From IMG/VR virus record IMGVR_UViG_3300023202_000205, positions 96,001-160,000 of that record: a stretch of 64,000 nt of DNA; one strand, given 5' to 3'. A program made the translations under genes and the position numbers. Under the pieces are notes generated by a model. The model ran no database searches. It saw only the letters and a list, made by a program, of their open reading frames with translations, and was not told the origin of the DNA. Positions 1-64,000 of this stretch are shown one piece after another. The DNA is from a virus. Position 1 is the stretch's first letter, and each line of letters starts with the position of its first letter.

Positions 1-188
1 GTAGGCGTTATACAAGATGCCTACAGCATGCTCAGGGTCGTCTGTCTCGTATAATTTGTGTTTCTGACCGGGGTAACGGAACGATACCCGATAGTTCTCA
101 CCAGACTGACGAAGGTACCAGTAACCAAGCAGCTTCTTGCGACCTGTGTAAAGCGGTATACGTATCGGCTCACCCATGATAGCGTTGT

Positions 189-830
189 CTAAGGCGTTTC
201 CGTGGGGTCCTGGTCAATAAGCAGGCGAGGAACACCTCCACCAGGGAGGTCCACATAGGTCAGCTCGTAGGCTGCATCAGGCCACCTCCAACTATAGACA
301 TAGTGATGTTCATCCTCATCAGCCGTCTGAAAGACTGTTACGAACCCCATCTCCGTGAGAATGTGGTGAAGATCGTCCCGATCGACAAAACAGACCAAAC
401 CTCCCCCATCGCTCGTCGCTACCTGCTCAACTCCTGGAATTAGAAGCAAAAAGTGGGATAGCTTCTCAGGAGAATGAAAATCATAGGAAGGAAGCGCATC
501 ACTGGCTTCTACTACCTCAGGCTCTTCGGCCTCGATGACCTTCGCGTCCCCATCAATAAGTGTGATAGGGGGTATCGCCACCTTGCCGTCCGCCCGGCCC
601 CGCACATGAAATTTCTGAAGGAGTACCTCTAAAAGGCATTTGACCAGATTAGCCGACTGAGCCCCAATACTGACAAACCCGTTGCTGTCAGAGGGCATCC
701 CCTCAGTAGGCCTGCCGTAAACCAGAATCATCCCGTGCTGTGGGCTCGCCTGCGCCCGGGACCGTAACTCCTCGATCAATTGCTCATCCGTGGCGAGGCT
801 CAAGTCATTGAAGTCGAAGCTGTCGCTCAT
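189..830 (-). CDS. hypothetical protein
   Basis: 213-aa ORF, protein-like composition, same strand as neighbours. Confidence 0.6.
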   Translation of the reverse strand: MSDSFDFNDLSLATDEQLIEELRSRAQASPQHGMILVYGRPTEGMPSDSNGFVSIGAQSANLVKCLLEVLLQKFHVRGRADGKVAIPPITLIDGDAKVIEAEEPEVVEASDALPSYDFHSPEKLSHFLLLIPGVEQVATSDGGGLVCFVDRDDLHHILTEMGFVTVFQTADEDEHHYVYSWRWPDAAYELTYVDLPGGGVPRLLIDQDPTETP

Positions 831-966
831 AGCTAAACACTACCTGCAATAGCTCAACCCGCAAGAACGGCTGCCGCAGGTACCGTATCTCTGCTCAGAC
901 AATAAATAGGAGGTAAAGTGTTATAGGGTAGGTTCCTCGTAAGGTTCCATCCATCCAACAGTTACG

Positions 967-1266
967 TTAGTCCTTGCTCGGCGCTACGTACGGGTTCGGC
1001 TCCTCATCGAGCCTCCGCCAGTAGAAACCGTGGGCCGTCTGACTCGAGCCATGAACGATGCTGGTTTCGACAATGGTCTGCCGGCCAGCTCCGTCTTCAC
1101 GCTTCGGATCGCTACTCACGTAGACGAGATTGATGCACGGGTTCTCAATCTGGCCGTCCTGATCCCAGGATACCTTCACGAGAGCGTTGTACGTCTTCCC
1201 GTACTTGTCGTGGTAGACGACGACGTCCCCAACACAAGGGCTCTGACGTTTCATGGTATCTGCCAT
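967..1266 (-). CDS. conserved phage hypothetical protein (VGDVVVY...INLVYVS type)
   Basis: 99-aa ORF, GGAGGA RBS upstream. Confidence 0.65.
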   Translation of the reverse strand: MADTMKRQSPCVGDVVVYHDKYGKTYNALVKVSWDQDGQIENPCINLVYVSSDPKREDGAGRQTIVETSIVHGSSQTAHGFYWRRLDEEPNPYVAPSKD

Positions 1267-1549
1267 GATTCCTCCTCCTATTCAGTTGTCAAAGATAGCC
1301 AACGTGGCTATGTCGTCATTCTAGATCAGTTTTCTCGCGTGCATAGCGCGTAACTACCTTCGTAGCCTCACGGCTAGCTTCGCTGTATATCGGGAACTCC
1401 TTACTCCAGAATATAAGGAACCCGCCATCACTCATATACTCCCCTACCAGGGCAACCCAGCCAGGGTAGAGCCAACAAAGCCGTACTTCCAGCACACGGG
1501 CCAGTCTCGTAAAACGGCCGCCAGAGACAATACCCCTCAGCGGAAGAAG

Positions 1550-1621
1550 TAGCCCCACCCGGACTCGAACCGAGACCCCCAGGGCCAGAACCTGGTGCTC
1601 TACCAATTGAGCTATAGGGCG
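1550..1621 (-). tRNA. tRNA-Gln(CTG)
   Basis: Cloverleaf on reverse strand; anticodon stem CCAGG/CCTGG, loop TT-CTG-GC; T-loop TTCGAGT; no encoded CCA. Confidence 0.9.
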
Positions 1622-1634
1622 CTAAGATGCTTCC

Positions 1635-1931
1635 ATGAACCCACTCTTCTCCGCTCTCGCTGATGCCTTTGGAAAAGTCACTGGTGCGTGGCTCTACTTT
1701 ATCGGTAGTGAGGTTGTCCTCGTCACGTCGGCTGTGTCGCTACTCCTGGCAAATAGCGACGCTACCTTCGACTCATTCAACGAGCCACCTGCACCACCCC
1801 CAGAGCCACCTAGCTACGCTTTCATCGCCTACGTCATGCTGGGGTTTGTCCTGCTACGAGCTGCATGGTTGATGGGTGGACTCCTTTTTGCCAAGAAAGC
1901 TATTGAGAAGGCCGTCGAGAAAGACGGGTAA
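1635..1931 (+). CDS. small membrane protein (2 predicted TM segments, Pro-rich linker)
   Basis: 98-aa ORF exactly filling the gap between two tRNA-Gln genes; two hydrophobic stretches. Confidence 0.6.
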   Translation: MNPLFSALADAFGKVTGAWLYFIGSEVVLVTSAVSLLLANSDATFDSFNEPPAPPPEPPSYAFIAYVMLGFVLLRAAWLMGGLLFAKKAIEKAVEKDG

Positions 1932-2001
1932 AGCCCGGCCAGGAATCGAACCTGAGCACCCAGGGCCAAAACCTGGTGCACTACCACTATGCTACCGAGC
2001 T
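1931..2001 (-). tRNA. tRNA-Gln(TTG)
   Basis: Cloverleaf; CCAGG TT-TTG-GC CCTGG anticodon arm; TTCGATT T-loop. Confidence 0.9.
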
Positions 2002-2005
2002 ATAT

Positions 2006-2090
2006 CGGAGAGGGTGGGATTCGAACCCACGGAGGCTCACGCCTCGACGGTTTTCAAAACCGCTGCATTCAACCGCTCTGCCACCTCTCC
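2006..2090 (-). tRNA. tRNA-Ser(TGA)
   Basis: GGAGAGG acceptor, long variable arm, loop TT-TGA-AA. Confidence 0.95.
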
Positions 2091-2095
2091 CCATA

Positions 2096-2169
2096 TCGGA
2101 ACAGCAGGATTCGAACCTGCGACCTTCTGGTCCCAAACCAGACGCTCTGCCAAACTGAGCTATGCTCCG
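2096..2169 (-). tRNA. tRNA-Pro(TGG)
   Basis: CGGAGCA acceptor, TCTGG TT-TGG-GA CCAGA. Confidence 0.95.
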
Positions 2170-2173
2170 GTAA

Positions 2174-2246
2174 CTGCCCAAGCAGGACTCGAACCTGCAA
2201 CCTCGGCGTTAACGGCGCCTTGCTCTACCAATTGAGCTACTGGGCA
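2174..2246 (-). tRNA. tRNA-Asn(GTT)
   Basis: TGCCCAG acceptor, loop CC-GTT-AA, TTCGAGT T-loop. Confidence 0.9.
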
Positions 2247-2252
2247 ATAAAC

Positions 2253-2326
2253 TGCGGAAGATGGGACTCGAACCCATAACAAGCGGTTTAGAAGACCACT
2301 ACTCTATCCAATTGAGTTACTTCCGC
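2253..2326 (-). tRNA. tRNA-Arg(TCT)
   Basis: GCGGAAG acceptor, GTGGT CT-TCT-AA ACCGC. Confidence 0.92.
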
Positions 2327-2333
2327 ACGACAA

Positions 2334-2404
2334 TGCTGCACCGAGGAATCGAACCCCGCTCCCTGGGTTACAAAGCCAGAGCATCGCCACAATGCTTGTG
2401 CAGC
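2334..2404 (-). tRNA. tRNA-Thr(TGT), with C-C mismatch closing the anticodon stem
   Basis: GCTGCAC/GTGCAGC acceptor, GCAT/ATGC D-stem, CTGGC TT-TGT-AA CCCAG. Confidence 0.75.
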
Positions 2405-2426
2405 GTGTTCGCTATCGATTTTCAAA

Positions 2427-2462
2427 GAAAAACCCCAGCCTTTTTAGGGGCTGGGGTTTCTT
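2427..2462. terminator. intrinsic terminator, possibly bidirectional
   Basis: aaaccccagcc...ggctggggttt hairpin flanked by A- and T-runs. Confidence 0.7.
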
Positions 2463-2653
2463 GTGTGGGAGAAGACCTTGATCTTGTTACACAAACACCC
2501 CAGCAGGCGCTCTATTCGAGGAGCCTGGGTTCTGTTGTGTCTGTGAGTTGGGGGTTCCAAACATCTTGCTGAGCATCCTCCCTATAATAGTGAGTGAGGC
2601 AAGTTCAATATGAGCGCGCTACGCCCGGCTGTCTTGTAGAGGAGCACCCCCTA

Positions 2654-2872
2654 CTACCTGATAAGCGTATATCCCTTACTCGGCTCGAAAATAACGATCT
2701 CACCTGTCTGATAAGACACCCCCTCGAACTCGCCTACCTTTGTAAACAAATCCTCTCTCTGGTTGTGGGGATCTATGGCTTCAGTCACCGGGTTTACCAG
2801 AAAGTCACGGCCAAAAGGGATATCAGCCCATTCGACGTTCTCCGCCTCAATGGTAGAGGAGGTACGGTCCAT
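2654..2872 (-). CDS. hypothetical protein
   Basis: 72-aa ORF, AGGAG RBS. Confidence 0.55.
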   Translation of the reverse strand: MDRTSSTIEAENVEWADIPFGRDFLVNPVTEAIDPHNQREDLFTKVGEFEGVSYQTGEIVIFEPSKGYTLIR

Positions 2873-2971
2873 GTTGCTTGCTCCTTGGAGTAGTGAGTAG
2901 ACTCTCTACCATAAGCAGGGCACTTGCAAGTCAAGCTACCACAGGGTAGTCTTCGTTCCGAGGAGAGGGAT

Positions 2972-3166
2972 ATGGCAAAAGGGGCTGAACACGTTGACGG
3001 CGATACCGACGACGCGTCTGACAGGATCTATGACGCTGTCTGGTCTTGTCGAAAAGACGGCATCTCTGAGGCAAAGATACTCATGGCGCTTACGGGAGAG
3101 ATAAGTGGCGTATTCAAACGCATACAGGAACAGGGCGGACTAGAGGCGGCCCAAGACACGCCATAA
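2972..3166 (+). CDS. hypothetical protein
   Basis: ATG at 2972 preceded by GAGGAGAGGG. Confidence 0.5.
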   Translation: MAKGAEHVDGDTDDASDRIYDAVWSCRKDGISEAKILMALTGEISGVFKRIQEQGGLEAAQDTP

Positions 3167-3775
3167 AGCATCCTGATAAGCGGGCATTACGTGAAACCGT
3201 GTTACCCTCGCCCGCAGAGACCAGTTGAGTGAAAAGAACGTAGAGAGTAGGCACATAAACCAACTCGGTCCCAGCTTTAAGCGGAAAGTCTCCCTATGAT
3301 AGAAACCAGGAGGTAGATGTGGCACAGGATCACCTCGATGAACAACCCGGCAGTGATAGTCGAGTAAACCACCCTCCTGCTTACTGTCATAGATCGCAAA
3401 AGACCCAAAGGTGACACAGGGTATTTCATACTTGGCTGAGAGCACCTGTGCTGTGGCACCCCCAAGGCTGTGGCCTACCAGCAACCTGACATTGCGGAAA
3501 TCAACCCCTTGCTCGATTAACTCAGCATGTTTACGGGCACCGCGATGTAAGGCCTTCTCACTACCAATGCCTACATCCAAGCTCTGAGCTACATCATCGA
3601 GGTCATCCGTCCCTAGAATGTACAGTGTGTCCCCTCGCTGCGCGTATCGGGCGTTCCCCGCCTTTATGACCTTACTCGAACCATCGTAAAGGTCCGTCAA
3701 CCCCTCCGCGTAACGCAAAAGATTATGGAACTGAGAGCACTGCTCAAACTCTATGATTTTCAATCGATTAGGCAT
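3140..3775 (-). CDS. class 3 lipase-like alpha/beta hydrolase
   Basis: GTD oxyanion-region motif, GHSLGG nucleophile elbow, VTFG, VVHRGDPVPHLP, C-terminal His. Confidence 0.85.
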   Translation of the reverse strand: MPNRLKIIEFEQCSQFHNLLRYAEGLTDLYDGSSKVIKAGNARYAQRGDTLYILGTDDLDDVAQSLDVGIGSEKALHRGARKHAELIEQGVDFRNVRLLVGHSLGGATAQVLSAKYEIPCVTFGSFAIYDSKQEGGLLDYHCRVVHRGDPVPHLPPGFYHRETFRLKLGPSWFMCLLSTFFSLNWSLRARVTRFHVMPAYQDALWRVLGRL

Positions 3776-3790
3776 AAAAAGCCAGGTCGG

Positions 3791-4363
3791 TCAAGTCACC
3801 GTCACACTACCACAGATAGCGTCTGCTGGGGGTGTCCACGACTGCGCCCCCGTAGAATCACCACAGTCACATACCCACTCCAGGCAGAACTTGATCTTCA
3901 CCACGTTATCATCCTCACAACCTGACGCGCTTGACACATGGATCATCCAGGCGTCTATATCCGTAAACGAGCCATCTAGCCCACCCCCATCACCTAAGCA
4001 AAGATTACGCTTAACAGATCCAGAGGTAAAGCCATCTGTAGAGTTGATCGACACAGTATCCCACGAACGCCATCCATTATAGACAGGTACACCAAAAAGA
4101 GATGAAGGAGTTTGGATAGCAAAACCCAGCCAAAAACGCACTGTTACAGCACAACATGCGTGTACACAATACCGTATTCGTACCCATGAGGCATGTTTGA
4201 TAATAGGACTTATGCTCTGCGAAAGACACGAATTGACCGTACCCCCACGGCAGGTAGAAGGCCCCCCTGTTATTTGGCAGGCTGGTTCGCGAGCCAAAGA
4301 CGGGTCTGTCTGATCCGCGTTTGTCGTGTCGAGTGTCGTAACTGCCGTACAGAGTTGTACCAT
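3791..4363 (-). CDS. Cys-rich hypothetical protein (paralogue B)
   Basis: ATG overlaps upstream stop (TAATG at 4361-4365); KIKFC...SWT shared with upstream gene. Confidence 0.65.
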   Translation of the reverse strand: MVQLCTAVTTLDTTNADQTDPSLAREPACQITGGPSTCRGGTVNSCLSQSISPIIKHASWVRIRYCVHACCAVTVRFWLGFAIQTPSSLFGVPVYNGWRSWDTVSINSTDGFTSGSVKRNLCLGDGGGLDGSFTDIDAWMIHVSSASGCEDDNVVKIKFCLEWVCDCGDSTGAQSWTPPADAICGSVTVT

Positions 4364-4896
4364 TAGGGCACCACCGTCGTCCAACTAGCTGGGGCGGATG
4401 TGTCCTCAGTAGCGTCCACACAGAACTTGATTTTGGTTTCTTGATCGGTTCCGCAAGAAGGGTTCGCTGGGGATATCCCAAGTACTCGTAGTCGAATATT
4501 AAGAATCTCCTCACCCCACGTCTCAAACCCAGTGCCACTGGAAACCCGGAAGGCTGTGCCACACCCTGACCGAAAAACAAACGTAGGGCTATTAGAGCCT
4601 ATATTGAAGGAGGCTGTTAAGCATGGGTCGTCAGGAGGACTCGTGCAACTAACCCCAGCTAATGCCTTCTCAAAACGGTCCGTGTAAATGCACACTCGAT
4701 AAGTAACAAAACAACATGCTAACCCGGCCCATCGCACTCGAAAACCACTTATCATTGAGGACCCAAATGGTCTCGGAACGGCTATCGGCACCTCTGTAAA
4801 AGGGGTCTTATCAAATACGCATGCTGCGCTATTATTCGGCACCGTCAGAGTAGGCATGTTTGGTGCGGTACTCGTGTATGTGTGCTCAAAAGGCAT
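4363..4896 (-). CDS. Cys-rich hypothetical protein (paralogue A)
   Basis: ATG 2 nt after upstream TAG; KIKFC...SWT motif. Confidence 0.65.
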   Translation of the reverse strand: MPFEHTYTSTAPNMPTLTVPNNSAACVFDKTPFTEVPIAVPRPFGSSMISGFRVRWAGLACCFVTYRVCIYTDRFEKALAGVSCTSPPDDPCLTASFNIGSNSPTFVFRSGCGTAFRVSSGTGFETWGEEILNIRLRVLGISPANPSCGTDQETKIKFCVDATEDTSAPASWTTVVP

Positions 4897-4898
4897 GG

Positions 4899-5108
4899 CT
4901 AGCCACAACTCTCGTCAGAACACGCCCACGTCGAGTATTCCGACTCTGTGGAGGCTGGAATACAGCCCCCGTTACCTTCCGCAACAGATATACAGGAGTC
5001 GAGTTCTGTGCAGACATCGTAATCATCCTTGCCTTCGACAAAGTTCGTAACCGTCTCACAAGGGGAGGAGTTGCAACAGTCAGGTGCTGGTCGAACGATC
5101 AGTGCCAT
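4899..5108 (-). CDS. small Cys-rich acidic protein
   Basis: 69-aa ORF with 8 Cys, tightly packed between neighbours. Confidence 0.55.
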   Translation of the reverse strand: MALIVRPAPDCCNSSPCETVTNFVEGKDDYDVCTELDSCISVAEGNGGCIPASTESEYSTWACSDESCG

Positions 5109-5748
5109 CTTCGTGCTCCTTGTAAGGCCCCCATTTCTGAAGAGGGCAGCTCGCCTCTGCTAATGTGTTCTTAGCCTTGGAATAGCATCCACACTCTCGG
5201 CAGCGCCCTTTTTCTTCGTCCCAGGAGTCACAGGCATAGCACAGCTCCCACCGCTCACGTACAACCTCCTCTGGGGCTAATACCCTACCGGTCTTCGCCG
5301 CTTGCATCGTAGCCCGTGCGGCAGTACCGACAAGGGACGCTGCTTGTGTCAGTAATGGCGGGTACGCTTTCTTGGGTAGGGAACTTTTGCGCAGCTGCGT
5401 TACCATAATTGGGGTATCTTCGATCCCCATGATTTCAGCCTGGTAGTAGTCCCCCTTGAGCACCAGCGTCACCTCCGGCTCTACAGCGCCTGCTGCTTCA
5501 CGAAGCACCTGGGAAAAGGGCCTCCCGTCCTGCGAGTGTACCGGGTTGGTGCGCAGAACCTCGGCAAGGATGTCCTCACTCTCTGAGGCATCCTCATACT
5601 CGTAAATCTTGACCAGCTCATCGAATAGCTCGAAAGCCATCCACTGGAACGACTGCTCGATAGCTGTAGTCTCACCCATGCCAGACATTACCGGCTCTTT
5701 TCCACCCCCGCAAGTAGCAACCCCTTGTAAAACGCTTGAAGCAGTCAT
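5080..5748 (-). CDS. DUF6171-like Cys-rich domain protein
   Basis: C-terminal CxxC...CxxCGC...K...CPxxKW pattern. Confidence 0.65.
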   Translation of the reverse strand: MTASSVLQGVATCGGGKEPVMSGMGETTAIEQSFQWMAFELFDELVKIYEYEDASESEDILAEVLRTNPVHSQDGRPFSQVLREAAGAVEPEVTLVLKGDYYQAEIMGIEDTPIMVTQLRKSSLPKKAYPPLLTQAASLVGTAARATMQAAKTGRVLAPEEVVRERWELCYACDSWDEEKGRCRECGCYSKAKNTLAEASCPLQKWGPYKEHEDGTDRSTST

Positions 5749-5754
5749 AGCTAA

Positions 5755-5793
5755 GAAAAAGAAGACGCCCCCGGCCAGCTGGCCGGGGGCGTT
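5755..5793 (-). terminator. intrinsic terminator
   Basis: acgcccccggcca/tggccgggggcgt stem followed on the minus strand by CTTCTTTTTCTT. Confidence 0.75.
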
Positions 5794-5814
5794 AAGACTC
5801 TGAGCAATCTCAGG

Positions 5815-6021
5815 TCACTCTGGTAAGGCATCGCCCTCCTCGGCCTGAATGAAGTAGTCGCACTGGTCCATGCCCTCTCTCAGGAAAGTGGACGTGGCTA
5901 CCACCCGCAGAGGGTCGTGAGAAATCGCCCGTTGAAGAAAACGAAGGCACTGAGCGCTCTGAGGACAGTGGTTGTCGTGGCACCGACAGCGATCGGTGGG
6001 AAGTATGTACTTACTCGTCAC
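5815..6021 (-). CDS. small Cys-containing phage protein
   Basis: CxC...CP...CxR...CDYF pattern. Confidence 0.55.
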   Translation of the reverse strand: MTSKYILPTDRCRCHDNHCPQSAQCLRFLQRAISHDPLRVVATSTFLREGMDQCDYFIQAEEGDALPE

Positions 6022-6715
6022 ACTTAAACTCCTGCGGGCGCCTTACCTGCTCGCGTGGCCTGTTTATAAGACCACTTATGGGGCGCAAATTCTTTGCCCG
6101 TACACGCCTAATACTCGTGAGCTTACTCTCTAACAAGCATATCTCGTCAAAGATATAAGCCATCGCCACCTTTTTAGCAGCTTTCAAAGTACGGAAAAAG
6201 ATGATGTCATTGACGTCACAGCCAACATGGTCGGATAGCCAATTCTCAACCCTCACATCAAATATACCCGAACTCAGCGTACTCCCCGTGTATATGGGTA
6301 GCTTACGACTACTACACGCGTTAATAAACGACTGAAAGTCAGTGTCGATACCGTACCCATCCTGGAAATCAGAGGGCAGAGCCTTCAACGATATTTCCGA
6401 AACAACCCAGTGAAGTTCTTGCTGCAAATAAATCGTCTCAGGTGCTTCGAGAGTTCGTATAGCTGGGACTCCCTCATCGAGCGATTCAAACTCTGACGCA
6501 ACTAATATAAAGGACACTTTCCCCGCAGGGATGCTATGCTTGATTCGCTTCGCTTGCAGTTTAGCCAACGCATCCCTGGAAGCCTGCTCGTGCTCTTGCT
6601 TCTTGAGCTCCTCCTCTCTTTTTTCCTTTTTCTGCCTACGCTTTAACTCCTGCTCCAGGTATGAGGTTTCATACTCCTTAATACTCTTAGCCATAGGGTG
6701 TCTCCAATTCGCCAT
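6011..6715 (-). CDS. hypothetical protein with N-terminal coiled coil
   Basis: 234-aa ORF, charged helical N-terminus. Confidence 0.6.
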   Translation of the reverse strand: MANWRHPMAKSIKEYETSYLEQELKRRQKKEKREEELKKQEHEQASRDALAKLQAKRIKHSIPAGKVSFILVASEFESLDEGVPAIRTLEAPETIYLQQELHWVVSEISLKALPSDFQDGYGIDTDFQSFINACSSRKLPIYTGSTLSSGIFDVRVENWLSDHVGCDVNDIIFFRTLKAAKKVAMAYIFDEICLLESKLTSIRRVRAKNLRPISGLINRPREQVRRPQEFKCDE

Positions 6716-6729
6716 GAACTCGTTCTTCG

Positions 6730-6930
6730 TTATCCGTGATCCAAATTCTTGTCTTTTGTGTCACGCCACCGAGCCTCTACCGCCCTAGTAAAACAGCCTT
6801 CATGTGCCTGGGCTGGAAGCTTGGTGGCTAAGCGGACTCGCCACAAAGTAGGTTGGATCTCCTCGCCACAGATAAAACATGTGGCCCTTAATGGAGAACA
6901 CTCCATTTTGATAGGTACCTCGATCCCCAT
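6730..6930 (-). CDS. small Zn-binding hypothetical protein
   Basis: CxxC...HxxC, GGGGG RBS, palindromic box 31 nt upstream. Confidence 0.55.
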   Translation of the reverse strand: MGIEVPIKMECSPLRATCFICGEEIQPTLWRVRLATKLPAQAHEGCFTRAVEARWRDTKDKNLDHG

Positions 6931-6960
6931 GGTAAACCCCCTTTTTACAGGCTAGGAAAA

Positions 6961-6976
6961 GTGTTCGCGTGAACAC
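6961..6976. promoter_or_regulatory. palindromic box GTGTTC-N4-GAACAC, copy 1
   Basis: GTGTTCGCGTGAACAC; recurs at least 7 times in the window. Confidence 0.75.
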
Positions 6977-6984
6977 TCACTCAA

Positions 6985-7629
6985 CTACTCCGCGTGTACA
7001 TACCCAGACCACGTCTCCGGCCACGCCGTGCCCAACTCAGCAACCCTGTCATAGTGGTGGCGTAAACTCAGAGCCACACAGCTACTTGCGAATACGTAAC
7101 TACCAATACCCCAACGCCTATCTTCAAGATAAACGTGATTTGATTCTATTCTGGCGATTGTCTGCGTACATTTCAGCGCGGCATCCATTGGTGGCGCCCA
7201 ATTGCTCCTACTGATTCCCGGCACTCTCCATTTGCGAGGATCGATAGCCATAACACTCTCATAAGAAAGAAAGTCTAAACCGCTATCGCCACTTGCGATT
7301 ACAGAATTATATCCAATAGGGACGTGACCCCATATAAACACCTTATCGCCCACCTTAAAGTAACCCGGTATTTCCCGCCGAGGGTCGAGCACCCTGCCGA
7401 AAAAAGCTGCATGTCCTTCCACATTGAAATAGACATTGGGGAAATGGGAACTCTTTACCGTTACAGGAGCAGGAGACTGCTCGGTCTCTCCTCGTGAGAA
7501 TCGAGCCCAGTCCCGAATGAACTTCGTTGAATCCTGAGTGTGCTGCTCCTCCATGCGTGAGCTATCACGAAAGCTTGAGATATAGTGAAAATCGGAGAAC
7601 TCCAAATGGGATGAAGCCGTATCTACCAT
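6985..7629 (-). CDS. hypothetical protein, FIxxWxx(Y/F)SxG family member
   Basis: KFIRDWARFSRG motif; paralogue of 7686-8254. Confidence 0.7.
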   Translation of the reverse strand: MVDTASSHLEFSDFHYISSFRDSSRMEEQHTQDSTKFIRDWARFSRGETEQSPAPVTVKSSHFPNVYFNVEGHAAFFGRVLDPRREIPGYFKVGDKVFIWGHVPIGYNSVIASGDSGLDFLSYESVMAIDPRKWRVPGISRSNWAPPMDAALKCTQTIARIESNHVYLEDRRWGIGSYVFASSCVALSLRHHYDRVAELGTAWPETWSGYVHAE

Positions 7630-7685
7630 TTTCCTTCCTTTCTACCGCCAGGTTCTGAGTCCTGCGCAGCCTGATGAATATGTTC

Positions 7686-8254
7686 TCAACCCCCTTTTAC
7701 CACCTCTTTGGGGTCCAGCGTGATCGGCCATTTATCGCCCAACTCTTCGACTCGTTTCAAATGAACATTGAGAGGTAGCGCTAAACAAGTCCCCACGAAG
7801 GACCACGACTCATAGTGGTTAAGTATGGCATAACCAGCCGCGTTTAACCCATCTGCTGACCCAATAACACAAAACATACCACAACACAGTCATTCATTTG
7901 TGGGTCCCAATTGTACCGTATGCACCGGCCCAGCCAGGTAGTAGGGGTAAAACTCCAGATATCACGTAACAAACAACTTTTTCCAGCAAGTACAGGTGAA
8001 GGAGGTGCAAAACTGTGGCCCCATACGAAGACCTCGTCGCCCGGTCTAAGATAACCTTTAATCAGCCTACGTGGGTCCAGCGGCCTACCAAAGACCTTTA
8101 CCCCAGCACCCGTAGTGTAAGTGACGTTTTCTCGGCCCAGCCCAGACGGTGGCGCCTCCTCCATTCCTCTCGAATAACGAGCCCACTTGTGAATGAACTC
8201 GATAGGTTTGGCCAGCTCTTCAAACTGCTTGACACTACTCACTACCACACCCAT
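7686..8254 (-). pseudogene. frameshifted paralogue of 6985-7629 (split into 7844-8254 and 7686-7877)
   Basis: N-half aligns to FGRxLDPRRxIxGY..GDxVFxWGH; C-half in the -1 frame aligns to CxALxLxxHxxRVxELGxxWP. Confidence 0.6.
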
Positions 8255-8492
8255 GTACTCTTTCGGCCATAGAACCCATGACCAGGCTGAAATGGTGGCA
8301 GCACAGATAAGCTGTCAGATTGTGTATTCCAGTAGGTGCTGTCTGTTCCTCTCCTACTTTGTGCATCGCCGGTGCACCACAGCGCGGCTCTCCTTCGTCA
8401 GAGCGAAAATTGCACAATTCGCCCCGGCAGGTTGGATGTTGTTCATGCATCGCGTTCCCCCTTGTTGTGTAGTAAAAATGACGGGCTGCCAC
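8235..8492 (-). CDS. small Cys/His-rich protein
   Basis: ORF directly downstream of the CRISPR array. Confidence 0.5.
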   Translation of the reverse strand: MAARHFYYTTRGNAMHEQHPTCRGELCNFRSDEGEPRCGAPAMHKVGEEQTAPTGIHNLTAYLCCHHFSLVMGSMAERVHGCGSE

Positions 8493-8660
8493 ACTTTATA
8501 CTGCGGCCCGCCGCGCAGCTCACTTAACACTGTTAGCAGGAGTGCATCCCGGCTCGCGCCGGTGTCATTGAACCAACAGTGCCCGCTCTACCATCACAAG
8601 TGTGGCTGGTGGATAGAGCGATTCAGCTCAAATTATATCCCTTTTATCGTAGATGCGCCA

Positions 8661-8981
8661 GTCACAGATACCAAACCTCTAAGCGGGCATAGCGAGGAGT
8701 ACCAGGGCCAGACGATCCACCTCGGCACCATAGTCAGTCACAGATACCAAGCCTCTGAGCGGGCATAGCGAGTGAGCGCGGGGTAGCTAACAGTCATTTA
8801 GGGGGCGTCACAGATACCAAGCCTCTGAGCGGGCATAGCGAGCACCCAACGGATCCCTCGTTCTCAGGCACAGTCACAGATACCAAGCCTCTGAGCGGGC
8901 ATAGCGAGCTCAGCACAGCGCTGGTCGGTGGGCGCCCGCTGGTCAGTCACAGATACCAAGCCTCTGAGCGGGCATAGCGAG
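8661..8981 (-). CRISPR. CRISPR mini-array: five 36-bp repeats, four unique spacers (40, 34, 30, 37 nt)
   Basis: Repeat GTCACAGATACCAAGCCTCTGAGCGGGCATAGCGAG at 8661 (2 mismatches), 8737, 8807, 8873, 8946; degenerate copy at left and conserved leader at right imply minus-strand transcription. Confidence 0.9.
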
Positions 8982-9057
8982 AGGGCCTTTATAACTAGGT
9001 TCATGGAACCGTGTTATATCGATATCCGCGAGAGCCCTCATCTCAGCTGATCCTAGC
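8982..9057 (-). promoter_or_regulatory. CRISPR leader (copy A)
   Basis: About 76 nt, 11 differences from 9757-9832 by manual alignment; both abut a repeat. Confidence 0.75.
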
Positions 9058-9173
9058 ACCCTTTAGATCACTGCAATATCTCCACCTAAACCACTATCAG
9101 CAAAGAACATCGAGCGCCTCCCAGGTTTTCCCGACCAGAAAGGCGCTCGAAACTTGCTGACAACCCTCACTCA

Positions 9174-9189
9174 GTGTTCACGCGAACAC
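9174..9189. promoter_or_regulatory. palindromic box, copy 2
   Basis: GTGTTCACGCGAACAC. Confidence 0.75.
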
Positions 9190-9258
9190 TTTCTGTTCGA
9201 GGAGGCTATGGACGATGGTGTGCGTGATGGCAGCGATCCGAGGATGGTTCGGGTTCTG

Positions 9259-9651
9259 CTAGAATAGTACAGATAATTTACCTATGAGGCGTCCGATCTC
9301 CTCCGCTGGCACACGCCAGAGGTGAGGTCCAAGCTTACGAGCTTCGATACGGCCGTCTCGAGCCATGCGACGAACAGTCTCCTCACAAAGGCCTAGAATC
9401 GTCGCCGTTTCTCTGATGGTATAGGCTGAGTCTGAAACGATACAGACATCCAGCTTCTGATGGGAAGGGAGCCACCGCCGATCACCAATGCGGACGATCA
9501 ACCCAAGCTTCTCCGGATTACCCCAGGCGGGTTCTGTGCCGCGCTCCCAGAGCGAATCCGTCATCGATTTGGCTGGATTTTGATAGACCGCCCTGACGAA
9601 CTCGGCTTCCAAGTCGCTCAGTAGGTCGTTTAGCAGAACTGCTCTGCTCAT
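9259..9651 (-). CDS. excisionase/MerR-like helix-turn-helix (HTH_17-type) DNA-binding protein
   Basis: C-terminal YTIRETATILGLCEETVRRMARDGRIEARKLGPHLWRVP; AAGGAG RBS. Confidence 0.85.
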   Translation of the reverse strand: MSRAVLLNDLLSDLEAEFVRAVYQNPAKSMTDSLWERGTEPAWGNPEKLGLIVRIGDRRWLPSHQKLDVCIVSDSAYTIRETATILGLCEETVRRMARDGRIEARKLGPHLWRVPAEEIGRLIGKLSVLF

Positions 9652-9720
9652 AATGCACTCCTTTATTGGTTTGAGTTAATGGTTTACGTATGTCAGATAC
9701 GTCAGTGTCAGTCAGTGTCA

Positions 9721-9756
9721 ATCACAGATACCAAGCCTCTGAGCGGGCATAGCGAG
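9721..9756 (-). repeat. solitary CRISPR repeat B
   Basis: 35/36 match to the array repeat. Confidence 0.9.
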
Positions 9757-9832
9757 AGGGCTCTTATAACTCGGCTCAGGGAACCGTGTTATATCGCTAT
9801 CCGCGAGAGCCCCCATTTCAGTCGACCCTAGC
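9757..9832 (-). promoter_or_regulatory. CRISPR leader (copy B)
   Basis: Homologous to 8982-9057. Confidence 0.7.
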
Positions 9833-10530
9833 TTTATCCCCCTCGCCATGGGTTTCCCGCTCTCCTGCCAGATACAGCAGGTCTCGAACGGTGATGTGAA
9901 CAAACTCGCCGGGCCTGCCTTGTTCACGAGCCCAGTCGATAATCGACTGGATATGGTCAGGCCATTCCTGCTCTCCTTCAGTCTCCTCCGTCATAGTCTC
10001 GCTCTCTTTCGTGATAGGGCTCTGGATAAATGGCCAGGGTACATTTGACAATGGTGAACGGGGCTGACTTACCCGTTATACGCTCTTTGGCCAGCTCAAG
10101 CGCTTCTCCCTGTGTACGAGCGAACGTACCCCATCGGAACGCACCATGACTGGTAACAGCACAGTAACCGGGTACTGCCTGCTGCTTCACATATCCTTTC
10201 TTATACCGTGGTGGAATACTCATGCCTACACCTCCCGTACTTCTACTGGGAGAAACTAACCGGAAACTATCTGGTAGATTCCTCAACAATGTTTGGCCCC
10301 CAATGCGTCAAACCGCCTACCTTGGTAGATGCCTTCCACTTACCTCTGCTACGCTGCACCAACTTGTAGGCGCAGTCATCACAGATCAGTGCTTGAAGGT
10401 GGTCAGTATCGTTCCCACTTCCATACCCGAAGTGCATGGCGATTACACCTGCTTTAAAGAAACAACCGTCCTGGTGACAGGCGATGTGGTCTAGGCAGAG
10501 GACGCATTGTTCTTCTGTGGGTTGTCCCAT
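9818..10530 (-). other. three small hypothetical genes (9818-10051, 9978-10289, 10267-10530)
   Basis: Overlapping stop/start packing, internal ATGs with RBS. Confidence 0.5.
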
Positions 10531-10551
10531 GTGTGTATGTCCTATCGTGTG

Positions 10552-10950
10552 TTAGAATTGTTTCCCACCGTTCATGCGGGATCGGCTCTTGTTCATTCGA
10601 ATTTTAGCGAGAATGGCGTCGATCACGTTATGCCCACACCCCTCTGCGTGGTCGAGAATACGTATGATCGTATCAGCCAGCTCACTCTCAACAGACCGAA
10701 ACTCAGGTATCTTGTCATCGGGCGGATTCCCATGCCGAAGCCCTTCGAGAGCCTCCGACAGCTCGCTGTGATGGAGGGCAATCATCTCGCCCTCGTTTCG
10801 TTCTGCGTCCCAAAACCCCTTTTCCTTGGCAGTCTCGTGAATCTCCTCTTGAAGAGATCTTAGACCGAGCCGTATATGCTCATATCTGTAGGTATTCAGC
10901 ATGTCCTCCGTGAACCCCACTTCCTGTAGGTCGTCATCGAGTGGTCCCAT
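10552..10950 (-). CDS. MazG-like nucleoside triphosphate pyrophosphohydrolase
   Basis: IALHHSELSEALE...ESELADTIIRILD...KIRMN. Confidence 0.85.
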   Translation of the reverse strand: MGPLDDDLQEVGFTEDMLNTYRYEHIRLGLRSLQEEIHETAKEKGFWDAERNEGEMIALHHSELSEALEGLRHGNPPDDKIPEFRSVESELADTIIRILDHAEGCGHNVIDAILAKIRMNKSRSRMNGGKQF

Positions 10951-10959
10951 ACGTGTCTC

Positions 10960-11937
10960 CTAGTCCTCGTGATCAGCCTCCGCTGCCTTGGCAACGGTAA
11001 GCAGTTCGGTGATGAGTTCGAGCTTCTGCTTGTGGGCCTTCTTCAGGTAGGCGGGGGTACGGCGATCAGAGCGCTTGCGCAGGTCGGCGAGCATGTCAAA
11101 GGTGCCACTACCCATCGTTTGGGCCAACACACCTCCGATACCGTCTGCCTTACTGAGCAGATCAGCCGCGTAGGGCAACAATGTGAGAATCAGTGAGGTC
11201 ACGTCGTCTCGGAACATCTGCAGACGTCCTTCGATAGCATCTGCCAGCTCAGCATCTCCTTCTCCAGCTAAGGCTCGCGCAAGTAGCTCCTTGAGCTCAT
11301 CAGAGGTCTCCCACGCGAAAGCTTGGTACCTGCGCTGGCCTGTAACGACCCCTATCGAAGTAAGCCACCCCTGAAGGGTACGCGCCGTCTCAAGGGCGTG
11401 CACGACGGCAGGCTGCTTGCGTGCCTCGACCTGCGCACGATAGACAGCCATAGCCCGCTCCTTGTCCATCGCGCGTGCTACGGCGGCAAAGAAGTCACCA
11501 CTGATTGTATTATCAACTCCCCGCTTGGTTGCCTGCTTCTTAACAACCAACCGCCCCTTCTGGGCAAGCATCCAACCACAGCCCTCGGGAACCTCATCAG
11601 CTGCATTGACGACACCGGGCGCTGTGACGTACCAGAACATGTGACTATTGTCCATGAACCACGCGTTCTTATGGGGATTGTTGATTTCGCTCAAGAAATC
11701 ACTACGGCTGACCTTGACCTCAAAGGCCTCACGATGGATACCGTCACTTGGCCACATGCTGAATACCATAGCGTCGATCCACGTCGACTTGTGTGCAAAC
11801 CCTGTCGCCGGCGCTACCTGTTCGACGAAGACGTAGCGCTTCGAGTTGCCGTTGCCGGTCTTGTCGTAGCGCTCGCGCAGGAGGTCGATGACCTCCTCGG
11901 CCGTCCACTTATGCTTCTTGGCTTTGGCCATTTGCAC
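10960..11937 (-). CDS. MmcB-like PD-(D/E)xK nuclease domain protein
   Basis: IDAM...AFEVKVSRSDFLSE...FWYVTAPGVV...PEGCG. Confidence 0.75.
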   Translation of the reverse strand: MQMAKAKKHKWTAEEVIDLLRERYDKTGNGNSKRYVFVEQVAPATGFAHKSTWIDAMVFSMWPSDGIHREAFEVKVSRSDFLSEINNPHKNAWFMDNSHMFWYVTAPGVVNAADEVPEGCGWMLAQKGRLVVKKQATKRGVDNTISGDFFAAVARAMDKERAMAVYRAQVEARKQPAVVHALETARTLQGWLTSIGVVTGQRRYQAFAWETSDELKELLARALAGEGDAELADAIEGRLQMFRDDVTSLILTLLPYAADLLSKADGIGGVLAQTMGSGTFDMLADLRKRSDRRTPAYLKKAHKQKLELITELLTVAKAAEADHED

Positions 11938-12253
11938 CCTCTCTCTTGAGCTCGCCCAGGATCCGCTTGGCGATCGATGTTGGGTTGGCGTTCACGCCAT
12001 GCGTCCCAATCGCTGATTTCACGCCATTGGCAATAGCTGCCAAGCTGAATGGCCCTGTCAGACACCTGACGGCCGCCTTAGCTGCTTCTTTGGTCAACTG
12101 TCTCGGGCCCGAGAATCTACAGTTCGGGCACTCCAACTGCCAGGTAGCAGGGTTCACCGGGTGGTTCAGTATCAGGTCAAAGGTCAGCGGGAACCCGTGC
12201 GCGTTGAAGGCATGCGTGACCATATCAGCGTTGCAGTGCGGGCATTTCATCAC
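11909..12253 (-). CDS. Lar-like zinc-ribbon protein
   Basis: CPHC...CPNC followed by xxxKEAAKAA. Confidence 0.5.
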   Translation of the reverse strand: MMKCPHCNADMVTHAFNAHGFPLTFDLILNHPVNPATWQLECPNCRFSGPRQLTKEAAKAAVRCLTGPFSLAAIANGVKSAIGTHGVNANPTSIAKRILGELKREGANGQSQEA

Positions 12254-15219
12254 CTATGATGCTCCATATTCGTGATCATCTCTGCTTCCTTATCTCTGAA
12301 TGAGATGCCCATCACGAACCACCACTGAGGCCCTCCCCGTTCGATCTGCTCAGGCAGGAGTCCGAGATCCCACAGCGCGCTGATCAAGTGTGGCGTGTCG
12401 TTGATGTGATTCAGCATTTCTTGTTGGGTTTGCTCATCCATCCTAGTCTTCCTCTTCCAAAGGAGGGTGACATATAATCTGTCGAGAGAAAGCGTCAGCC
12501 TTTTTGATGACCGCCTTGGCCCGGTCGGCTAGCCGACCATCCTTGTTCATCGCAAAAGCGACGGTGCTCTCCTTCGAGCCGCTGGACTCCAGCTTACTCA
12601 ACTGGCTCCGGGCGTTGCTTTCGATCCGCTTATGCAGGAATCCCTGCTCAATCCGGTCGCGAATCTTCTGCACCTCTTCCTGCCGTCTTTTGGTGTCAGA
12701 CATGTGCATTTCCTTGTGTTAGGGCGTAATAAACCCCGTCTCGCCGGTGGTGAGTGCGATGCTGTCCTGTCGGAAGTCGGCAGCCGCCCGACGAAGACCT
12801 TCACGCAGCTGATGCAACTCGGCTGCATGGATCTCGACGACGAAGCAAGCATTCTGCCAAACTGCGTCGGGTATCGAATACCCTGAGAAGTGGATCTGCC
12901 CCAGCTCTCTCAGCACGGTATGCACGCGCCGGCAGAACAGCGCCCAATCGTGCTGGCCGAGCTTGTCGTCGGTGTTCCCAACCTGGATGACGGCGGTCAG
13001 CATCACGGAACCTCCATCACTTGGTCCGGCCGCACCAGATAGGTCCACAGCCGCGGAGGCTGCACCCAATCCTCACCTTCTTCGCCCGGCTCGCCACAAT
13101 ACCCCTGCCCGCTATCGAGCAGGAAGCGGACTTGTCCATCGTCGCAGGTCACGTATTGGCCGAAGTGCGCCTCGTAGAACAGCGCCGGCGAGCCATCGGC
13201 CTTCCGGTGGTTGAGTTTGGTGACAATGCTCAATCCGAGCACGGCACTATCGCCCCAACGGCCGTTATCTGGAAAGGTGTCGGGATTGTCTTCGTCGAAG
13301 ACTACCCACTGCGGAATGGCGCTGGCGGCAAGCAGATCGTCAAGCACAGGGCCAGGATCCTCGCCAGCGTCGAGAAACGCATTAAGAGTATCAACGGGTT
13401 TGGCAAGCTCTGGACTGGTCATGGATTAACTCCTGTTTCGTCAATGTTCTGTAAGGCACCTTCGGCGATGTTGGCCAGCTGATACGCCAGGTCACCCTGT
13501 TCTAATGTGAGGTTGTCGTGACACACACTGTGGATCTTACCCAACGTATCGAGCGCGCCCTTGAGACCGGCCAATGCTCGTGACAACGGATGCTCCGGGC
13601 ATGTCTTGATGTGTTCGGCCAGCGCCTCGGCAGGCACCTGCTCATCACCAGGCCCGTAGCGGTGGCCACAGTAGACGCAGTTGATGTAGAGCTTGGTCTG
13701 CAGGTCGTTGACCCACTTGCGCAGGTCACGCACGCGCTTCACGAGGTCGGACAAGCGCTGCAAGCCGAAGTGCGGGTCGTCCTCGTCGTACTTGCCGTCG
13801 AGCGCCTCCTCGAAGCGCATACAGGCGCCTTCGACGCCGGTGTCATTACCACGCCACCACCTTGGGTCGGTCTCGTCGTAGATCTCGTCGTCGGCCCACT
13901 GCTTGTAGCGTTCGAGCTCGGCCTCGGCTTCATAAGCACGAGACGCTGGGACCATCGGTATCTCCTGCATGATCTTACCGATCTTCAGAGGTGGCTCATC
14001 TGGCGGCCGCGGCAGGTCCGGATCAAGTGCATGCGCCGCCCACTTCTGCATCCACTGCGCTGTCGGGTCCTCGTTGCGGCCAGCGCCACGGATCTTCTCC
14101 AACGCCTCGGTGACATGGATGTGCGGCTTGTGCGGCGTAATCGAACTCGGCACCGCGGGCAAATGTCTGAGTGGGTTGTCCGCCGGTGGTAGTTGAGCAT
14201 TCCGCTCCAGCGCCTGCTCTCCAAGCTCAGAAAGATATGCCATATCACGTTGCAGGCCGGGGTTTCTGCTCATGGCCTCCCGCACGTCCTCTAAGGCCTT
14301 CTGCAGCTCAGGCCCGGAGGCCCTGGCGGCGAGCGCAGCGTCTTCGATCGACTGCGGCCAAACCTGGAAGCCGTGATCGATGAACCACTTTATGACCTGC
14401 AGGTTGGCGACATTGTCGCCCATGTAGTCGATGACTTCGCCAACGCGGATCTCGTAGTGGTAATAGTCCACTTCGCGGTCCATGGACTCGACGGCCACCT
14501 TGAAATGCAGGTGCTCCTTCCGCATGGCGCCGGGGTCGGCCGCGTAGAGGTACATGCCATACTCGGGGTGGTAGCTGACCTTATCGCCATGGTCGTCATC
14601 ATCGTCGTCTTCGTCGGCGAGCACGATGCCGCTGAAGTCGAAGGCGCCGGCGGCCTGGCAGATCTCGAGCAACTCGTCGATCTCGTTTGGAGTGAGTTGG
14701 GTGACGCTAGTTCGCATAAGGATGTTCCCTCTGGGAGATCGGACTGGGTAAGTCACCTCCATTTGGTGTTGCGCGTTCCTTGGGAGTCGCCTCCCTTATT
14801 GTCCCACCCATGGTTGCGGCCTCGGTAAGATCATCTACACGGATCTCTCGACTACCGACCTTGACAACATAGCTCATAGTTCTTGCTCCTTTGGATTCTC
14901 ATGGTCCGTCACCGCTGACCCAGGCGGTAGCTCACCAAAAAGACGCTCAGCAAGATAGCGGATATTTGTTCGGATCCTCCGCTTCAACCTGCGACCATTC
15001 TCCGTAAGCTCCTCCTCCGGTTGGATACCGTAGGTCGTTACCAAGAATGTAATCTCACCCCACATCTCTTGCTCTTCGCTTTCAGTCATGGCGCTCCTTC
15101 AACAACGACTGACGTCGTCTCCGACGCTCCCTCGCTAACTTGGTGTATAAATACCAAGTAGTGGGTGCTCGCTTTGTTACCTTGATCCTGTGAGCTTTCA
15201 TAGCCCCCTCGTAGTAAAA

Positions 15220-15252
15220 GTGTTCACGCGAACACAGTTGTCCGCGTGAACA
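15220..15252. promoter_or_regulatory. tandem palindromic boxes, copies 3 and 3b
   Basis: GTGTTCACGCGAACAC plus TGTCCGCGTGAACA, 19 nt upstream of an ATG with RBS. Confidence 0.7.
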
Positions 15253-15272
15253 GGTGTTGAGTTAAGAATGCC

Positions 15273-15392
15273 CTATGCCCGCCTGGTGAGACAGGAGATT
15301 GTGTCCACCTTGTCGTCACACAGGTAAGCCGCCTGATCGAAGAAAACCCAGAAACTCTTGCCATCTTTCGCCTCGACTATCAAACTTTGCAC
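15273..15392 (-). CDS. 39-aa hypothetical protein (below ORF-track cutoff)
   Basis: GAGGGGGAG RBS, GTG start, MQSLIVEAKDGKSFWVFFDQAAYLCDDKVDTISCLTRRA. Confidence 0.45.
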   Translation of the reverse strand: MQSLIVEAKDGKSFWVFFDQAAYLCDDKVDTISCLTRRA

Positions 15393-15418
15393 CCACTCCC
15401 CCTCGTCGGGTCGCGTCT

Positions 15419-15449
15419 GTCACAGATACCAAGCCTCTGAGCGGGCATA
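15419..15449 (-). repeat. solitary CRISPR repeat C (31 of 36 nt)
   Basis: gtcacagataccaagcctctgagcgggcata exact; the five leader-side nt are missing. Confidence 0.85.
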
Positions 15450-16659
15450 TCAAGCGCACCACGCCGCTGATCTTGGTGGTTAGCTGGCCCCCGGCACCCC
15501 ATAGTTCTCATGGATCCACTGCAGCGCAGGCAGGCTCGTGTTACGGATCGCTTCGTGCAGCTCCTTCACGTAGTGAGTCTCGCCGTCGTGCATGTGGACG
15601 AACTTCGGGCAAGCCCACAGCTCGACGGTAAGGCCTTCGGCGTGATACGTTATCGCAGTGTAATGGTCGGCCTCACCTTGCTCACGGCGGTCTTCCGTCA
15701 AACGAATGAGCAGAACCGCCATATCGCCCAGTGAGAGGTCCTTGAGGATCTTGGCGGCCGTCTCTTTGGTCTTCATCACGTCTCCTGGTGTTCCGTGGCG
15801 CCGGGAGAAGACTGGCTACCACTGATGTCGGTGTGACCGCAGTCGTCCTCATCATCAGTTACCTGCATAATGATCGGCTCGCCGGTCGCCGGGCACGGGA
15901 CCCAGTGGGTCCATTCATCGGACCCGCCAGCTGGGCGGCTGAACTTCCGGAAGGTCAGGTCGGAATGCGTGCCGCCGCATCGCGCGCAGTCACGCACGGT
16001 AACAGGCCGCGGGAAGCGCTCAGCGTTATCGGAGCCGTGAGCTGCGGCCTCCAAGCGAGCAACAACGCAGTCGTCATCGTGCCCTTTGCCCGTGTGGTAA
16101 GCGGGTCCGCCGCATAGTGAGCAGTTGGCGTCCACCTGGTTAGTCAGCTTGACGATGGCATCACGTGCTTCACGTAGGAGTTCGGCAGTTGGTTGTGTCA
16201 TTGATCGATCCTTTGGTAGTTGCATAGGTTGATCACAGAACCCGATCACGCCGTGTTCTTCGGCGGCTTGCGTCTCACGCTTCACCTACTCCCCTTCCAA
16301 TATGGTCATCTCCCCGTCTCTCACCTGCTGCTGCAGCGCATCTCGCTCGAAGGTGAGGGCGCGGACGGTTTCGACCAGTTCCGGTGCAGCGGCAAGTAGG
16401 TCTGCGTCCGCACGGGATATCAGACCTCCTAGATACCCGTGACCGACAGGGCCGTAAACGTCCCAGGATTGCTCCTGTTCGTTCCACACGGCATGATACG
16501 GCCCCGGCGTGTACCCAGTGGGTAGATCTTCAGATGTCGGCATCGTTGGCCTCCTTTTGACGATGGGTTTGAGCGTCCTCTCTCCCGAGTTCGTAGTACC
16601 TGAGGTAACGCTTACCCCAGGTTCGGGCAACATGGCCCCGCCCGTCATAGCGGCCAAGA

Positions 16660-16716
16660 GCCTCGTCGATGTAACCGTGGCTGGCACAAAAGCTACCTAT
16701 TACTGGGTCGAGAGGT
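16660..16716. repeat. 57-bp exact dispersed repeat, second copy at 18306-18362
   Basis: Both copies encode PLDPVIGSFCASHGYIDEA on the minus strand. Confidence 0.9.
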
Positions 16717-19700
16717 CGTTTACTCATAGAATACGAACCTTCTCACGGATTTTGCGTCGTGCATAGCTGCTTGGATCGTTTTTCTCCCACCCAAAGAGCC
16801 AGCACTCATCGTCAACGATCTTCCCGTCCTCGAAGATCAGATCCCCACTCATTTTGCGTGCCATTGCTGCCGCGCCCAAATTAGGGTAGTTCCCGAAATC
16901 ATAGTACTCGATAATCTCCCCGGTCCGACCCTCGCGTAGACCTAGAATGTGGTATCCAGTCAGTTTCATGGTACCTTTCCTTTCTTTACATAACCTAAAT
17001 CCAGTTGGTGGCTGCGTCACTATCTGAAATGTCTTCCCCAGTCGCCATTAAATGCGTGCTGCGATTGCATGCTTCACGCCACTCGCGCAGGACTCGCATG
17101 AAGGCATCAGCCAGATCAATGCTCTTGCCGTCATCGTCCTCGTCGTAGTTGTCATCGACAAGACCACGCTTCACAGCTTCCTTGAGTGCAGAAAAGATGT
17201 CCTGCTCGTTCTCGTTCACGAACTGAACAATGGCGTATTGCTTATTGTCCTGCTCTCGCACAAGATCCATCAGGCGCTTCTGCTTGGCTTCTGTATTCAC
17301 GTTGGGCATAAAATTAGTCATAGTTCATTCTCCTTCAGTGTTCGAATGGTTAAAACGAGGGTCTCTTATAGTTTTAGCGTTAGCGGGTTGGTGATTCTAA
17401 ATATTCCTGGAATGCCTGCTCCGGTGTTCTATCAACCAGGCACTTCTCTTTGAGCCAGAATGTGTATTCCATATTTTTTGAGCACCCGACGAACTTTTCA
17501 TAGGTGGCCTGGAGTCCAGGGCAGCCGCATATTGGACACACCGGAATGATTCCTGATCTCGATGTCTTGGTCCAGTCGTCCGTCCAGTACGCGCAACGCG
17601 CGGAATACCAGACCATCCGATTATTATCGCGGTCTGTAGTGGGTCGGCCTTCGGCGGTCTGGAATCGCGGCTCTTGCATCTTGTTATTCCTATTACGAGT
17701 GTCAGTCATTGCTTCTCCACTCCTCTCGAGCTTTAGCGCGAACTTCTTTACATTGGCACTCGTCGGTGCACCACCCGTCGATGTCAAACGAATGCTTACA
17801 GAAGTCGGGGTCGATCTCATCTCCGCTGGGTTCGTACCCCTCGCATCTCTTCATCTCTGCTTCAGGGTAGCACCGATTTTTCGGAGAACACGCTAGGTAC
17901 TTTCCGTTGAATTTACATAGATGCATTATTTCTCCTCAAAGGTTCAAAGGTTATGTTTCCTGATCGATAGTAAATCCGCGAATCGTCAACCCGCCGGTAA
18001 AGCAGATGTAAGACTCCCTGGAATTGCCGTGGCCACAGCAGGCATTGGTCACGCCGGGAAGGTGACCTAGGCACGGATCTGGCAAGCCGTCTGCGCTACT
18101 ACCGTGCTTACCGCACTGACCGCAGGGGCGATCGGCCCACGTCTCTACCGTGAGCTCGTCGTCGTCACAAAAACGCCATTCGCCATCGGCGTCCTGATAT
18201 ATGGGCCATCCTCGCAGAGTGTCAGTCATAGATCATTCCTCCATGAAGCCTTCCGGCGGTATTCTCGACTCATTATAGGTTCTTAGTTCTTCTGAAATTC
18301 CAAGTGCCTCGTCGATGTAACCGTGGCTGGCACAAAAGCTACCTATTACTGGGTCGAGAGGTTTCTTACCCATTGTCGGGTAGTTCCCTAACGCTAACAC
18401 GGATGTGGTGTGTCTTACCACTTTTAAAGAGCACGTTGGGGTAAACCAGATACAGATCGTCTGGTTGGTCGCCAGGAAACCCCTTATCGTCATCTTCTGG
18501 CTCACGGCCAGTAAGCCGGTGGAACGTCTCTGCGTCGACGCCGAAGCAGAAGCACTGCATATCACCGCCTGCGTAGGCTATGAACTCGATGTAGGCTATG
18601 GACTCGATGACGGTCTCCCCAGGCACTTGATCACAGTAACCTATAGCATCTCCATCCAGTGTTACTATGTAGATCCTCCCCCAGTTGATGCGGGCATCTA
18701 CCACCTCCTTTTCCACATCAAGAACACCATCCCGCACTCGCCTAGCGAGAGCTGGAGCGTGCCGATAGATTACGTCGGCGATATGGCGACGTATTGCCTC
18801 ATATGTCGGGTCGATCTCTACTTCAGTAGCTAGACTCTCGACAAGCCCGCCGCGTATTTCTCTGAACTTCATGACTTCTCCTTGATCACAGGCATCACGA
18901 TGCGGTCGAAGACGATCTTGGTACGCAACGGACGAACGTTGCGGAAGGGTGGCAACCGAATCAGCAACCACTGCACCCACCTGGCTCGGCGCCAGAAGAA
19001 TCGCTCACGACGATTCATCTGATCCATCGGCACACCACGGACGTAACGGCTAGGGGCATCCGGGTCGCTGATCGGAATCACCACCGGCTTCCTGTTCGGA
19101 TCGAATAAACCCGCCGGTTTTCCATTCGGGAATCTGTTCGGGAAAACGCTCATGCGTCTATTTCATCACGACGACCTGATAATGGCCTCGGTCGCAATAC
19201 CCCGGTCGCTGCTTGATGAAGGCCAGCATCTCGTTCTCGTCATAGAGCTCGAGACAGACGGTATGCTCGCCGTCGTTGAGCTTCCATTTCCAGTTGTTTC
19301 CCATGTTATACTCCCTTTGGTTTACTCGTAACTGCAACAGCCTATAAGGCCATCTAGAAACTTGAGAATCTCAGTGACCTCTGGCTCCCTACTGTGTGTC
19401 GGTGCCCACTCCTCGAGCTTACGCTGCACCGCCCGACCACGCTCCTTTCCATGCATAGTAATGACGGCTGCCAACTGCACCAGTTGATGTGCCTCCGCGA
19501 TTATCTCGTCTTCATCTCTCATAAAACCCCCGCTCAGTAAGACTTACGTTGGCGACCCTAAATGATCGGATCGCTGAACTTGTTGAGCTGGTCCTTGTGC
19601 TCACGCACATACGTGAGGCACCGATTGAGGCGTGACACCCCGCGGTCATATCCGGCCGCGATTGCCTCGGCAAATCCCTCGCGGTGGTCGCCGCTCAAGA

Positions 19701-19919
19701 TGAGAAAGTACTCCATCTGCCCGAGCACGAGCGCGGTGGTCACGTCGCCGTAGATATACGTGTCGTGACTATTATAGGAGATATACCAGTGCTTGCTCCC
19801 GGTATCGACCTCGTCGGTCCGGTTGGGAACAGTGCACGGCATCCCTTCGATAACAGCCATATAAGCTGAGCTACGTTTCATGCTACCTTATCTTTCTTTT
19901 ATCCGTCTATTAGTGAATA

Positions 19920-19935
19920 GTGTTCACGCGAACAC
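19920..19935. promoter_or_regulatory. palindromic box, copy 4
   Basis: ATAGTGTTCACGCGAACACTAT, upstream of 19558-19881. Confidence 0.75.
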
Positions 19936-21932
19936 TATTACTCGTGGTGACTCTCGATCACTCGACGAGACGCTTCGACCCAGTTATCTATGGCCTCTCG
20001 CATCTCCTGGCGGACCTCACTCAGCACCTCAGCGTGTTGGTCGTCATCCCCCTCAGAAACCACGTCCGCAATCCGACGTGTTAGTAATACGTCGAACAAC
20101 CCTACGTGGTCCCGCAAGAACCGAGCACACCCGAGGGCGGCCTGGTCCAGCTGCTCGGCACTCTGCTGGGTTGCACCGTGGTACGCCTCCGCGTCGAGCT
20201 CAGCAGCTCGATGAGGATCTCCTTCTGATGGCATTTGTAGCTCCAAGTAAGGTAAGTGGTTAGGTGTTTCCGTCATCAAATAAATCAAGGACCAGGCTCT
20301 GGATCTTTTCACGGACATCCCGCGCCTCCGGAAGTGGTTCCGGTTCCCCCAACTGGTTGTGTGGTGCTGTCGCAAACTCCCATAGAATTAACAACCTCTC
20401 ACGGAGGTCCTCTGAGTACTGCTCCTGATTCTCCAAACAATCCTGTAACCGCTCTATCTCCTGAGCAGCTTGCACCATCTGCTGACAGCAGATGTCTCGT
20501 TCCCAGGGCTCTCCGTCAGTCGCTCCGAGACCTACTGACGCCCGTAGTTTCTGTACTAGACTCACCGCTCAGCCTCCTTTTGCCATTTCCGGGCGTACTG
20601 CAGCGCCCTCCGCAGGGCACTCTCGATGCCCTCAGAGGTCCCGTCGTGCTCCACCTGCACATCCGCGAGGGCCCGGGATATGCTGACACGGTCTGACTTT
20701 CTCCAGAAAATAACGGACACTTCTGATGCATCTATTTCGATCTCGGCCTCTCCTGACCGACTGCCTAACTGGATAGCTTCTGAAACCAGGTCTGAGAGAG
20801 TCCTTTGTTCATCCCCCAGCACATTGTGGTCGCACATTAAACGCCCCTTTCTTCACTCAACTGCTCGGTGACCTGCTCTGCGAATGCGAATATATGCTCG
20901 ACGACACCATCGCCGAAGTCTACGTGCGCTCGTTTCGACCGTAACGCCCAAGGACATCCTCCAGTCATGGCAGGTTCCGCCGCCACACTCCTTGAATCGC
21001 TTTCGCGACCGCGCGATTTAAATCTATCGTAACAGGCATTCTTATCTCCCCCGGCGTTTATGCTTCTTCATTTTCTTGCGGCGGGCTCTGGCCGCCCGAC
21101 GCTTCTGCTTCCCCAGCAAGCTATGATTATGACCCCAGGGCTTTGACGGTAGAGGTGCCACATAACCCGGCTGTGCCTTCAGCACGAACGGCCTATCCCC
21201 CTGTTCACGCCGCCTCCTCATCTCCAGGCCAAGAACACGCTCGAGGATAAGGACACGCTCGCGCTTAGTTAGATGTCCCGCCATCAGCTTTGCTCCGTCT
21301 CCGGCTCATGTCCGGTAGATAGTGGGCGATCTGCTCAGCCCAGGTTCGCCCCGTCAGGTTCCCCGTCGCCTGCATGTAGCCACAGGCAAAGAAAATCTGG
21401 TCCGGTTCGACGCCGGTCAGTTCGTCGACGAGCTCTCGTGTCCCGTCTTTGAAGAAATGTCCGAAGTCGCACTCGACCACCCATTCCACAGGATCGATGC
21501 CTAAGATCTCAAGGGCATCGAGCAGCGGATAGACATTCTCCCACCATTCGTAGGCCACTCCCGCACCCCCTGACAGGTCGCACTCACCGAGCTTGATGTG
21601 ACGGATTGCTAGCAGCATGTGAGCAATCTCGTCATACGACCGGTCGGACAACCCCTCCTTGATAGATTGGGCGACGAACCGCTCGTCTGGATCGAGTTTT
21701 ATACGCAAAAGCGTATCGACAAATTCATGCGTGCTCTCTATATGCATTGTCAGATCTCCTGTATAGTCTATCTGTTCTGTCACCAAAGCGCCCACTAGGC
21801 TATCAAGGCTTAGACAGAGCTACTCGTCAACAGCTCCCACCCCTATCTGCCCGAGACGATAGGGACCTTCTTAAGACGGGCTCACCTAGTGAGCGCTTTG
21901 GTGACAGAAATATGGTGTTTGTAGAAATCAAG

Positions 21933-21969
21933 AGAAAGGGCCGGCAAGTACCGGCCCTTTCTGCTTTTC
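21933..21969. terminator. intrinsic terminator, likely bidirectional
   Basis: agaaagggccgg/ccggccctttct stem. Confidence 0.75.
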
Positions 21970-21977
21970 TTTATCTA

Positions 21978-22424
21978 TCAGTCGATTACCCGCCTTTTGG
22001 TACGGAGGTCGACCTGATAGGTGATCAAGTAGATCCCTTCCTGGAACACGTGATCGTCATGCTCGGGATGTGCCAGCGTCCACTCACCTGTCGCCTCGAT
22101 CACCGGCCCCAGGCATTCCTGGCGCATAGCGGGATCATCACGAAAAAGATCGACTGGACACGCCTCCGCCGCCCGGGCAGCATCGTCGGGCCAGAAAATG
22201 CGAACGGGACCTTGCGCGTGATGCCGGGACCCGACGGTCTGGCCGAGAGCCACCTGCCTGGACTGCTCAGTATTTTCGACGTTCCACGCCGCCGGGCGTT
22301 TGGAGATGGGGTGACAGTAAACATCCCCCTGATGGCCCGCAGCATCCTTGTCATGCTTACGAACCTCCTGCTGGACCTTCGCGGCCTTGTCGTTCAGTTC
22401 CTTGATGTGTTCTTGGACGTTCAT
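21978..22424 (-). CDS. small His-motif protein of the type that accompanies DUF6745 genes
   Basis: HQGDV...VALGQTVGSRHH...LAHPEH...GIYLITYQ. Confidence 0.7.
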   Translation of the reverse strand: MNVQEHIKELNDKAAKVQQEVRKHDKDAAGHQGDVYCHPISKRPAAWNVENTEQSRQVALGQTVGSRHHAQGPVRIFWPDDAARAAEACPVDLFRDDPAMRQECLGPVIEATGEWTLAHPEHDDHVFQEGIYLITYQVDLRTKRRVID

Positions 22425-22440
22425 GTCTCTCCTCTAATTC

Positions 22441-25089
22441 CTAGCTCTGGTGAGCTATGGTGGTCTCGTCGAAACCACAGATGGATTCGTGAGCTTCGCG
22501 ACACGTTGTCGCGTTAGCGTCGACAGGCATGGCGTACACCCGGCCAGTCGAGTTATCTGAGCCATACAGATATTGGTCTGCGTGCATGTCCTGAACCAGG
22601 ATACGGGGAAGACCGTGGTACATGTCCGAGTCAACTAATTTAGTATCGGTATCCCCTAGATATCGCTCAATCCCGTATCGTTCGATCAATACACGACGCA
22701 CCTCTGCGTTTACTTCTCCCCCAATCTCTTCGAGGGTTATCAAGTGAGGTTCCATGATCACGTGTTCTTTCACCCGCACACCATGCCAGTGATATAACGA
22801 CCACCCGTCCCGCCACCTATGCGAAGGACCTTCCTCACAATGTGCGCGGTTTTGCCTGTCTGTAAAGACTACCTCGGGGTTTTCACTTACTACACAGAAC
22901 TTTTCATGAAAACACTGAAAACCACCCTCAGCCGCATCCTCGTAATGTCTCCACTTCTCATACTCCGGGAGATCCAACCAACCCATCTCCCGGAAAGCTG
23001 TGATGAAAGTAATCCAACCGCCCCACGTGCGGCCTCCCTGGTAAACACGGCCCCACTTAGTGGCACAGCCAACAGCATTCTTTATAGAAATGCCAGTCCT
23101 ACAACAGAACAAAGCAACGCCGCATAACACCTGCGAAAGAGTATCCTTTGACCACTTAACCTCTTTCGCCTTACTCATTTCAGCATACACAGCTTCGCGG
23201 GTGGCGTCGCCCACAGCTTCGTGGGTGGCGTCGGACACAGCTCTGAGGGTGGCTTCGTCCACAGCTCTGTGGGTGGCGTCGGACACAGCTCTGAGGGTGG
23301 CGTCGGACACAGCTCTGAGGGTGGCAGCATACACAGCTTCGCGGGTGGCGTCGTCCACAGCTTCGCGGGTGGCGTCGTGCACAGCTCTGTGGGTGGCGTT
23401 GTGCACAGCTCTGAGGGTAGCGTCGGACACAGCTCTGTGGGTGGCTTCGATCACAACATCGCCGGTGACGGCATACACAGCTTCGCGGGTGGCTTCGTCC
23501 ACAGCTCTGTGGGTGGCGGCATACACAGCTTCGCGGGTGGCTTCGTGCACAGCTCCGAGGGTGGCGTCACCCACAGCTTCGCGGGTGACGTCGTCCACAG
23601 CTCTGTAGGTGGCTAAGTCCACAGCTTCGCGGGTGGCAGCGAACACAGCTTCGCGGGTGGCGTCGTCCACAGCTTCGTAGGTGGCGGTGTCCACAGCTTC
23701 GTGGGTGGCGTCGTCCACAGCTTCGTGGGTGGCGTCGTCCACAGCTCTGAGGGTGGCGTCGTGCACAGCTTTGCGGGTGGCGTCGCTCACAGCTCTGAGG
23801 GTGGCGTCGTGCACAGCTTCGAGGGTGGCGTCGTCCACAGCTCTGTAGGTGGCTAAGTCCACAGCTCTGAGGGTGGCGTTGTGCACAGCTTCATGGGTGG
23901 CGTTGTGCACAGCTTCGCCGGTGGCGTCGTTCACAGCTCTGAGGGTGGCGATGTCCACAGCTTCGAGGGTGGCGTCGTGCACAGCTCTGTAGGTGGCGTT
24001 GTGCACAGCTATGCGGGTGGCGTCGTCCACAGCTTCTTGGGTGGCGTCGCCCACAGCTTCGTGGGTGGCTTCGTGCACAGCTTCGCGGGTGGCGTCGTGC
24101 ACAGCTCTGTGGGTGGCGTTGTGCACAGCTCTGAGGGTAGCGTCGGACACAGCTCTGTGGGTGGCGTCGTCCACAGCTCTGCGGGTAGCGTCGGACACAG
24201 CTCTGTGGGTGGCGAAGTGCACAGCTCTGAGGGTGGCGTCGTCCACAGCTCTGCGGATGGCGATGTGCACAGCTTCGCGGGTGGCGTCGCCCACAGCGTC
24301 GGACACAGCTTCGCGGGTGGCGTCGTCCACAGCTCTGTGGGTGGCAGCGAACACAGCTCTGAGGGTGGCAGCGAACACAGCTTCGCGGGTGGCGGTGTCC
24401 ACAGCTCCGAGGGTGGCGTCGTCCACAGCTTCGTAGGTGGCGTCGCCCACAGCTTCGTGGGTGGCGGCATACACAGCTTCGCGGGTGGCTTCGTCCACAG
24501 CTCTGTGGGTGGCGGCATACACAGCTTCGCGGGTGGCGTCGGACACAGCTCTGAGGGTGGCGTCGGACACAGCTCTGAGGGTGGCAGCGAACACAGCTTC
24601 GCGGGTGGTGGCGTCCACAGCTTCGTGGATGGCTTCGTGCACAGCTTCGTGGGTGGCGTCGTCCACAGCTCTGTAGGTGGCTAAGTCCACAGCTCTGAGG
24701 GTGGCGTTGTGCACAGCTTCATGGGTGGCGTTGTGCACAGCTTCGCCGGTGGCGTCGTTCACAGCTCTGAGGGTGGCGTCGTGCACAGCTTCGAGGGTGG
24801 TGTCGTGCACAGCATCGCGGGTGGAAGGCCTCGGCATAGACTTAGAGGACTCCTGCCCCTGACGATACCACCACAAGGCAGCCGTACCATAAACCAATGC
24901 CATCTGCAGGGGGCTATCAACAATCACTACTTTCGGTTCCGATAGTCCTGCAGATTCGTATAACCCTCGAATACCGCTGATAACGCGGTCCCGATCACAA
25001 CGCTCGGTAGAGCGCGTATGTTCGATCCACTTTTCTGTATGTTTCTTCAGGTTCTCGTAGTCCTGTTCCGTTAAGTCAAGGTGCAGCAT
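22441..25089 (-). CDS. DUF6745-like protein with a large internal 8-aa repeat tract
   Basis: N-term EKWI..TRST...GLYESAGL..P.VVIVDSP; C-term HCEEGPS..WRDGWSLYHWHGVRV...NAEVRRVLIERYG; ATG at 25089 has an AAGGAG RBS. Confidence 0.8.
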   Translation of the reverse strand: MLHLDLTEQDYENLKKHTEKWIEHTRSTERCDRDRVISGIRGLYESAGLSEPKVVIVDSPLQMALVYGTAALWWYRQGQESSKSMPRPSTRDAVHDTTLEAVHDATLRAVNDATGEAVHNATHEAVHNATLRAVDLATYRAVDDATHEAVHEAIHEAVDATTREAVFAATLRAVSDATLRAVSDATREAVYAATHRAVDEATREAVYAATHEAVGDATYEAVDDATLGAVDTATREAVFAATLRAVFAATHRAVDDATREAVSDAVGDATREAVHIAIRRAVDDATLRAVHFATHRAVSDATRRAVDDATHRAVSDATLRAVHNATHRAVHDATREAVHEATHEAVGDATQEAVDDATRIAVHNATYRAVHDATLEAVDIATLRAVNDATGEAVHNATHEAVHNATLRAVDLATYRAVDDATLEAVHDATLRAVSDATRKAVHDATLRAVDDATHEAVDDATHEAVDTATYEAVDDATREAVFAATREAVDLATYRAVDDVTREAVGDATLGAVHEATREAVYAATHRAVDEATREAVYAVTGDVVIEATHRAVSDATLRAVHNATHRAVHDATREAVDDATREAVYAATLRAVSDATLRAVSDATHRAVDEATLRAVSDATHEAVGDATREAVYAEMSKAKEVKWSKDTLSQVLCGVALFCCRTGISIKNAVGCATKWGRVYQGGRTWGGWITFITAFREMGWLDLPEYEKWRHYEDAAEGGFQCFHEKFCVVSENPEVVFTDRQNRAHCEEGPSHRWRDGWSLYHWHGVRVKEHVIMEPHLITLEEIGGEVNAEVRRVLIERYGIERYLGDTDTKLVDSDMYHGLPRILVQDMHADQYLYGSDNSTGRVYAMPVDANATTCREAHESICGFDETTIAHQS
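23182..24823 (-). repeat. about 67 tandem 24-bp units, GCTGTG-N6-GCCACC-N6 (AVxxATxx)
   Basis: Counted from the translation; one half-unit and longer internal block duplications. Confidence 0.95.
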
Positions 25090-25381
25090 TGTGCACTCCT
25101 TTCCTGTAGAGCAGGGAACGGCTCTTACCGTCCCTTGCAGTTTTCTAGAATAGCTGATAGTTTTCAAACAACCAGCATAGAAGGGTCACTAGAGAGTATC
25201 GTCATAAGTCGTGTGTCTGTAGGGGTTTACGTACCCCGCGATACCAGACCTTATCAGCCCTCCCAAAACAACCCCACTTTACCCATCTTTCTGACACATG
25301 TCGCCACAGACGACAAAACCCCATTATCCAAATAACACCCCTTTGATCACTTTTTGAGCGATAACAAAACGACTCTTTGAG

Positions 25382-25786
25382 TCAGGCTCTCTTACTCACT
25401 AGATCGATCAGGTGATCCACGCGAGCATCCTTTCCCCGCAAGCCCTGTAGGTACTCGCTGATCCTCTGAGCGTTCTTCAACTGGTGATTATGGGGTTCCG
25501 GCCTCCCCTCCTGGCCACAATTGAGAAACTCAGCACGAAAGAATGCCCACGACCGTTCCGTCAGCAGCCAGTGAAGCAATCCCGTGAAAGCCTGCTCTGT
25601 AGGCGACAGCGTCTCCTCAGTGGGGGCGGGCTCTGGTGCTTGGTAGTCCTGTGAGGCCTCCCTCCTAGCCTGTGAGGCCTCCCTACTAGCTTGCTCCTCG
25701 ACCCAGGACAGCTTGTTGGACAGCTCCCTTAGTGCCTCTCTGACCTCTCTGACTGAGTGAAGGTTCTTTTCCGGATCCTGAGACAT
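25382..25786 (-). CDS. hypothetical protein
   Basis: Internal ATG (MSQDPEK) with AGGAGG RBS within ORF 25382-25918. Confidence 0.55.
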   Translation of the reverse strand: MSQDPEKNLHSVREVREALRELSNKLSWVEEQASREASQARREASQDYQAPEPAPTEETLSPTEQAFTGLLHWLLTERSWAFFRAEFLNCGQEGRPEPHNHQLKNAQRISEYLQGLRGKDARVDHLIDLVSKRA

Positions 25787-25797
25787 GAAGAGCCTCC

Positions 25798-26691
25798 TTA
25801 GTTGGGCAGCTTGGCGTAAGGGAACTGCTGCTTGATCTCCTCCACGGTGGAGACCGTTACCGGGCGTTGCCAGGGGATCTGGAACACTTTGGCGACACGA
25901 TGCAGTCCTGCTCCCCACGTCTCAGGGTCCATGCAGTCGTGCAAGCAGGTGAGTTGGTACAGCATCTTCAGGGTTCTGGGGTCGTGCATATTCACTCCCG
26001 ACTCCCTCAGGGCGCTCTGCAGGGCAGGACTGGCGAGATTACACGAATGCTGCACGTGACCCTCGAGGTACTGTTCGTCGAGGGCGAAGCCGATAGCATG
26101 CTTGTATCCCTCCTCGGAGACGAGAACTGAAGACGGCCCATAACTGGGTGAGTAGTAGATCGCTTTGGCATTCTGCCGCAGCAGGCCCTCAGCAATGCGG
26201 TAGAAGAGTTGTTTGAGTGTAAGCATGATAATGCCTCCTTTGTGACTAATGGGTGAATAGACAATGACCTGGAACAACAACGTCGTTGCTCAGGCTGAGA
26301 CTGATTCTGGTGACCAGTCGATCTGGTAGGAGCGGGCGAGCAGCAGGAGCCGATCGGGCCACTCCCTGGGAGAAAAACGGTCGTGGATGATCTGCAGGGA
26401 GATCACCAACTCACGGGTCCGGCGATCTTCGAAATCAACGCCAGAAGCCACCAGAGCAGCCTTCAGAGGCTCTGACTCTGGGTTGGTGGGGTTGACTCGG
26501 GTAAGTGGGACCTCCTCGAAAGAGCTGTGGTAATGCTGGTCGTCGATCAGAAGACCGACGCTGACCGGCTTGCCACGCCTCGTACGGTACCGTCGGACCT
26601 GGCGGTGCGCGGTTCCCACTGGCACCACGCGACCCTCCTTGAGGAGATGATCGGCGACTTTCGTGAATATCTGAGTAGCAGATTTTGCCAT
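25798..26691 (-). other. two paralogous phage hypothetical genes (25798-26280, 26290-26691)
   Basis: Shared QxFxxxAxxLL...GxxxD...AL..SGV...RT..L..L..xHD....W pattern. Confidence 0.65.
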
Positions 26692-26726
26692 GTCTCGAAT
26701 TCCTTGAAGACAGAGTGATAGACGAA

Positions 26727-26750
26727 CACCCCACGCAAAAACGTGGGGTG
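26727..26750. terminator. GC hairpin, possible terminator
   Basis: caccccacg/cgtggggtg. Confidence 0.45.
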
Positions 26751-27286
26751 CTGTTCCGAGGTGTTTGTGAAAACTCGGGTTAGGACTTTTTTGAGCTGTG
26801 AACTAGCTCAGCGCGATGGGCTTATCGTCCAGTAATAGACGACGGTGTGGGAGAAATGATAATCAGAGCCACACACCTCACACATGGGAAGGCAGTTCCA
26901 GCCATCCGCGAGAGTGTCTGAGGGGGTCATCTTTATGACGGGCTCCTCATTTGTACAAAGACAGCTGCTCTCAAAAACAAGTAGCACGTCCGTGTCATCG
27001 ACACGGGCTGGAAGACGTTCCATGGTCAGATCCTTTCCAGGCTCGTAAGTGGTCTCGGATGTACTCCCTAACAGCCCATTCACCACACTCCAAGGTGTCC
27101 GATGGAACCGTCAATGAGAGTACCCCATAACGTTTCCGCCATTTCTTGTTGATGCGCTTCTTCGGGTGGGATCGGACCTGAACGTCCACGCGATGGTCAG
27201 TTTCCATAGTACCTCCTCGCAGTTGGTTAGTAACTTCGCGGAAAAAGGAGAAAAACCAAAAGAATAGCAGTGACGATCGTCATGAA

Positions 27287-27472
27287 TATGTCAAATCCAG
27301 TGACGCCCGCGTAGCCCGCAGATTGGCTCTGTATGATCACAATCAAAAACCAAACCGCTAAAAGCAGCCCAGCTAGGATTATGTCAAATCCAGTGACGCC
27401 CGCGTAGCCCGCAGATTGGCTCTGTATGATCACAATCAAAAACCAAACCGCTAAAAGCAGCCCAGCTAGGAT
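27287..27472. repeat. exact 93-bp tandem duplication inside a small membrane-protein ORF
   Basis: Two identical copies, 31 codons in frame (ILAGLLLAVWFLIVIIQSQSAGYAGVTGFDI). Confidence 0.9.
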
Positions 27473-28143
27473 GGGGTGCCGAGATTTGATGGCTCACCCT
27501 CCTGTTCAGCCTGGCCTTCCTCGTTTTTACGAACGAGTGCCTTGTGGATCGTCGACGTCTCCTCCCGCCACTGCTGGATCTTGCCCAGGACATAACTCAA
27601 TTGAGTAGTACCGCTCCGAGAGTAATGCTCCGCACCCGCCTCATTCCAAGGCATGGGCCAGAGACAAGCCCCACCACCACGGGCCCGGAACTGCTGGACG
27701 TGACGCATACTATCGTCGATCAGAAACGTCAGAGGGCCCGCCGCAGCTGCCTTCCTCGGCGTGATCATGAAATCTCGGAAAAACCGATTACAGAAAAAAT
27801 CCTGCAACCACTGGACCTTTCCACCCGCAGCCGAAGGGTCCACGCTGGGAGACGTGCAAATCACTACCCGACAAGAGGTTGTGTCATGTAAGGTGTTGAA
27901 CAGCATTCTCGCCCACGGGAGAGGCTCCAGGTTGCTCCAAAAAGCGGCTCCCTGGGCATGAAGCGTATCCCACATATCGCTTTGCGTTTCCCAACCGAAA
28001 TGCTTTTCGACACCCCAGTCAGGTGGTGGGTTGTGAAAGTGGTCCGAATCCCGGTTCTGGGATGCGTAGCCCGCGACGGCTTTGACGAAATTGGTCAAAA
28101 CACCATCCATGTCCAAAAGGATCACTCGCTCACCCTTGTTCAT
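27466..28143 (-). CDS. HAD-family 5'(3')-deoxyribonucleotidase (NT5C-like)
   Basis: LLDMDGVL, FWSNLEP, GKVQWL, LIDDS. Confidence 0.85.
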   Translation of the reverse strand: MNKGERVILLDMDGVLTNFVKAVAGYASQNRDSDHFHNPPPDWGVEKHFGWETQSDMWDTLHAQGAAFWSNLEPLPWARMLFNTLHDTTSCRVVICTSPSVDPSAAGGKVQWLQDFFCNRFFRDFMITPRKAAAAGPLTFLIDDSMRHVQQFRARGGGACLWPMPWNEAGAEHYSRSGTTQLSYVLGKIQQWREETSTIHKALVRKNEEGQAEQEGEPSNLGTPS

Positions 28144-28949
28144 TCGTCACCCTTCCCAAAAGTGGCTTTGCTCAGATACTCGGCCAGAAACGGGTTTTCC
28201 ATCCGAGACACCTGGCCCCTCGCGTGAACTCGCAGATCCCGCTCCCGCATCGGCGTAATACGACCCCTGAGGACCTCGCAGCGCAAAAACAGCAAATACG
28301 TATCCAGAGCGTCGCACATGGCGTAATTGAAGATCTGCTGTTGTTTTCCATCCTGCCACATCTGAAAAACCTGAGACCCGTCAATACCCATGCTCTTACC
28401 TGCTCCTCCGGCAAAGTAAGCAAACATGTCCAACCCACCCGGAATTCGTTGACCGCCAAAATTCGAGATGAATTCCTGACAGTCGAAATGGGCGTCGGTA
28501 TTGAACCGATATCGGGGATGCTTGTAATTAGGCCCCTCCTGGGAAAACCAGTGCCGGGCTTCCTCAATACCGTAACGAAACGCATAGGTCTCCAAAACCG
28601 GCATATCGAAACCCCGACCGTTGTAGGTCACCAACGTTGGGCCACCATATTTCTCCCAGCCCCGCCAGAATTTGCGGGCAACCCCCTCAGGGCCACCCTC
28701 CAAATCGTGAACCGCCAAAACCTGCCTTAAACTCAGGTCAGGCCCAGCCTTGCAGAGGCCAATCGCAACAGGGCTGTGCCACGGAATCGGCAGAAACGTC
28801 GATTCCCCCAATTCCCGCTGCTCCTCCTGCCACGTAGTATAGAGATCCTCACCCCGCATAGTGCTACCGGGGTATTTGAAATCCCGCAGCAACTGGATAT
28901 CCGGAATGGTCTCAATGTCGAAAACGAAAATGTCAACGCCGTCCTTCAT
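28140..28949 (-). CDS. stand-alone PolB-type 3'-5' exonuclease
   Basis: FDIETIP (ExoI), TYNGRGFDMP (ExoII), Y...D (ExoIII); ATG at 28949 with GAGGAG RBS. Confidence 0.85.
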   Translation of the reverse strand: MKDGVDIFVFDIETIPDIQLLRDFKYPGSTMRGEDLYTTWQEEQRELGESTFLPIPWHSPVAIGLCKAGPDLSLRQVLAVHDLEGGPEGVARKFWRGWEKYGGPTLVTYNGRGFDMPVLETYAFRYGIEEARHWFSQEGPNYKHPRYRFNTDAHFDCQEFISNFGGQRIPGGLDMFAYFAGGAGKSMGIDGSQVFQMWQDGKQQQIFNYAMCDALDTYLLFLRCEVLRGRITPMRERDLRVHARGQVSRMENPFLAEYLSKATFGKGDE

Positions 28950-28967
28950 AGGGACTCCTCTCAAATT

Positions 28968-28983
28968 GTGTTCGCGCGAACAC
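28968..28983. promoter_or_regulatory. palindromic box, copy 5 (perfect palindrome)
   Basis: GTGTTCGCGCGAACAC about 18 nt upstream of the exonuclease ATG. Confidence 0.75.
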
Positions 28984-29113
28984 AGATCAGACTGTGCCCA
29001 AACCACCTCTGAAAAACTGATTCAGTCGAACCACAAGCAGATTGGCCTGGTTGATGAGTTTCATCGGAAGACTCCTACCGGTTTCCGGTTCAGATATCGA
29101 ATGTGCCTCGGGT

Positions 29114-29488
29114 TCAGTTCAACTCAGCCTGCTCCTTCCGAGCCTCACTGGTCAACTGCCTCAGGCGATTTTCGAACCGCCTCTTGGCTTCCTGGTCGAT
29201 CATCTCAACCAACTCCGTCTCCTGCATCTCCTCCTGACTGCAAACGAAAGCAGGCCCCACCAGCAAGCTGCCTACATGGCCAGAGAGAATAGCGGCGTAA
29301 GAGTTCAGGTCGAGATTCAGCAGTAGCCCCTCGTCGTCTACGTAGATGTCCCACCCACAGGCGGTGCCTTCAAGAATCGGAACTGCGCAGAAAAGCCCTG
29401 AAGGGAAAATCTGGTGTGTGTTGTTGAGTAGACGGTGGTGTTCCACGTGGAACATCACCTCTCCATTCGGCTCTATGATGAGTGCCAT
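29114..29488 (-). CDS. DUF3846-like protein
   Basis: ALIIEPNG...IYVDDEGLLLNLxLNxxA...LVGPA. Confidence 0.7.
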   Translation of the reverse strand: MALIIEPNGEVMFHVEHHRLLNNTHQIFPSGLFCAVPILEGTACGWDIYVDDEGLLLNLDLNSYAAILSGHVGSLLVGPAFVCSQEEMQETELVEMIDQEAKRRFENRLRQLTSEARKEQAELN

Positions 29489-29736
29489 GATGCTCTCTTT
29501 CTCAGCGAATAGGAGGCGCAGTCACGCTTTACGCGTCCTGCTCTCCTTCTTTTTCCTCTTGCTCTACAATCAGACGGTCCAACGCCTCGTTGAAACTCAT
29601 CCCCTCGGTCCGCAACTGGTCGAGCCGCTTGGCCAACTCCCTATCGGCCCCTACCCTGCGCCACATACCAATCCGCTCCGACCCGCTCCTGGCCCTCGGA
29701 GGTGGATCACCAAGGTCGTAACATATCTGGTAACCT

Positions 29737-29772
29737 GTCACAGATACCAAGCCGCTGAACGGGCATAGCGAG
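29737..29772 (-). repeat. solitary CRISPR repeat D
   Basis: 34/36 match to the array repeat. Confidence 0.85.
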
Positions 29773-29880
29773 CCGGCGAGATGGGTAGCGACGGAATCAG
29801 CCGTATCAGAGCTCCTCACACCAACTAGGTTGTCCGTAGTCCCGCAGTTTTGGAGCCCCGAGCCCAAAAACGTAGTCCAG

Positions 29881-31030
29881 CTAACCCCAGTAGCGCTCGA
29901 AGCTAGCAAGCTTCCCGAACTTTGGCACTCCTGGCCCTCTCTGCTCTCCGTCTCCTCCTCCATTGTCTGCTCCTTCTGTGCGCGATTGGATCCACCGAGC
30001 ATCTATATCCCAGTAGCGGTAAAACGCTGTGCCTCTCGTATGGCCTCGTAGGGGTTTCTCGAATTCAGTCTGCCACAGGCAGAGCGACGAGACAATCCAT
30101 CGAATGGCCTGCCGGACCTGCTTGTTGTCCACCCCTACGTAGTCTATAAGAGAAGGTATGGTATGCGGTCCCTGCTGAAGGGCATGGTAGACCACTGGAA
30201 AGATCGCCTTGGTGACCAGATACACCCTATGGGTCGCTGGTCGCAGCCCATGTTCACGGATTCTCGTGAAAAGAGGATCCACGTAGGTCTCAATACGGTC
30301 GAGCACCTCCTGTAGCGCATCCTCTGCAAGTTGCTGGTCTGGGTCTGAGTCCATGACTTGCGCCTCCCGAGCCCAATACTCGTTACTGCCACTACCAATC
30401 AAGCTGTTCAAGCTGTTTAACGTAGCAATACTCCATACAGCTAGGCTCCCTATACTCCAGCGGAGCAGCTTGCTTCACCCGCGTTACAACGTTTATGAGC
30501 GACTTTCTCAGGGCAACACCTACGTGTTGCGATGCTATTGATTTTACAATACCCAACGGAAATAGGTCCATGCTGTGGTTGTCATAGCGGGGACGACAAT
30601 TATCAACGAAGGGAACGAGGTTCTCAGGCATAGTCCGAAAAAGATCGATCCCGACATCAACGGCGAGCTGAGTACCAATCCAGCCCCACCCGGGCTCTAA
30701 CTCCGAATCACTGGGCTGCTCCTCGTAGCCGTACTCCTTGACGATCTCGACCACTTTCTCGGCAACCGCCTGAGCTGTGTGGGCTGACGCTTCAGAAGAA
30801 GGGATCCGCCGCCGATCGGTGACCAACCAACCGTTTATGGGGACGTCAGACAGCTGGATCTTATATCCTCGGAGAAAGCTGCCACAGCAATCGTCCGAGA
30901 AAAGCAGGTTACCCAACCTGCCGGGCTGGTCGGAAAAGAAGTCCTCCACAAAGACTGTGAAATCGAGATAGGGTAGGCTGATCGATAGATTTCGGACGAT
31001 GATTCTGTCTTCTTGCGTGTTGGTCTCCAT
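29881..31030 (-). other. two hypothetical genes (29881-30411 region, 30392-31030)
   Basis: Long protein-like ORFs, co-oriented. Confidence 0.55.
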
Positions 31031-31044
31031 CCGGATCTCCTCTG

Positions 31045-31787
31045 CTAGCTTTTGAGTGATTCGAGTATTTCCTGTGGTTCTGGGATCGACGAATACTCCT
31101 TGGGATACATTTTCGTGTCATAGGCCATAAGTAGCTGTCTGATCTCGTTCGACAAGGCTGCTGGAGTGTACCCGTGGGTGCCCCCTATGCCTACCTTGCC
31201 GAGGTGCCCGCGAGAACCTCTGAAACAGTGCACCGCCAAATACCCCGTCAGTCCTCCTGGGAAAATAGACGCCTTTTTAAACAAGACGTGAATCGGGTCA
31301 CGCATACAAACGTTCACAGAAGCAGCAATGCTACAATACGGATCAGCCAGTAATGCCCACCTGAGGTTGTTAAAGGGAATGTAGACCACCTCATTTAACC
31401 AAGGAACCCAAATGGGAAAGTCTTTCACTTTATCAAAATATACCTTACGTACACTGACTCCCCCAAGAAACGACAAGTTATTCCGGTCCGGGTGTAGGTA
31501 CTTTCGGGAATAATCTCTTATAGCCTTCGCTGTAACACCCCTAAAAGGTATGGGTTGTGAGTTTCCCACGACCAAATCGAATAAGCGATCCCTTGAGGGA
31601 GTACCAACTAGCTCTCTGATATAGTCAACAAGGACGTCATTCAGGCCACACACGAGATCGTAATAGGTGCTCTGGCTGGTAGATTCCGGAACCACCTCCC
31701 CTCGGGACCACGCTCTCCAAGCGTTAATGAACTCCATACCAGTACAGTAGTTGCGCGGTAGTGGCTGTTTACTGTCACTGCTCAGCA
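31045..31787 (-). CDS. hypothetical protein, FIxxWxx(Y/W)SxG family
   Basis: NYCTGMEFINAWRAWSRGEVVP near the likely start. Confidence 0.65.
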
Positions 31788-32494
31788 TGGGGAATGAACT
31801 CCTTGGTAGAGGGAGTGGGGACTGGAGCGAAGTGCCTTCCCACACGGCTCCCCATTTCGTTCGGCCATGTCCTCCCAAAAACCGTGTCAAGCAACTCGAT
31901 GGCAACACAGCGAGCTACTGGGTTGATCAGACTGTCCTCGAAACCAGGTGTTCTGACAAACGTGCGCCAGCGCTTGAGATGCTGGAACAAATGGATCGAC
32001 TCGCCCAAGCTCAGGAACCACCCTCGAGATCTCAGGGATCCCGGAAACGGGTTACTTACAACAAGTACTGCATGCTTGACCACCTGTATACGGGTCCCGT
32101 CGAATACGAGCACCCCACAGGTGTTCCTAGTTTCTACACTAAATGAGCCTGCTAAACGCTTGATCTGCTCTGGGACTTCCCCCTCAAGAAGGACCTCTAT
32201 TTCCCCCATCAAGATGCTCACAGATAGTTTATCACGCACACTTCTTGTAAGACCGAACGGAGGCCTCCCTTCCCAACAAGATCCGAAAGAGTCTACCATG
32301 TCACGCCACTCGTAGTTCTTCGCTAGGAATTGACGAAAAAGACGGCAGCTCAGGTCATCGAGCCACCTCATATCCCCCTCTCCAGGAATCCTCTCCGAGC
32401 TCGTAGGCGTAGGAACTGCCTTCCCCAAGGAATAGCAGCGCCACGCTCTTATGAATTCTGTAGGTGATGTGTAATCACTCTGTCGTGGTATCAT
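31775..32494 (-). CDS. hypothetical protein, FIxxWxxYSxG family
   Basis: DYTSPTEFIRAWRCYSLGKAVP. Confidence 0.7.
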   Translation of the reverse strand: MIPRQSDYTSPTEFIRAWRCYSLGKAVPTPTSSERIPGEGDMRWLDDLSCRLFRQFLAKNYEWRDMVDSFGSCWEGRPPFGLTRSVRDKLSVSILMGEIEVLLEGEVPEQIKRLAGSFSVETRNTCGVLVFDGTRIQVVKHAVLVVSNPFPGSLRSRGWFLSLGESIHLFQHLKRWRTFVRTPGFEDSLINPVARCVAIELLDTVFGRTWPNEMGSRVGRHFAPVPTPSTKEFIPHAEQ

Positions 32495-32505
32495 GAGACC
32501 TCCTG

Positions 32506-33375
32506 CTACGTTTTGTAAAGCGCGCCCAGCTCAGATCCAAGCTCCCCTGGCCAGTAAGTCTCCCCGTAAATGCGATCCAAGATCTGTACAGCTAACCCAC
32601 GAGCCACCCAGGTATCCGGGGTCACCCAGCCAGGGGTCTGGGTATCAATTTCTGAATCCGAATCCATAGCAAGCGTCAGTCTCTGAAGATAGAGAGGTAA
32701 GTTTACCCGTGCTAGTTCTATAAAGTAGCAGTCCGCGCAGTCACTACATCTCTCATGTGCTATCTCGAAGAAAGCAGCTCCATCAGGGAGGGGCGGCACC
32801 TCTACTACAGTTCTTATGGAAACCAACGGCATCGTTGGGCGACCCGCTACCCGTGACGTTAAATTGAATAGCTGACATTTATCGTCGAATACCCTCACAT
32901 GCCGGTCATCAAAAGAGACCTCTCTTATCGGAATACGGAAAGGGTAAGGGTCAAGCACGGGACATTCACAGACGTCGTCTATCAGGGCGCGAATCTCCTC
33001 GTTGATATCCGGAGCGGTTGCTGAATTGTTAAGCAGGTCTTTGACTCTGCTGGTAAACCTGGCCTCAACAAACATCCGTTTATCGAGTGGTATTTCAACG
33101 ATCTCCTCTATTCCCTCTCTGTGTATGAACCCCCCACCTGCGTACTCAACAGATTCTATGAATTCCTTTTCAAGGTTTGGTAGGAACTCATTTTCATAAA
33201 AGTGTCGAAAACGAGTAGGTGATTCGAAACGTAGGGGGGCGTGCATCTCCCTGTCATATTCCATCACTGGCGGGAAAGTTGGCTGAGGGACTTCCTGACC
33301 AAGAGAGTATTTCCTCCAAGCACTGATGAACTCCATGGGAGTCTTGTAATGGGTTAGTTGTGGTTTTTCGGTCAT
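32506..33375 (-). CDS. hypothetical protein, FIxxWxxYSxG family
   Basis: HYKTPMEFISAWRKYSLGQEVP; C-terminal VARxxAxxxLDxxxGxTxWPxExGS shared with 31775-32494. Confidence 0.7.
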   Translation of the reverse strand: MTEKPQLTHYKTPMEFISAWRKYSLGQEVPQPTFPPVMEYDREMHAPLRFESPTRFRHFYENEFLPNLEKEFIESVEYAGGGFIHREGIEEIVEIPLDKRMFVEARFTSRVKDLLNNSATAPDINEEIRALIDDVCECPVLDPYPFRIPIREVSFDDRHVRVFDDKCQLFNLTSRVAGRPTMPLVSIRTVVEVPPLPDGAAFFEIAHERCSDCADCYFIELARVNLPLYLQRLTLAMDSDSEIDTQTPGWVTPDTWVARGLAVQILDRIYGETYWPGELGSELGALYKT

Positions 33376-33412
33376 TGATCAGCTTCCTTACTAAGTCAGT
33401 AAGATAGTCTTC

Positions 33413-33467
33413 GTCGCAGATACCAAGCCTCTAATCGGGCATAGCGAGAGGGCTCTTATAACTCGGC
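33413..33467 (-). repeat. solitary CRISPR repeat E plus first 19 nt of the leader
   Basis: 33/36 match; agggctcttataactcggc identical to leader B. Confidence 0.85.
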
Positions 33468-33700
33468 CAAGGGTTCCATCAGTCGCTCTATTAGAGCAGT
33501 AGAATAGCTCTACCAGGGGCTTCATCGGCTACTCTATTAAAGTAGTAATACGCCTTTACCAGGGGTCTCGTCAACTATCTTATTAAGGTAGTAAGACAAG
33601 CTCCAGGTGGTATGCCAGCCCCCTCTATTAGAGCAGTAAGACGGCTTTCCAGGAGTTACATCTGTTACTCTGCTAAAGTAATAGGATTACATCACCAGTA
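33467..33700. repeat. about 5.5 degenerate 45-46-bp direct repeats (iteron-like)
   Basis: CTCTATTA-like cores at 33486, 33532, 33578, 33623, 33668, each followed by AGTA and later CCAG. Confidence 0.75.
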
Positions 33701-33737
33701 TTACGTAAACACGAGAAAGGAACCCACTAATATAGTT

Positions 33738-33882
33738 CGGGAATGTATAATTCTGCTTTTTAGCGAGAGTACTACGTAAGGAGCTTTTTTCGTATTATCA
33801 GTTTAATAGCTATTATACTATTAAAACCAACAAAAGCTCCTTACGAAGTACTCTAGCTAAAAAGCAGAATTATACATTCCCG
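33738..33882. repeat. 51-bp inverted repeat (49/51) around an AT-rich palindromic core
   Basis: Arms 33738-33788 and 33832-33882; TTTAATAG/CTATTAAA in the loop. Confidence 0.9.
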
Positions 33883-34093
33883 TAAATGAGTTGGAGATTC
33901 ACGATAAAACTGGTCCTGAGACCATGAGAATCGCCTGATACCTGGAAATCCCCTGGTGACTTCACTACCTGTTTACCCGTGAATGGGATTTCCTGCCTCA
34001 CTGAGAGACTTTCTTGGTGACAGAGGGTACTGGGAGGGGGTCATCAATAAAAGTCTCTCAGATTGGAAAAATCGAGTAGGATAGTAGGTCCTG

Positions 34094-34312
34094 CTACCCC
34101 GACCCGTCTGAACCGAATACCTTGCGGTAGATCCGGTCCAGGCGGTTCAGCTGGCTCTCCACGAACCGGTGGTCCCGTCGCTTGTCCATCTCATCGATGA
34201 AGCTGATCTCACGATCCTGGAGTTGGAACTCCTCTGAAGAGAGATCGAGCAATGCATCGAGTTGGTCACGTTGTCGATCGTCAAGCGGTACACGTTTGGG
34301 AAGCACTGCCAC
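34094..34312 (-). CDS. small hypothetical protein
   Basis: AGGAG RBS, GTG start, palindromic box upstream. Confidence 0.55.
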   Translation of the reverse strand: MAVLPKRVPLDDRQRDQLDALLDLSSEEFQLQDREISFIDEMDKRRDHRFVESQLNRLDRIYRKVFGSDGSG

Positions 34313-34336
34313 GCTGGGTCTCCTGGTGCAAACTTT

Positions 34337-34352
34337 GTGTTCGCGTGAACAC
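34337..34352. promoter_or_regulatory. palindromic box, copy 6
   Basis: GTGTTCGCGTGAACAC. Confidence 0.75.
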
Positions 34353-34503
34353 TATTGAGGCGATTGTTGTTCCTTGGCTTCTTCGGCAGCTTCGTACCAA
34401 CCCTCTTTCCAATTCTTGGCACGATGTTGATCATCTGTGTGAGGGCACGAAGTAATCGACTGCCCTGCCTTGAAAGCTCGATAACCATTATTCAAGTCCT
34501 CGT

Positions 34504-37500
34504 TTATGCCGTATTTTTCCATGACTCACTTCCTCCTATCTTATTAGAATCACACGTGAAGGGGCTTTTCCACGAGTCCTCTATAAAAGCGTGTTTGAGT
34601 GCTCTCATGTCTTCCTCGTTGGAGAGATGGTGTTGGATGCTTTTACAGCTCTGTAGAAGACTGTTCGAGGCATCTTCGAACACCTCGCGGCTGAAGGTAC
34701 CGTAAAGCGTACAGTATGGTGGGCACTTCTCGACGAGCAAGAGACCCGCTTGTTCACAATCCCCCAGCAACGCGGCCAAAACAGCCGACTGATTCCACTT
34801 TGCCCGCCAAACAGCGTGGCTGATCGGGTCACTGTTGTACAGCTTGTCGACCGCTTTGAGAATCACAGAAGTCTTTCCTGGCACTACAATTGGGACATTT
34901 TCTCTCAGTTCGATCCGATCGATGCCGTCGCTCTCCGGCCAGATTTCCGAGGCATTCTTGGCTAGCGGTGCCGAATCGGTTTTGGACTCGGTGTGAAGCT
35001 GCTGGATCGTCTTGTTCTCTTTGATCGACTCGACCATGGCCGCCGCTTTATGGTAGTCGCTCATGAGCACTGGAATCTTGTGTAGCTTGTCCGCCTCTTT
35101 CTTGCCCTCGGTCCAATCTTTCGTTCGGCGACTGGAGGTATCGATGAAGTGGAATGCTGCGTTGAGCACCGTATGCTCGGCTTGAAAGCACAACATGAGT
35201 AGGTCGTTGAACAGTTGACTGGAGCTGGGTGCTGGCGCGTCCATCTCACCGGTCATCATCAGGCAAAAATGATAAGGGTGGTTATACCAATCCCTTAGGT
35301 GACGGCTGCCTAGAGAGATCACTGGTTGGTCATTCATCTGGTATCTCGATTTCTGTCTGTGGGTCTCCGTCGAGGTCGGTAAGTGCTTTAATCAGATCCA
35401 TGATGGGCACTGAGTAAAGCTCTCCTCCTCGCTCAACAGATTCCATGTATTTGACGCGTTCATCCCGGATCTGGTTGGCCATCTCCGGGTAGTCTTTCAC
35501 GAGTTCATCCTCTGCTTCCGCCATATGGCCGATAGCGATCCAGGCGTGTTCTGGGTATCCTCTGGGTACCTCAGACATCAACACCAACGCCTGAGCTAAA
35601 TGCTTGCGACCACATGACGTACAGCTGGGCCTCATGAATAGATCCTTTCGGTCTCGGAGGTGCATTACTTGCTGTTATTGGTTTTCGATACAGCGGTAGA
35701 GACAGCCCTATTGGTCCCAGCCGATGCCTGCCTATCTGACTGCCCACCCGTTGTGTTGGGGACCGACGGTAACGCCTTGTCCTGGTCCTTCTTCTTCTGC
35801 TCTTGCTCCTTCGTCTTCACAGCCGCCGACTGCTCCTCAAAAGCCTGCTTGGCCACCTCGAGAACTACCTGCACATCCCGTGATGCCGTCTGATCACTCG
35901 CGGTACACTGAGCCATCTGGAGGCTATTAAGCAAGCCCTCCAAAAGCTCGTAAGGCGCGTCAGTCAGGTAGACGCAAGGGTTGGCACGTTTTTCGTTCTG
36001 GGACGTCGCCTTCTGGGCACGAGCCAGCTCAGCCTTGGTATAGCCGACCAGGTCGATGAGGGGCTGGGGGTTCTCGGAAGGAGTGTAGGCGTCGACGTGC
36101 ACCGTTAGGGTCAGGACAAAGTGCTTTGCGTCAATACTCATGACGCGTGTGCACTCTTCCATTTGGATACTCGTGATGTGATCTTCCATGGTTTCCTCAT
36201 GAAAAAAACCACCTGATATCAGGTGGCTTGTAGTGGTTCATTTGGTCAGGAATTGATTACTCGTCTGATTCCTCAGGTAACTTGTCCAACTCCTTTTGGA
36301 GCCAGATCAGAACGGCCTCCGCTGCGTCGAGTGTATTCGACGAAGGATCGACGTCAGCCAGCAGCTCGCGAACGGTGGGCATCGAGATAGCCACCTCGTT
36401 GATTCGTTGCATCAACGTCTCGTGGTCTGGCTCATCGCCTTCTTTGGGAATCAGGGAACTGATCCCACCCATCAAGGTGGTAATCAGCTTACGCTGCCCT
36501 GTGGGGAACGAATCAGTCGAAATGACCGTCGCCTCTACATCCCTTCGCACTTCGTCATCGTCGAGTTTCATGCGCAAAAACTCTGAGCAGCTCACGAGGA
36601 GCTGGACGATATCGACGTTTTCGAAGTTCTCACCTGCTTCAGGGTTCTCCTCGAGAAACTCGTCCATCTTCTGATCAAACCGGGGTAGGCGGATACGGGC
36701 CAATTTGATGCCTTCCCGCATCTTATCCTCGAGCTCCTCCCTGGTCTCCTTGTCCTTGCCATTGTTCGTGAGCTTACCGTGCTCAGACAGATCTGCTTCG
36801 AACATGGTCACGACTTCTTCGATCTTCTCCCGCTCTTTGTCCGATAAGGCGATGGAGCTACTCACCTGCTCTTCCAGTTCGGCACGCTCCACGTGGAACG
36901 GAGGGGCGTAGGGAAGGATGACAGCCATACCGAACTCCCGTAACCACAGGGTCTTGGACCCCTCCGTCCCGATATAGTGCTCCCCATCATCGAAACCAAT
37001 GGCTTGGTAGGACTGTCGACCAACCTTGGCAAAGGCACATTTGATGTCCCCGTCGATGTGGAACCCCACATTCTCCCAGAGGAACAGATCGTTGGCTCGA
37101 GTTACCAGCGCGCAATTAGTGGCGTAAGACGCCAGTGTCTGCCCAACCACGAACCGGAGCAGATTCAGCTGTGTATCATCACTCAGGTTGTTGAAGGCCT
37201 TCTCCAGCTCGTTCAGAGCAGCCTTCTCCTTCGTGCTCTGCTTGAGATGAGCCAGAGCTGCCTCGAAGACATTGCAGGCCACGTTAGCAACGTTGTCGTC
37301 GACCAGCTCAGCTGGGTTCTTGGTGGCCCGATCCATATTGACCAGCCAGTTCAGTAGCTGGGTCCGGGAGGCAGCTGCCTCGTCTCGGTACTCGTCGGGC
37401 ATTTCCTCAAACGCCTGTTCGGCACTAGCTTTGAGCCGCTCTTCGTATTTCTCGTGTTGTGCTGTCATGTGGTCCCTCTGCTGATGCTGAACATTAGCTC

Positions 37501-37901
37501 AGATAGTGTGTTACGCAAGATGCCCCTCACTCAATCACGTGTGGGTGCGGGGCCTGTGGGTTGAGCCTCCCAGGTTTGATCAGGTCAGAGTGCTGGATAC
37601 GCAGGGAGAAAAACTCTCGGTCAGCATTGGCGATTACCGCTGGCGACCCCTGGAAGTGCAGTACCCGTGGGTTCGTCTGATTGCTGAATGTGATGTCGAC
37701 GTGGTTGGCCGACATATCCAGGCAGTACCACCGAAACGAGTGGCCCCCAAAAGTACTGACCAATAAGTCATGTAACGGGTAGCTCTCCTCTTTGCTCTTG
37801 GTGAATGCCTCGGCAACACGGTGGGCGATGTGAACCGTTAGGGATGCCCGTACGATAAGTGCCTCAAAGCGCCCAGCTGCGGTAACGATGACGTTGGACA
37901 T
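34504..37901 (-). other. hypothetical genes 34504-35337, 35330-35665, 35665-36189, 36257-37468, 37527-37901
   Basis: Long co-oriented ORFs with coupled stops/starts. Confidence 0.65.
36202..36228 (-). terminator. intrinsic terminator
   Basis: CCACCTG/CAGGTGG stem followed by T7 on the minus strand. Confidence 0.8.
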
Positions 37902-38521
37902 CAGGGCCTTTCCTGTGCCGTTTCGGCAGCCCTCTGGAAGAGCAACGAGACCAATTCACCCGGCTCCTTGTCCGGGTTCTCCTGGATCACCTCATCCAAC
38001 ATTTCCGACGAGACCTGGTAGTCCGGCTTGATCTGTTTGACGATCTGACGGACCCGGTTCTCAACACCTGCTGGACTCAGGGTACCGAGACCCTCGATGA
38101 CTGCGATCTCCTCAATACGGTCCTTGAGTTCGTTGCAGATGTGCCAGGCGGTATCCTTCGAGACCCCTTTGACCCCATGTGCCAAGTCATGGTCCTTCTT
38201 GTACCGAATCAGTAACAGGGCGTCGTCGCCGTGATACTGGAGAAGCGCCGCTGACTTGGCAGGCCCAATACGGATACCCTTCAGCCCGGCGATAACCATA
38301 GCGAGACGTTTTTGAAGGGAGCTTTGAAAGACGTAAGTCGTACCCACGCCCTCTCGGCTGTAGGCTGTCCACAGGAAGAGATTTTTATACTCGTAATGCA
38401 AATCGAGCGATTCGTTATCGACTAAGTCGTAGCCAGTTCCACAACCCTCAGAAGTCCAGAGCGTTACCATGTTTCCATATCGGGTGATTGGTGTTCCTTT
38501 ACCAAGAAAGGATAGGTTCAT
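37901..38521 (-). CDS. ruvA: RuvA-like Holliday junction DNA-binding protein
   Basis: OB-like N-terminus, two HhH motifs (GIRIGPAKS, VKGVSKDTAWHICNELKDRI). Confidence 0.7.
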   Translation of the reverse strand: MNLSFLGKGTPITRYGNMVTLWTSEGCGTGYDLVDNESLDLHYEYKNLFLWTAYSREGVGTTYVFQSSLQKRLAMVIAGLKGIRIGPAKSAALLQYHGDDALLLIRYKKDHDLAHGVKGVSKDTAWHICNELKDRIEEIAVIEGLGTLSPAGVENRVRQIVKQIKPDYQVSSEMLDEVIQENPDKEPGELVSLLFQRAAETAQERP

Positions 38522-38562
38522 ACACGTCTCCTTATTTGACGTAAGAATTGAAGATGGCTAAG

Positions 38563-39225
38563 TCAGGTGAGAACCCTTTTTTTGGAAATAGGATCAGATA
38601 ATGGTATAAATTCATGAACCCGCCAAGGGTATTTTGTCCCAAACTCTGACTGGAACCACTGCTTCCAGCGGTCCACTGGATACCCAATATTTTGATTGAG
38701 AACACCATGATGGGTTTCCATGACGAAAGACATAGACGAACCTAATATGTCGATACACCGCGCGTCGTCGATAAGAACCCGCTCCCCACCTTCACAGTCG
38801 AGCTTCACTATAGTGCCTGATCCGACACTGGTCCCTGCGTCCGCAAGCAACTCAGGCAATGGAAGGCTCTCTATAGTCCCTTCCTCATCGTCAACCATGG
38901 CAACTGCACCAGACGTACGAATATTTTTGTTAGGGACTGCCCTCACTTGTTTTCCGGTACCGAGCGCTTTGTTAATGCAGGTAGTCTGAAACCCCCGTGT
39001 ATTTTGGACTAGGCCGTTAAAGGTAGTCGGGTTCGGTTCGAAACAGAAGATCTCAGCATGAGGAAATAGACAGCGGGCGTAGATACTGAAAAGCCCATAG
39101 TTGGCACCGATATCGATAATGCGATCGACTGGGCGGTCGAAGAATTTTCGCAGTCGATAAAGATCGGCCGTGATTATTTCTTGAAATATCAAAGGAAAGT
39201 ATTTTTCGAAGTTATCGCAGATCAT
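38563..39225 (-). CDS. FkbM-family SAM-dependent methyltransferase
   Basis: IIDIGANYGLFS, FCFEPNPTTF, VKLDCEGGE. Confidence 0.9.
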   Translation of the reverse strand: MICDNFEKYFPLIFQEIITADLYRLRKFFDRPVDRIIDIGANYGLFSIYARCLFPHAEIFCFEPNPTTFNGLVQNTRGFQTTCINKALGTGKQVRAVPNKNIRTSGAVAMVDDEEGTIESLPLPELLADAGTSVGSGTIVKLDCEGGERVLIDDARCIDILGSSMSFVMETHHGVLNQNIGYPVDRWKQWFQSEFGTKYPWRVHEFIPLSDPISKKRVLT

Positions 39226-40193
39226 TTATCGTACAGCTGCTTGAGCTGCCCCCAACGTTCTTTGCCTGCTTCGGTCAGTTCTCTTCCCGCTGACCCACGA
39301 TGGACATACCCACTCCGGAGTAGCCAAGGTTCGTAGACTTCCTCCACAGTGACCGGCTGCTCATTGAGTGCATGAGCTAGCGCCTTTACACCCACTGGGC
39401 GGTCTACCATGCCGAGATAGGACATATACTGGTACTCCTCAGGACTGAGCTCTGCTTTGAATCCCAGCCTACTGAGGGTCTTACTGGCATGACCCACGGT
39501 AATGGCGATTTGCTGCGTATCCGAAGGCTCCTGGGCGACGAAAGTATCGATCGTATTGCTCAGCAGGTTGACTGCATTCCGCGCCACCCCTTTCGCAGCG
39601 TCTGCGAGTATATGGCAGCCTTTCTCGTCGATTGTCACGCCTTTCATAGAAACGTGCCAATAGATGATCTGCTCCATCTCCTCCGTCGTGTAGGGTTCCA
39701 GTGTGAAGACGTGCTGAAACCGGCTGCGAAGGGGCCCATCCAGTAAGCCACGCCTCGTCGTGGCGGCAATTATCGTAAACGCGGGCAGCGCTACATCGAT
39801 GACCGACTCATTTCCTGGATCACCAATTCGAACAGATAGCTTCCGGTCCTCCATAGCTGTTAGCAGATGCTCTCTAGCAGCCGCAGGTAGTGCATGGACC
39901 TCATCCAGGAACAGAACGTCTCCTTCGGGCACTATACTGAGTACGCTGGTCAATGCGGTGGGCTTATCCACTGCTGCGCAATTAACGAAATGTACTCCCG
40001 CCTCCATCTCGGTGGGTATGACTGACATGGCGAGAGTGGTTTTGCCAAGCCCGGCAGGGCCAGCCAATAACAGATGCGCCAGGGGCTTGCCCTGGCGCTT
40101 GGCGGATGTGACCGCGATACTCAGATTTTTGGTAACCCTGGACTGGCCGTGAAAGGCACTTAGTCGACTAGGGCGGTGGACGCTCATCGGCAT
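39222..40193 (-). CDS. ruvB: RuvB Holliday junction branch-migration AAA+ ATPase
   Basis: HLLLAGPAGLGKTTLA, LFLDEVH, LPAFTIIAATTRRGLLDGPLRSRF, VEEVYEPWLL...GRELT. Confidence 0.92.
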   Translation of the reverse strand: MPMSVHRPSRLSAFHGQSRVTKNLSIAVTSAKRQGKPLAHLLLAGPAGLGKTTLAMSVIPTEMEAGVHFVNCAAVDKPTALTSVLSIVPEGDVLFLDEVHALPAAAREHLLTAMEDRKLSVRIGDPGNESVIDVALPAFTIIAATTRRGLLDGPLRSRFQHVFTLEPYTTEEMEQIIYWHVSMKGVTIDEKGCHILADAAKGVARNAVNLLSNTIDTFVAQEPSDTQQIAITVGHASKTLSRLGFKAELSPEEYQYMSYLGMVDRPVGVKALAHALNEQPVTVEEVYEPWLLRSGYVHRGSAGRELTEAGKERWGQLKQLYDK

Positions 40194-40722
40194 ACTCCAA
40201 GAGTGTCAGGATGGTGACGCTGCGGTCACCAGGATACTGGGTGTAGTCACATTCAAAGTTGTTTGGTCGATCATCCTCAATGACCCCCTGCTCGATCAAG
40301 CAGTCGATAAGGGGTTTGGTTCCACCGACCATGTTGGCGAAGTCCATCTCCCTATTGGGGTGTTTGTAGATGCGTTCGACACTCCACCTCGACCAAGGCA
40401 GGTAGAGTCCTCTGTAAGCGCGGAAACGAAGTCCTACTCTCTCAAGCCAGTCCTTTTTGTCAGACCGGTAACGGGACCAATGACTGTAAGTTGAACTGTT
40501 CTGACTCCTAACGAGGCGATCGAAACAGACAGTTAGAGGCAGCCCTGGCTTCTCTTTGGGCTTAGCAAAGCTAGTCGCCTTCTTTTTACGTCCCTTGCTT
40601 TTGGCGGAGCAGCAACGCTGGATAGCCCTGGTCAGCGCCTTCAAAGATGACTGACCATGCTGCGCTCCACATGTAGGGCACGCGGCACTCAGCGTGTGAG
40701 TGTTTTCAACAGATGTTCCCAT
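40168..40722 (-). CDS. RusA-like endodeoxyribonuclease with N-terminal Zn ribbon
   Basis: CPTC...CC; DxxN..GxxKPLIDCL...GVIEDD. Confidence 0.7.
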   Translation of the reverse strand: MGTSVENTHTLSAACPTCGAQHGQSSLKALTRAIQRCCSAKSKGRKKKATSFAKPKEKPGLPLTVCFDRLVRSQNSSTYSHWSRYRSDKKDWLERVGLRFRAYRGLYLPWSRWSVERIYKHPNREMDFANMVGGTKPLIDCLIEQGVIEDDRPNNFECDYTQYPGDRSVTILTLLEYADERPPP

Positions 40723-43700
40723 AGCGCCGTCAGACTGTAGATGGTGGATACGAAAGCAGGAGGGTGCTCGACAGTAACTTCTCGGAGAGTCGCTAGATCC
40801 AGTACACGGATCCGATCGTCTGGGTCCGGGAGGAACAGGTGGTCACCATTGACGATCGCCACAGCACCCTCCTTCAAGTCTTCGTCAGGTAGTTTGCGGA
40901 GATGGGACATCACCCGCATCACAATTGGCCACCGGAGACCACCTAGTGACATAAGTATCGCTGCTGTAGCAATTACCATGTCTCTTACTCTGGGCTCTTC
41001 CGGGTCCTCCGCAACGTTTTCCAGCGCTGCCCGAAAATCCGCCTCACTCTCAACGAGACGGATAGCCATGAGCCATTGCAACACTATATCAGCAGATTCT
41101 TGTTGCGGCATCTCAGGCATGGTTTTACGGTCAGACACGGTCTACCTCAAACCGGCCGAGTCAGGCGGAATTCTTGCTCGTAGGCCGTTACGCCGCTATC
41201 TCGGTCGCTCGGCTCGTTGAACACGGGGCGAGGACCTCCTCGGATCTCCATCCCATATCCTGGCGCATTCTTCTTCACCCAGTTGTTCATGAGGTCATTT
41301 TTGACCTGAACGGACCTGAGATAGTGAAGGATAGCGTTGGCCGGCTGGTCTTCGGCCACCTCGATCCGGACCGTGAGAGTCACGGTATGGCCCTCAGCGT
41401 CGCTGGACTCGACTGTGAAGGGGAACTGTGCAGTGGTCATGCTGTCTCCATAGCTGTTGAACAGCTAGATTGCAAGAGCCAGCACTAAAAGTCAATCCTC
41501 TTCTATGTCCAGGAACACGAAACCTGGCGGCAGCCGCCACTCCTGTGGCGATAGAGACTCCAAGACCGAAAATTCACGGGTCACAACGTTCCCGCGCGGG
41601 TCGGTTACAATCAGCCGTTTTCGAAGCATATCAGACGTGATGTGCTTTTTCACCTCTTCCAGGTCGGATTGGACCTGCCTCTGTCGATCCTCTATGTGTG
41701 CAACTATATCCATACCAAACACATAGAGAAACTCAGGGAAAGTAAACAGCCCCCTGGGTGTCCGAACAAACCGTATATTGGCTGAGGTAAGCACGACATT
41801 GTAAGCCCACGAGCTGTTGATTTCGGCCTCATAGATAGGATCGAAATCCTCCATATGCCATTTGTTGTCCTGGTTGACTATGGCTGCCCACTTTCCCGCC
41901 GCCATACAGAACGCTTGATAGGTGTCGCCTCCGATACTCTCAGACGAACGACGAAGGTGCAGTTTATCTTGGTCGGAAAAATGCTTCGCAAGCTCGCCGA
42001 TAAAGGTCTCTTCCCCAGGTTGGGAACCCAATAGCGCGTCGATGAACTCCTTCGACAAGTTGGAAGGTAGTTCGTAGGGGGGTGCTCCGGCAATGGTGAT
42101 CGCCCCCTCTGCAAGGTCTAGTTGACCCATTTACTCTTTTTCCTCCTCTTTTGTTTGTTTTTTAGGGGACTTAGCACCATATTGTGCTGGCGGGTCCCGC
42201 TTCTTATGCGTCTGGCCGTATCGTAGCTCGAACCGAGCTTCCTCCAAATTGGCGATACGGCAGTGGGAGAGCCTTCCAAGGATGCCTAACGTATCTTCCA
42301 TCAAAAACGAGAGGCGCGCTATTTCCTCTGCTACTTCTTCGTGGCTCGCATCCTTGCTAAGTTCCCTCAAGCAGTGGCGCAGCTGAAAGCTGGCCGATCT
42401 AAGTACGATATGCCGAATACGTTTCATGGTCGAGAGTATTCGTATCGCCCTCAGAATGCGGGTCTGTACCCGCTCCAGCTCTCTACGGAGTTCAGAAGGT
42501 GGTCGGGCAACATACTCAATCCGGTTCTTCCCATCGTTGTAGATGATATCCACTTTTTTAGGAGCTCGTCGTTTCGCCATCAAAGCCCCCGTGGAATGCT
42601 GAGTCGGTCTGCGTGTATACGGCCACCCATCGCAACCTCAACGAGAGAAACCACTTCGAACGGAGCCAACTGTCCGCGCACGACAGCTAGTACTTCCTCA
42701 GAACGGATAAGATTGGCTAGCGCCTGAAGGCCTTCTTCATCGTCGGAATAGTCAAACAAGTGTGGCTGTGCCCGGTCAGTGACTGCGAAGGCGAACAGCC
42801 TGCTATCCGCTGGAGAGGCCAGTTGAAACTTGGGGGCACATCCAAAACTGTGCCCCTTTCTTGTACCCTGAAAAGGCAGGTTCATACGTGGTCGAAGACG
42901 CTCCACTATACCTCCCGTATCCGCAACCCAAGGTGGAGTGGGTCCAGCCGTAAGCCCGATTCTCGAGTAACAACGGCCACGCGGCGACTGGTCAAGCACT
43001 CTGGGAGTAGTAGCGTAACCGATACCCCTGTACGCTCTTTGAGGAACGGGTCGGCTATCCGCGTGTCATGTATGTGAAGCGCCCATTCCAGTTTTCTCAG
43101 TGGGTCGTTAAACTGAAAGGTCTGTATGAACTCAGCAAAGCCTACCGCTGTCTCAGGGGGAATACCCTGGACTGTGTAAAACCACGGATTTGTCGTGATG
43201 TCTGCCCCATCAAATAACGAAATCGGCTTTTCCGATCGATAGGTAGTGACGGGAATCTCTTCATCGAGATGCTTGGCGTAAAGCTCGAAAAGAGAACGAT
43301 CCATGCCAAGCATGCAGTAAGCGAGTGCTGGAAAGAACCAAGCCTGCTCCTTGGAAAGCTGCTTGGGTGGTGGTTCCAGGTTCTCAACGTGGGCTGGTCG
43401 TAGGTCCTCGGCCGTCTCGTGTCCTCGAGGAACTCCGGACTCCCGGCTCAGGATTTCCTGAGCCTGGCGAGCCTCATCAGGGTTCTCGATGGCCGGAGGG
43501 TTCTCTGTCCAGGACAGGTCTTCCGACATATACCCGCTCCCTATTGTAGCTGGCATTGCACTCCCAAATGGTGCAACGACATTCGGAACAGTATATGTCT
43601 TTGTCAAAAGGACAAGAGTATTGTCCAATAGTGTTCTCGCGAACACTATCAAGATCCACCTCAAAACGCATACGACGCCGGAGAATAGCCAAGTTCGACC

Positions 43701-45760
43701 GCTTCATCTTGGGGTCGACCCGCCAATCTTCGAAGTCCAGCTCCAGAGGGTTCCTATCCGAAGTAGTCAGATAGCCCCAGAAACGAAGCCCCACAAACCT
43801 CTCTACATCGTAGTCATACGGCAGCTTCCGGGAGTACCCAATCTGATAGGCCAACCAGGCCATCCAGGGTTCTGGGAACTTCTTCTTGAGCAGGTGGCCC
43901 GCAGGGTGCCCAGTCAGGCAGTAGAACGTGACCTGGACCCCCGCTTGGCCGTTCCTCCAAGGACAGTGCTCAACGCTGTAAGCTTCCAAGGCGACCCACT
44001 CGTCACGAGTAGGTGTGTCGAACAGGTGGAGCACGCCAATATCTAGCTCGTCCTTCCGCGCTATCAACTGGCGTGCTAACAGGTTACACCATTTATTGGT
44101 AAGTACCTTGTTCTCGTACTGCATCAGCGTCTGGAAGATACGATCCGGATTAGGGCTGTTCTTCAGGGCGAAGTGCAGATTATGCGCCAACCTCTTACAG
44201 AGGGTGGCGGTCAGCGGCTCATCGATGAACTTGTGGAACATATCCACTGCATCGGCGTGAGCCGCGTCCAAGTTCTCCAACTTGTTCCTAGGAAGCTTGG
44301 GAAGCACCATGTCAGGGTGTTTCGTCAGGGACTTCGGTAGCGTTGAGCTCCTCCTCGATACCCCTGAGCAGTTCGTTCATCGGCTCCATCAGGGCTTGGG
44401 CATTCGCCTTCAGGCTACGGAGGTGATCGTAATAGCGGCCTTGAGCGGCGTCGCTGTCGAACCCGAGCTGGGCCGATTCTCGTAAAACGATGAACGCGTT
44501 GGGGATACCGGAACTGGCCTTGGTAACAGCCTTCTCCACATCCCTGATTGCCTTCAACGGGTTGGTCACGGTCCGCTCGGTGATCGTCGGACGACCCGTA
44601 GCAGTTGCACGATCGGGTCGTTCAGCAGCTCCTTCGTCTACCGGGGCCTCTTCGGCAGTCTCGCCTTCCTCGACAGAGCCTTCGGTGAGATCTTCGATCT
44701 CCACCTCCTCGACTCCCTCTGCTTCTTCGCCTCCTTCACGGGTGGTACGGGACTCTTCGGCAGCGGCCGTAGCTGCGCTGGCGATCCTGCGCTGATTGAT
44801 GGTCTTCACCAACTCGTCCAGCTCCCTACTGGAGATCACATGACCATCTTGGATCATTTGGCTCTCAGCTTCCTGACGAACCTCCTCCGAGAACTGTAGT
44901 AGCTTCTTGGCATGGGTTACGGAGAACCCGCGCTTGGAGAGCTCCTCCAGCTTGGCTATGTCAGGGTAAGTCTCGAAGAGCGCCTTGGCCCAGTAGAGCC
45001 AGCGACGTACATCCATGATCTCCGTCAGGACACCTTCTTCTTGAAGGTCTTCAGCCAGCTTATCAGCGCTGGCATCCCCGTACTTGTTACGTTCGAGACC
45101 CTGCATGAACTCCGCAAAGAGACTGCCGATGGTATGATACCGTTTCAGGTTCGCTCCCTCGACTGCCCGACATCCGTCGGCAATCTTGGATACCAAAGCC
45201 TGGTAACGTCGTTCCGGCATGCTAAGTGTTCCGGCCATTTACTGTTGCTCCTGAAAGAGGTTGCCGTACCGCTCTGAGAAGAACCCAGACATCGGTACAA
45301 TAGAGAATGCCACGTGCCGAGCGGCTACGTGAAGATGTGTGATAGACGCTGTAATGTCAGCATGCATCGGGTAACCCAGAGCAGCCAACCTACCTATCTC
45401 ATAACATTTAAAGACCAGGCAGAATGTTTTCTCACTGTCGCTTATTCGGTCTTTCTCTTCATCAAGCTTTTCAATGAAAAGTTGGGTAACAGGGCTCTTA
45501 TTTGGTTTGGTGTAAATTTCACGAAAGTTGAACGAAAAACACCTACCTGTTACAATGTGGATCGGAATCAAATCCTGTTCGTTAAACCAATCGAAACCGA
45601 ACGCAGGGCCGTATTCATAGGAAAGACTTCTTACCTTCTTAGGCGGGTACCCCAGTTGCTGGAGTATGAGCTTTAACGTCGACTGTTCGAAAGCCTCCTC
45701 TCGCTCCTCACTGGTGCGTTCAAAGGCTTTCAAAAAGTCGTCAGGCTCAGACTCAGACAT
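40689..45760 (-). other. hypothetical genes 40689-41138, 41147-41440, 41492-42130, 42131-42583, 42906-43530, 43477-44310, 44312-45238, 45239-45760
   Basis: Coupled co-oriented ORFs; no family recognised with confidence. Confidence 0.6.
43631..43646. promoter_or_regulatory. palindromic box, copy 7 (inside the 3' end of 43477-44310)
   Basis: ATAGTGTTCTCGCGAACACTAT. Confidence 0.6.
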
Positions 45761-46995
45761 TACTTCTTACCTTTTTTCTTCTCCGACAGTTTGCCGGCTT
45801 CGAAGTCGATGTCTGCCGTTTGAATGGACGGAAACTCCGTAATATTGAGGAAGTTCGACAACCGATCACGTGTTTCGATATCGTCCTCAATGCTCCTCCC
45901 GAAAGCGTAATAGCTGGCCCCATCCAGGTCTAGCTGCTTACACTTGATGCTGTTCTTCTTCTGTTCGGTGAAGTCCAGGATCTCGGCCAGCCGCTCTTTG
46001 TCTTCTTTGAAAAACTTGGGCTTGAACTTGTCGTTGTACTTCATGTTCACCAACAAGTTGCCCAAAGCACCATACCAATCAAACCACATGGCTTGCCTGG
46101 TACTCCCATCTTCCTGGGGGACATGCTGCCAGCAGAGTGGTACCATGAGACTACGGTCCCCTGGTCCAACACAGGATCGGGCAGTCCGTATCCACATCTC
46201 ATACCCTTCAACAGCCGTCCCTTCAAACGGGGCTGAGTCATCCTTGGCTTTACGGAAGGCACCTCCTTTATTGATACGAAGGTGGGTTGAGCAAGAAAAC
46301 TGAGCTGCGGTAGCCCCCTTCTCCTTGTACTGCGTTCCGTAACCAGTCTGCTCCATCGACTTCTTCATATGCTGGACCCAAGCCACCGAGCACGTGGTCC
46401 CGAGAAGGTTGAGTGTCTCCAAGAAGTTGGTTACCTGCAAACTCGCTACGGGAAACCCGCGCTCAGCAGCGGAACCCTCCTTACGAAGAGTCCTGTCTGC
46501 CTCGTCCGTAGACCTGGCCATTAGGGAGTCGATGGTTACGAAGATTGGCTCTCGCTTGTTCTTTTCCTTGTTCCCCATATTGCGAGAGTGCTCGACAGCC
46601 CTAGTAACCATTGTCTGCCACTCGCCTATGGAGCCACATACCTTATAAGCTCTTTTTTTCTGTTCGGCTATACCATTCCACCAAGTCATGGCGTCCAGCA
46701 TAGTTGGGGAAGTTTTGTTCTCTGTATCCAGCAACAGATGGACACCATTGTCTCTAATGAACCAATTGCCTAACTCAACGGCGAGTGTTGATTTAAATGA
46801 CTTCTCCTCTCCACTCAGTCCGTAATATCGCTGACTGGGGAGTATAGAGGACCCGCCTATCAGCCACTGGAAAGCCAAGTAAGGTATTTCCACACCCCAG
46901 GTATGCTGGGCGTGGTCCCCCTGCAGGTAAGCCTTAGAGGAAGTAGAATGCTTGTTGAGGTCCGCGATAAGGCCGCTGACTATATCGTCGCTCAT
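45760..46995 (-). CDS. divergent RecA/UvsX-like recombinase
   Basis: Walker A GEEKSFKST, LDTE, VTIDSL, xQH; adjacent to the SSB-like gene. Confidence 0.7.
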   Translation of the reverse strand: MSDDIVSGLIADLNKHSTSSKAYLQGDHAQHTWGVEIPYLAFQWLIGGSSILPSQRYYGLSGEEKSFKSTLAVELGNWFIRDNGVHLLLDTENKTSPTMLDAMTWWNGIAEQKKRAYKVCGSIGEWQTMVTRAVEHSRNMGNKEKNKREPIFVTIDSLMARSTDEADRTLRKEGSAAERGFPVASLQVTNFLETLNLLGTTCSVAWVQHMKKSMEQTGYGTQYKEKGATAAQFSCSTHLRINKGGAFRKAKDDSAPFEGTAVEGYEMWIRTARSCVGPGDRSLMVPLCWQHVPQEDGSTRQAMWFDWYGALGNLLVNMKYNDKFKPKFFKEDKERLAEILDFTEQKKNSIKCKQLDLDGASYYAFGRSIEDDIETRDRLSNFLNITEFPSIQTADIDFEAGKLSEKKKGKK

Positions 46996-47055
46996 GAATA
47001 CTCCTCATAAGTAACTGCGTGGGCACAGACGGTTGTACCCACGCAGGTAGCTGGT

Positions 47056-48183
47056 TCAGATGTCCCCGTCGAGCAAGTCCTCGTAGAACTTCGCTTTGTC
47101 TTCGGCGGAAGTCGGTTCGCCAGCGTTCCCCGACTCACCAGCGTCCGAGGGTGTACTGGACACCTTGGAAGAACGCCCCTCATCGCCTGAACTACTGTCG
47201 AGAGGGTTGGTCAAATCCTCATCCAACTCGATCTGCAAGGAAGTGTCGGCCGTGCCTTCTGATCCCTGAGTTGACGGGCCCTGGCCCGGCAGATCGTCTC
47301 CCGCAGGAGGCGTGTAACCGGTCTGAGCAGGGGTAGCCGCACCCTGGCCAAACACCCTTTCATAGTCATCGGGGAACGCGAACTCGACGATGCTACGGCC
47401 AAAACAGGCAACAGCAGCGCGAAGCTGTTCGTCGAAAGTCCTGATCTTCAAAGCCTTATCCCAAGGAACCCAGAGCTCCTTGCATTTCTGGGCTGGAAGC
47501 GGAATTTTATCCCCCAGCTCGGCGTTGAAGATCTTGATCTTGCGGTTCATCTTCTGCTCTTCTGGAGTCAGGATGATCGCCCTGCCCTCCTCCGGGCTGA
47601 AGATATCCAGGTCGCGCTTATTGGCTTCTAGCAGAACCTCGCTAACCGACTCAGCAGCTGTAGTGGTCAGAAACACCACTTGCTTGGTTTTGACCTTATC
47701 CAGCTTTTCATCATTAAACTGGATGACCAAGGCTTGGAGAAGCGCCATGTCCGGAGTCGGCCGCAACTGAGCTTCCATACCTCCATCAAGGATGGCGTCC
47801 ACCCGCTCCTTGATGTGGGAGGGCAGTTGGTTCTTCTTCTGCCGACCACGAAGCCGGATGAAAAGGCCAGGAAACACCATATTCACATGGTCGTCTTCCC
47901 TACGATCGGAGGAACGGGCGATACCGCTGAATCGACTATCGATGCCTGCATTGATCGTAACCGGTTCTATCCGGAAATTACTGAAGTCAGGCCCAGATGG
48001 CGTCATCGAGTTCAGCATAGGGCGTATCGAGCCGTCCTCCGCGATCTCTGGGATAGGCCGAATGATCGTCACACCTTTGTTGGTGCTCGGACGCGCTGCG
48101 TTTGCGTACTCTTCATGAACACACGCATTGAAGAAGTTTTTATCTCCTTCTTGCTTGTCGTTCATGCGATTGATTACTGCCAC
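47056..48183 (-). CDS. putative single-stranded DNA-binding protein (gp32-like)
   Basis: IIRPIP near the N-terminus, acidic flexible tail ending DLLDGDI, position between polymerase and recombinase. Confidence 0.5.
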   Translation of the reverse strand: MAVINRMNDKQEGDKNFFNACVHEEYANAARPSTNKGVTIIRPIPEIAEDGSIRPMLNSMTPSGPDFSNFRIEPVTINAGIDSRFSGIARSSDRREDDHVNMVFPGLFIRLRGRQKKNQLPSHIKERVDAILDGGMEAQLRPTPDMALLQALVIQFNDEKLDKVKTKQVVFLTTTAAESVSEVLLEANKRDLDIFSPEEGRAIILTPEEQKMNRKIKIFNAELGDKIPLPAQKCKELWVPWDKALKIRTFDEQLRAAVACFGRSIVEFAFPDDYERVFGQGAATPAQTGYTPPAGDDLPGQGPSTQGSEGTADTSLQIELDEDLTNPLDSSSGDEGRSSKVSSTPSDAGESGNAGEPTSAEDKAKFYEDLLDGDI

Positions 48184-48335
48184 TCTATCTCCTTAGATTT
48201 GTGGTCTGGTTGATTGTATGCTTGCGGTAAACAAGCAGGAAGTGCTGGACAAACGATACTACATCTCTTTCGGGCGTGTCCATAGGTTCTATGGGACCTA
48301 CCGTAGGTAGCTGCCCCCACAGCTACATATAGTAG

Positions 48336-51300
48336 CTACGTAGCAGAAGTAACGTAGAGGCTCCTGTACTCCTCCATGTCTTTCTCCTTTTCTGGGTCGT
48401 AACCCTTGTCACTCCAACGATGTGGGAAAATCTCCACATCGACCCCTAGGTAGTGCTCGGTGCCCGGTAGCTTATTTTCGTACCCCATACAACTATAGAT
48501 CAACGATAGCGCTTTGGGTACGTCCTCATACTTGATCTCGAATAAGAAGGCGTCGTGAACGGGTAGGAGTATTTCCATACCCGGAGCAGCCCCCTCTCTC
48601 CGCATATCTCGGAGCTTCCGATGCAACATGACTCCCGCTTGAGCAAGTAGGTCGGCAACCGCTCCTTGAATCGGGCTATTCTTGGCTTCGCGTCTAACAG
48701 CCGCCTGATCCCACTCGCTCATCTGGTTAGCGCCTTGGAAGTAACGCCGCCTATTAAACGCGTTCTCTATGTATTCCTGCTTAACGGCTTTGTCGCTATT
48801 TTTGACAAGCCATTCCCAGGCCTCAGGAAAAGACTTGGCCAACCCATTGATAATCGCCTGGGTATCTTCCGGGCTAACAGGGTCAGAGACCACCTTATTG
48901 ATCTCCCGGGCTAAGGCTGCCGCACCCCTTCCGTACATAACGCCAAAGTTCACCGACTTGGCTGCAATGCGGAGAGCACTGTACTTCTTTTTGATATTTG
49001 ATGACCATGCGTCGTAAGTTGCTTTGTCGCCAGAATCTATAGCGGCAATGGCCGCTGGTAGATCCTCCAATTCAGGGAGTTTAAAAGCGGTAGCACAGAC
49101 TTCGCTATGTAGATCTCTTCCCTTCTGAACGACTTCGATAAGGGCTGGATCACCACTTACATAGGCCCAGATGCAAAGCTCCGCAGTCGCAAAGTCAGCC
49201 TCGATTAGACAGTATCCTGGGCGGGATACGAAGCACGACGCGAATTTGGGGACGTTGATACGGTCTTCCGGCTCAATGCGGTCAGGCCCCTGGTACGGCT
49301 CTTTACCGGGTAACCAATTACCGTTTTCGTCTGTCTCCCCATCATAGGTACGTTTCTCGTAGTCCTCTATAGAGCACTCAAAAGTATGCTCAACCAGAGC
49401 CTCGAACGCAGCTGCTTCTTGCTTCTTAGGCTTGGTTTGCAAGTTCGCCTTGGAAGAAGAATACCTACCAGTGGTAGTCAACTGACTTAGGCGTGTCCTG
49501 ACCCTGCCGTCGGACCAGATATTGTTGTGGAACCCTTTACCGTCTTCCGGTACGCCAAACTCATTGGCTATCTGAGGTGCCAAATAAGTTGAAAGAAACT
49601 TGCCGATGACCGACAAGTGCTTCAACAAGCGAAGGATTCTGATATCTGAGTTATCGGAGTGAAGGAGGTCCAGCGCTTCTGCACTAACTGCCGGGGTGTG
49701 GTATTCTTCTTCGCCTTCTTCCAGGATTTGTTTCCAGTCCTTAGGGTACTTGTCCGTGTTGAACAATGGTTGCAAACCAAGCGTATGGGCACCTTCAGGA
49801 GGCGTTTTAGCATTCTTGTACTTATGCCCATAATAGAGCAGCATCTTGATCTGCTCATCGCTTGCTGGATTGAGTGACGGCCAGTTAGCTTCCTCCCTTA
49901 CCCTCACTAAAAGGTCGGAGTATACCGGCTCATAGATGTCCCTCAGTTTGGACCGCTGTTCCTCATCTATCAGAATGCCCTGTCGTTCCACCTGGTAGAG
50001 ATGCCAACTCGTTGGGGCCACGTGACGGAAGTAGAGACGTTTAAGCGTTTCGGTCTGATTGAGCTCCTTTAACAGCTCCAGCGCTACCTGCCAAGTCACG
50101 TCGGCATCGATCTGTGCATATGGAATCAATATTTCGTAAGGGATATCCCTATAACCGAACTGAAGATGCTTATTTCTTTTTCCAGTACTTTCTAGATACT
50201 CTTCCAGCTCCCTCCAAAAAGCCCCATACGAGGGGCAGTACTTACGCACCAAATGATCCAAACCCTGGCTCTCGTCACCATAGAGCAGGTGGTGAATCAG
50301 CATGGTATCAATACCGTCTTCGATGCGCTCGGTAATAGGGTACCCGTTTCGATCAAACTGCTCACAATCGACTCGTAGGTGCTGGGCGCAGATACGCCAG
50401 TTACGGTCTAGGAGTAGCTGCTGAACGGAATACCAAATCCGATGCCAGTCCTCCGGACTATGCATGACCTTACCGGCTTTGTAGAACTTCCCTTTATACT
50501 CGAAGTCATATTCGTGGAACTGCCTCCAAACGACCGCCTTCTCTTCCTTGGCAACATAGGCAGCATATCGCTTCTCGCCGCGCCTGGCGGAAGAGTCTTT
50601 CTCAGAAAAGAGTTTCCAAGGGTCTTTGTATTTTGCCTCGGCCCACTCTTCGAAGGACATCACGTCAGGGTGGGGTTTAACTACCTCGACCTGCTCGGTC
50701 AGTTGTATAAAGGCCGACGTTCTTGGTCCCCAGGATAGCTGAATAGACAGTGTCTCGTTGTGCTCTTCTCGGGCGTACCTATTACCAAACTCTGTATCGA
50801 ACGCAACCCAAGGCGGGTTTTCCTTTCGTATCTCCTGGCACAGGGCCTCTACTTCCTCGGCTGTTGCGCAGATACGATAGTCCATGCCGGAGTTTCTGCG
50901 GTGAAACAAGTCATCTTTGACTTCTCTCGCCCGAACGAGCTCTTTCCGAAATACGCTTATCTCGGCGTGCCCTCCTAGAAATGCGAAGGGGCTGTACGTT
51001 GGTATAACCTTTGTAGAGTGACCTCCGATTTCGTAATCCAGGACGTCACCCTGGTAAGTATCAAGTTTGGCTTTCCTACCGTAAAGGGCTTTTACTGCGT
51101 CAGCACCAAAGGCTATTATCACGTCTGGTTTACAATGTTCGATATCCGCCTGGAGGTAGGGCAGCCCCTCTTTTTTATGTCGCTGTTCATACTTATTTAG
51201 TGTACGGGGCAGTGTAAAACGACAAACGTGTGTTGCCACACACTCCCCTAGAAGGAGCCCCGCCCTTTTAAGCTCGTCTCTCAGGAACCTGCCTACCCTT

Positions 51301-51620
51301 GTCTTAGGATGTAGTACTGTGTGTTCTTCGACGTCCTTTGCATTAGGGCTGGGTAGAATAAGCATCACCCTAGTAGGTCGCCATCCCCGGGCTTCGCTTT
51401 TCTGGAGTTCCCGCTCCTCGGGCAGACTTGCTTTTGAGAAGGCTGTACCTACCCACCCACAGGGGAGGTGGTCAAGGTTACCCAACCGGTGTACCGGCAG
51501 GACGAGACTCTGATTGCAGACGAGCTCTATAAACTCGTCAGTATCGTAAGCCTCGTAATGTTGCTTACGGTATTCCTCGTGCTCCGGGGAGAGCACTGAC
51601 CGGGTAACTGGTGTTGGCAT
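48336..51620 (-). CDS. polA: family A DNA polymerase with N-terminal UDG-like domain and 3'-5' exonuclease
   Basis: AFDTE exo; TTTGRYSSSKANLQ; IEADFATAE motif A; RIAAKSVNFGVMYG motif B; VHDA motif C. Confidence 0.93.
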   Translation of the reverse strand: MPTPVTRSVLSPEHEEYRKQHYEAYDTDEFIELVCNQSLVLPVHRLGNLDHLPCGWVGTAFSKASLPEERELQKSEARGWRPTRVMLILPSPNAKDVEEHTVLHPKTRVGRFLRDELKRAGLLLGECVATHVCRFTLPRTLNKYEQRHKKEGLPYLQADIEHCKPDVIIAFGADAVKALYGRKAKLDTYQGDVLDYEIGGHSTKVIPTYSPFAFLGGHAEISVFRKELVRAREVKDDLFHRRNSGMDYRICATAEEVEALCQEIRKENPPWVAFDTEFGNRYAREEHNETLSIQLSWGPRTSAFIQLTEQVEVVKPHPDVMSFEEWAEAKYKDPWKLFSEKDSSARRGEKRYAAYVAKEEKAVVWRQFHEYDFEYKGKFYKAGKVMHSPEDWHRIWYSVQQLLLDRNWRICAQHLRVDCEQFDRNGYPITERIEDGIDTMLIHHLLYGDESQGLDHLVRKYCPSYGAFWRELEEYLESTGKRNKHLQFGYRDIPYEILIPYAQIDADVTWQVALELLKELNQTETLKRLYFRHVAPTSWHLYQVERQGILIDEEQRSKLRDIYEPVYSDLLVRVREEANWPSLNPASDEQIKMLLYYGHKYKNAKTPPEGAHTLGLQPLFNTDKYPKDWKQILEEGEEEYHTPAVSAEALDLLHSDNSDIRILRLLKHLSVIGKFLSTYLAPQIANEFGVPEDGKGFHNNIWSDGRVRTRLSQLTTTGRYSSSKANLQTKPKKQEAAAFEALVEHTFECSIEDYEKRTYDGETDENGNWLPGKEPYQGPDRIEPEDRINVPKFASCFVSRPGYCLIEADFATAELCIWAYVSGDPALIEVVQKGRDLHSEVCATAFKLPELEDLPAAIAAIDSGDKATYDAWSSNIKKKYSALRIAAKSVNFGVMYGRGAAALAREINKVVSDPVSPEDTQAIINGLAKSFPEAWEWLVKNSDKAVKQEYIENAFNRRRYFQGANQMSEWDQAAVRREAKNSPIQGAVADLLAQAGVMLHRKLRDMRREGAAPGMEILLPVHDAFLFEIKYEDVPKALSLIYSCMGYENKLPGTEHYLGVDVEIFPHRWSDKGYDPEKEKDMEEYRSLYVTSAT

Positions 51621-51637
51621 AGGTGCTCTCCTCTCCC

Positions 51638-52726
51638 TTAGTCCATCACTTTATTGATAAGCTTATTCATCTCACGCATGCCTAGATCTGCCGCATCCGG
51701 CACTGAAACATCTTCGCCATCATTGTGCTTCCTCGCAAGTTCTAGGACCTCCTGAGGCCAACGTATAGTGCGTACGTCCTCAAGATGCTTACCGAGAAGG
51801 TTCTGTAGCTCCTCTACGTAGACTCTCCCACCGCCTCCCTTTCGGTTATCAGGTACGAACGTATCCGCGTCAGTAGCAATGATGGCCACTTTAAACCTCT
51901 CGCTGAGTTGCTCTGCTCTGAGGGTGTTAAGCTGTTTCCCGAACATGGCAATACCGGTAGGGCCGCTGAAGATAGCATTTAAGATGCCTTCTGAAAGCAC
52001 CGGTATGTCTAGCGGGGATACGCCATGGAGGTTGTAGAACACCTTCACAAACCCAGGAGGTAAGTACCACCTGGGCTGGGTGTTAGGAGAGATGGCTCTC
52101 CCCTGCCAGGCTACCTGCTTACCACTGATATCCCAGATAGGGAATATAATGCGGTACTGAGCAGGTAGGAAGATCTCGTCTTTGGTGGCTGTCCAGCATG
52201 CTCCGTAGACTCGGGTTACATACTCTACGACTTTGTAGCTCGTAAACCCACGGTAGTTGGATAACAGGAACTTGATGGCGTCGTGATCCTTAGGTAACTC
52301 TGTGAGCGGCACACACCCTTGAGGCATGGGTATAGCGCCTCTCTGTGTTCGCGCGGACACTTTTCTCTCGAGCTCAGGAATATCATCTGGGAGGTCGATC
52401 TCGTAAGCCTTTACCTTCTCCAGCAGTTCCATCCAAAATTCATCGGGCATGCTTTGCTCGCAAGACTCGTTATAGCAGTGGATAAGCCCCAGCACCCTGC
52501 TTCGGTTGAAGTTGCTTACCCGGTCTAACCACCGGTAACTGATGGATAAACGCTGCTTTTCGTCACCACAGAACGGGCAGTCCACATTGTAGGATTCCCC
52601 TCGCTCTATTACTTGATTGTGCCCACCAGGTACACGTTCTTCAATTCGCTTAACTCCCTCGTTATAGACCTTGAGATAGCCGAATCGCTCCACGAGCGCG
52701 GCGTATAGGGGTTCGTTGAGTACCAT
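51638..52726 (-). CDS. DNA primase (Zn finger plus Toprim)
   Basis: CPFC...HCYNESC; RIIFPI...QGR; SEG...ATDAD. Confidence 0.85.
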   Translation of the reverse strand: MVLNEPLYAALVERFGYLKVYNEGVKRIEERVPGGHNQVIERGESYNVDCPFCGDEKQRLSISYRWLDRVSNFNRSRVLGLIHCYNESCEQSMPDEFWMELLEKVKAYEIDLPDDIPELERKVSARTQRGAIPMPQGCVPLTELPKDHDAIKFLLSNYRGFTSYKVVEYVTRVYGACWTATKDEIFLPAQYRIIFPIWDISGKQVAWQGRAISPNTQPRWYLPPGFVKVFYNLHGVSPLDIPVLSEGILNAIFSGPTGIAMFGKQLNTLRAEQLSERFKVAIIATDADTFVPDNRKGGGGRVYVEELQNLLGKHLEDVRTIRWPQEVLELARKHNDGEDVSVPDAADLGMREMNKLINKVMD

Positions 52727-52729
52727 AAG

Positions 52730-54193
52730 CTACGTCTCGTGTAGTTTCTTGCCGTGCTCAGAAGGGACTTTATTACTGTCCCGCTTATCGCTATGCTTAG
52801 CAAAAAAGCGTTTACCCTTCATTTCAAAGCGGTCGCTCACATCGTAGAACGCCGCCAACTCACCTCGCAAGCACATAACAGAGTGGTTGCCTAGGATGCC
52901 ATCATCGCGGCTTTTCACCCAGGTCAGTAGAGAATTGCCAGTAACGGGGTCCTGCTTGTTTACAGCAATAGCGTACTTCATAGGGGCTGTGAACATGCGG
53001 CAATCAGCTGCACAGTACATATCTGGTCGGTTGAAGGGGCCTCGTTTCACCACGTCAGCTGCCATTTGCTGCGAGACAGCTATGATGCAGTTCGATCGAT
53101 AAGCCTCTTGGGCAAGCGTATAACTGAGTGATTGGATCTCCATTTCCTTGGTCCGCTTGGTGGTCTGCATCACCGCGTCCGCCAGAATACCAGCCCAGTC
53201 GACATATACGTACGTAGGCTTCTTACCACGCGAGCGTAGCTGGCCTATTTCCGCCAATATAGGCGCAGCACCTTCATGCATGGTATTATCTTTGACCATG
53301 TCAAGCCAGTGCAGGTACTCGTCGACGTACGATAGCTTTCTGGCTGTTTTTTGATTATCGATACCGGCATTTTTCACTACGCTGTCTATACTATTCTTCT
53401 CAAAGAGCGTGTAGTCAAGCCCAAGGGCACACCCTAGAATCTTGTTCCTCATAGATCGAGTCATACCCTCTTCTGCAAGGACCAACAACGCGTGGTTGCC
53501 TCCAAGTGCTTGTGCTACAGCTAATTGAATACCAAAAGTTGTCTTACCACCATTCTGGGGAGCAATGATTCCAACAGCGGATCCATTTACAGGCCCACTG
53601 CCGTTCCCGGTACAAGAGTCGATCCAAGGGATGAGAGTCGCTACCCGCTCTCCGGCCTCTTCGAGGTTTGTATCGAGGATGCCGGAATGGGAGCGGCCTC
53701 CTTTGACAGAAGACTGCTTGGCCTCCAAGTCGAGAATCTGCTTGCCGAGCCCGTCTATATCTCCCGTCTCAGCTGCCCCTCGTAGGGTCTCTTTTGCAGC
53801 TGGTCTAAACACGCAAATCTCTGCAATAGCTACAATAAGGTCTCTTGCCAACGCCTCGCTTTTTTCCGTTACCAGTTTTCGTACACATATGAACTCGCCA
53901 AGTTTTTTAAGGTATTCTTCTTTCTTGCCCGGACTGGGTACATGGCTATCAACGAAGTAATCCACCTCTGCTTTGATAACTGCTTCATCTGGGGCCATCC
54001 CGTGTTTCTCGTAGTATTCTACGATCGCTCTAAAAATAACAGCTTGTGCCGGGCTCCCCTTGATCTCCGAGTGGACGAGGTGCCGTCCATCCAACTGAGC
54101 GCTGATAGCACTTTCTAGTAGAGTTGGCGACCTAACCATTTGCGCTAACAAGATATCCAGGTGGCCTTCTTGGTACTTGAACGTGCTACTCAT
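52730..54193 (-). CDS. DnaB-like replicative helicase
   Basis: APQNGGKTT Walker A, YVYVDW Walker B, VSQQ, KSRD. Confidence 0.85.
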   Translation of the reverse strand: MSSTFKYQEGHLDILLAQMVRSPTLLESAISAQLDGRHLVHSEIKGSPAQAVIFRAIVEYYEKHGMAPDEAVIKAEVDYFVDSHVPSPGKKEEYLKKLGEFICVRKLVTEKSEALARDLIVAIAEICVFRPAAKETLRGAAETGDIDGLGKQILDLEAKQSSVKGGRSHSGILDTNLEEAGERVATLIPWIDSCTGNGSGPVNGSAVGIIAPQNGGKTTFGIQLAVAQALGGNHALLVLAEEGMTRSMRNKILGCALGLDYTLFEKNSIDSVVKNAGIDNQKTARKLSYVDEYLHWLDMVKDNTMHEGAAPILAEIGQLRSRGKKPTYVYVDWAGILADAVMQTTKRTKEMEIQSLSYTLAQEAYRSNCIIAVSQQMAADVVKRGPFNRPDMYCAADCRMFTAPMKYAIAVNKQDPVTGNSLLTWVKSRDDGILGNHSVMCLRGELAAFYDVSDRFEMKGKRFFAKHSDKRDSNKVPSEHGKKLHET

Positions 54194-54759
54194 TGAAGGA
54201 ACTCCAGTTCTCCGGCGAAGGCCTCGTTAGCGACAGGTGTGGCCTTCAGCTCCATAATGGCGCCGTCTCTGTAACGCTTGACTATTTCAGGGAAGCCAAG
54301 CTTATTCGCCATCACAGCTCTGAAGAGTGGTGTAAGGTGTACCGTTTGATCCTCGAGGGTCTCACGGTATCCGTAGATCTTCGCCCAACGTTGAAAGCAA
54401 ATCAACTGGCTTTTATAGCGTCGTGCGGAATGAGTATCCGATACCTGGTAGGTCCTAATGGACCCGCTGATTTTCTCACTAGCAATAAGGGCGGGCCAGA
54501 ACTTACCTAGTACGGCCATACCATCCAGTTGTGCTTTGACAAACTCACCGGGCGATTGCTCTCTTAGACGACAAAGCCGGGCGGCCTTGTAAAACTTGAC
54601 GTAGTCTTTCTTGGCTATTCGTGCGGTACCGGATACGTAAGTCTTTCTCAGTTCAACAAACAGGTTCATGAGCTCTTCGGCAAGCTCTACCAACTCTGGG
54701 TCTGGTATATGGTGGCGTCCCTGGCTATCGATAATCTCGATGTGGTCGATACGTCCCAT
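54190..54759 (-). CDS. hypothetical protein (possible helicase loader)
   Basis: Coupled between two helicases; function inferred from position only. Confidence 0.55.
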   Translation of the reverse strand: MGRIDHIEIIDSQGRHHIPDPELVELAEELMNLFVELRKTYVSGTARIAKKDYVKFYKAARLCRLREQSPGEFVKAQLDGMAVLGKFWPALIASEKISGSIRTYQVSDTHSARRYKSQLICFQRWAKIYGYRETLEDQTVHLTPLFRAVMANKLGFPEIVKRYRDGAIMELKATPVANEAFAGELEFLQ

Positions 54760-56294
54760 TACCGTACCTCAACTTGAAATCCATTCTTCCTATAGACTCT
54801 TAGACGCTGCACAGACCTATACTGTAGGTTCTTGCTGAACTTGTCCATGAAATCAATGAGGAGCCCCTGCAGCTTGGAAGTCTTGTCACCTAAGCGAGAT
54901 AGACGACCAGGTACCTGCCCAGAGTCCAGTGGGCTCCCAGTACCGTCAGCTCGGACAAGTACTGCTAGGTCCCGGAAGTCGACCCCTTTCGACCAGATCT
55001 TGGTAGCGATGGCACGCTTGAGCTCATGGGTCTCGAACGCTTTACGATACGCTTCTCGCATCTTCTTAGTACAGGGCTCCTGTTCCGGTGTCATAGCCCC
55101 TCTTTTCCGCATAGCAGTTATACGGGCTGGGGAAGGCTCCCCTGTAACAATCGGGAACTCAGGAAGTAGTTGCCCTAGGGCATACGCATGCTCCGTCTTA
55201 TCTACCATGACCAGTAGTTGTTGGTCGTCGCCGATCTCTTCCTCCACCTTACGTACCGTGTACGCTATGAGGCGGTTACGATAATCGTTTAGCCAAAGAC
55301 CTAGCCGGTCAGCATCGGCCGTATTCCTCATGCCAGCCACATCGGGACCGGCCGAAGACGTAATCATCCTTACCTGCAGCTGAACAATGTTGCCGCCGGC
55401 CACGCCTTCTTGGTAGGTTACGTCAGCTATTTGCTGTCCGAAGACCGCTTCACCAAACCCCTCAGCTTTATCACTCCTGCCCTCCGGGGTAGCAGTAAAC
55501 CCGAAAATACGTGCACGACGGAACTTGTTGAACTTCTTGACGTAGTTCTCTGTCATTAGCGTGTGGCATTCATCCGCCAGTATGAGGTTCACGTCCTTGG
55601 GAGCCTTATGAAGCGACTGAGAAGTACACACAGTAACTCGACGAGTATAGCTTTTGCCCGCACCAATCCGGCCTAGCTGGCTGCCCAGATCGTACTTGAG
55701 ATCATCGTAGATGTTAGAAGCAATATCGTTGGAGTTGACTGTAATCAGGATTTCTGCGCGGGGATAGACCTTAGCTAACAGCTTGACTAGGAAGGTCTTA
55801 CCCCACCCAGTAGGGCACACGACAATCCCACCCCGGTGTGCTAGCAGTTTGGAAAACACTTCCTTCTGCCGCGACCTCCAACTGACTCCTTCGATCTGAG
55901 ATAAGTCAGGCTTCCCCAGACCGTCGTCTACAAAGTCCTCCACTGTTACTTGATACCCGTACTTATTCAAGTCAGCTAAGATACGTGGGCCATATCCTGC
56001 TAACGCACAGAAAGCAGCAGTGTCCCCTTCCTCCGTATACCAGAATAGGGGTATTTTACTGATATTACGTGTACGCACTGGGTATGTAGAACCAGTAGCT
56101 ACGTCTTCCACCCACTCAGTATCCACTGAATGCCGCGATACAGTACAAACCTCTTCGTAAAACTCGCCCAGTTCGCTGGGGAAGAGGGCAAGAGCGCGCC
56201 CCAGGTATCTTAGCTTAGCTATCATTTCGAGTAAGACTCCATCGCTAACAAGTTGAAGACAGTATGGCGATCTGTCGGCAACTCTCGCAGCCAC
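54759..56294 (-). CDS. superfamily 2 helicase (UvsW/XPB-like)
   Basis: PTGWGKT, DECH, GFTATP, KGVDF, QVPGRLSR. Confidence 0.9.
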   Translation of the reverse strand: MAARVADRSPYCLQLVSDGVLLEMIAKLRYLGRALALFPSELGEFYEEVCTVSRHSVDTEWVEDVATGSTYPVRTRNISKIPLFWYTEEGDTAAFCALAGYGPRILADLNKYGYQVTVEDFVDDGLGKPDLSQIEGVSWRSRQKEVFSKLLAHRGGIVVCPTGWGKTFLVKLLAKVYPRAEILITVNSNDIASNIYDDLKYDLGSQLGRIGAGKSYTRRVTVCTSQSLHKAPKDVNLILADECHTLMTENYVKKFNKFRRARIFGFTATPEGRSDKAEGFGEAVFGQQIADVTYQEGVAGGNIVQLQVRMITSSAGPDVAGMRNTADADRLGLWLNDYRNRLIAYTVRKVEEEIGDDQQLLVMVDKTEHAYALGQLLPEFPIVTGEPSPARITAMRKRGAMTPEQEPCTKKMREAYRKAFETHELKRAIATKIWSKGVDFRDLAVLVRADGTGSPLDSGQVPGRLSRLGDKTSKLQGLLIDFMDKFSKNLQYRSVQRLRVYRKNGFQVEVR

Positions 56295-56884
56295 TTACTG
56301 AACTGCTGGACTAGGAGCCCGGCAGCTATATTGGCTATGTGGATAGACATACGTGTCGTACAAGTTGCTTGGAAAGCCTCTTCACGATCGAACAACGTGG
56401 ACTCGTAGTAATCCCTAGAATCAGGGTCGCTGACAGAGAGGACGTGAACCGTATCTCCTGCTACCCGACTATCCAGGAATAGATTGTAGGTGCTTGTCCG
56501 GAAGAGCTGACCGCGAGTGTTGATGTTGTCGACACAGCAGAAGACGATAGGGTGCTCGTAACTCTCCGTAGGGAACCTCCTGTGCAGGCCCTTAGCTGTC
56601 GTAGCTCCATCGGAGGCAGGAAATAACTGCTGTCGTTCGATGTCCCCGAGAAGAGCTTCTACCTTAGGCACACCTATATCATCGCGCCGCCAACCTTGAG
56701 GCCCTATATTCGATTCCTCTACCGTATCATGGTCGTAAAAGGCCAGATTACGAGCCCCTGCGGAACAAAGCTGAAGCACAACCTGCCTCCCTACGGCGCC
56801 TACCCCGGCTACTGCTATCGGCAGGTTCCACAGTATATCAGGCGGGAGCAACCCCGCCTGTCTCTGGTATTGTACAGTGCTCAT
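56222..56884 (-). CDS. ThiF/E1-like ubiquitin-activating enzyme
   Basis: VAGVGAVG, YDHDTVEESN...Q, PKVEAL, CCVDN...R, LDSR, C-terminal ATCT. Confidence 0.92.
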   Translation of the reverse strand: MSTVQYQRQAGLLPPDILWNLPIAVAGVGAVGRQVVLQLCSAGARNLAFYDHDTVEESNIGPQGWRRDDIGVPKVEALLGDIERQQLFPASDGATTAKGLHRRFPTESYEHPIVFCCVDNINTRGQLFRTSTYNLFLDSRVAGDTVHVLSVSDPDSRDYYESTLFDREEAFQATCTTRMSIHIANIAAGLLVQQFSKWLRELPTDRHTVFNLLAMESYSK

Positions 56885-56889
56885 TTATT

Positions 56890-58782
56890 TTACTCACCTT
56901 TCAGGTATTCGCTGGCCGTGTAAGGCTCGTCAGTTGGATTTACGTCGATGCCGAACATCTCCAGCCGGTCGACTGCAGATAGGTCATACCCCGATGATCG
57001 TACGTAATTGACTACGTAGTCGAACACGGATGCTTTGTCCTTTTCGGCTGACTTCTTTCTGAGATCAGCGATGCCCTTTTCTATATCTTCCACCGTGTCC
57101 CCGTTCTGCAGGCATTGGTGGACTACTTGAGCGACATCGATCCATGCATCACTGATATCGGTAAAGTCGTTGATGTCATCACCCACAATTGTTTTTGGGC
57201 CTAGGATCTCATCCTCCTCGTCGTCACCAATATAGAACCCTACCGGGTTACGATCATCCTCCTCCTTCTCATCTTTACCCATGGGTGCTAGTTCGGACAT
57301 AGCCGTTTCTAACTCTGTTAGGCCGGCCGCCACCGATTCCAGAACGCTTATCTCATCGATACTAAGGTAGATCACCATATTGTCATAACAGACCCAATGG
57401 TGGAGAGTTTGTATAGGGGTATCGAAACAGTCAAAAATTGTACCAGCAACGGCCGGATCTCGACTAGATACGTAAGGAAACAATTTGTCTTCTACCTCTG
57501 AAAGAATTTCCCTATACTCGGTATCGTGTACCACAGGCTTGTCCAAGCTGAATAGCTCGTCGCTGGTGAGCACCATCGTCTTTTTATTTTTACCAACACC
57601 GGTCTCGTATTTGAAAGATACAACCTGATCTTTCCCTACAGCAGCGACGACCATATCGCACTTTTCCAACTGATCTGCCAGTTCTTGAGAAACATCTCTA
57701 AGGGTCAGAGATTCCTGAGAAGTGTTCGCTAATTCCACGAACATGTCCTCGTCCATCATCCAGAAGACGGAGTCTCTTCGAAGCGAGAATTCGGTGTCAT
57801 CCGGCGGCCTCGGAAGAGTAGGCGTGCTGTAAGGGCCACGGCTATGATCATAGGGATCAAAGCCATTAAGATAAGACAGATAGGAATCATCATCGTCCCA
57901 CATACCATACGGATCCACAATGGTGGTCTGGGGGCTGGTTTTGGAAACACCTCGACCGCCTCCACTGGGGATCCCTTGGTGGTAGACACCATAACTGTTG
58001 GGAAAATACGTGTACGTCTCTTCGACATTGTTGGCTACCTCCTCCAGCCATTCCTTGCGCACCTTCTCATCTACGGCTGGCTCGTCAAAGCTGATGACCG
58101 TCTCCGCTTCGATCGATATCACGCGCTCCGAACCACCTGGGTCCCTAAACCGATAGTCACAGTGGTACCTGCCATCAGAGCTGAGGATGAACATGACACC
58201 CCAAGAAGCGCTACCGAAATTATCCTTACCATAGAATGTATCCAGATCTTTCTGACTGGGAGAGGGATCGAAGCCAGGGTGGGTATGGATCCAAATACGC
58301 ATGAACTGGTCGACCTTGAGGCGGTACTCACCTTCAGGGTCGGCCATGTCGGCTACTAGCTCCGACAAGGAGCCAGGGAGGATCTTCGTGTGAACACTGC
58401 TTACCTCCTGCGGGGGCACTAGAATGTCCACAACCAACATATAGTCGTCAGGATCGGTAACTGCGAGACCGCCGATCTCCGTGTTAACGCAATCCCGCAT
58501 GAAGTGAAGCTTAGCCCACGCAAAAGGCGTAAAACGCAGCTTCAAACGAATACTGTCGCTGACACAGATGGGGGATGGGGTCACGGGCTGGATGGCCCTT
58601 TTCTGAGTAACTCCTTTCTGCGCGTCAGTGGTTGTCTGGGGAACACTCGGTAACCGTGACTTCGTCACTGTCTTCGTGCCCTTCTTCGCAGTGCTCTTCT
58701 TCGTAGGCCCGGAGGTCTTGTGCTGCTCTTTCGTCTCCTGCTTGAGCGCGGCGCCGCCATTGTCGCACGATTTCCTGGTCAT
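56890..58782 (-). CDS. JAB/MPN+ metallopeptidase (deubiquitinase-like) with long acidic C-terminal extension
   Basis: TEIGG, WIHTHP...PSQKD (E...HxH...S..D); GAGGAGG RBS. Confidence 0.88.
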   Translation of the reverse strand: MTRKSCDNGGAALKQETKEQHKTSGPTKKSTAKKGTKTVTKSRLPSVPQTTTDAQKGVTQKRAIQPVTPSPICVSDSIRLKLRFTPFAWAKLHFMRDCVNTEIGGLAVTDPDDYMLVVDILVPPQEVSSVHTKILPGSLSELVADMADPEGEYRLKVDQFMRIWIHTHPGFDPSPSQKDLDTFYGKDNFGSASWGVMFILSSDGRYHCDYRFRDPGGSERVISIEAETVISFDEPAVDEKVRKEWLEEVANNVEETYTYFPNSYGVYHQGIPSGGGRGVSKTSPQTTIVDPYGMWDDDDSYLSYLNGFDPYDHSRGPYSTPTLPRPPDDTEFSLRRDSVFWMMDEDMFVELANTSQESLTLRDVSQELADQLEKCDMVVAAVGKDQVVSFKYETGVGKNKKTMVLTSDELFSLDKPVVHDTEYREILSEVEDKLFPYVSSRDPAVAGTIFDCFDTPIQTLHHWVCYDNMVIYLSIDEISVLESVAAGLTELETAMSELAPMGKDEKEEDDRNPVGFYIGDDEEDEILGPKTIVGDDINDFTDISDAWIDVAQVVHQCLQNGDTVEDIEKGIADLRKKSAEKDKASVFDYVVNYVRSSGYDLSAVDRLEMFGIDVNPTDEPYTASEYLKGE

Positions 58783-60625
58783 GAATTTCCTCCTCTACGC
58801 CAGTGGCGAGGGTGATTTCTAAATCGCCGGCGAGTGAATTCCACCAGCGCAATTTGTCTCGTAACAGCGCGAGCGAATAAGCTTGCGTCTGACGCTCCAG
58901 GTTTCTGGTAACGGTTTTCACTACTTCAAACGCAGTTTCTGTTGTAAAGCCCCCGTCAAAGAACGATAGAAGGCGTATGAAGTCGCTATCGAATGCGGGC
59001 ATATAGTGGGCCTTTAGCTCGTGTAGCCAGAACTCCATGTACGCGATGTCGGACCGAAAAACAGACCCAAAACCAAGTCCCTCTGGGTCGCACTCAGGGC
59101 AGATAAAAGTGTTCGTGTATCGGCAAAGGGAGCGATTATCTATCCTGACTTCAGCACCACAGGTGCACTCTTCCTTGTAAAGTATATCGGGCGTTATTCG
59201 TAACGGAGATCTCGTCATGTTACGAGGATCACATACGTCTGGACGGCGCCGTATGTGTCTTTGAAGACGCTCATCCTCCCCTATACCAACAGTAGTTGTA
59301 CCGTCTTCTTCGTCCCTGCAACATGCTTGACACCCGTAGTCACGGTACCCAAGCACAACCTTGTTCTCGTCGATCGCTTCGCCTCTGTACTGCCTCGTGC
59401 AGACAGGGCATTGGTAGACACCCTCCTCTGCAGCTGCTATCTCAGCGCGGAAACGTGGTGTACACTCCGCACAGGCTACTGCTGTTAGAGAAGACCCATT
59501 ACGCTCTGGAACAGGAATATCATACCATCGAGGGGGGTAGACTTGTCCACAACATACATTACATACCGGAAGCGAGGCAGGGTGGTAGTACTCTTGGTCA
59601 ACCGAGTTAAAAACAGCACATCGCTGGTGAAGTACTCCAAAGGCGGTATGCACCGCGTCGCCTTCTATTTGTTCCTGACATACCTCACAGGTGTTATCGG
59701 GCCTTCCGACGCCTCCCCCATACCAGTTACAGATAGATACAAAAGGACCGTCAGGGTTGTAAGTAGCCAGCACCCTTTCTGTAAGAAATATCGCATCCGA
59801 TATGAGACCATTTTTAAGAGCGTTTTTAACACCTTCGAAAGCATTTCCGAAGCATACATTACCTGAGTTCACATGTGGGTGTATAACATGAGAGTCGTCG
59901 TACGACCTGTTAGGTGGCCCCACAGAAGTTACCTTGATGCAATCAGGGTAGGAGTCTTCTTCACGTTGGCTATCTGAGACTAGTCTTCTGAGCTTCTCCA
60001 GTAGTATATGTATGTAAAACCCATCAAAAGATACCTCTACCCCATCTTCTGAGAAGGTAACTGGGGGTGTGCGTACGACTATTCGCTTCTGTTCGATGCA
60101 AGCGAATTCATGTGCCGCCCCTTCTTCACACTCTAGCCGCTCGTCCCCCATAGCGAAGGCAATACGTCCCCGAAGAGTGCTATTAAGCAGCAGTCGTATT
60201 TCCCTTTGACAAAAATCATCTGTAAGAAAGCAGTCACGGCGAGACATGGTTTCCGCGTAACGCAGTGCCTCCTGCTCTACATCCTCCTGAGAGGCCACGA
60301 GTCTGAGCTCTTCCAGAGCCTCTGTAGCTTCTTGTAAAGTTGTCCTCAGCGCCCCTATTTTGCGCAAAGTAGCGTCATGCTGAGCAGTAGGCCATATTTT
60401 ATCGGCGCCGTCACTATCAAAGAAACTGCACAAGGTAAGAGCATGCAGTTGGGTCAGTCTTGTACTACTACGTAGTATGACTGCCTTCTCCTTGAAATAC
60501 TTAGTGACTTTTTGTCGAGACTGAGATTCTAAAATTTCCTCTAAGATTTTAGTAAATATGCCAACCCGCTCTTCAGAGGGTGCTGGGAGACCCTCTATGT
60601 TCACTGTGTTTCCAACCTGCTCCAT
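58625..60625 (-). CDS. prokaryotic E2 conjugating enzyme fused to multiple CxxC Zn-ribbon repeats
   Basis: HPHVNSGNVCFGN catalytic-Cys motif, VLATYNPDGPF..ICNW, then many CxxC/HxxC pairs. Confidence 0.82.
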   Translation of the reverse strand: MEQVGNTVNIEGLPAPSEERVGIFTKILEEILESQSRQKVTKYFKEKAVILRSSTRLTQLHALTLCSFFDSDGADKIWPTAQHDATLRKIGALRTTLQEATEALEELRLVASQEDVEQEALRYAETMSRRDCFLTDDFCQREIRLLLNSTLRGRIAFAMGDERLECEEGAAHEFACIEQKRIVVRTPPVTFSEDGVEVSFDGFYIHILLEKLRRLVSDSQREEDSYPDCIKVTSVGPPNRSYDDSHVIHPHVNSGNVCFGNAFEGVKNALKNGLISDAIFLTERVLATYNPDGPFVSICNWYGGGVGRPDNTCEVCQEQIEGDAVHTAFGVLHQRCAVFNSVDQEYYHPASLPVCNVCCGQVYPPRWYDIPVPERNGSSLTAVACAECTPRFRAEIAAAEEGVYQCPVCTRQYRGEAIDENKVVLGYRDYGCQACCRDEEDGTTTVGIGEDERLQRHIRRRPDVCDPRNMTRSPLRITPDILYKEECTCGAEVRIDNRSLCRYTNTFICPECDPEGLGFGSVFRSDIAYMEFWLHELKAHYMPAFDSDFIRLLSFFDGGFTTETAFEVVKTVTRNLERQTQAYSLALLRDKLRWWNSLAGDLEITLATGVEEEIHDQEIVRQWRRRAQAGDERAAQDLRAYEEEHCEEGHEDSDEVTVTECSPDNH

Positions 60626-60662
60626 AAGTCCCCCACTAAGGGCTTGCGCCCCTGTGTTAGCG

Positions 60663-60697
60663 CAAAAAGAACCCCCGCCAGGCTATCCTGGCGAGGG
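60663..60697 (-). terminator. intrinsic terminator after Ubl1
   Basis: cgccagg/cctggcg stem followed by TTCTTTTT on the minus strand. Confidence 0.7.
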
Positions 60698-60733
60698 CTC
60701 CATCGTTACGGTATGTTACTCGAATCTATGCGG

Positions 60734-61003
60734 TCAGTTACCCTCCGGATTGGACGGGGTGACGGTGACCTTGTCATTGTCCTCCAGTTCGTCGTCCAGG
60801 TGGGCCGTGTGGCCGTTGCGGCGCACTTCCCGGCCGTGATCGCCGTCGACGACGTCTCCGACACGGGACCCACGGGGGACTTGCCGGTAGCCGGCGTCAC
60901 CGGTATCGGAGCGCACAACCAGCACGCGAACGGGACCGCCGCCCTGGTTGTCGATCTCCACGTCCTGTCCGGGGGTGACGCGGATGTTGGTCTGGTCGCT
61001 CAT
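60734..61003 (-). CDS. ubiquitin-like beta-grasp protein Ubl1
   Basis: VPRGSRVGDVV...VRRNG...LEDNDKVTVTP, ends EG-N. Confidence 0.75.
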   Translation of the reverse strand: MSDQTNIRVTPGQDVEIDNQGGGPVRVLVVRSDTGDAGYRQVPRGSRVGDVVDGDHGREVRRNGHTAHLDDELEDNDKVTVTPSNPEGN

Positions 61004-61006
61004 AGT

Positions 61007-63367
61007 CTATTCTCTCTGAATGGGATCTAGGGTAATTACGTGATCGAAAAATCCCACAAGGGATTCTTCATGGTCGACCATAATGACTTGTCTACCAGTA
61101 GCTCCGGCTGCCTCCTTCAGCTTCAAAATCAGATTTTGAAGATGCACCACATTGTCCTTATCCAAGTGGTTGGAGGGCTCATCGAGTACGAGTAGGCCTA
61201 CTTGTCGGGCAAACGTATCCGCCATGGCCGAGCGGAACGATGTCGAAGCTATTACCTTTTGTCCACCAGAAAGTCGGGCAGCGGCGAAAGGTGGACTATC
61301 TTCCTTACTAGCAACAAAAGCGAGCTCTTCATCCAAGTGCATGGAGAAGTTCGCCTCCCATATCGACAAGTAGTGTGCTATTCGGCGGTTAAGAACGGCT
61401 GCGTATTCCCTCATCAATAACGAGGGGAGCCCGCTAACGTGGAGGACCTCGCGTGCCCTCTTGCAGATCTTGACCCATTCTGCGTCCACAGACTCGACTG
61501 CTAGCGTATCCGCCATACGCTTTTTCGTCGCAACATATTGTTCCTGTTGTACTTCGAACGAGGTGATCTCCCTATCGAGCTGCTGTCGCGATTGTGTTCG
61601 CGCAAACAAAGTCTCGACTTGTTTCTTCGCCTCCTTGATTTCTGCTTCGTTAGGCATCTCGGCTACTGCCCCGAGTTCCTCACGCGCGTTCCTAGCTGAC
61701 TGAAGCTGTTTCTCCAGCTTCTCTACAATGGCCACTTTGCCTTTGACAGTAGTGTCCTGCTCGGCCATCGCTATACTAGTACGCTCATAACTGGAGACGA
61801 GTTTCTGGAGACGTTCCACTTCCTCTTCGTTGAGTGGATTAGGAACTGATGTCTGGAGCTGCCCTTCCAGCATCTCTTTCCGGTTTTGAAGGCTCTCCAG
61901 GGAGCTGGTGTGGGACGTCAAGGCATCCCGCTGAGAACGAACCTCGTTTAGCCGATTCTGGACCTTTTCCTTGCTTCGCTGAACGGCCTCTATGGCATTT
62001 GAACGACTCTCATCAATTAAATGAGTGAATCGGTCGATTTCTGCCGTCAACCGCTGGCCCTCTTCTTTCCAGCGCTGATTGAGTGAGGCCTTCTGCTTCT
62101 CAAGCTGGTCTAGCTTCTCTTGCGATTCTTTCTGGAACCGCTCAGCCACCTCTTGTCCGCAGGTAGGACACTGGCCACTTTCAAAGATTGCCAGCTGCTC
62201 GGAAGTCTCCGAGATCTGACGCTCCAGGTCTCTGGCCTCTTGTTGGGCCTCCCTTTTAAAGGTCTGGAGCTGCTCGGAGAGCGTGTCCCGCTTTTCATGC
62301 AACTCCTTATCCTCTGGCAGAGAAGGCAGTTCCGACTTTCCTGTTAACTGGAGCTCTCGAGTACGCAGCGTATCTGAGAGCTTCGAGATGGTTTCTTCCA
62401 GCTCGATAGAGTCACCTTCTGGACGCTCTCCCAGCTGGTCTAGTGACGCTTTAACCGTCGCCAGCTGGCTTCTCAGCTCCTCTGTGGCTTGAACGGCCCT
62501 CTTGTCGGCCTCGTGCTGGGCAAGGAGTGATCGTGCGTCCTCAGCAGCGGATTTGACGTCTCCAGCCATCTTACGCAGGGAATCCCTGCGCTCAGTCAGC
62601 TTGTCTAGCTCCTCCACTGCTTCGGTAAGCTCGGTGGCAACCTCCTCGATTCGTTCGTCAGCTTGTCTGATGGCAACGTTGTTCTGAGACTGCTTGTGCA
62701 GGCGGTTCAGCAGATCTTCGTAGGGCTGTAGTTCGGAAATCTCAGCCTCTACCTCGGTCAGTTGCTTGTTCAACTTAGCAAGGCGGTCCTCATTCTCCTC
62801 AATCGACTCCTGGATCATTTTGATCTGCTGATCTAAACCAGGAGTGACGCTGTAACGAGAGGCCTCGTTTCTGAGATGCTTTTCTGCCTCAGAAGCCTGC
62901 TGCAGTCCCACAGTCTCCTGAATCTCGCGGAGACGCTGGGTGTTGGTACTGAACAAGATTGAGTCGATCTTACCCTGCGGTACGAAAACATTGTTGAGCA
63001 AGGCGTCCACCGTGGTGGAGCAGAGCGACTCGATGAACTCAGTGATTTCGGTCTTGCGAGTTAACGTCTCCCCCGGCGTGACCAGTTTCTGGCTATTCCG
63101 CTTTCCAAGCGTTCTCGTAATCGAGTAGGACGAGTCACCGTGCTCGAAATCAACGGTGACCGTCGCAGTGTCTGCTCCCCACATCACGTTATCCACTTTG
63201 GAACCTTCGGCAGCTATTTGGCCAGTAATACCGAAGCGGATCATATCGAGGACCGTAGATTTGCCTGAGCCATTCTTACCCAGGATGCCGCAGATGCCGG
63301 CACAGAACTCCCCTTCAAAACGCTCATGGCAGCCGAAGTTTTCAGCGAAAACGCGCGTGATCAGCAT
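61007..63367 (-). CDS. sbcC: SbcC/Rad50/gp46-like SMC-family ATPase
   Basis: GKNGSGKS, coiled coils, CPTC zinc hook, LSGGQ signature, LDEP, H-loop. Confidence 0.92.
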   Translation of the reverse strand: MLITRVFAENFGCHERFEGEFCAGICGILGKNGSGKSTVLDMIRFGITGQIAAEGSKVDNVMWGADTATVTVDFEHGDSSYSITRTLGKRNSQKLVTPGETLTRKTEITEFIESLCSTTVDALLNNVFVPQGKIDSILFSTNTQRLREIQETVGLQQASEAEKHLRNEASRYSVTPGLDQQIKMIQESIEENEDRLAKLNKQLTEVEAEISELQPYEDLLNRLHKQSQNNVAIRQADERIEEVATELTEAVEELDKLTERRDSLRKMAGDVKSAAEDARSLLAQHEADKRAVQATEELRSQLATVKASLDQLGERPEGDSIELEETISKLSDTLRTRELQLTGKSELPSLPEDKELHEKRDTLSEQLQTFKREAQQEARDLERQISETSEQLAIFESGQCPTCGQEVAERFQKESQEKLDQLEKQKASLNQRWKEEGQRLTAEIDRFTHLIDESRSNAIEAVQRSKEKVQNRLNEVRSQRDALTSHTSSLESLQNRKEMLEGQLQTSVPNPLNEEEVERLQKLVSSYERTSIAMAEQDTTVKGKVAIVEKLEKQLQSARNAREELGAVAEMPNEAEIKEAKKQVETLFARTQSRQQLDREITSFEVQQEQYVATKKRMADTLAVESVDAEWVKICKRAREVLHVSGLPSLLMREYAAVLNRRIAHYLSIWEANFSMHLDEELAFVASKEDSPPFAAARLSGGQKVIASTSFRSAMADTFARQVGLLVLDEPSNHLDKDNVVHLQNLILKLKEAAGATGRQVIMVDHEESLVGFFDHVITLDPIQRE

Positions 63368-63370
63368 GGG

Positions 63371-63631
63371 TTACCCGTTCCGGACGAAGAGGCTCCGGAT
63401 CTTACGGGCCAGCCGGACGACGACGTTGCCCTTGATCTTACGGACGAGCAGGAGGGTCTGCCCATCCTGAACGACCTCGCCGAGCTGCACTTCCCGCCCA
63501 TCGATGCGGGCTTCCTGCCCAGTCGGGTCGAGGCCGGCGGTCCCAAGCACGTCGTTGACGGTGGAATTTTCGGGAACCATATATTCCTCGATTCTCCCAG
63601 GTATACGGCCAGCGCGAACGGTGATTGACAT
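63371..63631 (-). CDS. ubiquitin-like beta-grasp protein Ubl2
   Basis: VPENSTVNDVL...ARIDG...VQDGQTLLLVRKIKG plus an 18-aa tail. Confidence 0.8.
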   Translation of the reverse strand: MSITVRAGRIPGRIEEYMVPENSTVNDVLGTAGLDPTGQEARIDGREVQLGEVVQDGQTLLLVRKIKGNVVVRLARKIRSLFVRNG

Positions 63632-63679
63632 AGTACTATTACTCCTGCCCTAATGGGCTATGGGTGGTGAACAAGTGAT

Positions 63680-64000
63680 TCAGACCAGGGAAGCTTCCCT
63701 GGTCATGGTTGTGGGTGGGTTGGCGTAGAAAATGTTCTCGGTCTCTGGCAGGTCCCCTCCGGCCCGAGACCACTCGAACCAGCGGATAAAGGACCAGACT
63801 GCGAAAGCAGTCACCAAGGCGGCCGTAGGGCCAACTGTGGTACGAGCTCCACACAGAGAGTCGCTGGCTTCCTCGTCCTCGCAAAGCGTACTCTCCCAGA
63901 GGCGTATCTGAGCCGGCATGGTTGGCTGTACTGCGTAGACCCTCCCCTCGTCTCGACCCATACGGGTCTCGATCATTAAGGAGATCCCTGGCTTGTACTT
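63680..64000 (-). CDS. second ThiF/E1-like enzyme (C-terminal part, 5' truncated by window)
   Basis: IETRMG...GRVY...WESTL...SLCGA...VGPTAALVTAFAV matches the E1 C-terminal pattern of 56222-56884. Confidence 0.75.
   Translation of the reverse strand, partial: KYKPGISLMIETRMGRDEGRVYAVQPTMPAQIRLWESTLCEDEEASDSLCGARTTVGPTAALVTAFAVWSFIRWFEWSRAGGDLPETENIFYANPPTTMTREASLV

Follow-up and report, generated by a model that had tools for sequence, protein, structure and literature searches.

An uncultured phage of 179 kb carries six solitary CRISPR repeats that are part of its own Cas12m (type V-M) system and not of a host Cas6 system. The reading that we favour, at a probability of roughly 45%, is that they are sense-strand modules for Cas12m binding and processing, each in the 5' leader of one of six transcription units, among them that of cas12m, and that they would give a Cas12m-dependent feedback.

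A search of the window, which is the whole stretch of 64,000 nt analyzed here, with the 34-nt repeat core returned nine matches, all on the plus strand as written, where shuffled sequences led to an expectation of none. Five of the matches make up the array at 8661-8981, and the other four are genuine CRISPR repeats that stand alone at 9721, 15419, 29737, and 33413, exactly where a sequence-only reading had placed them; its gaps to the minus-strand start codons (69, 26, 70, and 37 nt) and its two units with leader sequence were recovered as well, the leader being retained at 9721 (116 nt, 90% to the array leader) and partially at 33413 (∼35 nt). The arrays are transcribed on the minus strand, with a conserved leader on the high-coordinate side and a degenerate terminal repeat on the low side, and the order is thus leader, repeat, gene (Table 1). 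Two further solitary units lie outside the window at genome positions 36523 and 168435, both directly following terminator-like hairpins, the latter 89 nt upstream of cas12m with a score of 51.3 bits. All six units are intergenic and on the strand of their flanking genes, they are co-oriented with both arrays and genes, and they sit non-randomly in 5' regions, with start codons 14, 26, 37, 69, 70, and 89 nt downstream. These distances alone are weakly informative, since the crude ORF map is ∼93% coding and any intergenic element would fall near a start codon; the real signal is the intergenic, sense-strand placement. Within the window, the HTH_17 gene is located between unit 2 and the leader of array A1, and unit 3 begins 25 nt past the stop codon of a 99-aa gene (15480-15779) and precedes an ORF that starts with GTG, not ATG.

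Table 1. Solitary repeat units, array, leaders, and downstream genes in the window.
Feature	Position	Strand	Details
Array A1	8661-8981	-	5 repeats, 4 spacers (40/34/30/37 nt); degenerate terminal repeat 8661-8696
A1 leader	8982-9140	-	∼160 nt conserved among all three arrays
HTH_17 (MerR/excisionase-type) DNA-binding protein	9259-9651	-	130 aa; ATG 9651, 69 nt downstream of unit 2
Solitary unit 2	9721-9756	-	1 mismatch in 36, at last base; 48.1 bits
Array-leader copy	9757-9832	-	directly upstream of unit 2
Putative 39-aa ORF	15273-15392	-	GTG start at 15392, 26 nt past unit 3; strong Shine-Dalgarno
Solitary unit 3	15419-15454	-	2 mismatches, both in first 6 nt; 51.3 bits; no leader
45-aa ORF	29529-29666	-	weak RHH/VapB-antitoxin-like matches; ATG 29666, 70 nt downstream of unit 4
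Solitary unit 4	29737-29772	-	2 mismatches, positions 14 and 19; 49.9 bits; no leader
289-aa protein	32506-33375	-	ATG 33375, 37 nt downstream of unit 5
Solitary unit 5	33413-33448	-	3 mismatches; 47.8 bits
Partial leader of unit 5	33449-33485	-	∼35 nt, TTATAA box included

Counting the copies genome-wide, a check named in the same reading, gave 33 in the whole 179,364-bp record, all in a single orientation and distributed over arrays of 5, 9, and 13 repeats and the six solitary units; a covariance-model search of the record found no further diverged copies, the next match having an E value of 0.55. The A1 leader carries a TTATAA box 8–13 nt upstream of the first repeat, and a block of 116 nt comprising leader and repeat (9717-9832) is a duplicate with 90% identity to 8942-9057. 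A leader is recognizable at two of the six units, and the four leaderless units are still 86–94% identical to the repeat. Together the arrays hold 24 spacers, one of which, spacer 2 of array 3, is identical over 36 of 36 positions to a site in the phage genome itself; this perfect self-target lies just downstream of a sigma-like gene and is flanked by GGC. The phage also has its own RNA polymerase in addition to the sigma-like gene.

The effector gene cas12m (P0001) occupies genome positions 166465-168345 on the minus strand. As a single sequence, P0001 matches the PDB Cas12m 23vw with an E value of 2.3e-40, and the family profile matches 23vw (2.6e-144), Cas12m2 (1e-72), and GoCas12m (4e-63) over positions 11-549 of 564, with a PADLOC Cas12u1 match to P0001 of 9e-71. 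No second Cas12m-like gene was found elsewhere in the record. The minus-strand order is cas12m, a 213-aa gene, leader, and 9-repeat array, with no adaptation module; the array has the orientation of cas12m, likewise in the related locus L012, the layout of effector and same-strand array recurs in L012 and in the viral contig G001, and a gene of ∼200 aa after cas12m is conserved in all three loci of the clade. For a tracrRNA or anti-repeat, zero opposite-strand repeat matches were found at ≤8 mismatches and none by covariance model, at the level of sequence. By these features, the locus qualifies as type V-M, having a full-length effector, an adjoining array, a predicted use of crRNA alone, and the corresponding scaffold. 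In P0001 and its two closest relatives, the RuvC-I aspartate is replaced by methionine and the RuvC-II glutamate by proline, which is compatible with a predicted absence of DNA cleavage, and three of the four Cas12m2 PAM-contact residues (Trp, Asn, and Gln) are kept by transitive alignment, hinting at a T-rich PAM. In published Cas12m, pre-crRNA processing inside the repeat is independent of RuvC, and DNA is bound, not cut (PMC11013384). RNA processing by the RuvC-degenerate P0001 is putative.

The repeat contains a stem of positions 16-19 with 29-32 and a loop capable of forming a pseudoknot, in which GGC can pair with an upstream GCC (positions 9-11 with 20-22); this pairing is invariant in the family, with L029 showing UCC/GGA at the same positions. 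Among 14 family repeats, the stem covaries at pair 19:29 (AU, CG, GC, and UG, with both sides changed in eight sequences) and at pair 18:30 (GC, UA, and AU). The crRNA of Cas12m2 likewise has a stem and pseudoknot, and its nucleotides -36 to -30 are disordered (PMC10442227); the structure of the repeat fits this description, as compared with the text of that report and not by structural alignment. The solitary units retain all scaffold positions, their changes being confined to the dispensable first six bases or to family-variable columns. The 15 substitutions across the six units occur at positions 1-5, 14-19, or 33-36, with none at 7-13 or 20-32, and only two of them fall in otherwise family-invariant columns, one being a pair-keeping wobble, for which a simple binomial gives ∼1 in 100. 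In unit 5, the change at position 16 converts a C-G into a U-G wobble, and the mismatch at position 19 of unit 4 breaks one pair of the 4-bp stem. By covariance model, five of the six units score 47.8–51.3 bits, compared with 42.8–45.0 bits for the decayed terminal repeats of the arrays, which carry changes at scaffold positions 22, 35, and 18. The unit at genome 36523 departs from the repeat solely in its dispensable first five bases, which have been replaced and now form the U-tract of the upstream hairpin. When folded, the units did not pair consistently with the ribosome site, and their stability was not out of the ordinary (z -0.3 to 1.3).

In the sequence-only reading, the repeats would be cleaved by host Cas6, with an 8-nt handle left behind, and host Cas7/Cascade or Csm subunits would cap phage mRNAs. 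Its repeats proved to be real, non-random, gene-oriented, and in 5' regions, two with leader sequence, but the proposed partner and chemistry did not hold up and are now exceedingly unlikely. The phage has its own Cas12m, and neither Cas1 nor Cas6 was found in the record; the repeat has an internal stem and pseudoknot scaffold instead of a Cas6 hairpin, and its family goes together with Cas12m genes in six independent loci. No host array with this repeat was found in 185,579 GTDB species genomes beyond one 20-mer match in 596 Gb, which is at chance level, and the precedent for such a host partnership is general, in that Racr RNAs bind Cas6f and Cas7f (PMC10651486). A broader version, in which several phage mRNAs are bound, cut, or capped by a Cas protein and titrate it in turn, may survive if the phage Cas12m takes the place of host Cas6 and Cas7.

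Under the favoured reading, the four units in the window, the unit at genome 36523, and the unit before cas12m would be orphan Cas12m crRNA scaffolds within leaders. Published biochemistry indicates that Cas12m needs crRNA alone, cuts just upstream of the scaffold, and holds a guide of ∼18–20 nt, from which we infer that a transcribed leader scaffold would be bound by Cas12m. The enzyme would cleave the RNA at the 5' boundary of the repeat and remain on the new 5' end, shielding the next ∼20 nt and separating the downstream cistron from upstream transcription. A ribosome site within ∼25 nt would be blocked, as may apply to the unit at genome 36523, to unit 3 (15419), and marginally to unit 5 (33413), and each transcript would use up one Cas12m in a non-targeting complex. 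Such a feedback would tie cas12m and five other transcription units, including those of the HTH_17 and RHH-like regulators, to the level of free Cas12m and hence to the crRNA load. Transcription through the units is assumed here, and the two units right after terminator-like hairpins require read-through or an unrecognized promoter. The distance from repeat to ribosome site is non-uniform, so a single occlusion mechanism cannot serve all six units, and gene conversion from the arrays could maintain the similarity of the units without selection.

Similar units are present on two other Cas12m-bearing contigs. On contig L018, a repeat, 28 nt, a second repeat, and ∼35 nt precede the cas12m start codon, and the repeat core agrees with that of this phage at 28 of 30 bases while the Cas12m proteins are only 25% identical; no local target was found for this mini-array. 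The viral contig G001, whose cas12m has an intact D-E-D, has two solitary units with full scores, one lying 36 kb and the other 8 kb away from its array. Both are antisense to the neighboring genes, which encode RecT and a zinc-ribbon protein, and each has a sigma-70-like promoter of its own whose start site is close to the repeat. Placement in a 5' leader is therefore not a general property of the repeat family. No syntenic relatives of the phage were found.

Several other explanations were weighed against this one. The units may be relics, left when arrays shrank to one repeat through repeat-repeat recombination or when leader-repeat modules were duplicated, now functionless and tolerated only for their position between genes, which we regard as unlikely. 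Such an origin agrees with unit 2 as a duplicate of 116 nt of leader and repeat, 775 nt from A1, whose downstream flank shares a TGAC-type low-complexity run with the trailer of array A2, with the decaying leader at unit 5, with the progressively truncated terminal repeats of the related array L019, and with a Francisella solitary unit that has been interpreted as a vestige of a V-A locus since lost (10.1101/2023.03.03.530964); with no Cas1/Cas2, a collapsed array would be unable to regrow. However, decay does not readily account for four units that have lost any trace of a leader and yet keep their repeat identity, for changes that spare every scaffold position when the terminal repeats of the arrays do not, for six units on one strand with their flanking genes, or for a unit in which exactly the dispensable 5' bases have been swapped for a terminator tail. 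A function of the repeat DNA as a portable promoter or other DNA-level signal by which the phage RNA polymerase drives the next gene is, for its part, very improbable. Repeat-embedded promoters occur in type II-C arrays, the two units right after terminator-like hairpins (one before cas12m) leave no space for a separate promoter, a weak extended -10-like string is found near the 3' end of the repeat, and a phage with its own polymerase and sigma-like gene might use such a signal; but the conserved columns covary as RNA pairs and not as promoter hexamers, there is no -35 element, and the arrays have a separate conserved leader. A consensus scan of the six units detected no promoter, with the proviso that the consensus of the phage's own promoters may differ.

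Three further possibilities retain Cas12m as the partner. In type V, nothing more than a repeat with a guide behind it is needed for a complete crRNA, so that each repeat with the next ∼20 nt could act as a one-spacer crRNA, like CreR, crlRNA, or Cracr, steering Cas12m in trans to a host gene, a rival phage, or a phage promoter. The leader promoter at units 2 and 5, the sigma-70-like promoters at the G001 units, the standalone repeats upstream of cas12a and the CreR autorepression known for V-A, and the self-directed spacer of array 3 all speak for such guides; nevertheless, no second copy or seed match of at least 9 nt was found for the six guides in the 179-kb genome, bar Shine-Dalgarno-like strings, the L018 mini-array is likewise without a local target, and two of the guides are the ribosome site of the next gene, one with the start codon as well, which leaves little freedom for a foreign target. 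Steering in trans is accordingly rather improbable. More doubtful still is a role as Racr-type decoys, solitary repeat RNAs that soak up the Cas12m of a host or of a rival phage or plasmid into useless complexes. Viral solitary repeats are proven RNA anti-CRISPRs, three of them against Cas12a (PMC10651486), V-M systems are common on plasmids and occur on some prophages, making them likely competitors (PMC11656645), and the close similarity of repeats between Cas12m proteins of only 25% identity makes cross-binding conceivable. However, such decoys would work against the system of the phage itself, which has the matching effector and 24 spacers, the units belong to the family of its own arrays with no host found to carry the repeat, and four of the six have no promoter of their own and none has a following terminator, so that they read into genes. 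We hold it to be equally doubtful that each unit is a cis-repressor, in which the nascent leader RNA would load Cas12m and the guide, identical by construction to the DNA just downstream of the repeat, would form an R-loop with the template strand where the same gene begins, with the Cas12m level setting all six units and the array self-spacer acting as a timed roadblock on late genes. This would require either that Cas12m binds transcription-opened DNA without a PAM or that the 3' end of the repeat (GAC) is tolerated as a PAM. If it were true, the Cas12m level would control cas12m, two small DNA-binding regulators, and three other units, and part of the gene programme of the phage would run on CRISPR.

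Among known systems, the V-A standalone units and CreR resemble the present case in having a handle-keeping repeat upstream of a single effector, with feedback proposed (10.1101/2023.03.03.530964, Shmakov et al.; 10.1101/2023.03.10.532045, Liu et al.). The parallel cases are the unit 89 nt before cas12m (genome 168435), in which the repeat-like part keeps the handle at a cas gene, and the two-repeat mini-array before the L018 cas12m. In contrast to V-A, the subtype here is V-M and phage-borne, and five further units stand before non-CRISPR genes, spread over 132 kb. CreR requires a partial match, of at least ∼9 PAM-proximal positions, between its spacer-like part and a PAM-flanked site in or next to the regulated cas promoter, whereas for the cas12m-proximal unit no seed of at least 9 nt was found anywhere in the phage genome. 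The nearest approach was a stretch of 8 matching nt in the 3' part of the array repeats, following a TTG. With no trans target in the phage genome, guiding of the CreR type is not supported. Type I-D mini-arrays regulate "cargo" genes such as toxin-antitoxin pairs and transcription regulators (10.1101/2023.03.03.530964), and they are similar in that repeat-derived units lie upstream of small regulators (here HTH_17 and the RHH/VapB-like ORF). Those mini-arrays are within a CRISPR-cas locus and have predicted promoter targets, while the present units are dispersed in a viral genome and no target was found.

Racrs are single intergenic viral repeats (Camara-Wilpert et al., 2023; PMC10651486), and the units share with them the expectation of loading a Cas protein with a useless guide. 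Racrs mimic host repeats, usually as small RNAs with their own promoter, and their carriers have no cas genes or arrays, whereas this phage has cas12m and three arrays, and its units match its own arrays and effector and read into protein-coding genes. Similarly, Cracrs are virus-encoded and crRNA-like, in some cases present as several units, and lie apart from a normal immune array (10.1101/2024.10.29.618823), but they are defined by at least nine PAM-proximal matches to the target of a host CreR/CreA and send host Cas proteins to cas promoters of the host, whereas the effector here is viral. Cas12m family members silence by binding DNA (PMC10442227; PMC11013384). The phage system agrees with the V-M effectors MmCas12m2, GoCas12m, and MsCas12m (PMC10442227; PMC11013384) and with the phage-borne MvCas12m (10.64898/2026.09.14.751636) in its effector of ∼600 aa, adjoining array, apparent use of crRNA only, lack of adaptation genes, and non-canonical RuvC. 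It differs in having three arrays and six solitary units, the report on MvCas12m making no mention of solitary units (10.64898/2026.09.14.751636), and in its RuvC residues, Met / Pro(-Asp) / Asp, which lie outside the D-E-D, H-D-D, and N-D-D types described so far.

The window contains nine copies of the repeat core in a single orientation, where chance would give none, and the whole IMG/VR record (179,364 bp, rated 96% complete, with the window at bases 96001-160000) holds 33 copies on one strand, made up of arrays of 5, 9, and 13 repeats and six solitary units, two of which lie outside the window (genome 36523 and 168435). A covariance model of the repeat family recovered exactly the same 33 copies (E <= 1e-9) and no diverged further solitary units across the record, the next match being noise (E 0.55), and scattered partial repeats were absent from the genome except for one directly after the cas12m-proximal unit. 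The repeat search bore out the sequence-only reading in describing four co-oriented solitary repeats in the window, each a short distance before a start codon and two of them with leader sequence; the gaps it gave are correct, with all four genes on the minus strand and GTG as the second start, and the genome-wide count of copies that it suggested is the one reported here. The arrays are transcribed on the minus strand, as are nearly all neighbouring genes, because every array has a conserved leader of ~160 nt next to its high-coordinate end and a degenerate terminal repeat at the low one. At the solitary units, the order of elements is (leader), repeat, short gap, and gene; all six are intergenic and on the strand of their flanking genes, an orientation in which gene-relative and array-relative components are not fully separable because ~87% of the phage coding bases share that strand. 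The six downstream reading frames are those of a 274-aa protein without assigned function, the HTH_17 protein, a 39-aa product, a 45-aa RHH/VapB-like product, the 289-aa protein, and Cas12m, the phage's own type V-M effector. No homology was found between the HTH_17 gene and the HTH_17 gene near cas12m in L029, a contig from other DNA.

Locations of solitary units, arrays, and associated features (window coordinates unless marked; L009 and L027 are other stretches of the same phage genome, L012 and L028 contigs from other DNA)
Feature	Location	Strand	Context or basis
CRISPR array, 5 repeat copies	8661-8981	minus (transcription)	repeat-core search
Solitary unit	genome 36523		start codon 14 nt after repeat; follows terminator-like hairpin
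Solitary unit	9721	minus	69 nt before gene of HTH_17 DNA-binding protein; array leader with TTATAA box
Solitary unit	15419	minus	26 nt before 39-aa ORF, GTG start
Solitary unit	29737	minus	70 nt before 45-aa RHH/VapB-like ORF
Solitary unit	33413	minus	37 nt before gene of 289-aa protein, no assigned function; array leader with TTATAA box
Solitary unit	genome 168435	minus	before cas12m; follows terminator-like hairpin
cas12m, 626 aa	L009:6465-8345 (genome 166465-168345)	minus	between second array and solitary unit at genome 168435; structure and profile matches
~200-aa genes directly after cas12m	L009:5813-6454 (213 aa); L012:2818-3411; L028:1826-2443	minus (L009)	27% identity, E 8e-15 and 4e-14
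Second spacer of 13-repeat array	genome 172683-172718 (L009:12683-12718)		matches genome 19251-19286 (L027:3251-3286), 36/36
16-nt palindrome, copies in window	6961, 9174, 15220, 19920, 28968, 34337, 43631, 52345		

As a single sequence, the 626-aa protein matches the solved Cas12m structure 23vw (E 2.3e-40), and its family profile matches 23vw (2.6e-144), Cas12m2 (1e-72), and GoCas12m (4e-63); the protein also matches the PADLOC Cas12u1 model (9e-71). In an alignment with 12 homologues, the RuvC-III Asp is retained, the RuvC-I Asp is replaced by Met and the RuvC-II Glu by Pro (with Asp next), and the RuvC-I and RuvC-II residues are likewise replaced in the two closest relatives (43% and 39% identity). 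Cas12m is described as working with crRNA alone and as processing its own pre-crRNA by a RuvC-independent cut just upstream of the scaffold; it holds an ~18-bp heteroduplex, needs a T- or C-rich PAM, and silences through DNA binding without cleavage (PMC11013384; PMC10442227). V-M systems occur on plasmids and some prophages (PMC11656645), and a 2026 preprint places one in a myxophage (10.64898/2026.09.14.751636). Directly behind cas12m, a gene of ~200 aa is present in all three loci whose Cas12m carries Met or Thr (RuvC-I) and Pro (RuvC-II), which makes its product a candidate accessory protein of this clade. The 213-aa phage version has no match in Pfam, PHROGs, NCBIfam, or PADLOC and falls in unnamed Atlas clusters only, and its AlphaFold model (pLDDT 72) gives weak matches to ParB/Noc-like DNA-binding proteins, all with E > 1.

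Related repeats beside other Cas12m genes were recovered with a degenerate family pattern at the IMG/VR loci G001 and G002, on three metagenome contigs, and, beside the gene for the closest Cas12m homologue, on the Logan contig L012. RNAalifold on 14 aligned repeats predicts a 4-bp stem (positions 16–19 with 29–32) with covariation at pairs 19:29 (AU, CG, GC, UG) and 18:30 (GC, UA, AU); the loop GGC can pair with an upstream GCC, and a distant family member has UCC and GGA at those two triplets. The Cas12m2 crRNA is a stem plus pseudoknot with disorder over the first seven nucleotides of the repeat (PMC10442227), and the predicted structure of the phage repeat agrees with it and not with a Cas6 substrate, for which a 3' hairpin with an 8-nt handle would be expected. 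The sequence-only reading had instead proposed that host Cas6/Cas7 processes or caps phage mRNAs, Cas6 cutting repeats so as to leave an 8-nt 5' handle. This idea is now barely credible: the whole phage record has no Cas6 (nor Cas1, nor a second Cas12m gene), the repeat is of the Cas12m family, the effector is phage-encoded, and the conserved fold is a stem with a pseudoknot-capable loop.

Our preferred reading, to which we give a probability of about 0.45 and which combines these observations with published Cas12m biochemistry, is that the solitary units are sense-strand modules for Cas12m binding and processing in 5' leaders, which would give Cas12m-dependent feedback. Provided that the leaders are transcribed and the phage Cas12m still binds the scaffold, it would cut the transcript at the 5' edge of the repeat and remain on the new 5' end, covering ~20 nt, in a Cas12m-leader complex that would be non-targeting. 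The ribosome site would then be covered at the gene behind genome 36523 and at the 39-aa ORF, and at the 289-aa gene Cas12m would reach only its edge. For cas12m, the arrangement would amount to simple negative feedback relieved by crRNA load, which is the logic of CreR minus the DNA target. Riboswitch-like pairing of the repeat to ribosome sites was also considered and dropped, as folds of the six leaders were inconsistent in such pairing and not unusually stable (no z-score below -0.3). The minimum-energy fold of the cas12m leader (L009:8328-8470, minus strand) joins repeat positions 4–19 to the opening 18 nt of the cas12m frame through 14 pairs, and may be a chance product, its stability being like that of shuffles (z 0.03).

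A rather unlikely alternative is that the units are relics of arrays, as the array leaders kept at two of them might suggest. All 15 substitutions across the six units fall at repeat positions 1–5, 14–19, or 33–36 and none at 7–13 or 20–32; two of them hit columns otherwise invariant in the family, one being a C-G to U-G change, and the chance of such avoidance of invariant columns is ~1 in 100 in a simple binomial that allows for the two units included in the repeat alignment. The arrays' terminal repeats, by contrast, are altered at scaffold positions 22, 35, and 18 and reach covariance scores of 42.8–45.0 bits, against 47.8–51.3 bits for five of the six solitary units. At four units a leader can no longer be recognised although the repeat keeps 86–94% identity, a pattern that neutral decay of a copied leader-repeat block hardly explains. 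The unit at genome 36523 has lost precisely the dispensable first five bases, whose replacements form the U-rich tail of the upstream hairpin, and the unit at 29737 has one broken stem pair.

Somewhat less probable still is that the units act as solo guides aimed at a target in the host or in a competitor. Searches of the phage genome for trans targets of the six guides (18–20-nt windows with <= 4 mismatches; exact 9–12-nt seeds) returned nothing but Shine-Dalgarno-like strings, the 20 nt behind each unit have no second copy in it, and the hallmark of CreR/crlRNA, partial matching to a promoter site flanked by a PAM, was not found within the phage. Spacers of arrays 2 and 3 had no blastn match in INPHARED, and the 24 array spacers had none across all related loci; their sole match is one perfect self-match, so a PAM is not derivable from spacer targets. 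The self-matched site, in sense orientation, is located 65 nt into a 218-aa ORF that is immediately preceded by a sigma-factor-like gene (phrog_351) and followed by baseplate genes. On the 5' side of the site the flanking bases end in GGC, and a TTG stands two bases before that; the match is either a roadblock for self-regulation or, for want of a PAM, harmless. By transitive alignment, the phage protein keeps three of the four residues with which Cas12m2 contacts the PAM, which makes a T-rich PAM the better guess. DNA targeting in cis by the solitary-unit guides is therefore unlikely, the 5' flank of each guide at its own locus being the repeat end GAC (GAT at 9721), which is no known Cas12m PAM. 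Decoys like Racr, which would tie up a Cas protein with a useless guide, are improbable here; viral solitary repeats are so far known as decoys against host Cas proteins (PMC10651486) or hijackers of host regulators (10.1101/2024.10.29.618823), and the effector here is the phage's own. A promoter borne by the repeat itself is more doubtful again. At 9721 and 33413, the TTATAA box sits in the leader, 8–13 nt before the repeat.

Spacers in arrays of this repeat family measure ~30–40 nt, with a few of 17–21 nt (L009:5237-5256, 5365-5384, and 11970-11988; also in G001 and the contig L019), near the ~18-nt heteroduplex length read by Cas12m. In addition, the last 11–13 nt of the repeat are duplicated right behind a solitary or terminal repeat at L009:8423-8434, at L022:4987-4999 (G001), and in the L019 array tail, exactly in G001 and with one extra base at the cas12m-proximal unit of this phage, where 8 nt common to the array repeats stand behind TTG. 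The duplicated tail could be what is left of a second, truncated repeat, or it could be a guide directed at the repeats.

Judged from sequence, solitary units are a recurring, not universal, companion of mobile-element Cas12m systems, in variable context. On contig L018, two repeats separated by 28 nt end ~35 nt before the start of a Cas12m that retains the RuvC-I Asp, and no CreR-like local target was found for this mini-array. In G001, which has a D-E-D Cas12m and a ~30-repeat array, two solitary units with full scores lie at distances of 36 kb and 8 kb from the array; these resemble free-standing small RNA genes and not 5' leaders, because they are antisense to the adjacent genes for RecT and a zinc-ribbon protein and each has a sigma-70-like promoter just upstream. 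No solitary units were present in the DNA examined of L012, G002, and L029. L017 was dropped as a solitary unit, since the contig begins inside another repeat and thus holds an array end, and possible hidden repeats ~97 nt upstream of cas12m at the starts of L028 and L031, suggestive in L028 only, were left out of the evidence. In searches for close relatives of the phage, neither IMG/VR nor the metagenomes contained the exact repeat core, a 20-mer gave one chance-level match in GTDB, Cas12m peptide patterns found nothing in IMG/VR, and the genes of L017 and L018 had no homologues in this phage except Cas12m (25% identity).

Units resembling repeats have been described at cas genes in bacterial loci of V-A and class 1 type. 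The closest known cases are standalone repeats upstream of cas12a in V-A loci (adjacent to it in ~34%) and CreR (10.1101/2023.03.03.530964; 10.1101/2023.03.10.532045), together with cargo-regulating mini-arrays (10.1101/2023.03.03.530964), Racr (PMC10651486), and Cracr (10.1101/2024.10.29.618823). The phage system differs from them in being of subtype V-M with effector and units both viral, in the dispersal of six sense-strand units across 132 kb, ahead of non-CRISPR genes, and in the lack of a detectable target for these units; a literature search found no paper describing such V-M solitary units. Here a single virus has a predicted binding-only effector, arrays, and six scaffold-intact units before its own genes, including that of the effector. 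If the preferred reading is true, a virus would be employing a CRISPR protein to regulate its own transcripts by RNA binding or RNA guidance, and the units might be turned into compact 5' leader modules that respond to the protein in Cas12m-based circuits; if they are relics instead, they record array decay and dispersal in a cas1-less viral system.

Several other features of the genome were observed. About 650 nt of non-coding DNA (33449-34095) lie just upstream of unit 33413 and contain a near-perfect hairpin of ~150 nt (33736-33885), which draws spurious miRNA-precursor matches, and four iteron-like repeats of ~16 nt; the region may be a replication origin or control region. The 16-nt palindrome GTGTTC-NCGN-GAACAC, intergenic with A/T-rich flanks, has 19 copies genome-wide, several of them ~20 nt ahead of a start codon, and forms an intergenic signal class distinct from the solitary repeats that may be a phage promoter/operator or a bidirectional terminator. 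On the minus strand, a 908-aa ORF (22441-25167) consists mostly of a 24-nt (8-codon) tandem repeat in ~60–70 copies of ~80% identity, and an exact 93-nt tandem duplication (27284-27469; two copies, 99–100% identical) lies among short ORFs. Seven tRNA genes (Gln-CTG, Gln-TTG, Ser-TGA, Pro-TGG, Asn-GTT, Arg-TCT, and Thr-TGT) are found at 1549-2404, also on the minus strand.

Follow-up and report, generated by a model that had tools for sequence, protein, structure and literature searches.

Two putative ubiquitin-like conjugation modules flanking the SbcC gene in the genome of an uncultured bacteriophage

The role demonstrated to date for conjugation of ubiquitin-like proteins (Ubls) in bacteria is anti-phage defence, as in CBASS Cap2 and Bil, and Bub is suspected of sharing it; to our knowledge, E1-E2-JAB-Ubl toolkits are known as bacterial anti-phage weapons and not as viral equipment. 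A locus in the IMG/VR record IMGVR_UViG_3300023202_000205 raises the question of whether a virus may own such a system and on which proteins it would act. A complete, conserved virus-owned system would swap the roles, with phages, like eukaryotic viruses, tagging proteins during infection. The stretch of DNA analyzed here (the window) comprises 64,000 nt, record positions 96,001 to 160,000, and genes beyond it were taken from the whole virus record. This record, of an uncultured bacteriophage, spans 179,364 bp with a completeness of 96% (CheckV), which bears out the virus ownership proposed in an earlier sequence-only reading of the window. Three DNA runs from one study are listed for the sequence, one of them possibly its source, and no RNA run is listed.

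The gene places given in that reading were checked on the open reading frames (ORFs), and all the genes it named are present on the minus strand where it had put them. Across the window and the genome beyond, the transcription order is SbcD-[E2b-JABb-E1b-Ubl2]-SbcC-[Ubl1-E2a-JABa-E1a]-helicase. Module a (Ubl1-E2a-JABa-E1a) is complete inside the window at 56222-61003; of module b the window holds only the E1b-Ubl2 tail, and the genome beyond supplies JABb, E2b, SbcD and the remainder of E1b. The conjugation system is complete, as had been proposed, and is formed by two modules of different lineages rather than by one system with spare parts. Each of the eight module genes is a long, intact ORF, and the operon is tightly packed, with intergenic gaps of 3-5 nt or overlaps by the ORF coordinates.

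SbcC (61007..63367, minus strand), an ATPase of the SbcC/Rad50 type bearing a CxxC zinc hook, matches PHROG 77 SbcC (4e-48) and the families AAA_23, SMC_N and SbcC_Walker_B; its matches to Rad50 models (2e-39) fall short of the cut-offs. It is flanked by both four-gene modules, so that it is separated from its partner SbcD (genome 162630-163724, outside the window; Metallophos 7.4e-8, Mre11/SbcD models), which lies four genes upstream. Helicase, DnaB, primase and PolA genes follow directly downstream of the modules. The first gene of this replisome block encodes an SF2 helicase (54759..56294, minus strand; ResIII 4.6e-16, PHROG 16 DNA helicase 5e-46) and is followed by a 189-aa ORF, DnaB-like and primase-like genes, a UDG-exo-PolA gene, a 375-aa ORF without a match in family and PHROG searches, and a UvsX-like recombinase gene.

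Judging from sequences and predicted models, we consider it fairly likely that the phage encodes two complete, probably active Ubl-conjugation cascades of different lineages. Directly established are the gene content, the conserved catalytic residues, the predicted folds and the conservation of the cassette.

Both E1s are adenylating enzymes of the ThiF/MoeB type and show the GxGxxG motif as well as the ATP/Mg ligands. E1a (56222..56884, minus strand; 220 aa; Pfam ThiF 1.5e-16) is a minimal ThiF-type enzyme. The C-terminal 106 residues of E1b occupy 63680..64000 on the minus strand, where the gene is cut by the window end; it runs to genome position 160378, and the full protein of 232 aa matches ThiF at 2.5e-19 and PADLOC CBASS E1-E2 models at 8.4e-16. 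The two proteins share 27% identity (E 3e-18). Invariant in 19/19 aligned E1 sequences are the GxGxxG glycines (G28, G30, G33), D52/D54, N60, Q64, K75, D113, R118 and R139, together with one cysteine, C176, and E1a shares every invariant column of this alignment. In the E1 tree, E1a clusters with its orthologue from L013, a locus of a related phage, and with seven Planctomycetota E1s, while the E1b clade stands apart with a support of 100/100. The long branch of E1a in this tree and the minimal build of both enzymes (220-232 aa, with neither a separate Cys domain nor a ubiquitin-fold domain) count against the cascades being active.

E2a (58625..60625, minus strand) starts with a helical N-terminal region, continues through a UBC-like core (∼residues 160-307) and a zinc region, and closes with a C-terminal part that bears an acidic tail. 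Its active-site motif, HPH-x6-Cys258, is followed by cysteine pairs, and the HPH..C residues are invariant both in a 36-sequence and in a 77-sequence set; the cysteine-rich zinc region (residues 313-512) holds eight invariant Cys/His pairs, and a PDB profile search places RING/PHD-type zinc fingers beside the core. E2b (genome 161167-162618, outside the window; 483 aa) carries an N-terminal domain and a long helix besides its UBC core. P390, H391, G396, C399 and G401 are invariant among 21 sequences, and in the predicted model (pLDDT 87.2) C399 would lie in the loop right before a helix starting at residue 403, which is the place of an E2 active site. All but two of the 47 Foldseek rows listed for this model are E2-containing entries (probability up to 0.99), all 50 VIA rows listed for E2a are E2s, and hhalign relates E2a to E2b (92.8%, E 3.9e-7). 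Both proteins are predicted UBC-fold E2s with an invariant (H)PH-x6/7-C site that includes a conserved, putatively catalytic cysteine.

Counted against active cascades, neither E2 matched an E2 family in Pfam, NCBIfam or PADLOC, and PDB sequence profiles returned no E2 for either of them, only zinc fingers and coiled coils. The few searches made with E2b residues 1-215 and with the C-terminal part of E2a gave no fold or family. A word-based homologue search with E2a found only E2a itself, and its relatives required a full HMMER scan; four pattern matches for E2a in viral contigs yielded no confirmed case, and tblastn of E2b against 50,697 GenBank phage records gave no match. The two proteins define E2 families whose active sites look classical but which no curated library recognises; in one family, RING/PHD-like zinc fingers are joined to the E2. 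Classical E2s carry an HPN motif upstream of the catalytic cysteine. Unlike the class 6d E2, described in passages of Iyer 2006 (PMC1779556) as being without the His, both phage E2s resemble classical E2s in keeping a His two positions from a Pro that precedes the Cys.

JABa (56890..58782, minus strand) begins with a Lys/Thr-rich N-terminus and continues with a JAMM peptidase domain (∼residues 80-215) and a 400-residue C-terminal region, for which a few searches gave no fold or family. The opening 158 nt of the JABa gene are shared, in a different frame, with the end of E2a. The JAMM signature, a Glu and then HxH-x7-S-x2-D, was read in the translation, and the Prok-JAB match (0.0031) stays below the cut-off. 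JABb (genome 160384-161133, outside the window; PADLOC JAB 3.6e-6) likewise has the full motif, so that both are JAB/JAMM metallopeptidases by signature. They share 25% identity (E 6e-7), and JABa has orthologues in L013 (5e-50) and in a further related locus, L015 (1e-30).

The Ubls are, by sequence, ThiS-like units with a conserved Gly-Asn end, often arranged as tandem poly-Ubl precursors. Ubl2 (63371..63631, minus strand) consists of one ThiS-like beta-grasp unit of 68 residues ending in Lys-Gly-Asn and a 17-residue remnant of a second unit. Alone it had no match in family, PHROG, PADLOC and NCBIfam searches; each of its 14 relatives adjoins an E1b-type gene, and two of them match Pfam ThiS/SAMP2 at 3e-6 to 9e-6. 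In the alignment of 15 rows, G68 is invariant and N69 is found in at least 90%; seven of these rows are two-unit tandem proteins, in which every unit ends in Gly-Asn or Gly-Ala. Ubl1 (60734..61003, minus strand), a divergent beta-grasp unit, ends in Thr-Pro-x-x-Pro-Glu-Gly-Asn. Since its own matches are weak (BLASTP to Ubl2, E 0.025; local Ubl2-family HMM, E 1.6e-5), it is identified by position and by this C-terminal motif, and its poor recognisability again counts against active cascades. The same slot is taken by three-unit poly-Ubl proteins in L013 and L015 (MoaD 6.8e-7), and in Planctomycetota cassettes by a Ubl of 72-84 aa ending in Thr-Pro-x-Lys-Ile-Glu-Gly-Ala. A beta-grasp Ubl with a conserved C-terminal glycine is accordingly predicted in both modules, weakly so for Ubl1 taken alone, and the family appears to be made as polyubiquitin-like tandem precursors with a predicted Gly-Asn cut site. 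Catalytic motifs had been called intact from the sequence of this phage; the alignments extend this to family-wide conservation of the residues for all four predicted activities.

In the scheme that we infer, both for every chemical step and for the direction of transfer, JAB would trim the Ubl precursor right after the conserved glycine, removing the Asn, the 17-residue remnant of Ubl2 or the next poly-Ubl unit. The minimal ThiF-type E1 would adenylate this glycine with ATP, and the Ubl would pass to the invariant cysteine of the E2, possibly via the single invariant E1 cysteine. The large accessory regions of the E2s (the N-terminal domain and long helix of E2b; the zinc fingers and C-terminal domain of E2a) suggest that the E2 is probably its own E3 and would move the Ubl onto target lysines, and JAB may also be able to reverse the mark.

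Bil operons are described, in passages of PMC10557695 and PMC11601603, as keeping the Ubl, the UBC-type E2, the ThiF-type E1 and the JAB deubiquitinase on separate genes, with Ubls of 1-3 beta-grasp units. The phage modules resemble them in their separate Ubl, E2, JAB and E1 genes and in Ubls of one to three units. They differ in combining two modules in one operon with SbcCD, in E2s with large accessory domains and no curated E2 family match, and in Ubl ends of Gly-Asn; moreover, Bil is bacterium-encoded and phage-protective, whereas the present genes are virus-owned, in a 96%-complete record and among phage replication genes. This comparison was made with the description of Bil; at E ≤ 0.01, E2a, E2b, Ubl1 and Ubl2 had no family match in Pfam, NCBIfam or PADLOC. 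CBASS Cap2/Cap3 is approached by the E1 domains, whose top PADLOC score is to 'E1-E2' (Cap2; 8.4e-16), by JABb (CBASS JAB, 3.6e-6) and by a match to NCBIfam '6A-MBL cap2_3' (5.7e-12, below cut-off). In contrast to CBASS, whose E2-E1 fusion acts on a CD-NTase of its own operon, E1 and E2 are separate genes in the phage, the Cap2 matches span the E1 nucleotide-binding part only, a dedicated Ubl is present, and family searches found no CD-NTase/nucleotidyltransferase or effector near the operon. Bub (6E/DUF6527) is an operon of E1, E2, Ubl and peptidase whose Ubl is released from a precursor and which, according to PMC11601596, works through oxyester intermediates, with the catalytic Cys absent and a Ser-His protease; in the phage E2 and E1 families, by contrast, invariant cysteines are retained, and the peptidase belongs to the JAMM metalloproteases.

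With eukaryotic and giant-virus systems and the archaeal Caldiarchaeum E1/E2/RING operon (PMC5654768), the phage modules share the UBC core, in which an HPN-like motif precedes the Cys by 6-7 residues, RING/PHD-type zinc fingers beside this core, and poly-Ubl precursors joined head to tail that run one residue past the last Gly. The phage E1 is, by contrast, of the minimal ThiF type, the Ubl sequence is ThiS-like and not ubiquitin-like, the E2 and its zinc fingers form one fused protein, and the host is a bacterium. In lambda/T1 tail assembly, as given in passages of Iyer 2006 (PMC1779556), TAPI (a Ubl) is paired with TAPK (JAB and NlpC); this too is a phage-encoded Ubl with a C-terminal Gly beside a JAB peptidase, yet it belongs to a tail module without E1 or E2, whereas the present modules stand in a DNA-metabolism block with both. 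The sequence-only reading knew of no characterised phage equivalent, and the passages of papers in the literature searched likewise describe none. PRTRC systems are ParB-related, ThiF-related cassettes of plasmids and ICEs. E1b matches TIGR03736 PRTRC_ThiF (3.2e-10), and the neighbours of Planctomycetota a-type cassettes are of the mobile-element type (DUF932, DUF2958, integrase); the E1b score of 39.8 bits is, however, far under the cut-off of 144.75, and none of the remaining PRTRC models gave a match to a protein from the two modules.

For the distribution of the cassette, near-identical loci were merged to 22, and two that stop at the E2 were left out, giving 20 informative phage and metagenome loci. 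E2, JAB and E1 of the module b type occur together in 19 of these, and the cassette is present in all eight Planctomycetota loci with enough downstream DNA. A four-gene cassette in the same gene order in many unrelated contigs is far beyond chance. By sequence, module a is placed as a second lineage, which is found in Planctomycetota genomes; work by Burroughs from 2011 on RING fingers in prokaryotic ubiquitin systems may already describe the Planctomycetota E2-zinc-finger cassette.

As to the role of the cascades, we give somewhat less than even weight to a conflict role in the replication phase, in which they would tag host defence or takeover targets or rival-phage proteins. That the targets are SbcCD or replisome proteins of the phage itself has a modest chance in our estimate, and the remaining weight falls to some other function. 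It seems rather unlikely that the cascades specifically serve to modify the phage's own repair and replication proteins, foremost SbcC/SbcD, tuning end processing and recombination-dependent replication. This possibility draws on the layout: module b lies between SbcD and SbcC, and module a between SbcC and the SF2 helicase, with gaps of 3-5 nt, and, with a conjugation module parting SbcD from SbcC, there is a concrete candidate substrate. The layout recurs in L013 and L015/L016; in L014 the b-type module sits on the other side of SbcC, directly ahead of helicase-DnaB-primase-PolA, indicating that the SbcC adjacency outlived one rearrangement. DnaB and primase lie 4-5 kb downstream in L010 and L011, and the cultured phage FpV4 has a JAB-E1 pair adjoining toprim and UDG genes. 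The two genes upstream of this pair had been taken by eye for an E2 and a Ubl; hhalign gave no support (E 0.43, 0.58 and 0.18), and the FpV4 claim is therefore limited to the JAB-E1 pair.

Nevertheless, just 3 of the 20 informative loci (L013, L014 and L015/L016) have SbcC, SbcD or replisome genes directly beside the cassette; these three are relatives of this phage, so that shared ancestry may explain the adjacency, which is absent in the other 17, where the neighbours vary. Among four distant phage records, SbcC was unmatched in two and lay ∼19 and 30 kb from the cassette in the other two, and no replisome genes were found among the neighbours of the Planctomycetota cassettes. Conservation of the replication-gene linkage, named beforehand as a refutation test, gave a mixed outcome: the proposed linkage holds in the near clade and fails in the 17 loci and the distant phages. 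Furthermore, the cassettes of several phages each contain 2-3 E2 paralogues that differ in their N-terminal parts, which looks like diversifying target choice and not like a fixed partner.

Sulfur-carrier chemistry, in which E1 and Ubl would form a thiocarboxylate that serves a thiolated cofactor, a tRNA or a DNA base and JAB would only uncap the carrier, with no protein tagging, we hold to be very improbable. The E1 and Ubl folds are those of ThiS-ThiF and MoaD-MoeB and give the best curated-model matches: the best E1 scores are to ThiF/MoeB-type models, Ubl relatives match ThiS, MoaD and SAMP2, and sulfur-assimilation sets of E1, JAB and a ThiS-like protein are described in passages of Iyer 2006 (PMC1779556). 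The E1 matches to ThiF/MoeB equivalogs are, however, all far under their cut-offs, and a sulfur carrier would be E1 and Ubl without E2 among sulfurtransferase or cofactor genes, whereas both modules have an E2 and a JAB, with a Ubl end needing trimming, and in nearly every cassette locus there is a UBC-fold protein carrying an invariant Cys. The neighbours scanned in the window, the genome end, and seven viral and seven bacterial loci included no sulfurtransferase, rhodanese, thiamine or molybdopterin genes, and poly-Ubl precursors would hardly be sensible for a catalytic carrier. Hardly probable at all is that the modules are relics or decoys, one or both being decaying copies from the host or another phage, or that JAB alone acts, for example in stripping host Ubl/Cap2-type conjugates: module a does cluster with Planctomycetota cassettes on a long E1a branch, Ubl1 is very divergent and the second unit of Ubl2 is truncated, but both modules keep every family-invariant catalytic residue in eight intact, tightly packed ORFs, and their two-module layout is retained in L013 and L015.

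Returning to two active cascades, their most far-reaching form would be a phage 'ubiquitin code', which we consider unlikely as a whole: two orthogonal E1-E2-DUB-Ubl cascades, each having a self-targeting E2 of E2/E3-hybrid type, expressed with the replisome and tagging SbcCD or host-defence and rival-phage proteins, within a cassette family spread in large phages and Planctomycetota. If true, tagging of SbcCD would control recombination-dependent replication, or defence and rival proteins would be disabled; the system would be a mirror image of bacterial Bil and CBASS and a major unrecognised branch of prokaryotic Ubl signalling.

Between positions 50000 and 64000, promoter-like sites are fewer than in shuffled sequences (6 vs 9.9). 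Terminator-like sites in the same interval number 19 vs 10.9 in shuffles, and those compared with the ORF coordinates fall within coding regions.

The window corresponds to bases 96001-160000 of the virus record, which spans 179,364 bp with a completeness estimate of 96%, and every gene between 40 and 64 kb of the window lies on the minus strand. With gene order past the window taken from the remaining genome sequence, we determined a transcription order that runs from SbcD (364 aa; Metallophos 7.4e-8 and Mre11/SbcD models) through E2b (483 aa), JABb (249 aa), E1b (232 aa), Ubl2 (86 aa), SbcC (786 aa; PHROG 77, 4e-48; Rad50 models, 2e-39), Ubl1 (89 aa), E2a (666 aa), JABa (630 aa) and E1a (220 aa). 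Downstream of E1a follow, in order, an SF2 helicase, a 189-aa ORF, a DnaB-like helicase and a primase-like protein, then UDG-exo-PolA, a 375-aa ORF and a UvsX-like recombinase. SbcC is flanked by two complete four-gene modules (a, Ubl1-E2a-JABa-E1a; b, E2b-JABb-E1b-Ubl2), module b splits SbcD from SbcC, and the intergenic gaps at Ubl2/SbcC, SbcC/Ubl1 and JABa/E1a are 3-5 nt. The sequence-only reading had listed a ubiquitin-like conjugation system among the replication genes of the phage; this gene list is correct, since the transcription order, ORFs and family matches of the window and the rest of the genome show those genes, and the system is real and larger than stated, with two complete modules around SbcC.

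Within module a, the last 158 nt of E2a (window 58625-58782) double as the beginning of JABa in another frame, where E2a encodes an acidic tail and JABa a Lys/Thr-rich N-terminus. A related locus, L013, repeats both the Met-Thr-Arg/Lys start of JABa and its Lys/Thr-rich stretch. The two termini may both be genuine, or a frameshift may fuse the two genes. Further downstream, the family A DNA polymerase (window 48336-51620) carries an N-terminal uracil-DNA-glycosylase-superfamily domain (2.6e-9) preceding its 3'-5' exonuclease and polymerase domains.

Both adenylating enzymes are ThiF-type (E1a, 1.5e-16; E1b, 2.5e-19), share 27% identity (E 3e-18) and find their best defence-library match in the E1 part of CBASS Cap2 models (E1b, 8.4e-16). 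Across the 19 cassette E1s aligned, we observed invariant GxGxxG glycines, two Asp, Asn, Gln, Lys, the Mg-binding Asp and two Arg, as well as one invariant Cys, which presumably occupies the position of the ThiF reactive Cys184. JABa and JABb each contain a Glu followed by HxH-x7-S-x2-D; JABb matches PADLOC JAB (3.6e-6), and JABa, which scores under the Pfam cut-off (0.0031), matches JABb at E 6e-7.

The two E2 proteins have no family match in Pfam, PHROGs, PADLOC or NCBIfam. For E2b, 22 relatives besides itself were obtained, and P390, H391, G396, C399 and G401 are invariant among the 21 aligned. The AlphaFold model built from this alignment (mean pLDDT 87.2) yielded no match at E<=1e-3 against the PDB in Foldseek; all but 2 of the 47 matches listed were E2-containing entries, with probabilities up to 0.99. 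In the model, the invariant Cys is predicted to lie in the loop that leads from the beta-meander into the following helix, eight positions past the invariant His, the same layout as the classical HPN...Cys site of E2 enzymes. The best structural relatives in BFVD are 'uncharacterized protein' entries from uncultured phages (1.1e-5 and 2.1e-4). A word-based homologue search with E2a recovered E2a itself only; an exhaustive HMMER scan recovered 554 relatives (E<=1e-3), with residues ~170-330 common to all of them, and none of the 32 relatives scanned for annotation carried an E2 family. H249, P250, H251, C258 and G260 are invariant in the E2a family (36 sequences), and the E2a and E2b family profiles align over 104 columns (92.8%, E 3.9e-7) with their His...Cys motifs in register. 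Past this core, E2a contains eight invariant Cys/His pairs, and a profile of this region matches RING, PHD, LIM and TFIIH-p44 fingers (1e-5 to 1e-2). On these predictions, whose structural scores are middling, we conclude that E2a and E2b are UBC-fold E2s with large accessory regions.

On its own, Ubl2 has no family match, and 14 relatives adjoin E1b-type genes, two of them matching ThiS/SAMP2. In a 15-row alignment the Ubl2 unit ends in Lys-Gly-Asn, with the Gly invariant and the Asn present in at least 90%; 7/15 of the family proteins are two-unit tandems, with Gly-Asn or Gly-Ala at the end of both units. The 17 extra residues of Ubl2 in the window align with the start (first strand) of the second di-Ubl unit (window 63371-63424), and this C-terminal extension looks, from its sequence, like what is left of a second repeat since lost. 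Ubl1 is strongly divergent (E 0.025 against Ubl2; 1.6e-5 with a local HMM of the Ubl2 family). Its assignment is supported because it ends in Glu-Gly-Asn, because three-unit poly-Ubl proteins take its place between SbcC and the orthologue of E2a in L013 and L015 (MoaD, 6.8e-7), and because the corresponding slot in Planctomycetota holds a 72-84-aa protein ending Thr-Pro-x-Lys-Ile-Glu-Gly-Ala (9/10 loci with upstream DNA; 5 counted by HMM, 4 by eye). Cutting such precursors after the Gly would be a task for the JAB of the same operon.

From the observed gene content and residues, combined with family knowledge for every chemical step, we infer a pathway in which the JAB would mature the Ubl, the E1 would adenylate its Gly, the E2 Cys would take the Ubl, the E2 accessory domains would choose targets and the JAB could reverse the mark. 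The modules are probably working conjugation cascades.

A search with the E2b family returned 8 viral and 18 metagenome contigs, which after merging near-identical loci (L005/L006/L023, L015/L016, L027/L028) gave 22 distinct loci; two ending at the E2 were set aside, leaving 20 informative ones. E2, JAB and E1 occur together in 19/20, the exception being a 5.5-kb contig (L020) without E1, and a recognisable Ubl2-type gene is present in 13/20. In six loci the cassette contains two or three E2b-type paralogues that differ in their N-terminal parts (L004 9329-12298, L009 8996-14475, L017 8729-12225, L019 4659-12595, L020 297-4585 and L027 9152-11820), suggestive of diversified target choice.

The earlier proposal that the phage owns such a system and directs it at its own replication and recombination proteins or at host defence factors is partly supported: a complete virus-encoded cascade is present, but linkage to SbcCD or the replisome was found in only 3/20 informative loci. 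These are L013 (module b - SbcC - poly-Ubl - E2a - JABa - E1a), L015/L016 (SbcD - module b - SbcC - poly-Ubl - E2a - JABa) and L014 (SbcD, 4.7 kb of other genes, SbcC - module b - SF2 helicase - 189-aa homologue - DnaB - primase - PolA). Other loci have variable neighbours (Apyc1-like metallo-beta-lactamase, ThyX, Thg1, DNA methylases, RNR, exonucleases, TnpB), some with DnaB-primase 4-5 kb off the cassette, and of four more distant phage records, two gave no SbcC match while the remaining two have SbcC ~19 and ~30 kb away from the cassette. As possible substrates, SbcCD or replisome proteins are favoured by the tight embedding of the modules in these genes, kept through one rearrangement. A possible role in phage-host conflict is favoured by the mobility of the cassette among unrelated phage contexts, by the multiplied E2s, by the apparent mobile-element setting of the bacterial copies and by the part that the characterised bacterial relatives (CBASS, Bil) play in such conflict.

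Two single loci contain further genes of note. In L004, a 207-kb phage, the cassette has 2 kb upstream of it an anti-Pycsar Apyc1-like metallo-beta-lactamase gene (6281-7123; 3.8e-24) that adjoins Thg1, RlaP and Hsp20 genes. In L011, the gene directly after E1 (12590-13699) encodes a MIB/HERC2-like domain (4.7e-8; 33.3 against a cut-off of 33.5 bits), a domain found in eukaryotic E3 ligases.

Atlas clusters, taken as a lead only, placed short E2a-type proteins mostly in Planctomycetota. A genome scan identified 11 loci (L031-L041), ten of them in MAGs of Planctomycetota and the other on a short contig with a Verrucomicrobiota label, and E2(Zn)-JAB-E1 occurred in module a order in 8/8 loci with enough downstream DNA. 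These cassettes are chromosomal in bacteria, and some genomes have two (L038/L039, L034/L041); neighbours in Planctomycetota including integrase, DUF932, DUF2958, a lysozyme-like protein and an AAA ATPase suggest that they may lie in mobile elements. A maximum-likelihood tree of 28 E1s resolved two clades, one comprising E1a, its L013 orthologue and seven Planctomycetota E1s, the other E1b and 18 phage or metagenome E1s. As these clades split at 100/100 support, modules a and b are not a recent duplication; the exact place of E1a is unsure because of its long branch. We infer that the phage host may be a planctomycete.

E1-E2-JAB-Ubl systems as a kind are known (Iyer 2006, Bil, CBASS and Bub), and the Planctomycetota E2-zinc-finger cassette may already have been described by Burroughs 2011. 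Within the literature searched, we found no published complete phage-encoded E1-E2-JAB-Ubl cascade, no E2a or E2b family and no Gly-Asn poly-Ubl precursors; in a jumbo-phage survey (PMC7824862), JAB, ThiF, Ubl and E1-like occur 0 times and 'ubiquitin' 2 times, unrelated.

In 50,697 GenBank phage records, tblastn gave no E2b relative; 46 records have a relative of E1b, which they annotate as a thiamine-biosynthesis protein. One of these is the record of Flavobacterium phage FpV4 (L030, KT876724.1), from a cultured phage family, where the ThiF-type E1 with this annotation (3e-39) comes directly after a JAB gene (local HMM 4e-9) at 4695-6627, and the pair adjoins toprim and UDG genes; genes upstream of this pair resemble an E2 and a Ubl by eye, a likeness that had no statistical support.

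The phage additionally encodes a Cas12f-like gene and two CRISPR arrays (genome 165047-172846), array 1 starting 1.3 kb upstream of SbcD. In L003, the genome region past the window end, the arrays lie at 5047-5655 and 11925-12846, with a 36-nt repeat in ~9 and 13-14 copies and a period of 71-76 nt; the Cas12f/Cas12u1-like gene (6465-8345, minus strand; 626 aa; PADLOC 9e-71) is adjoined by a lone repeat at 8428-8488.
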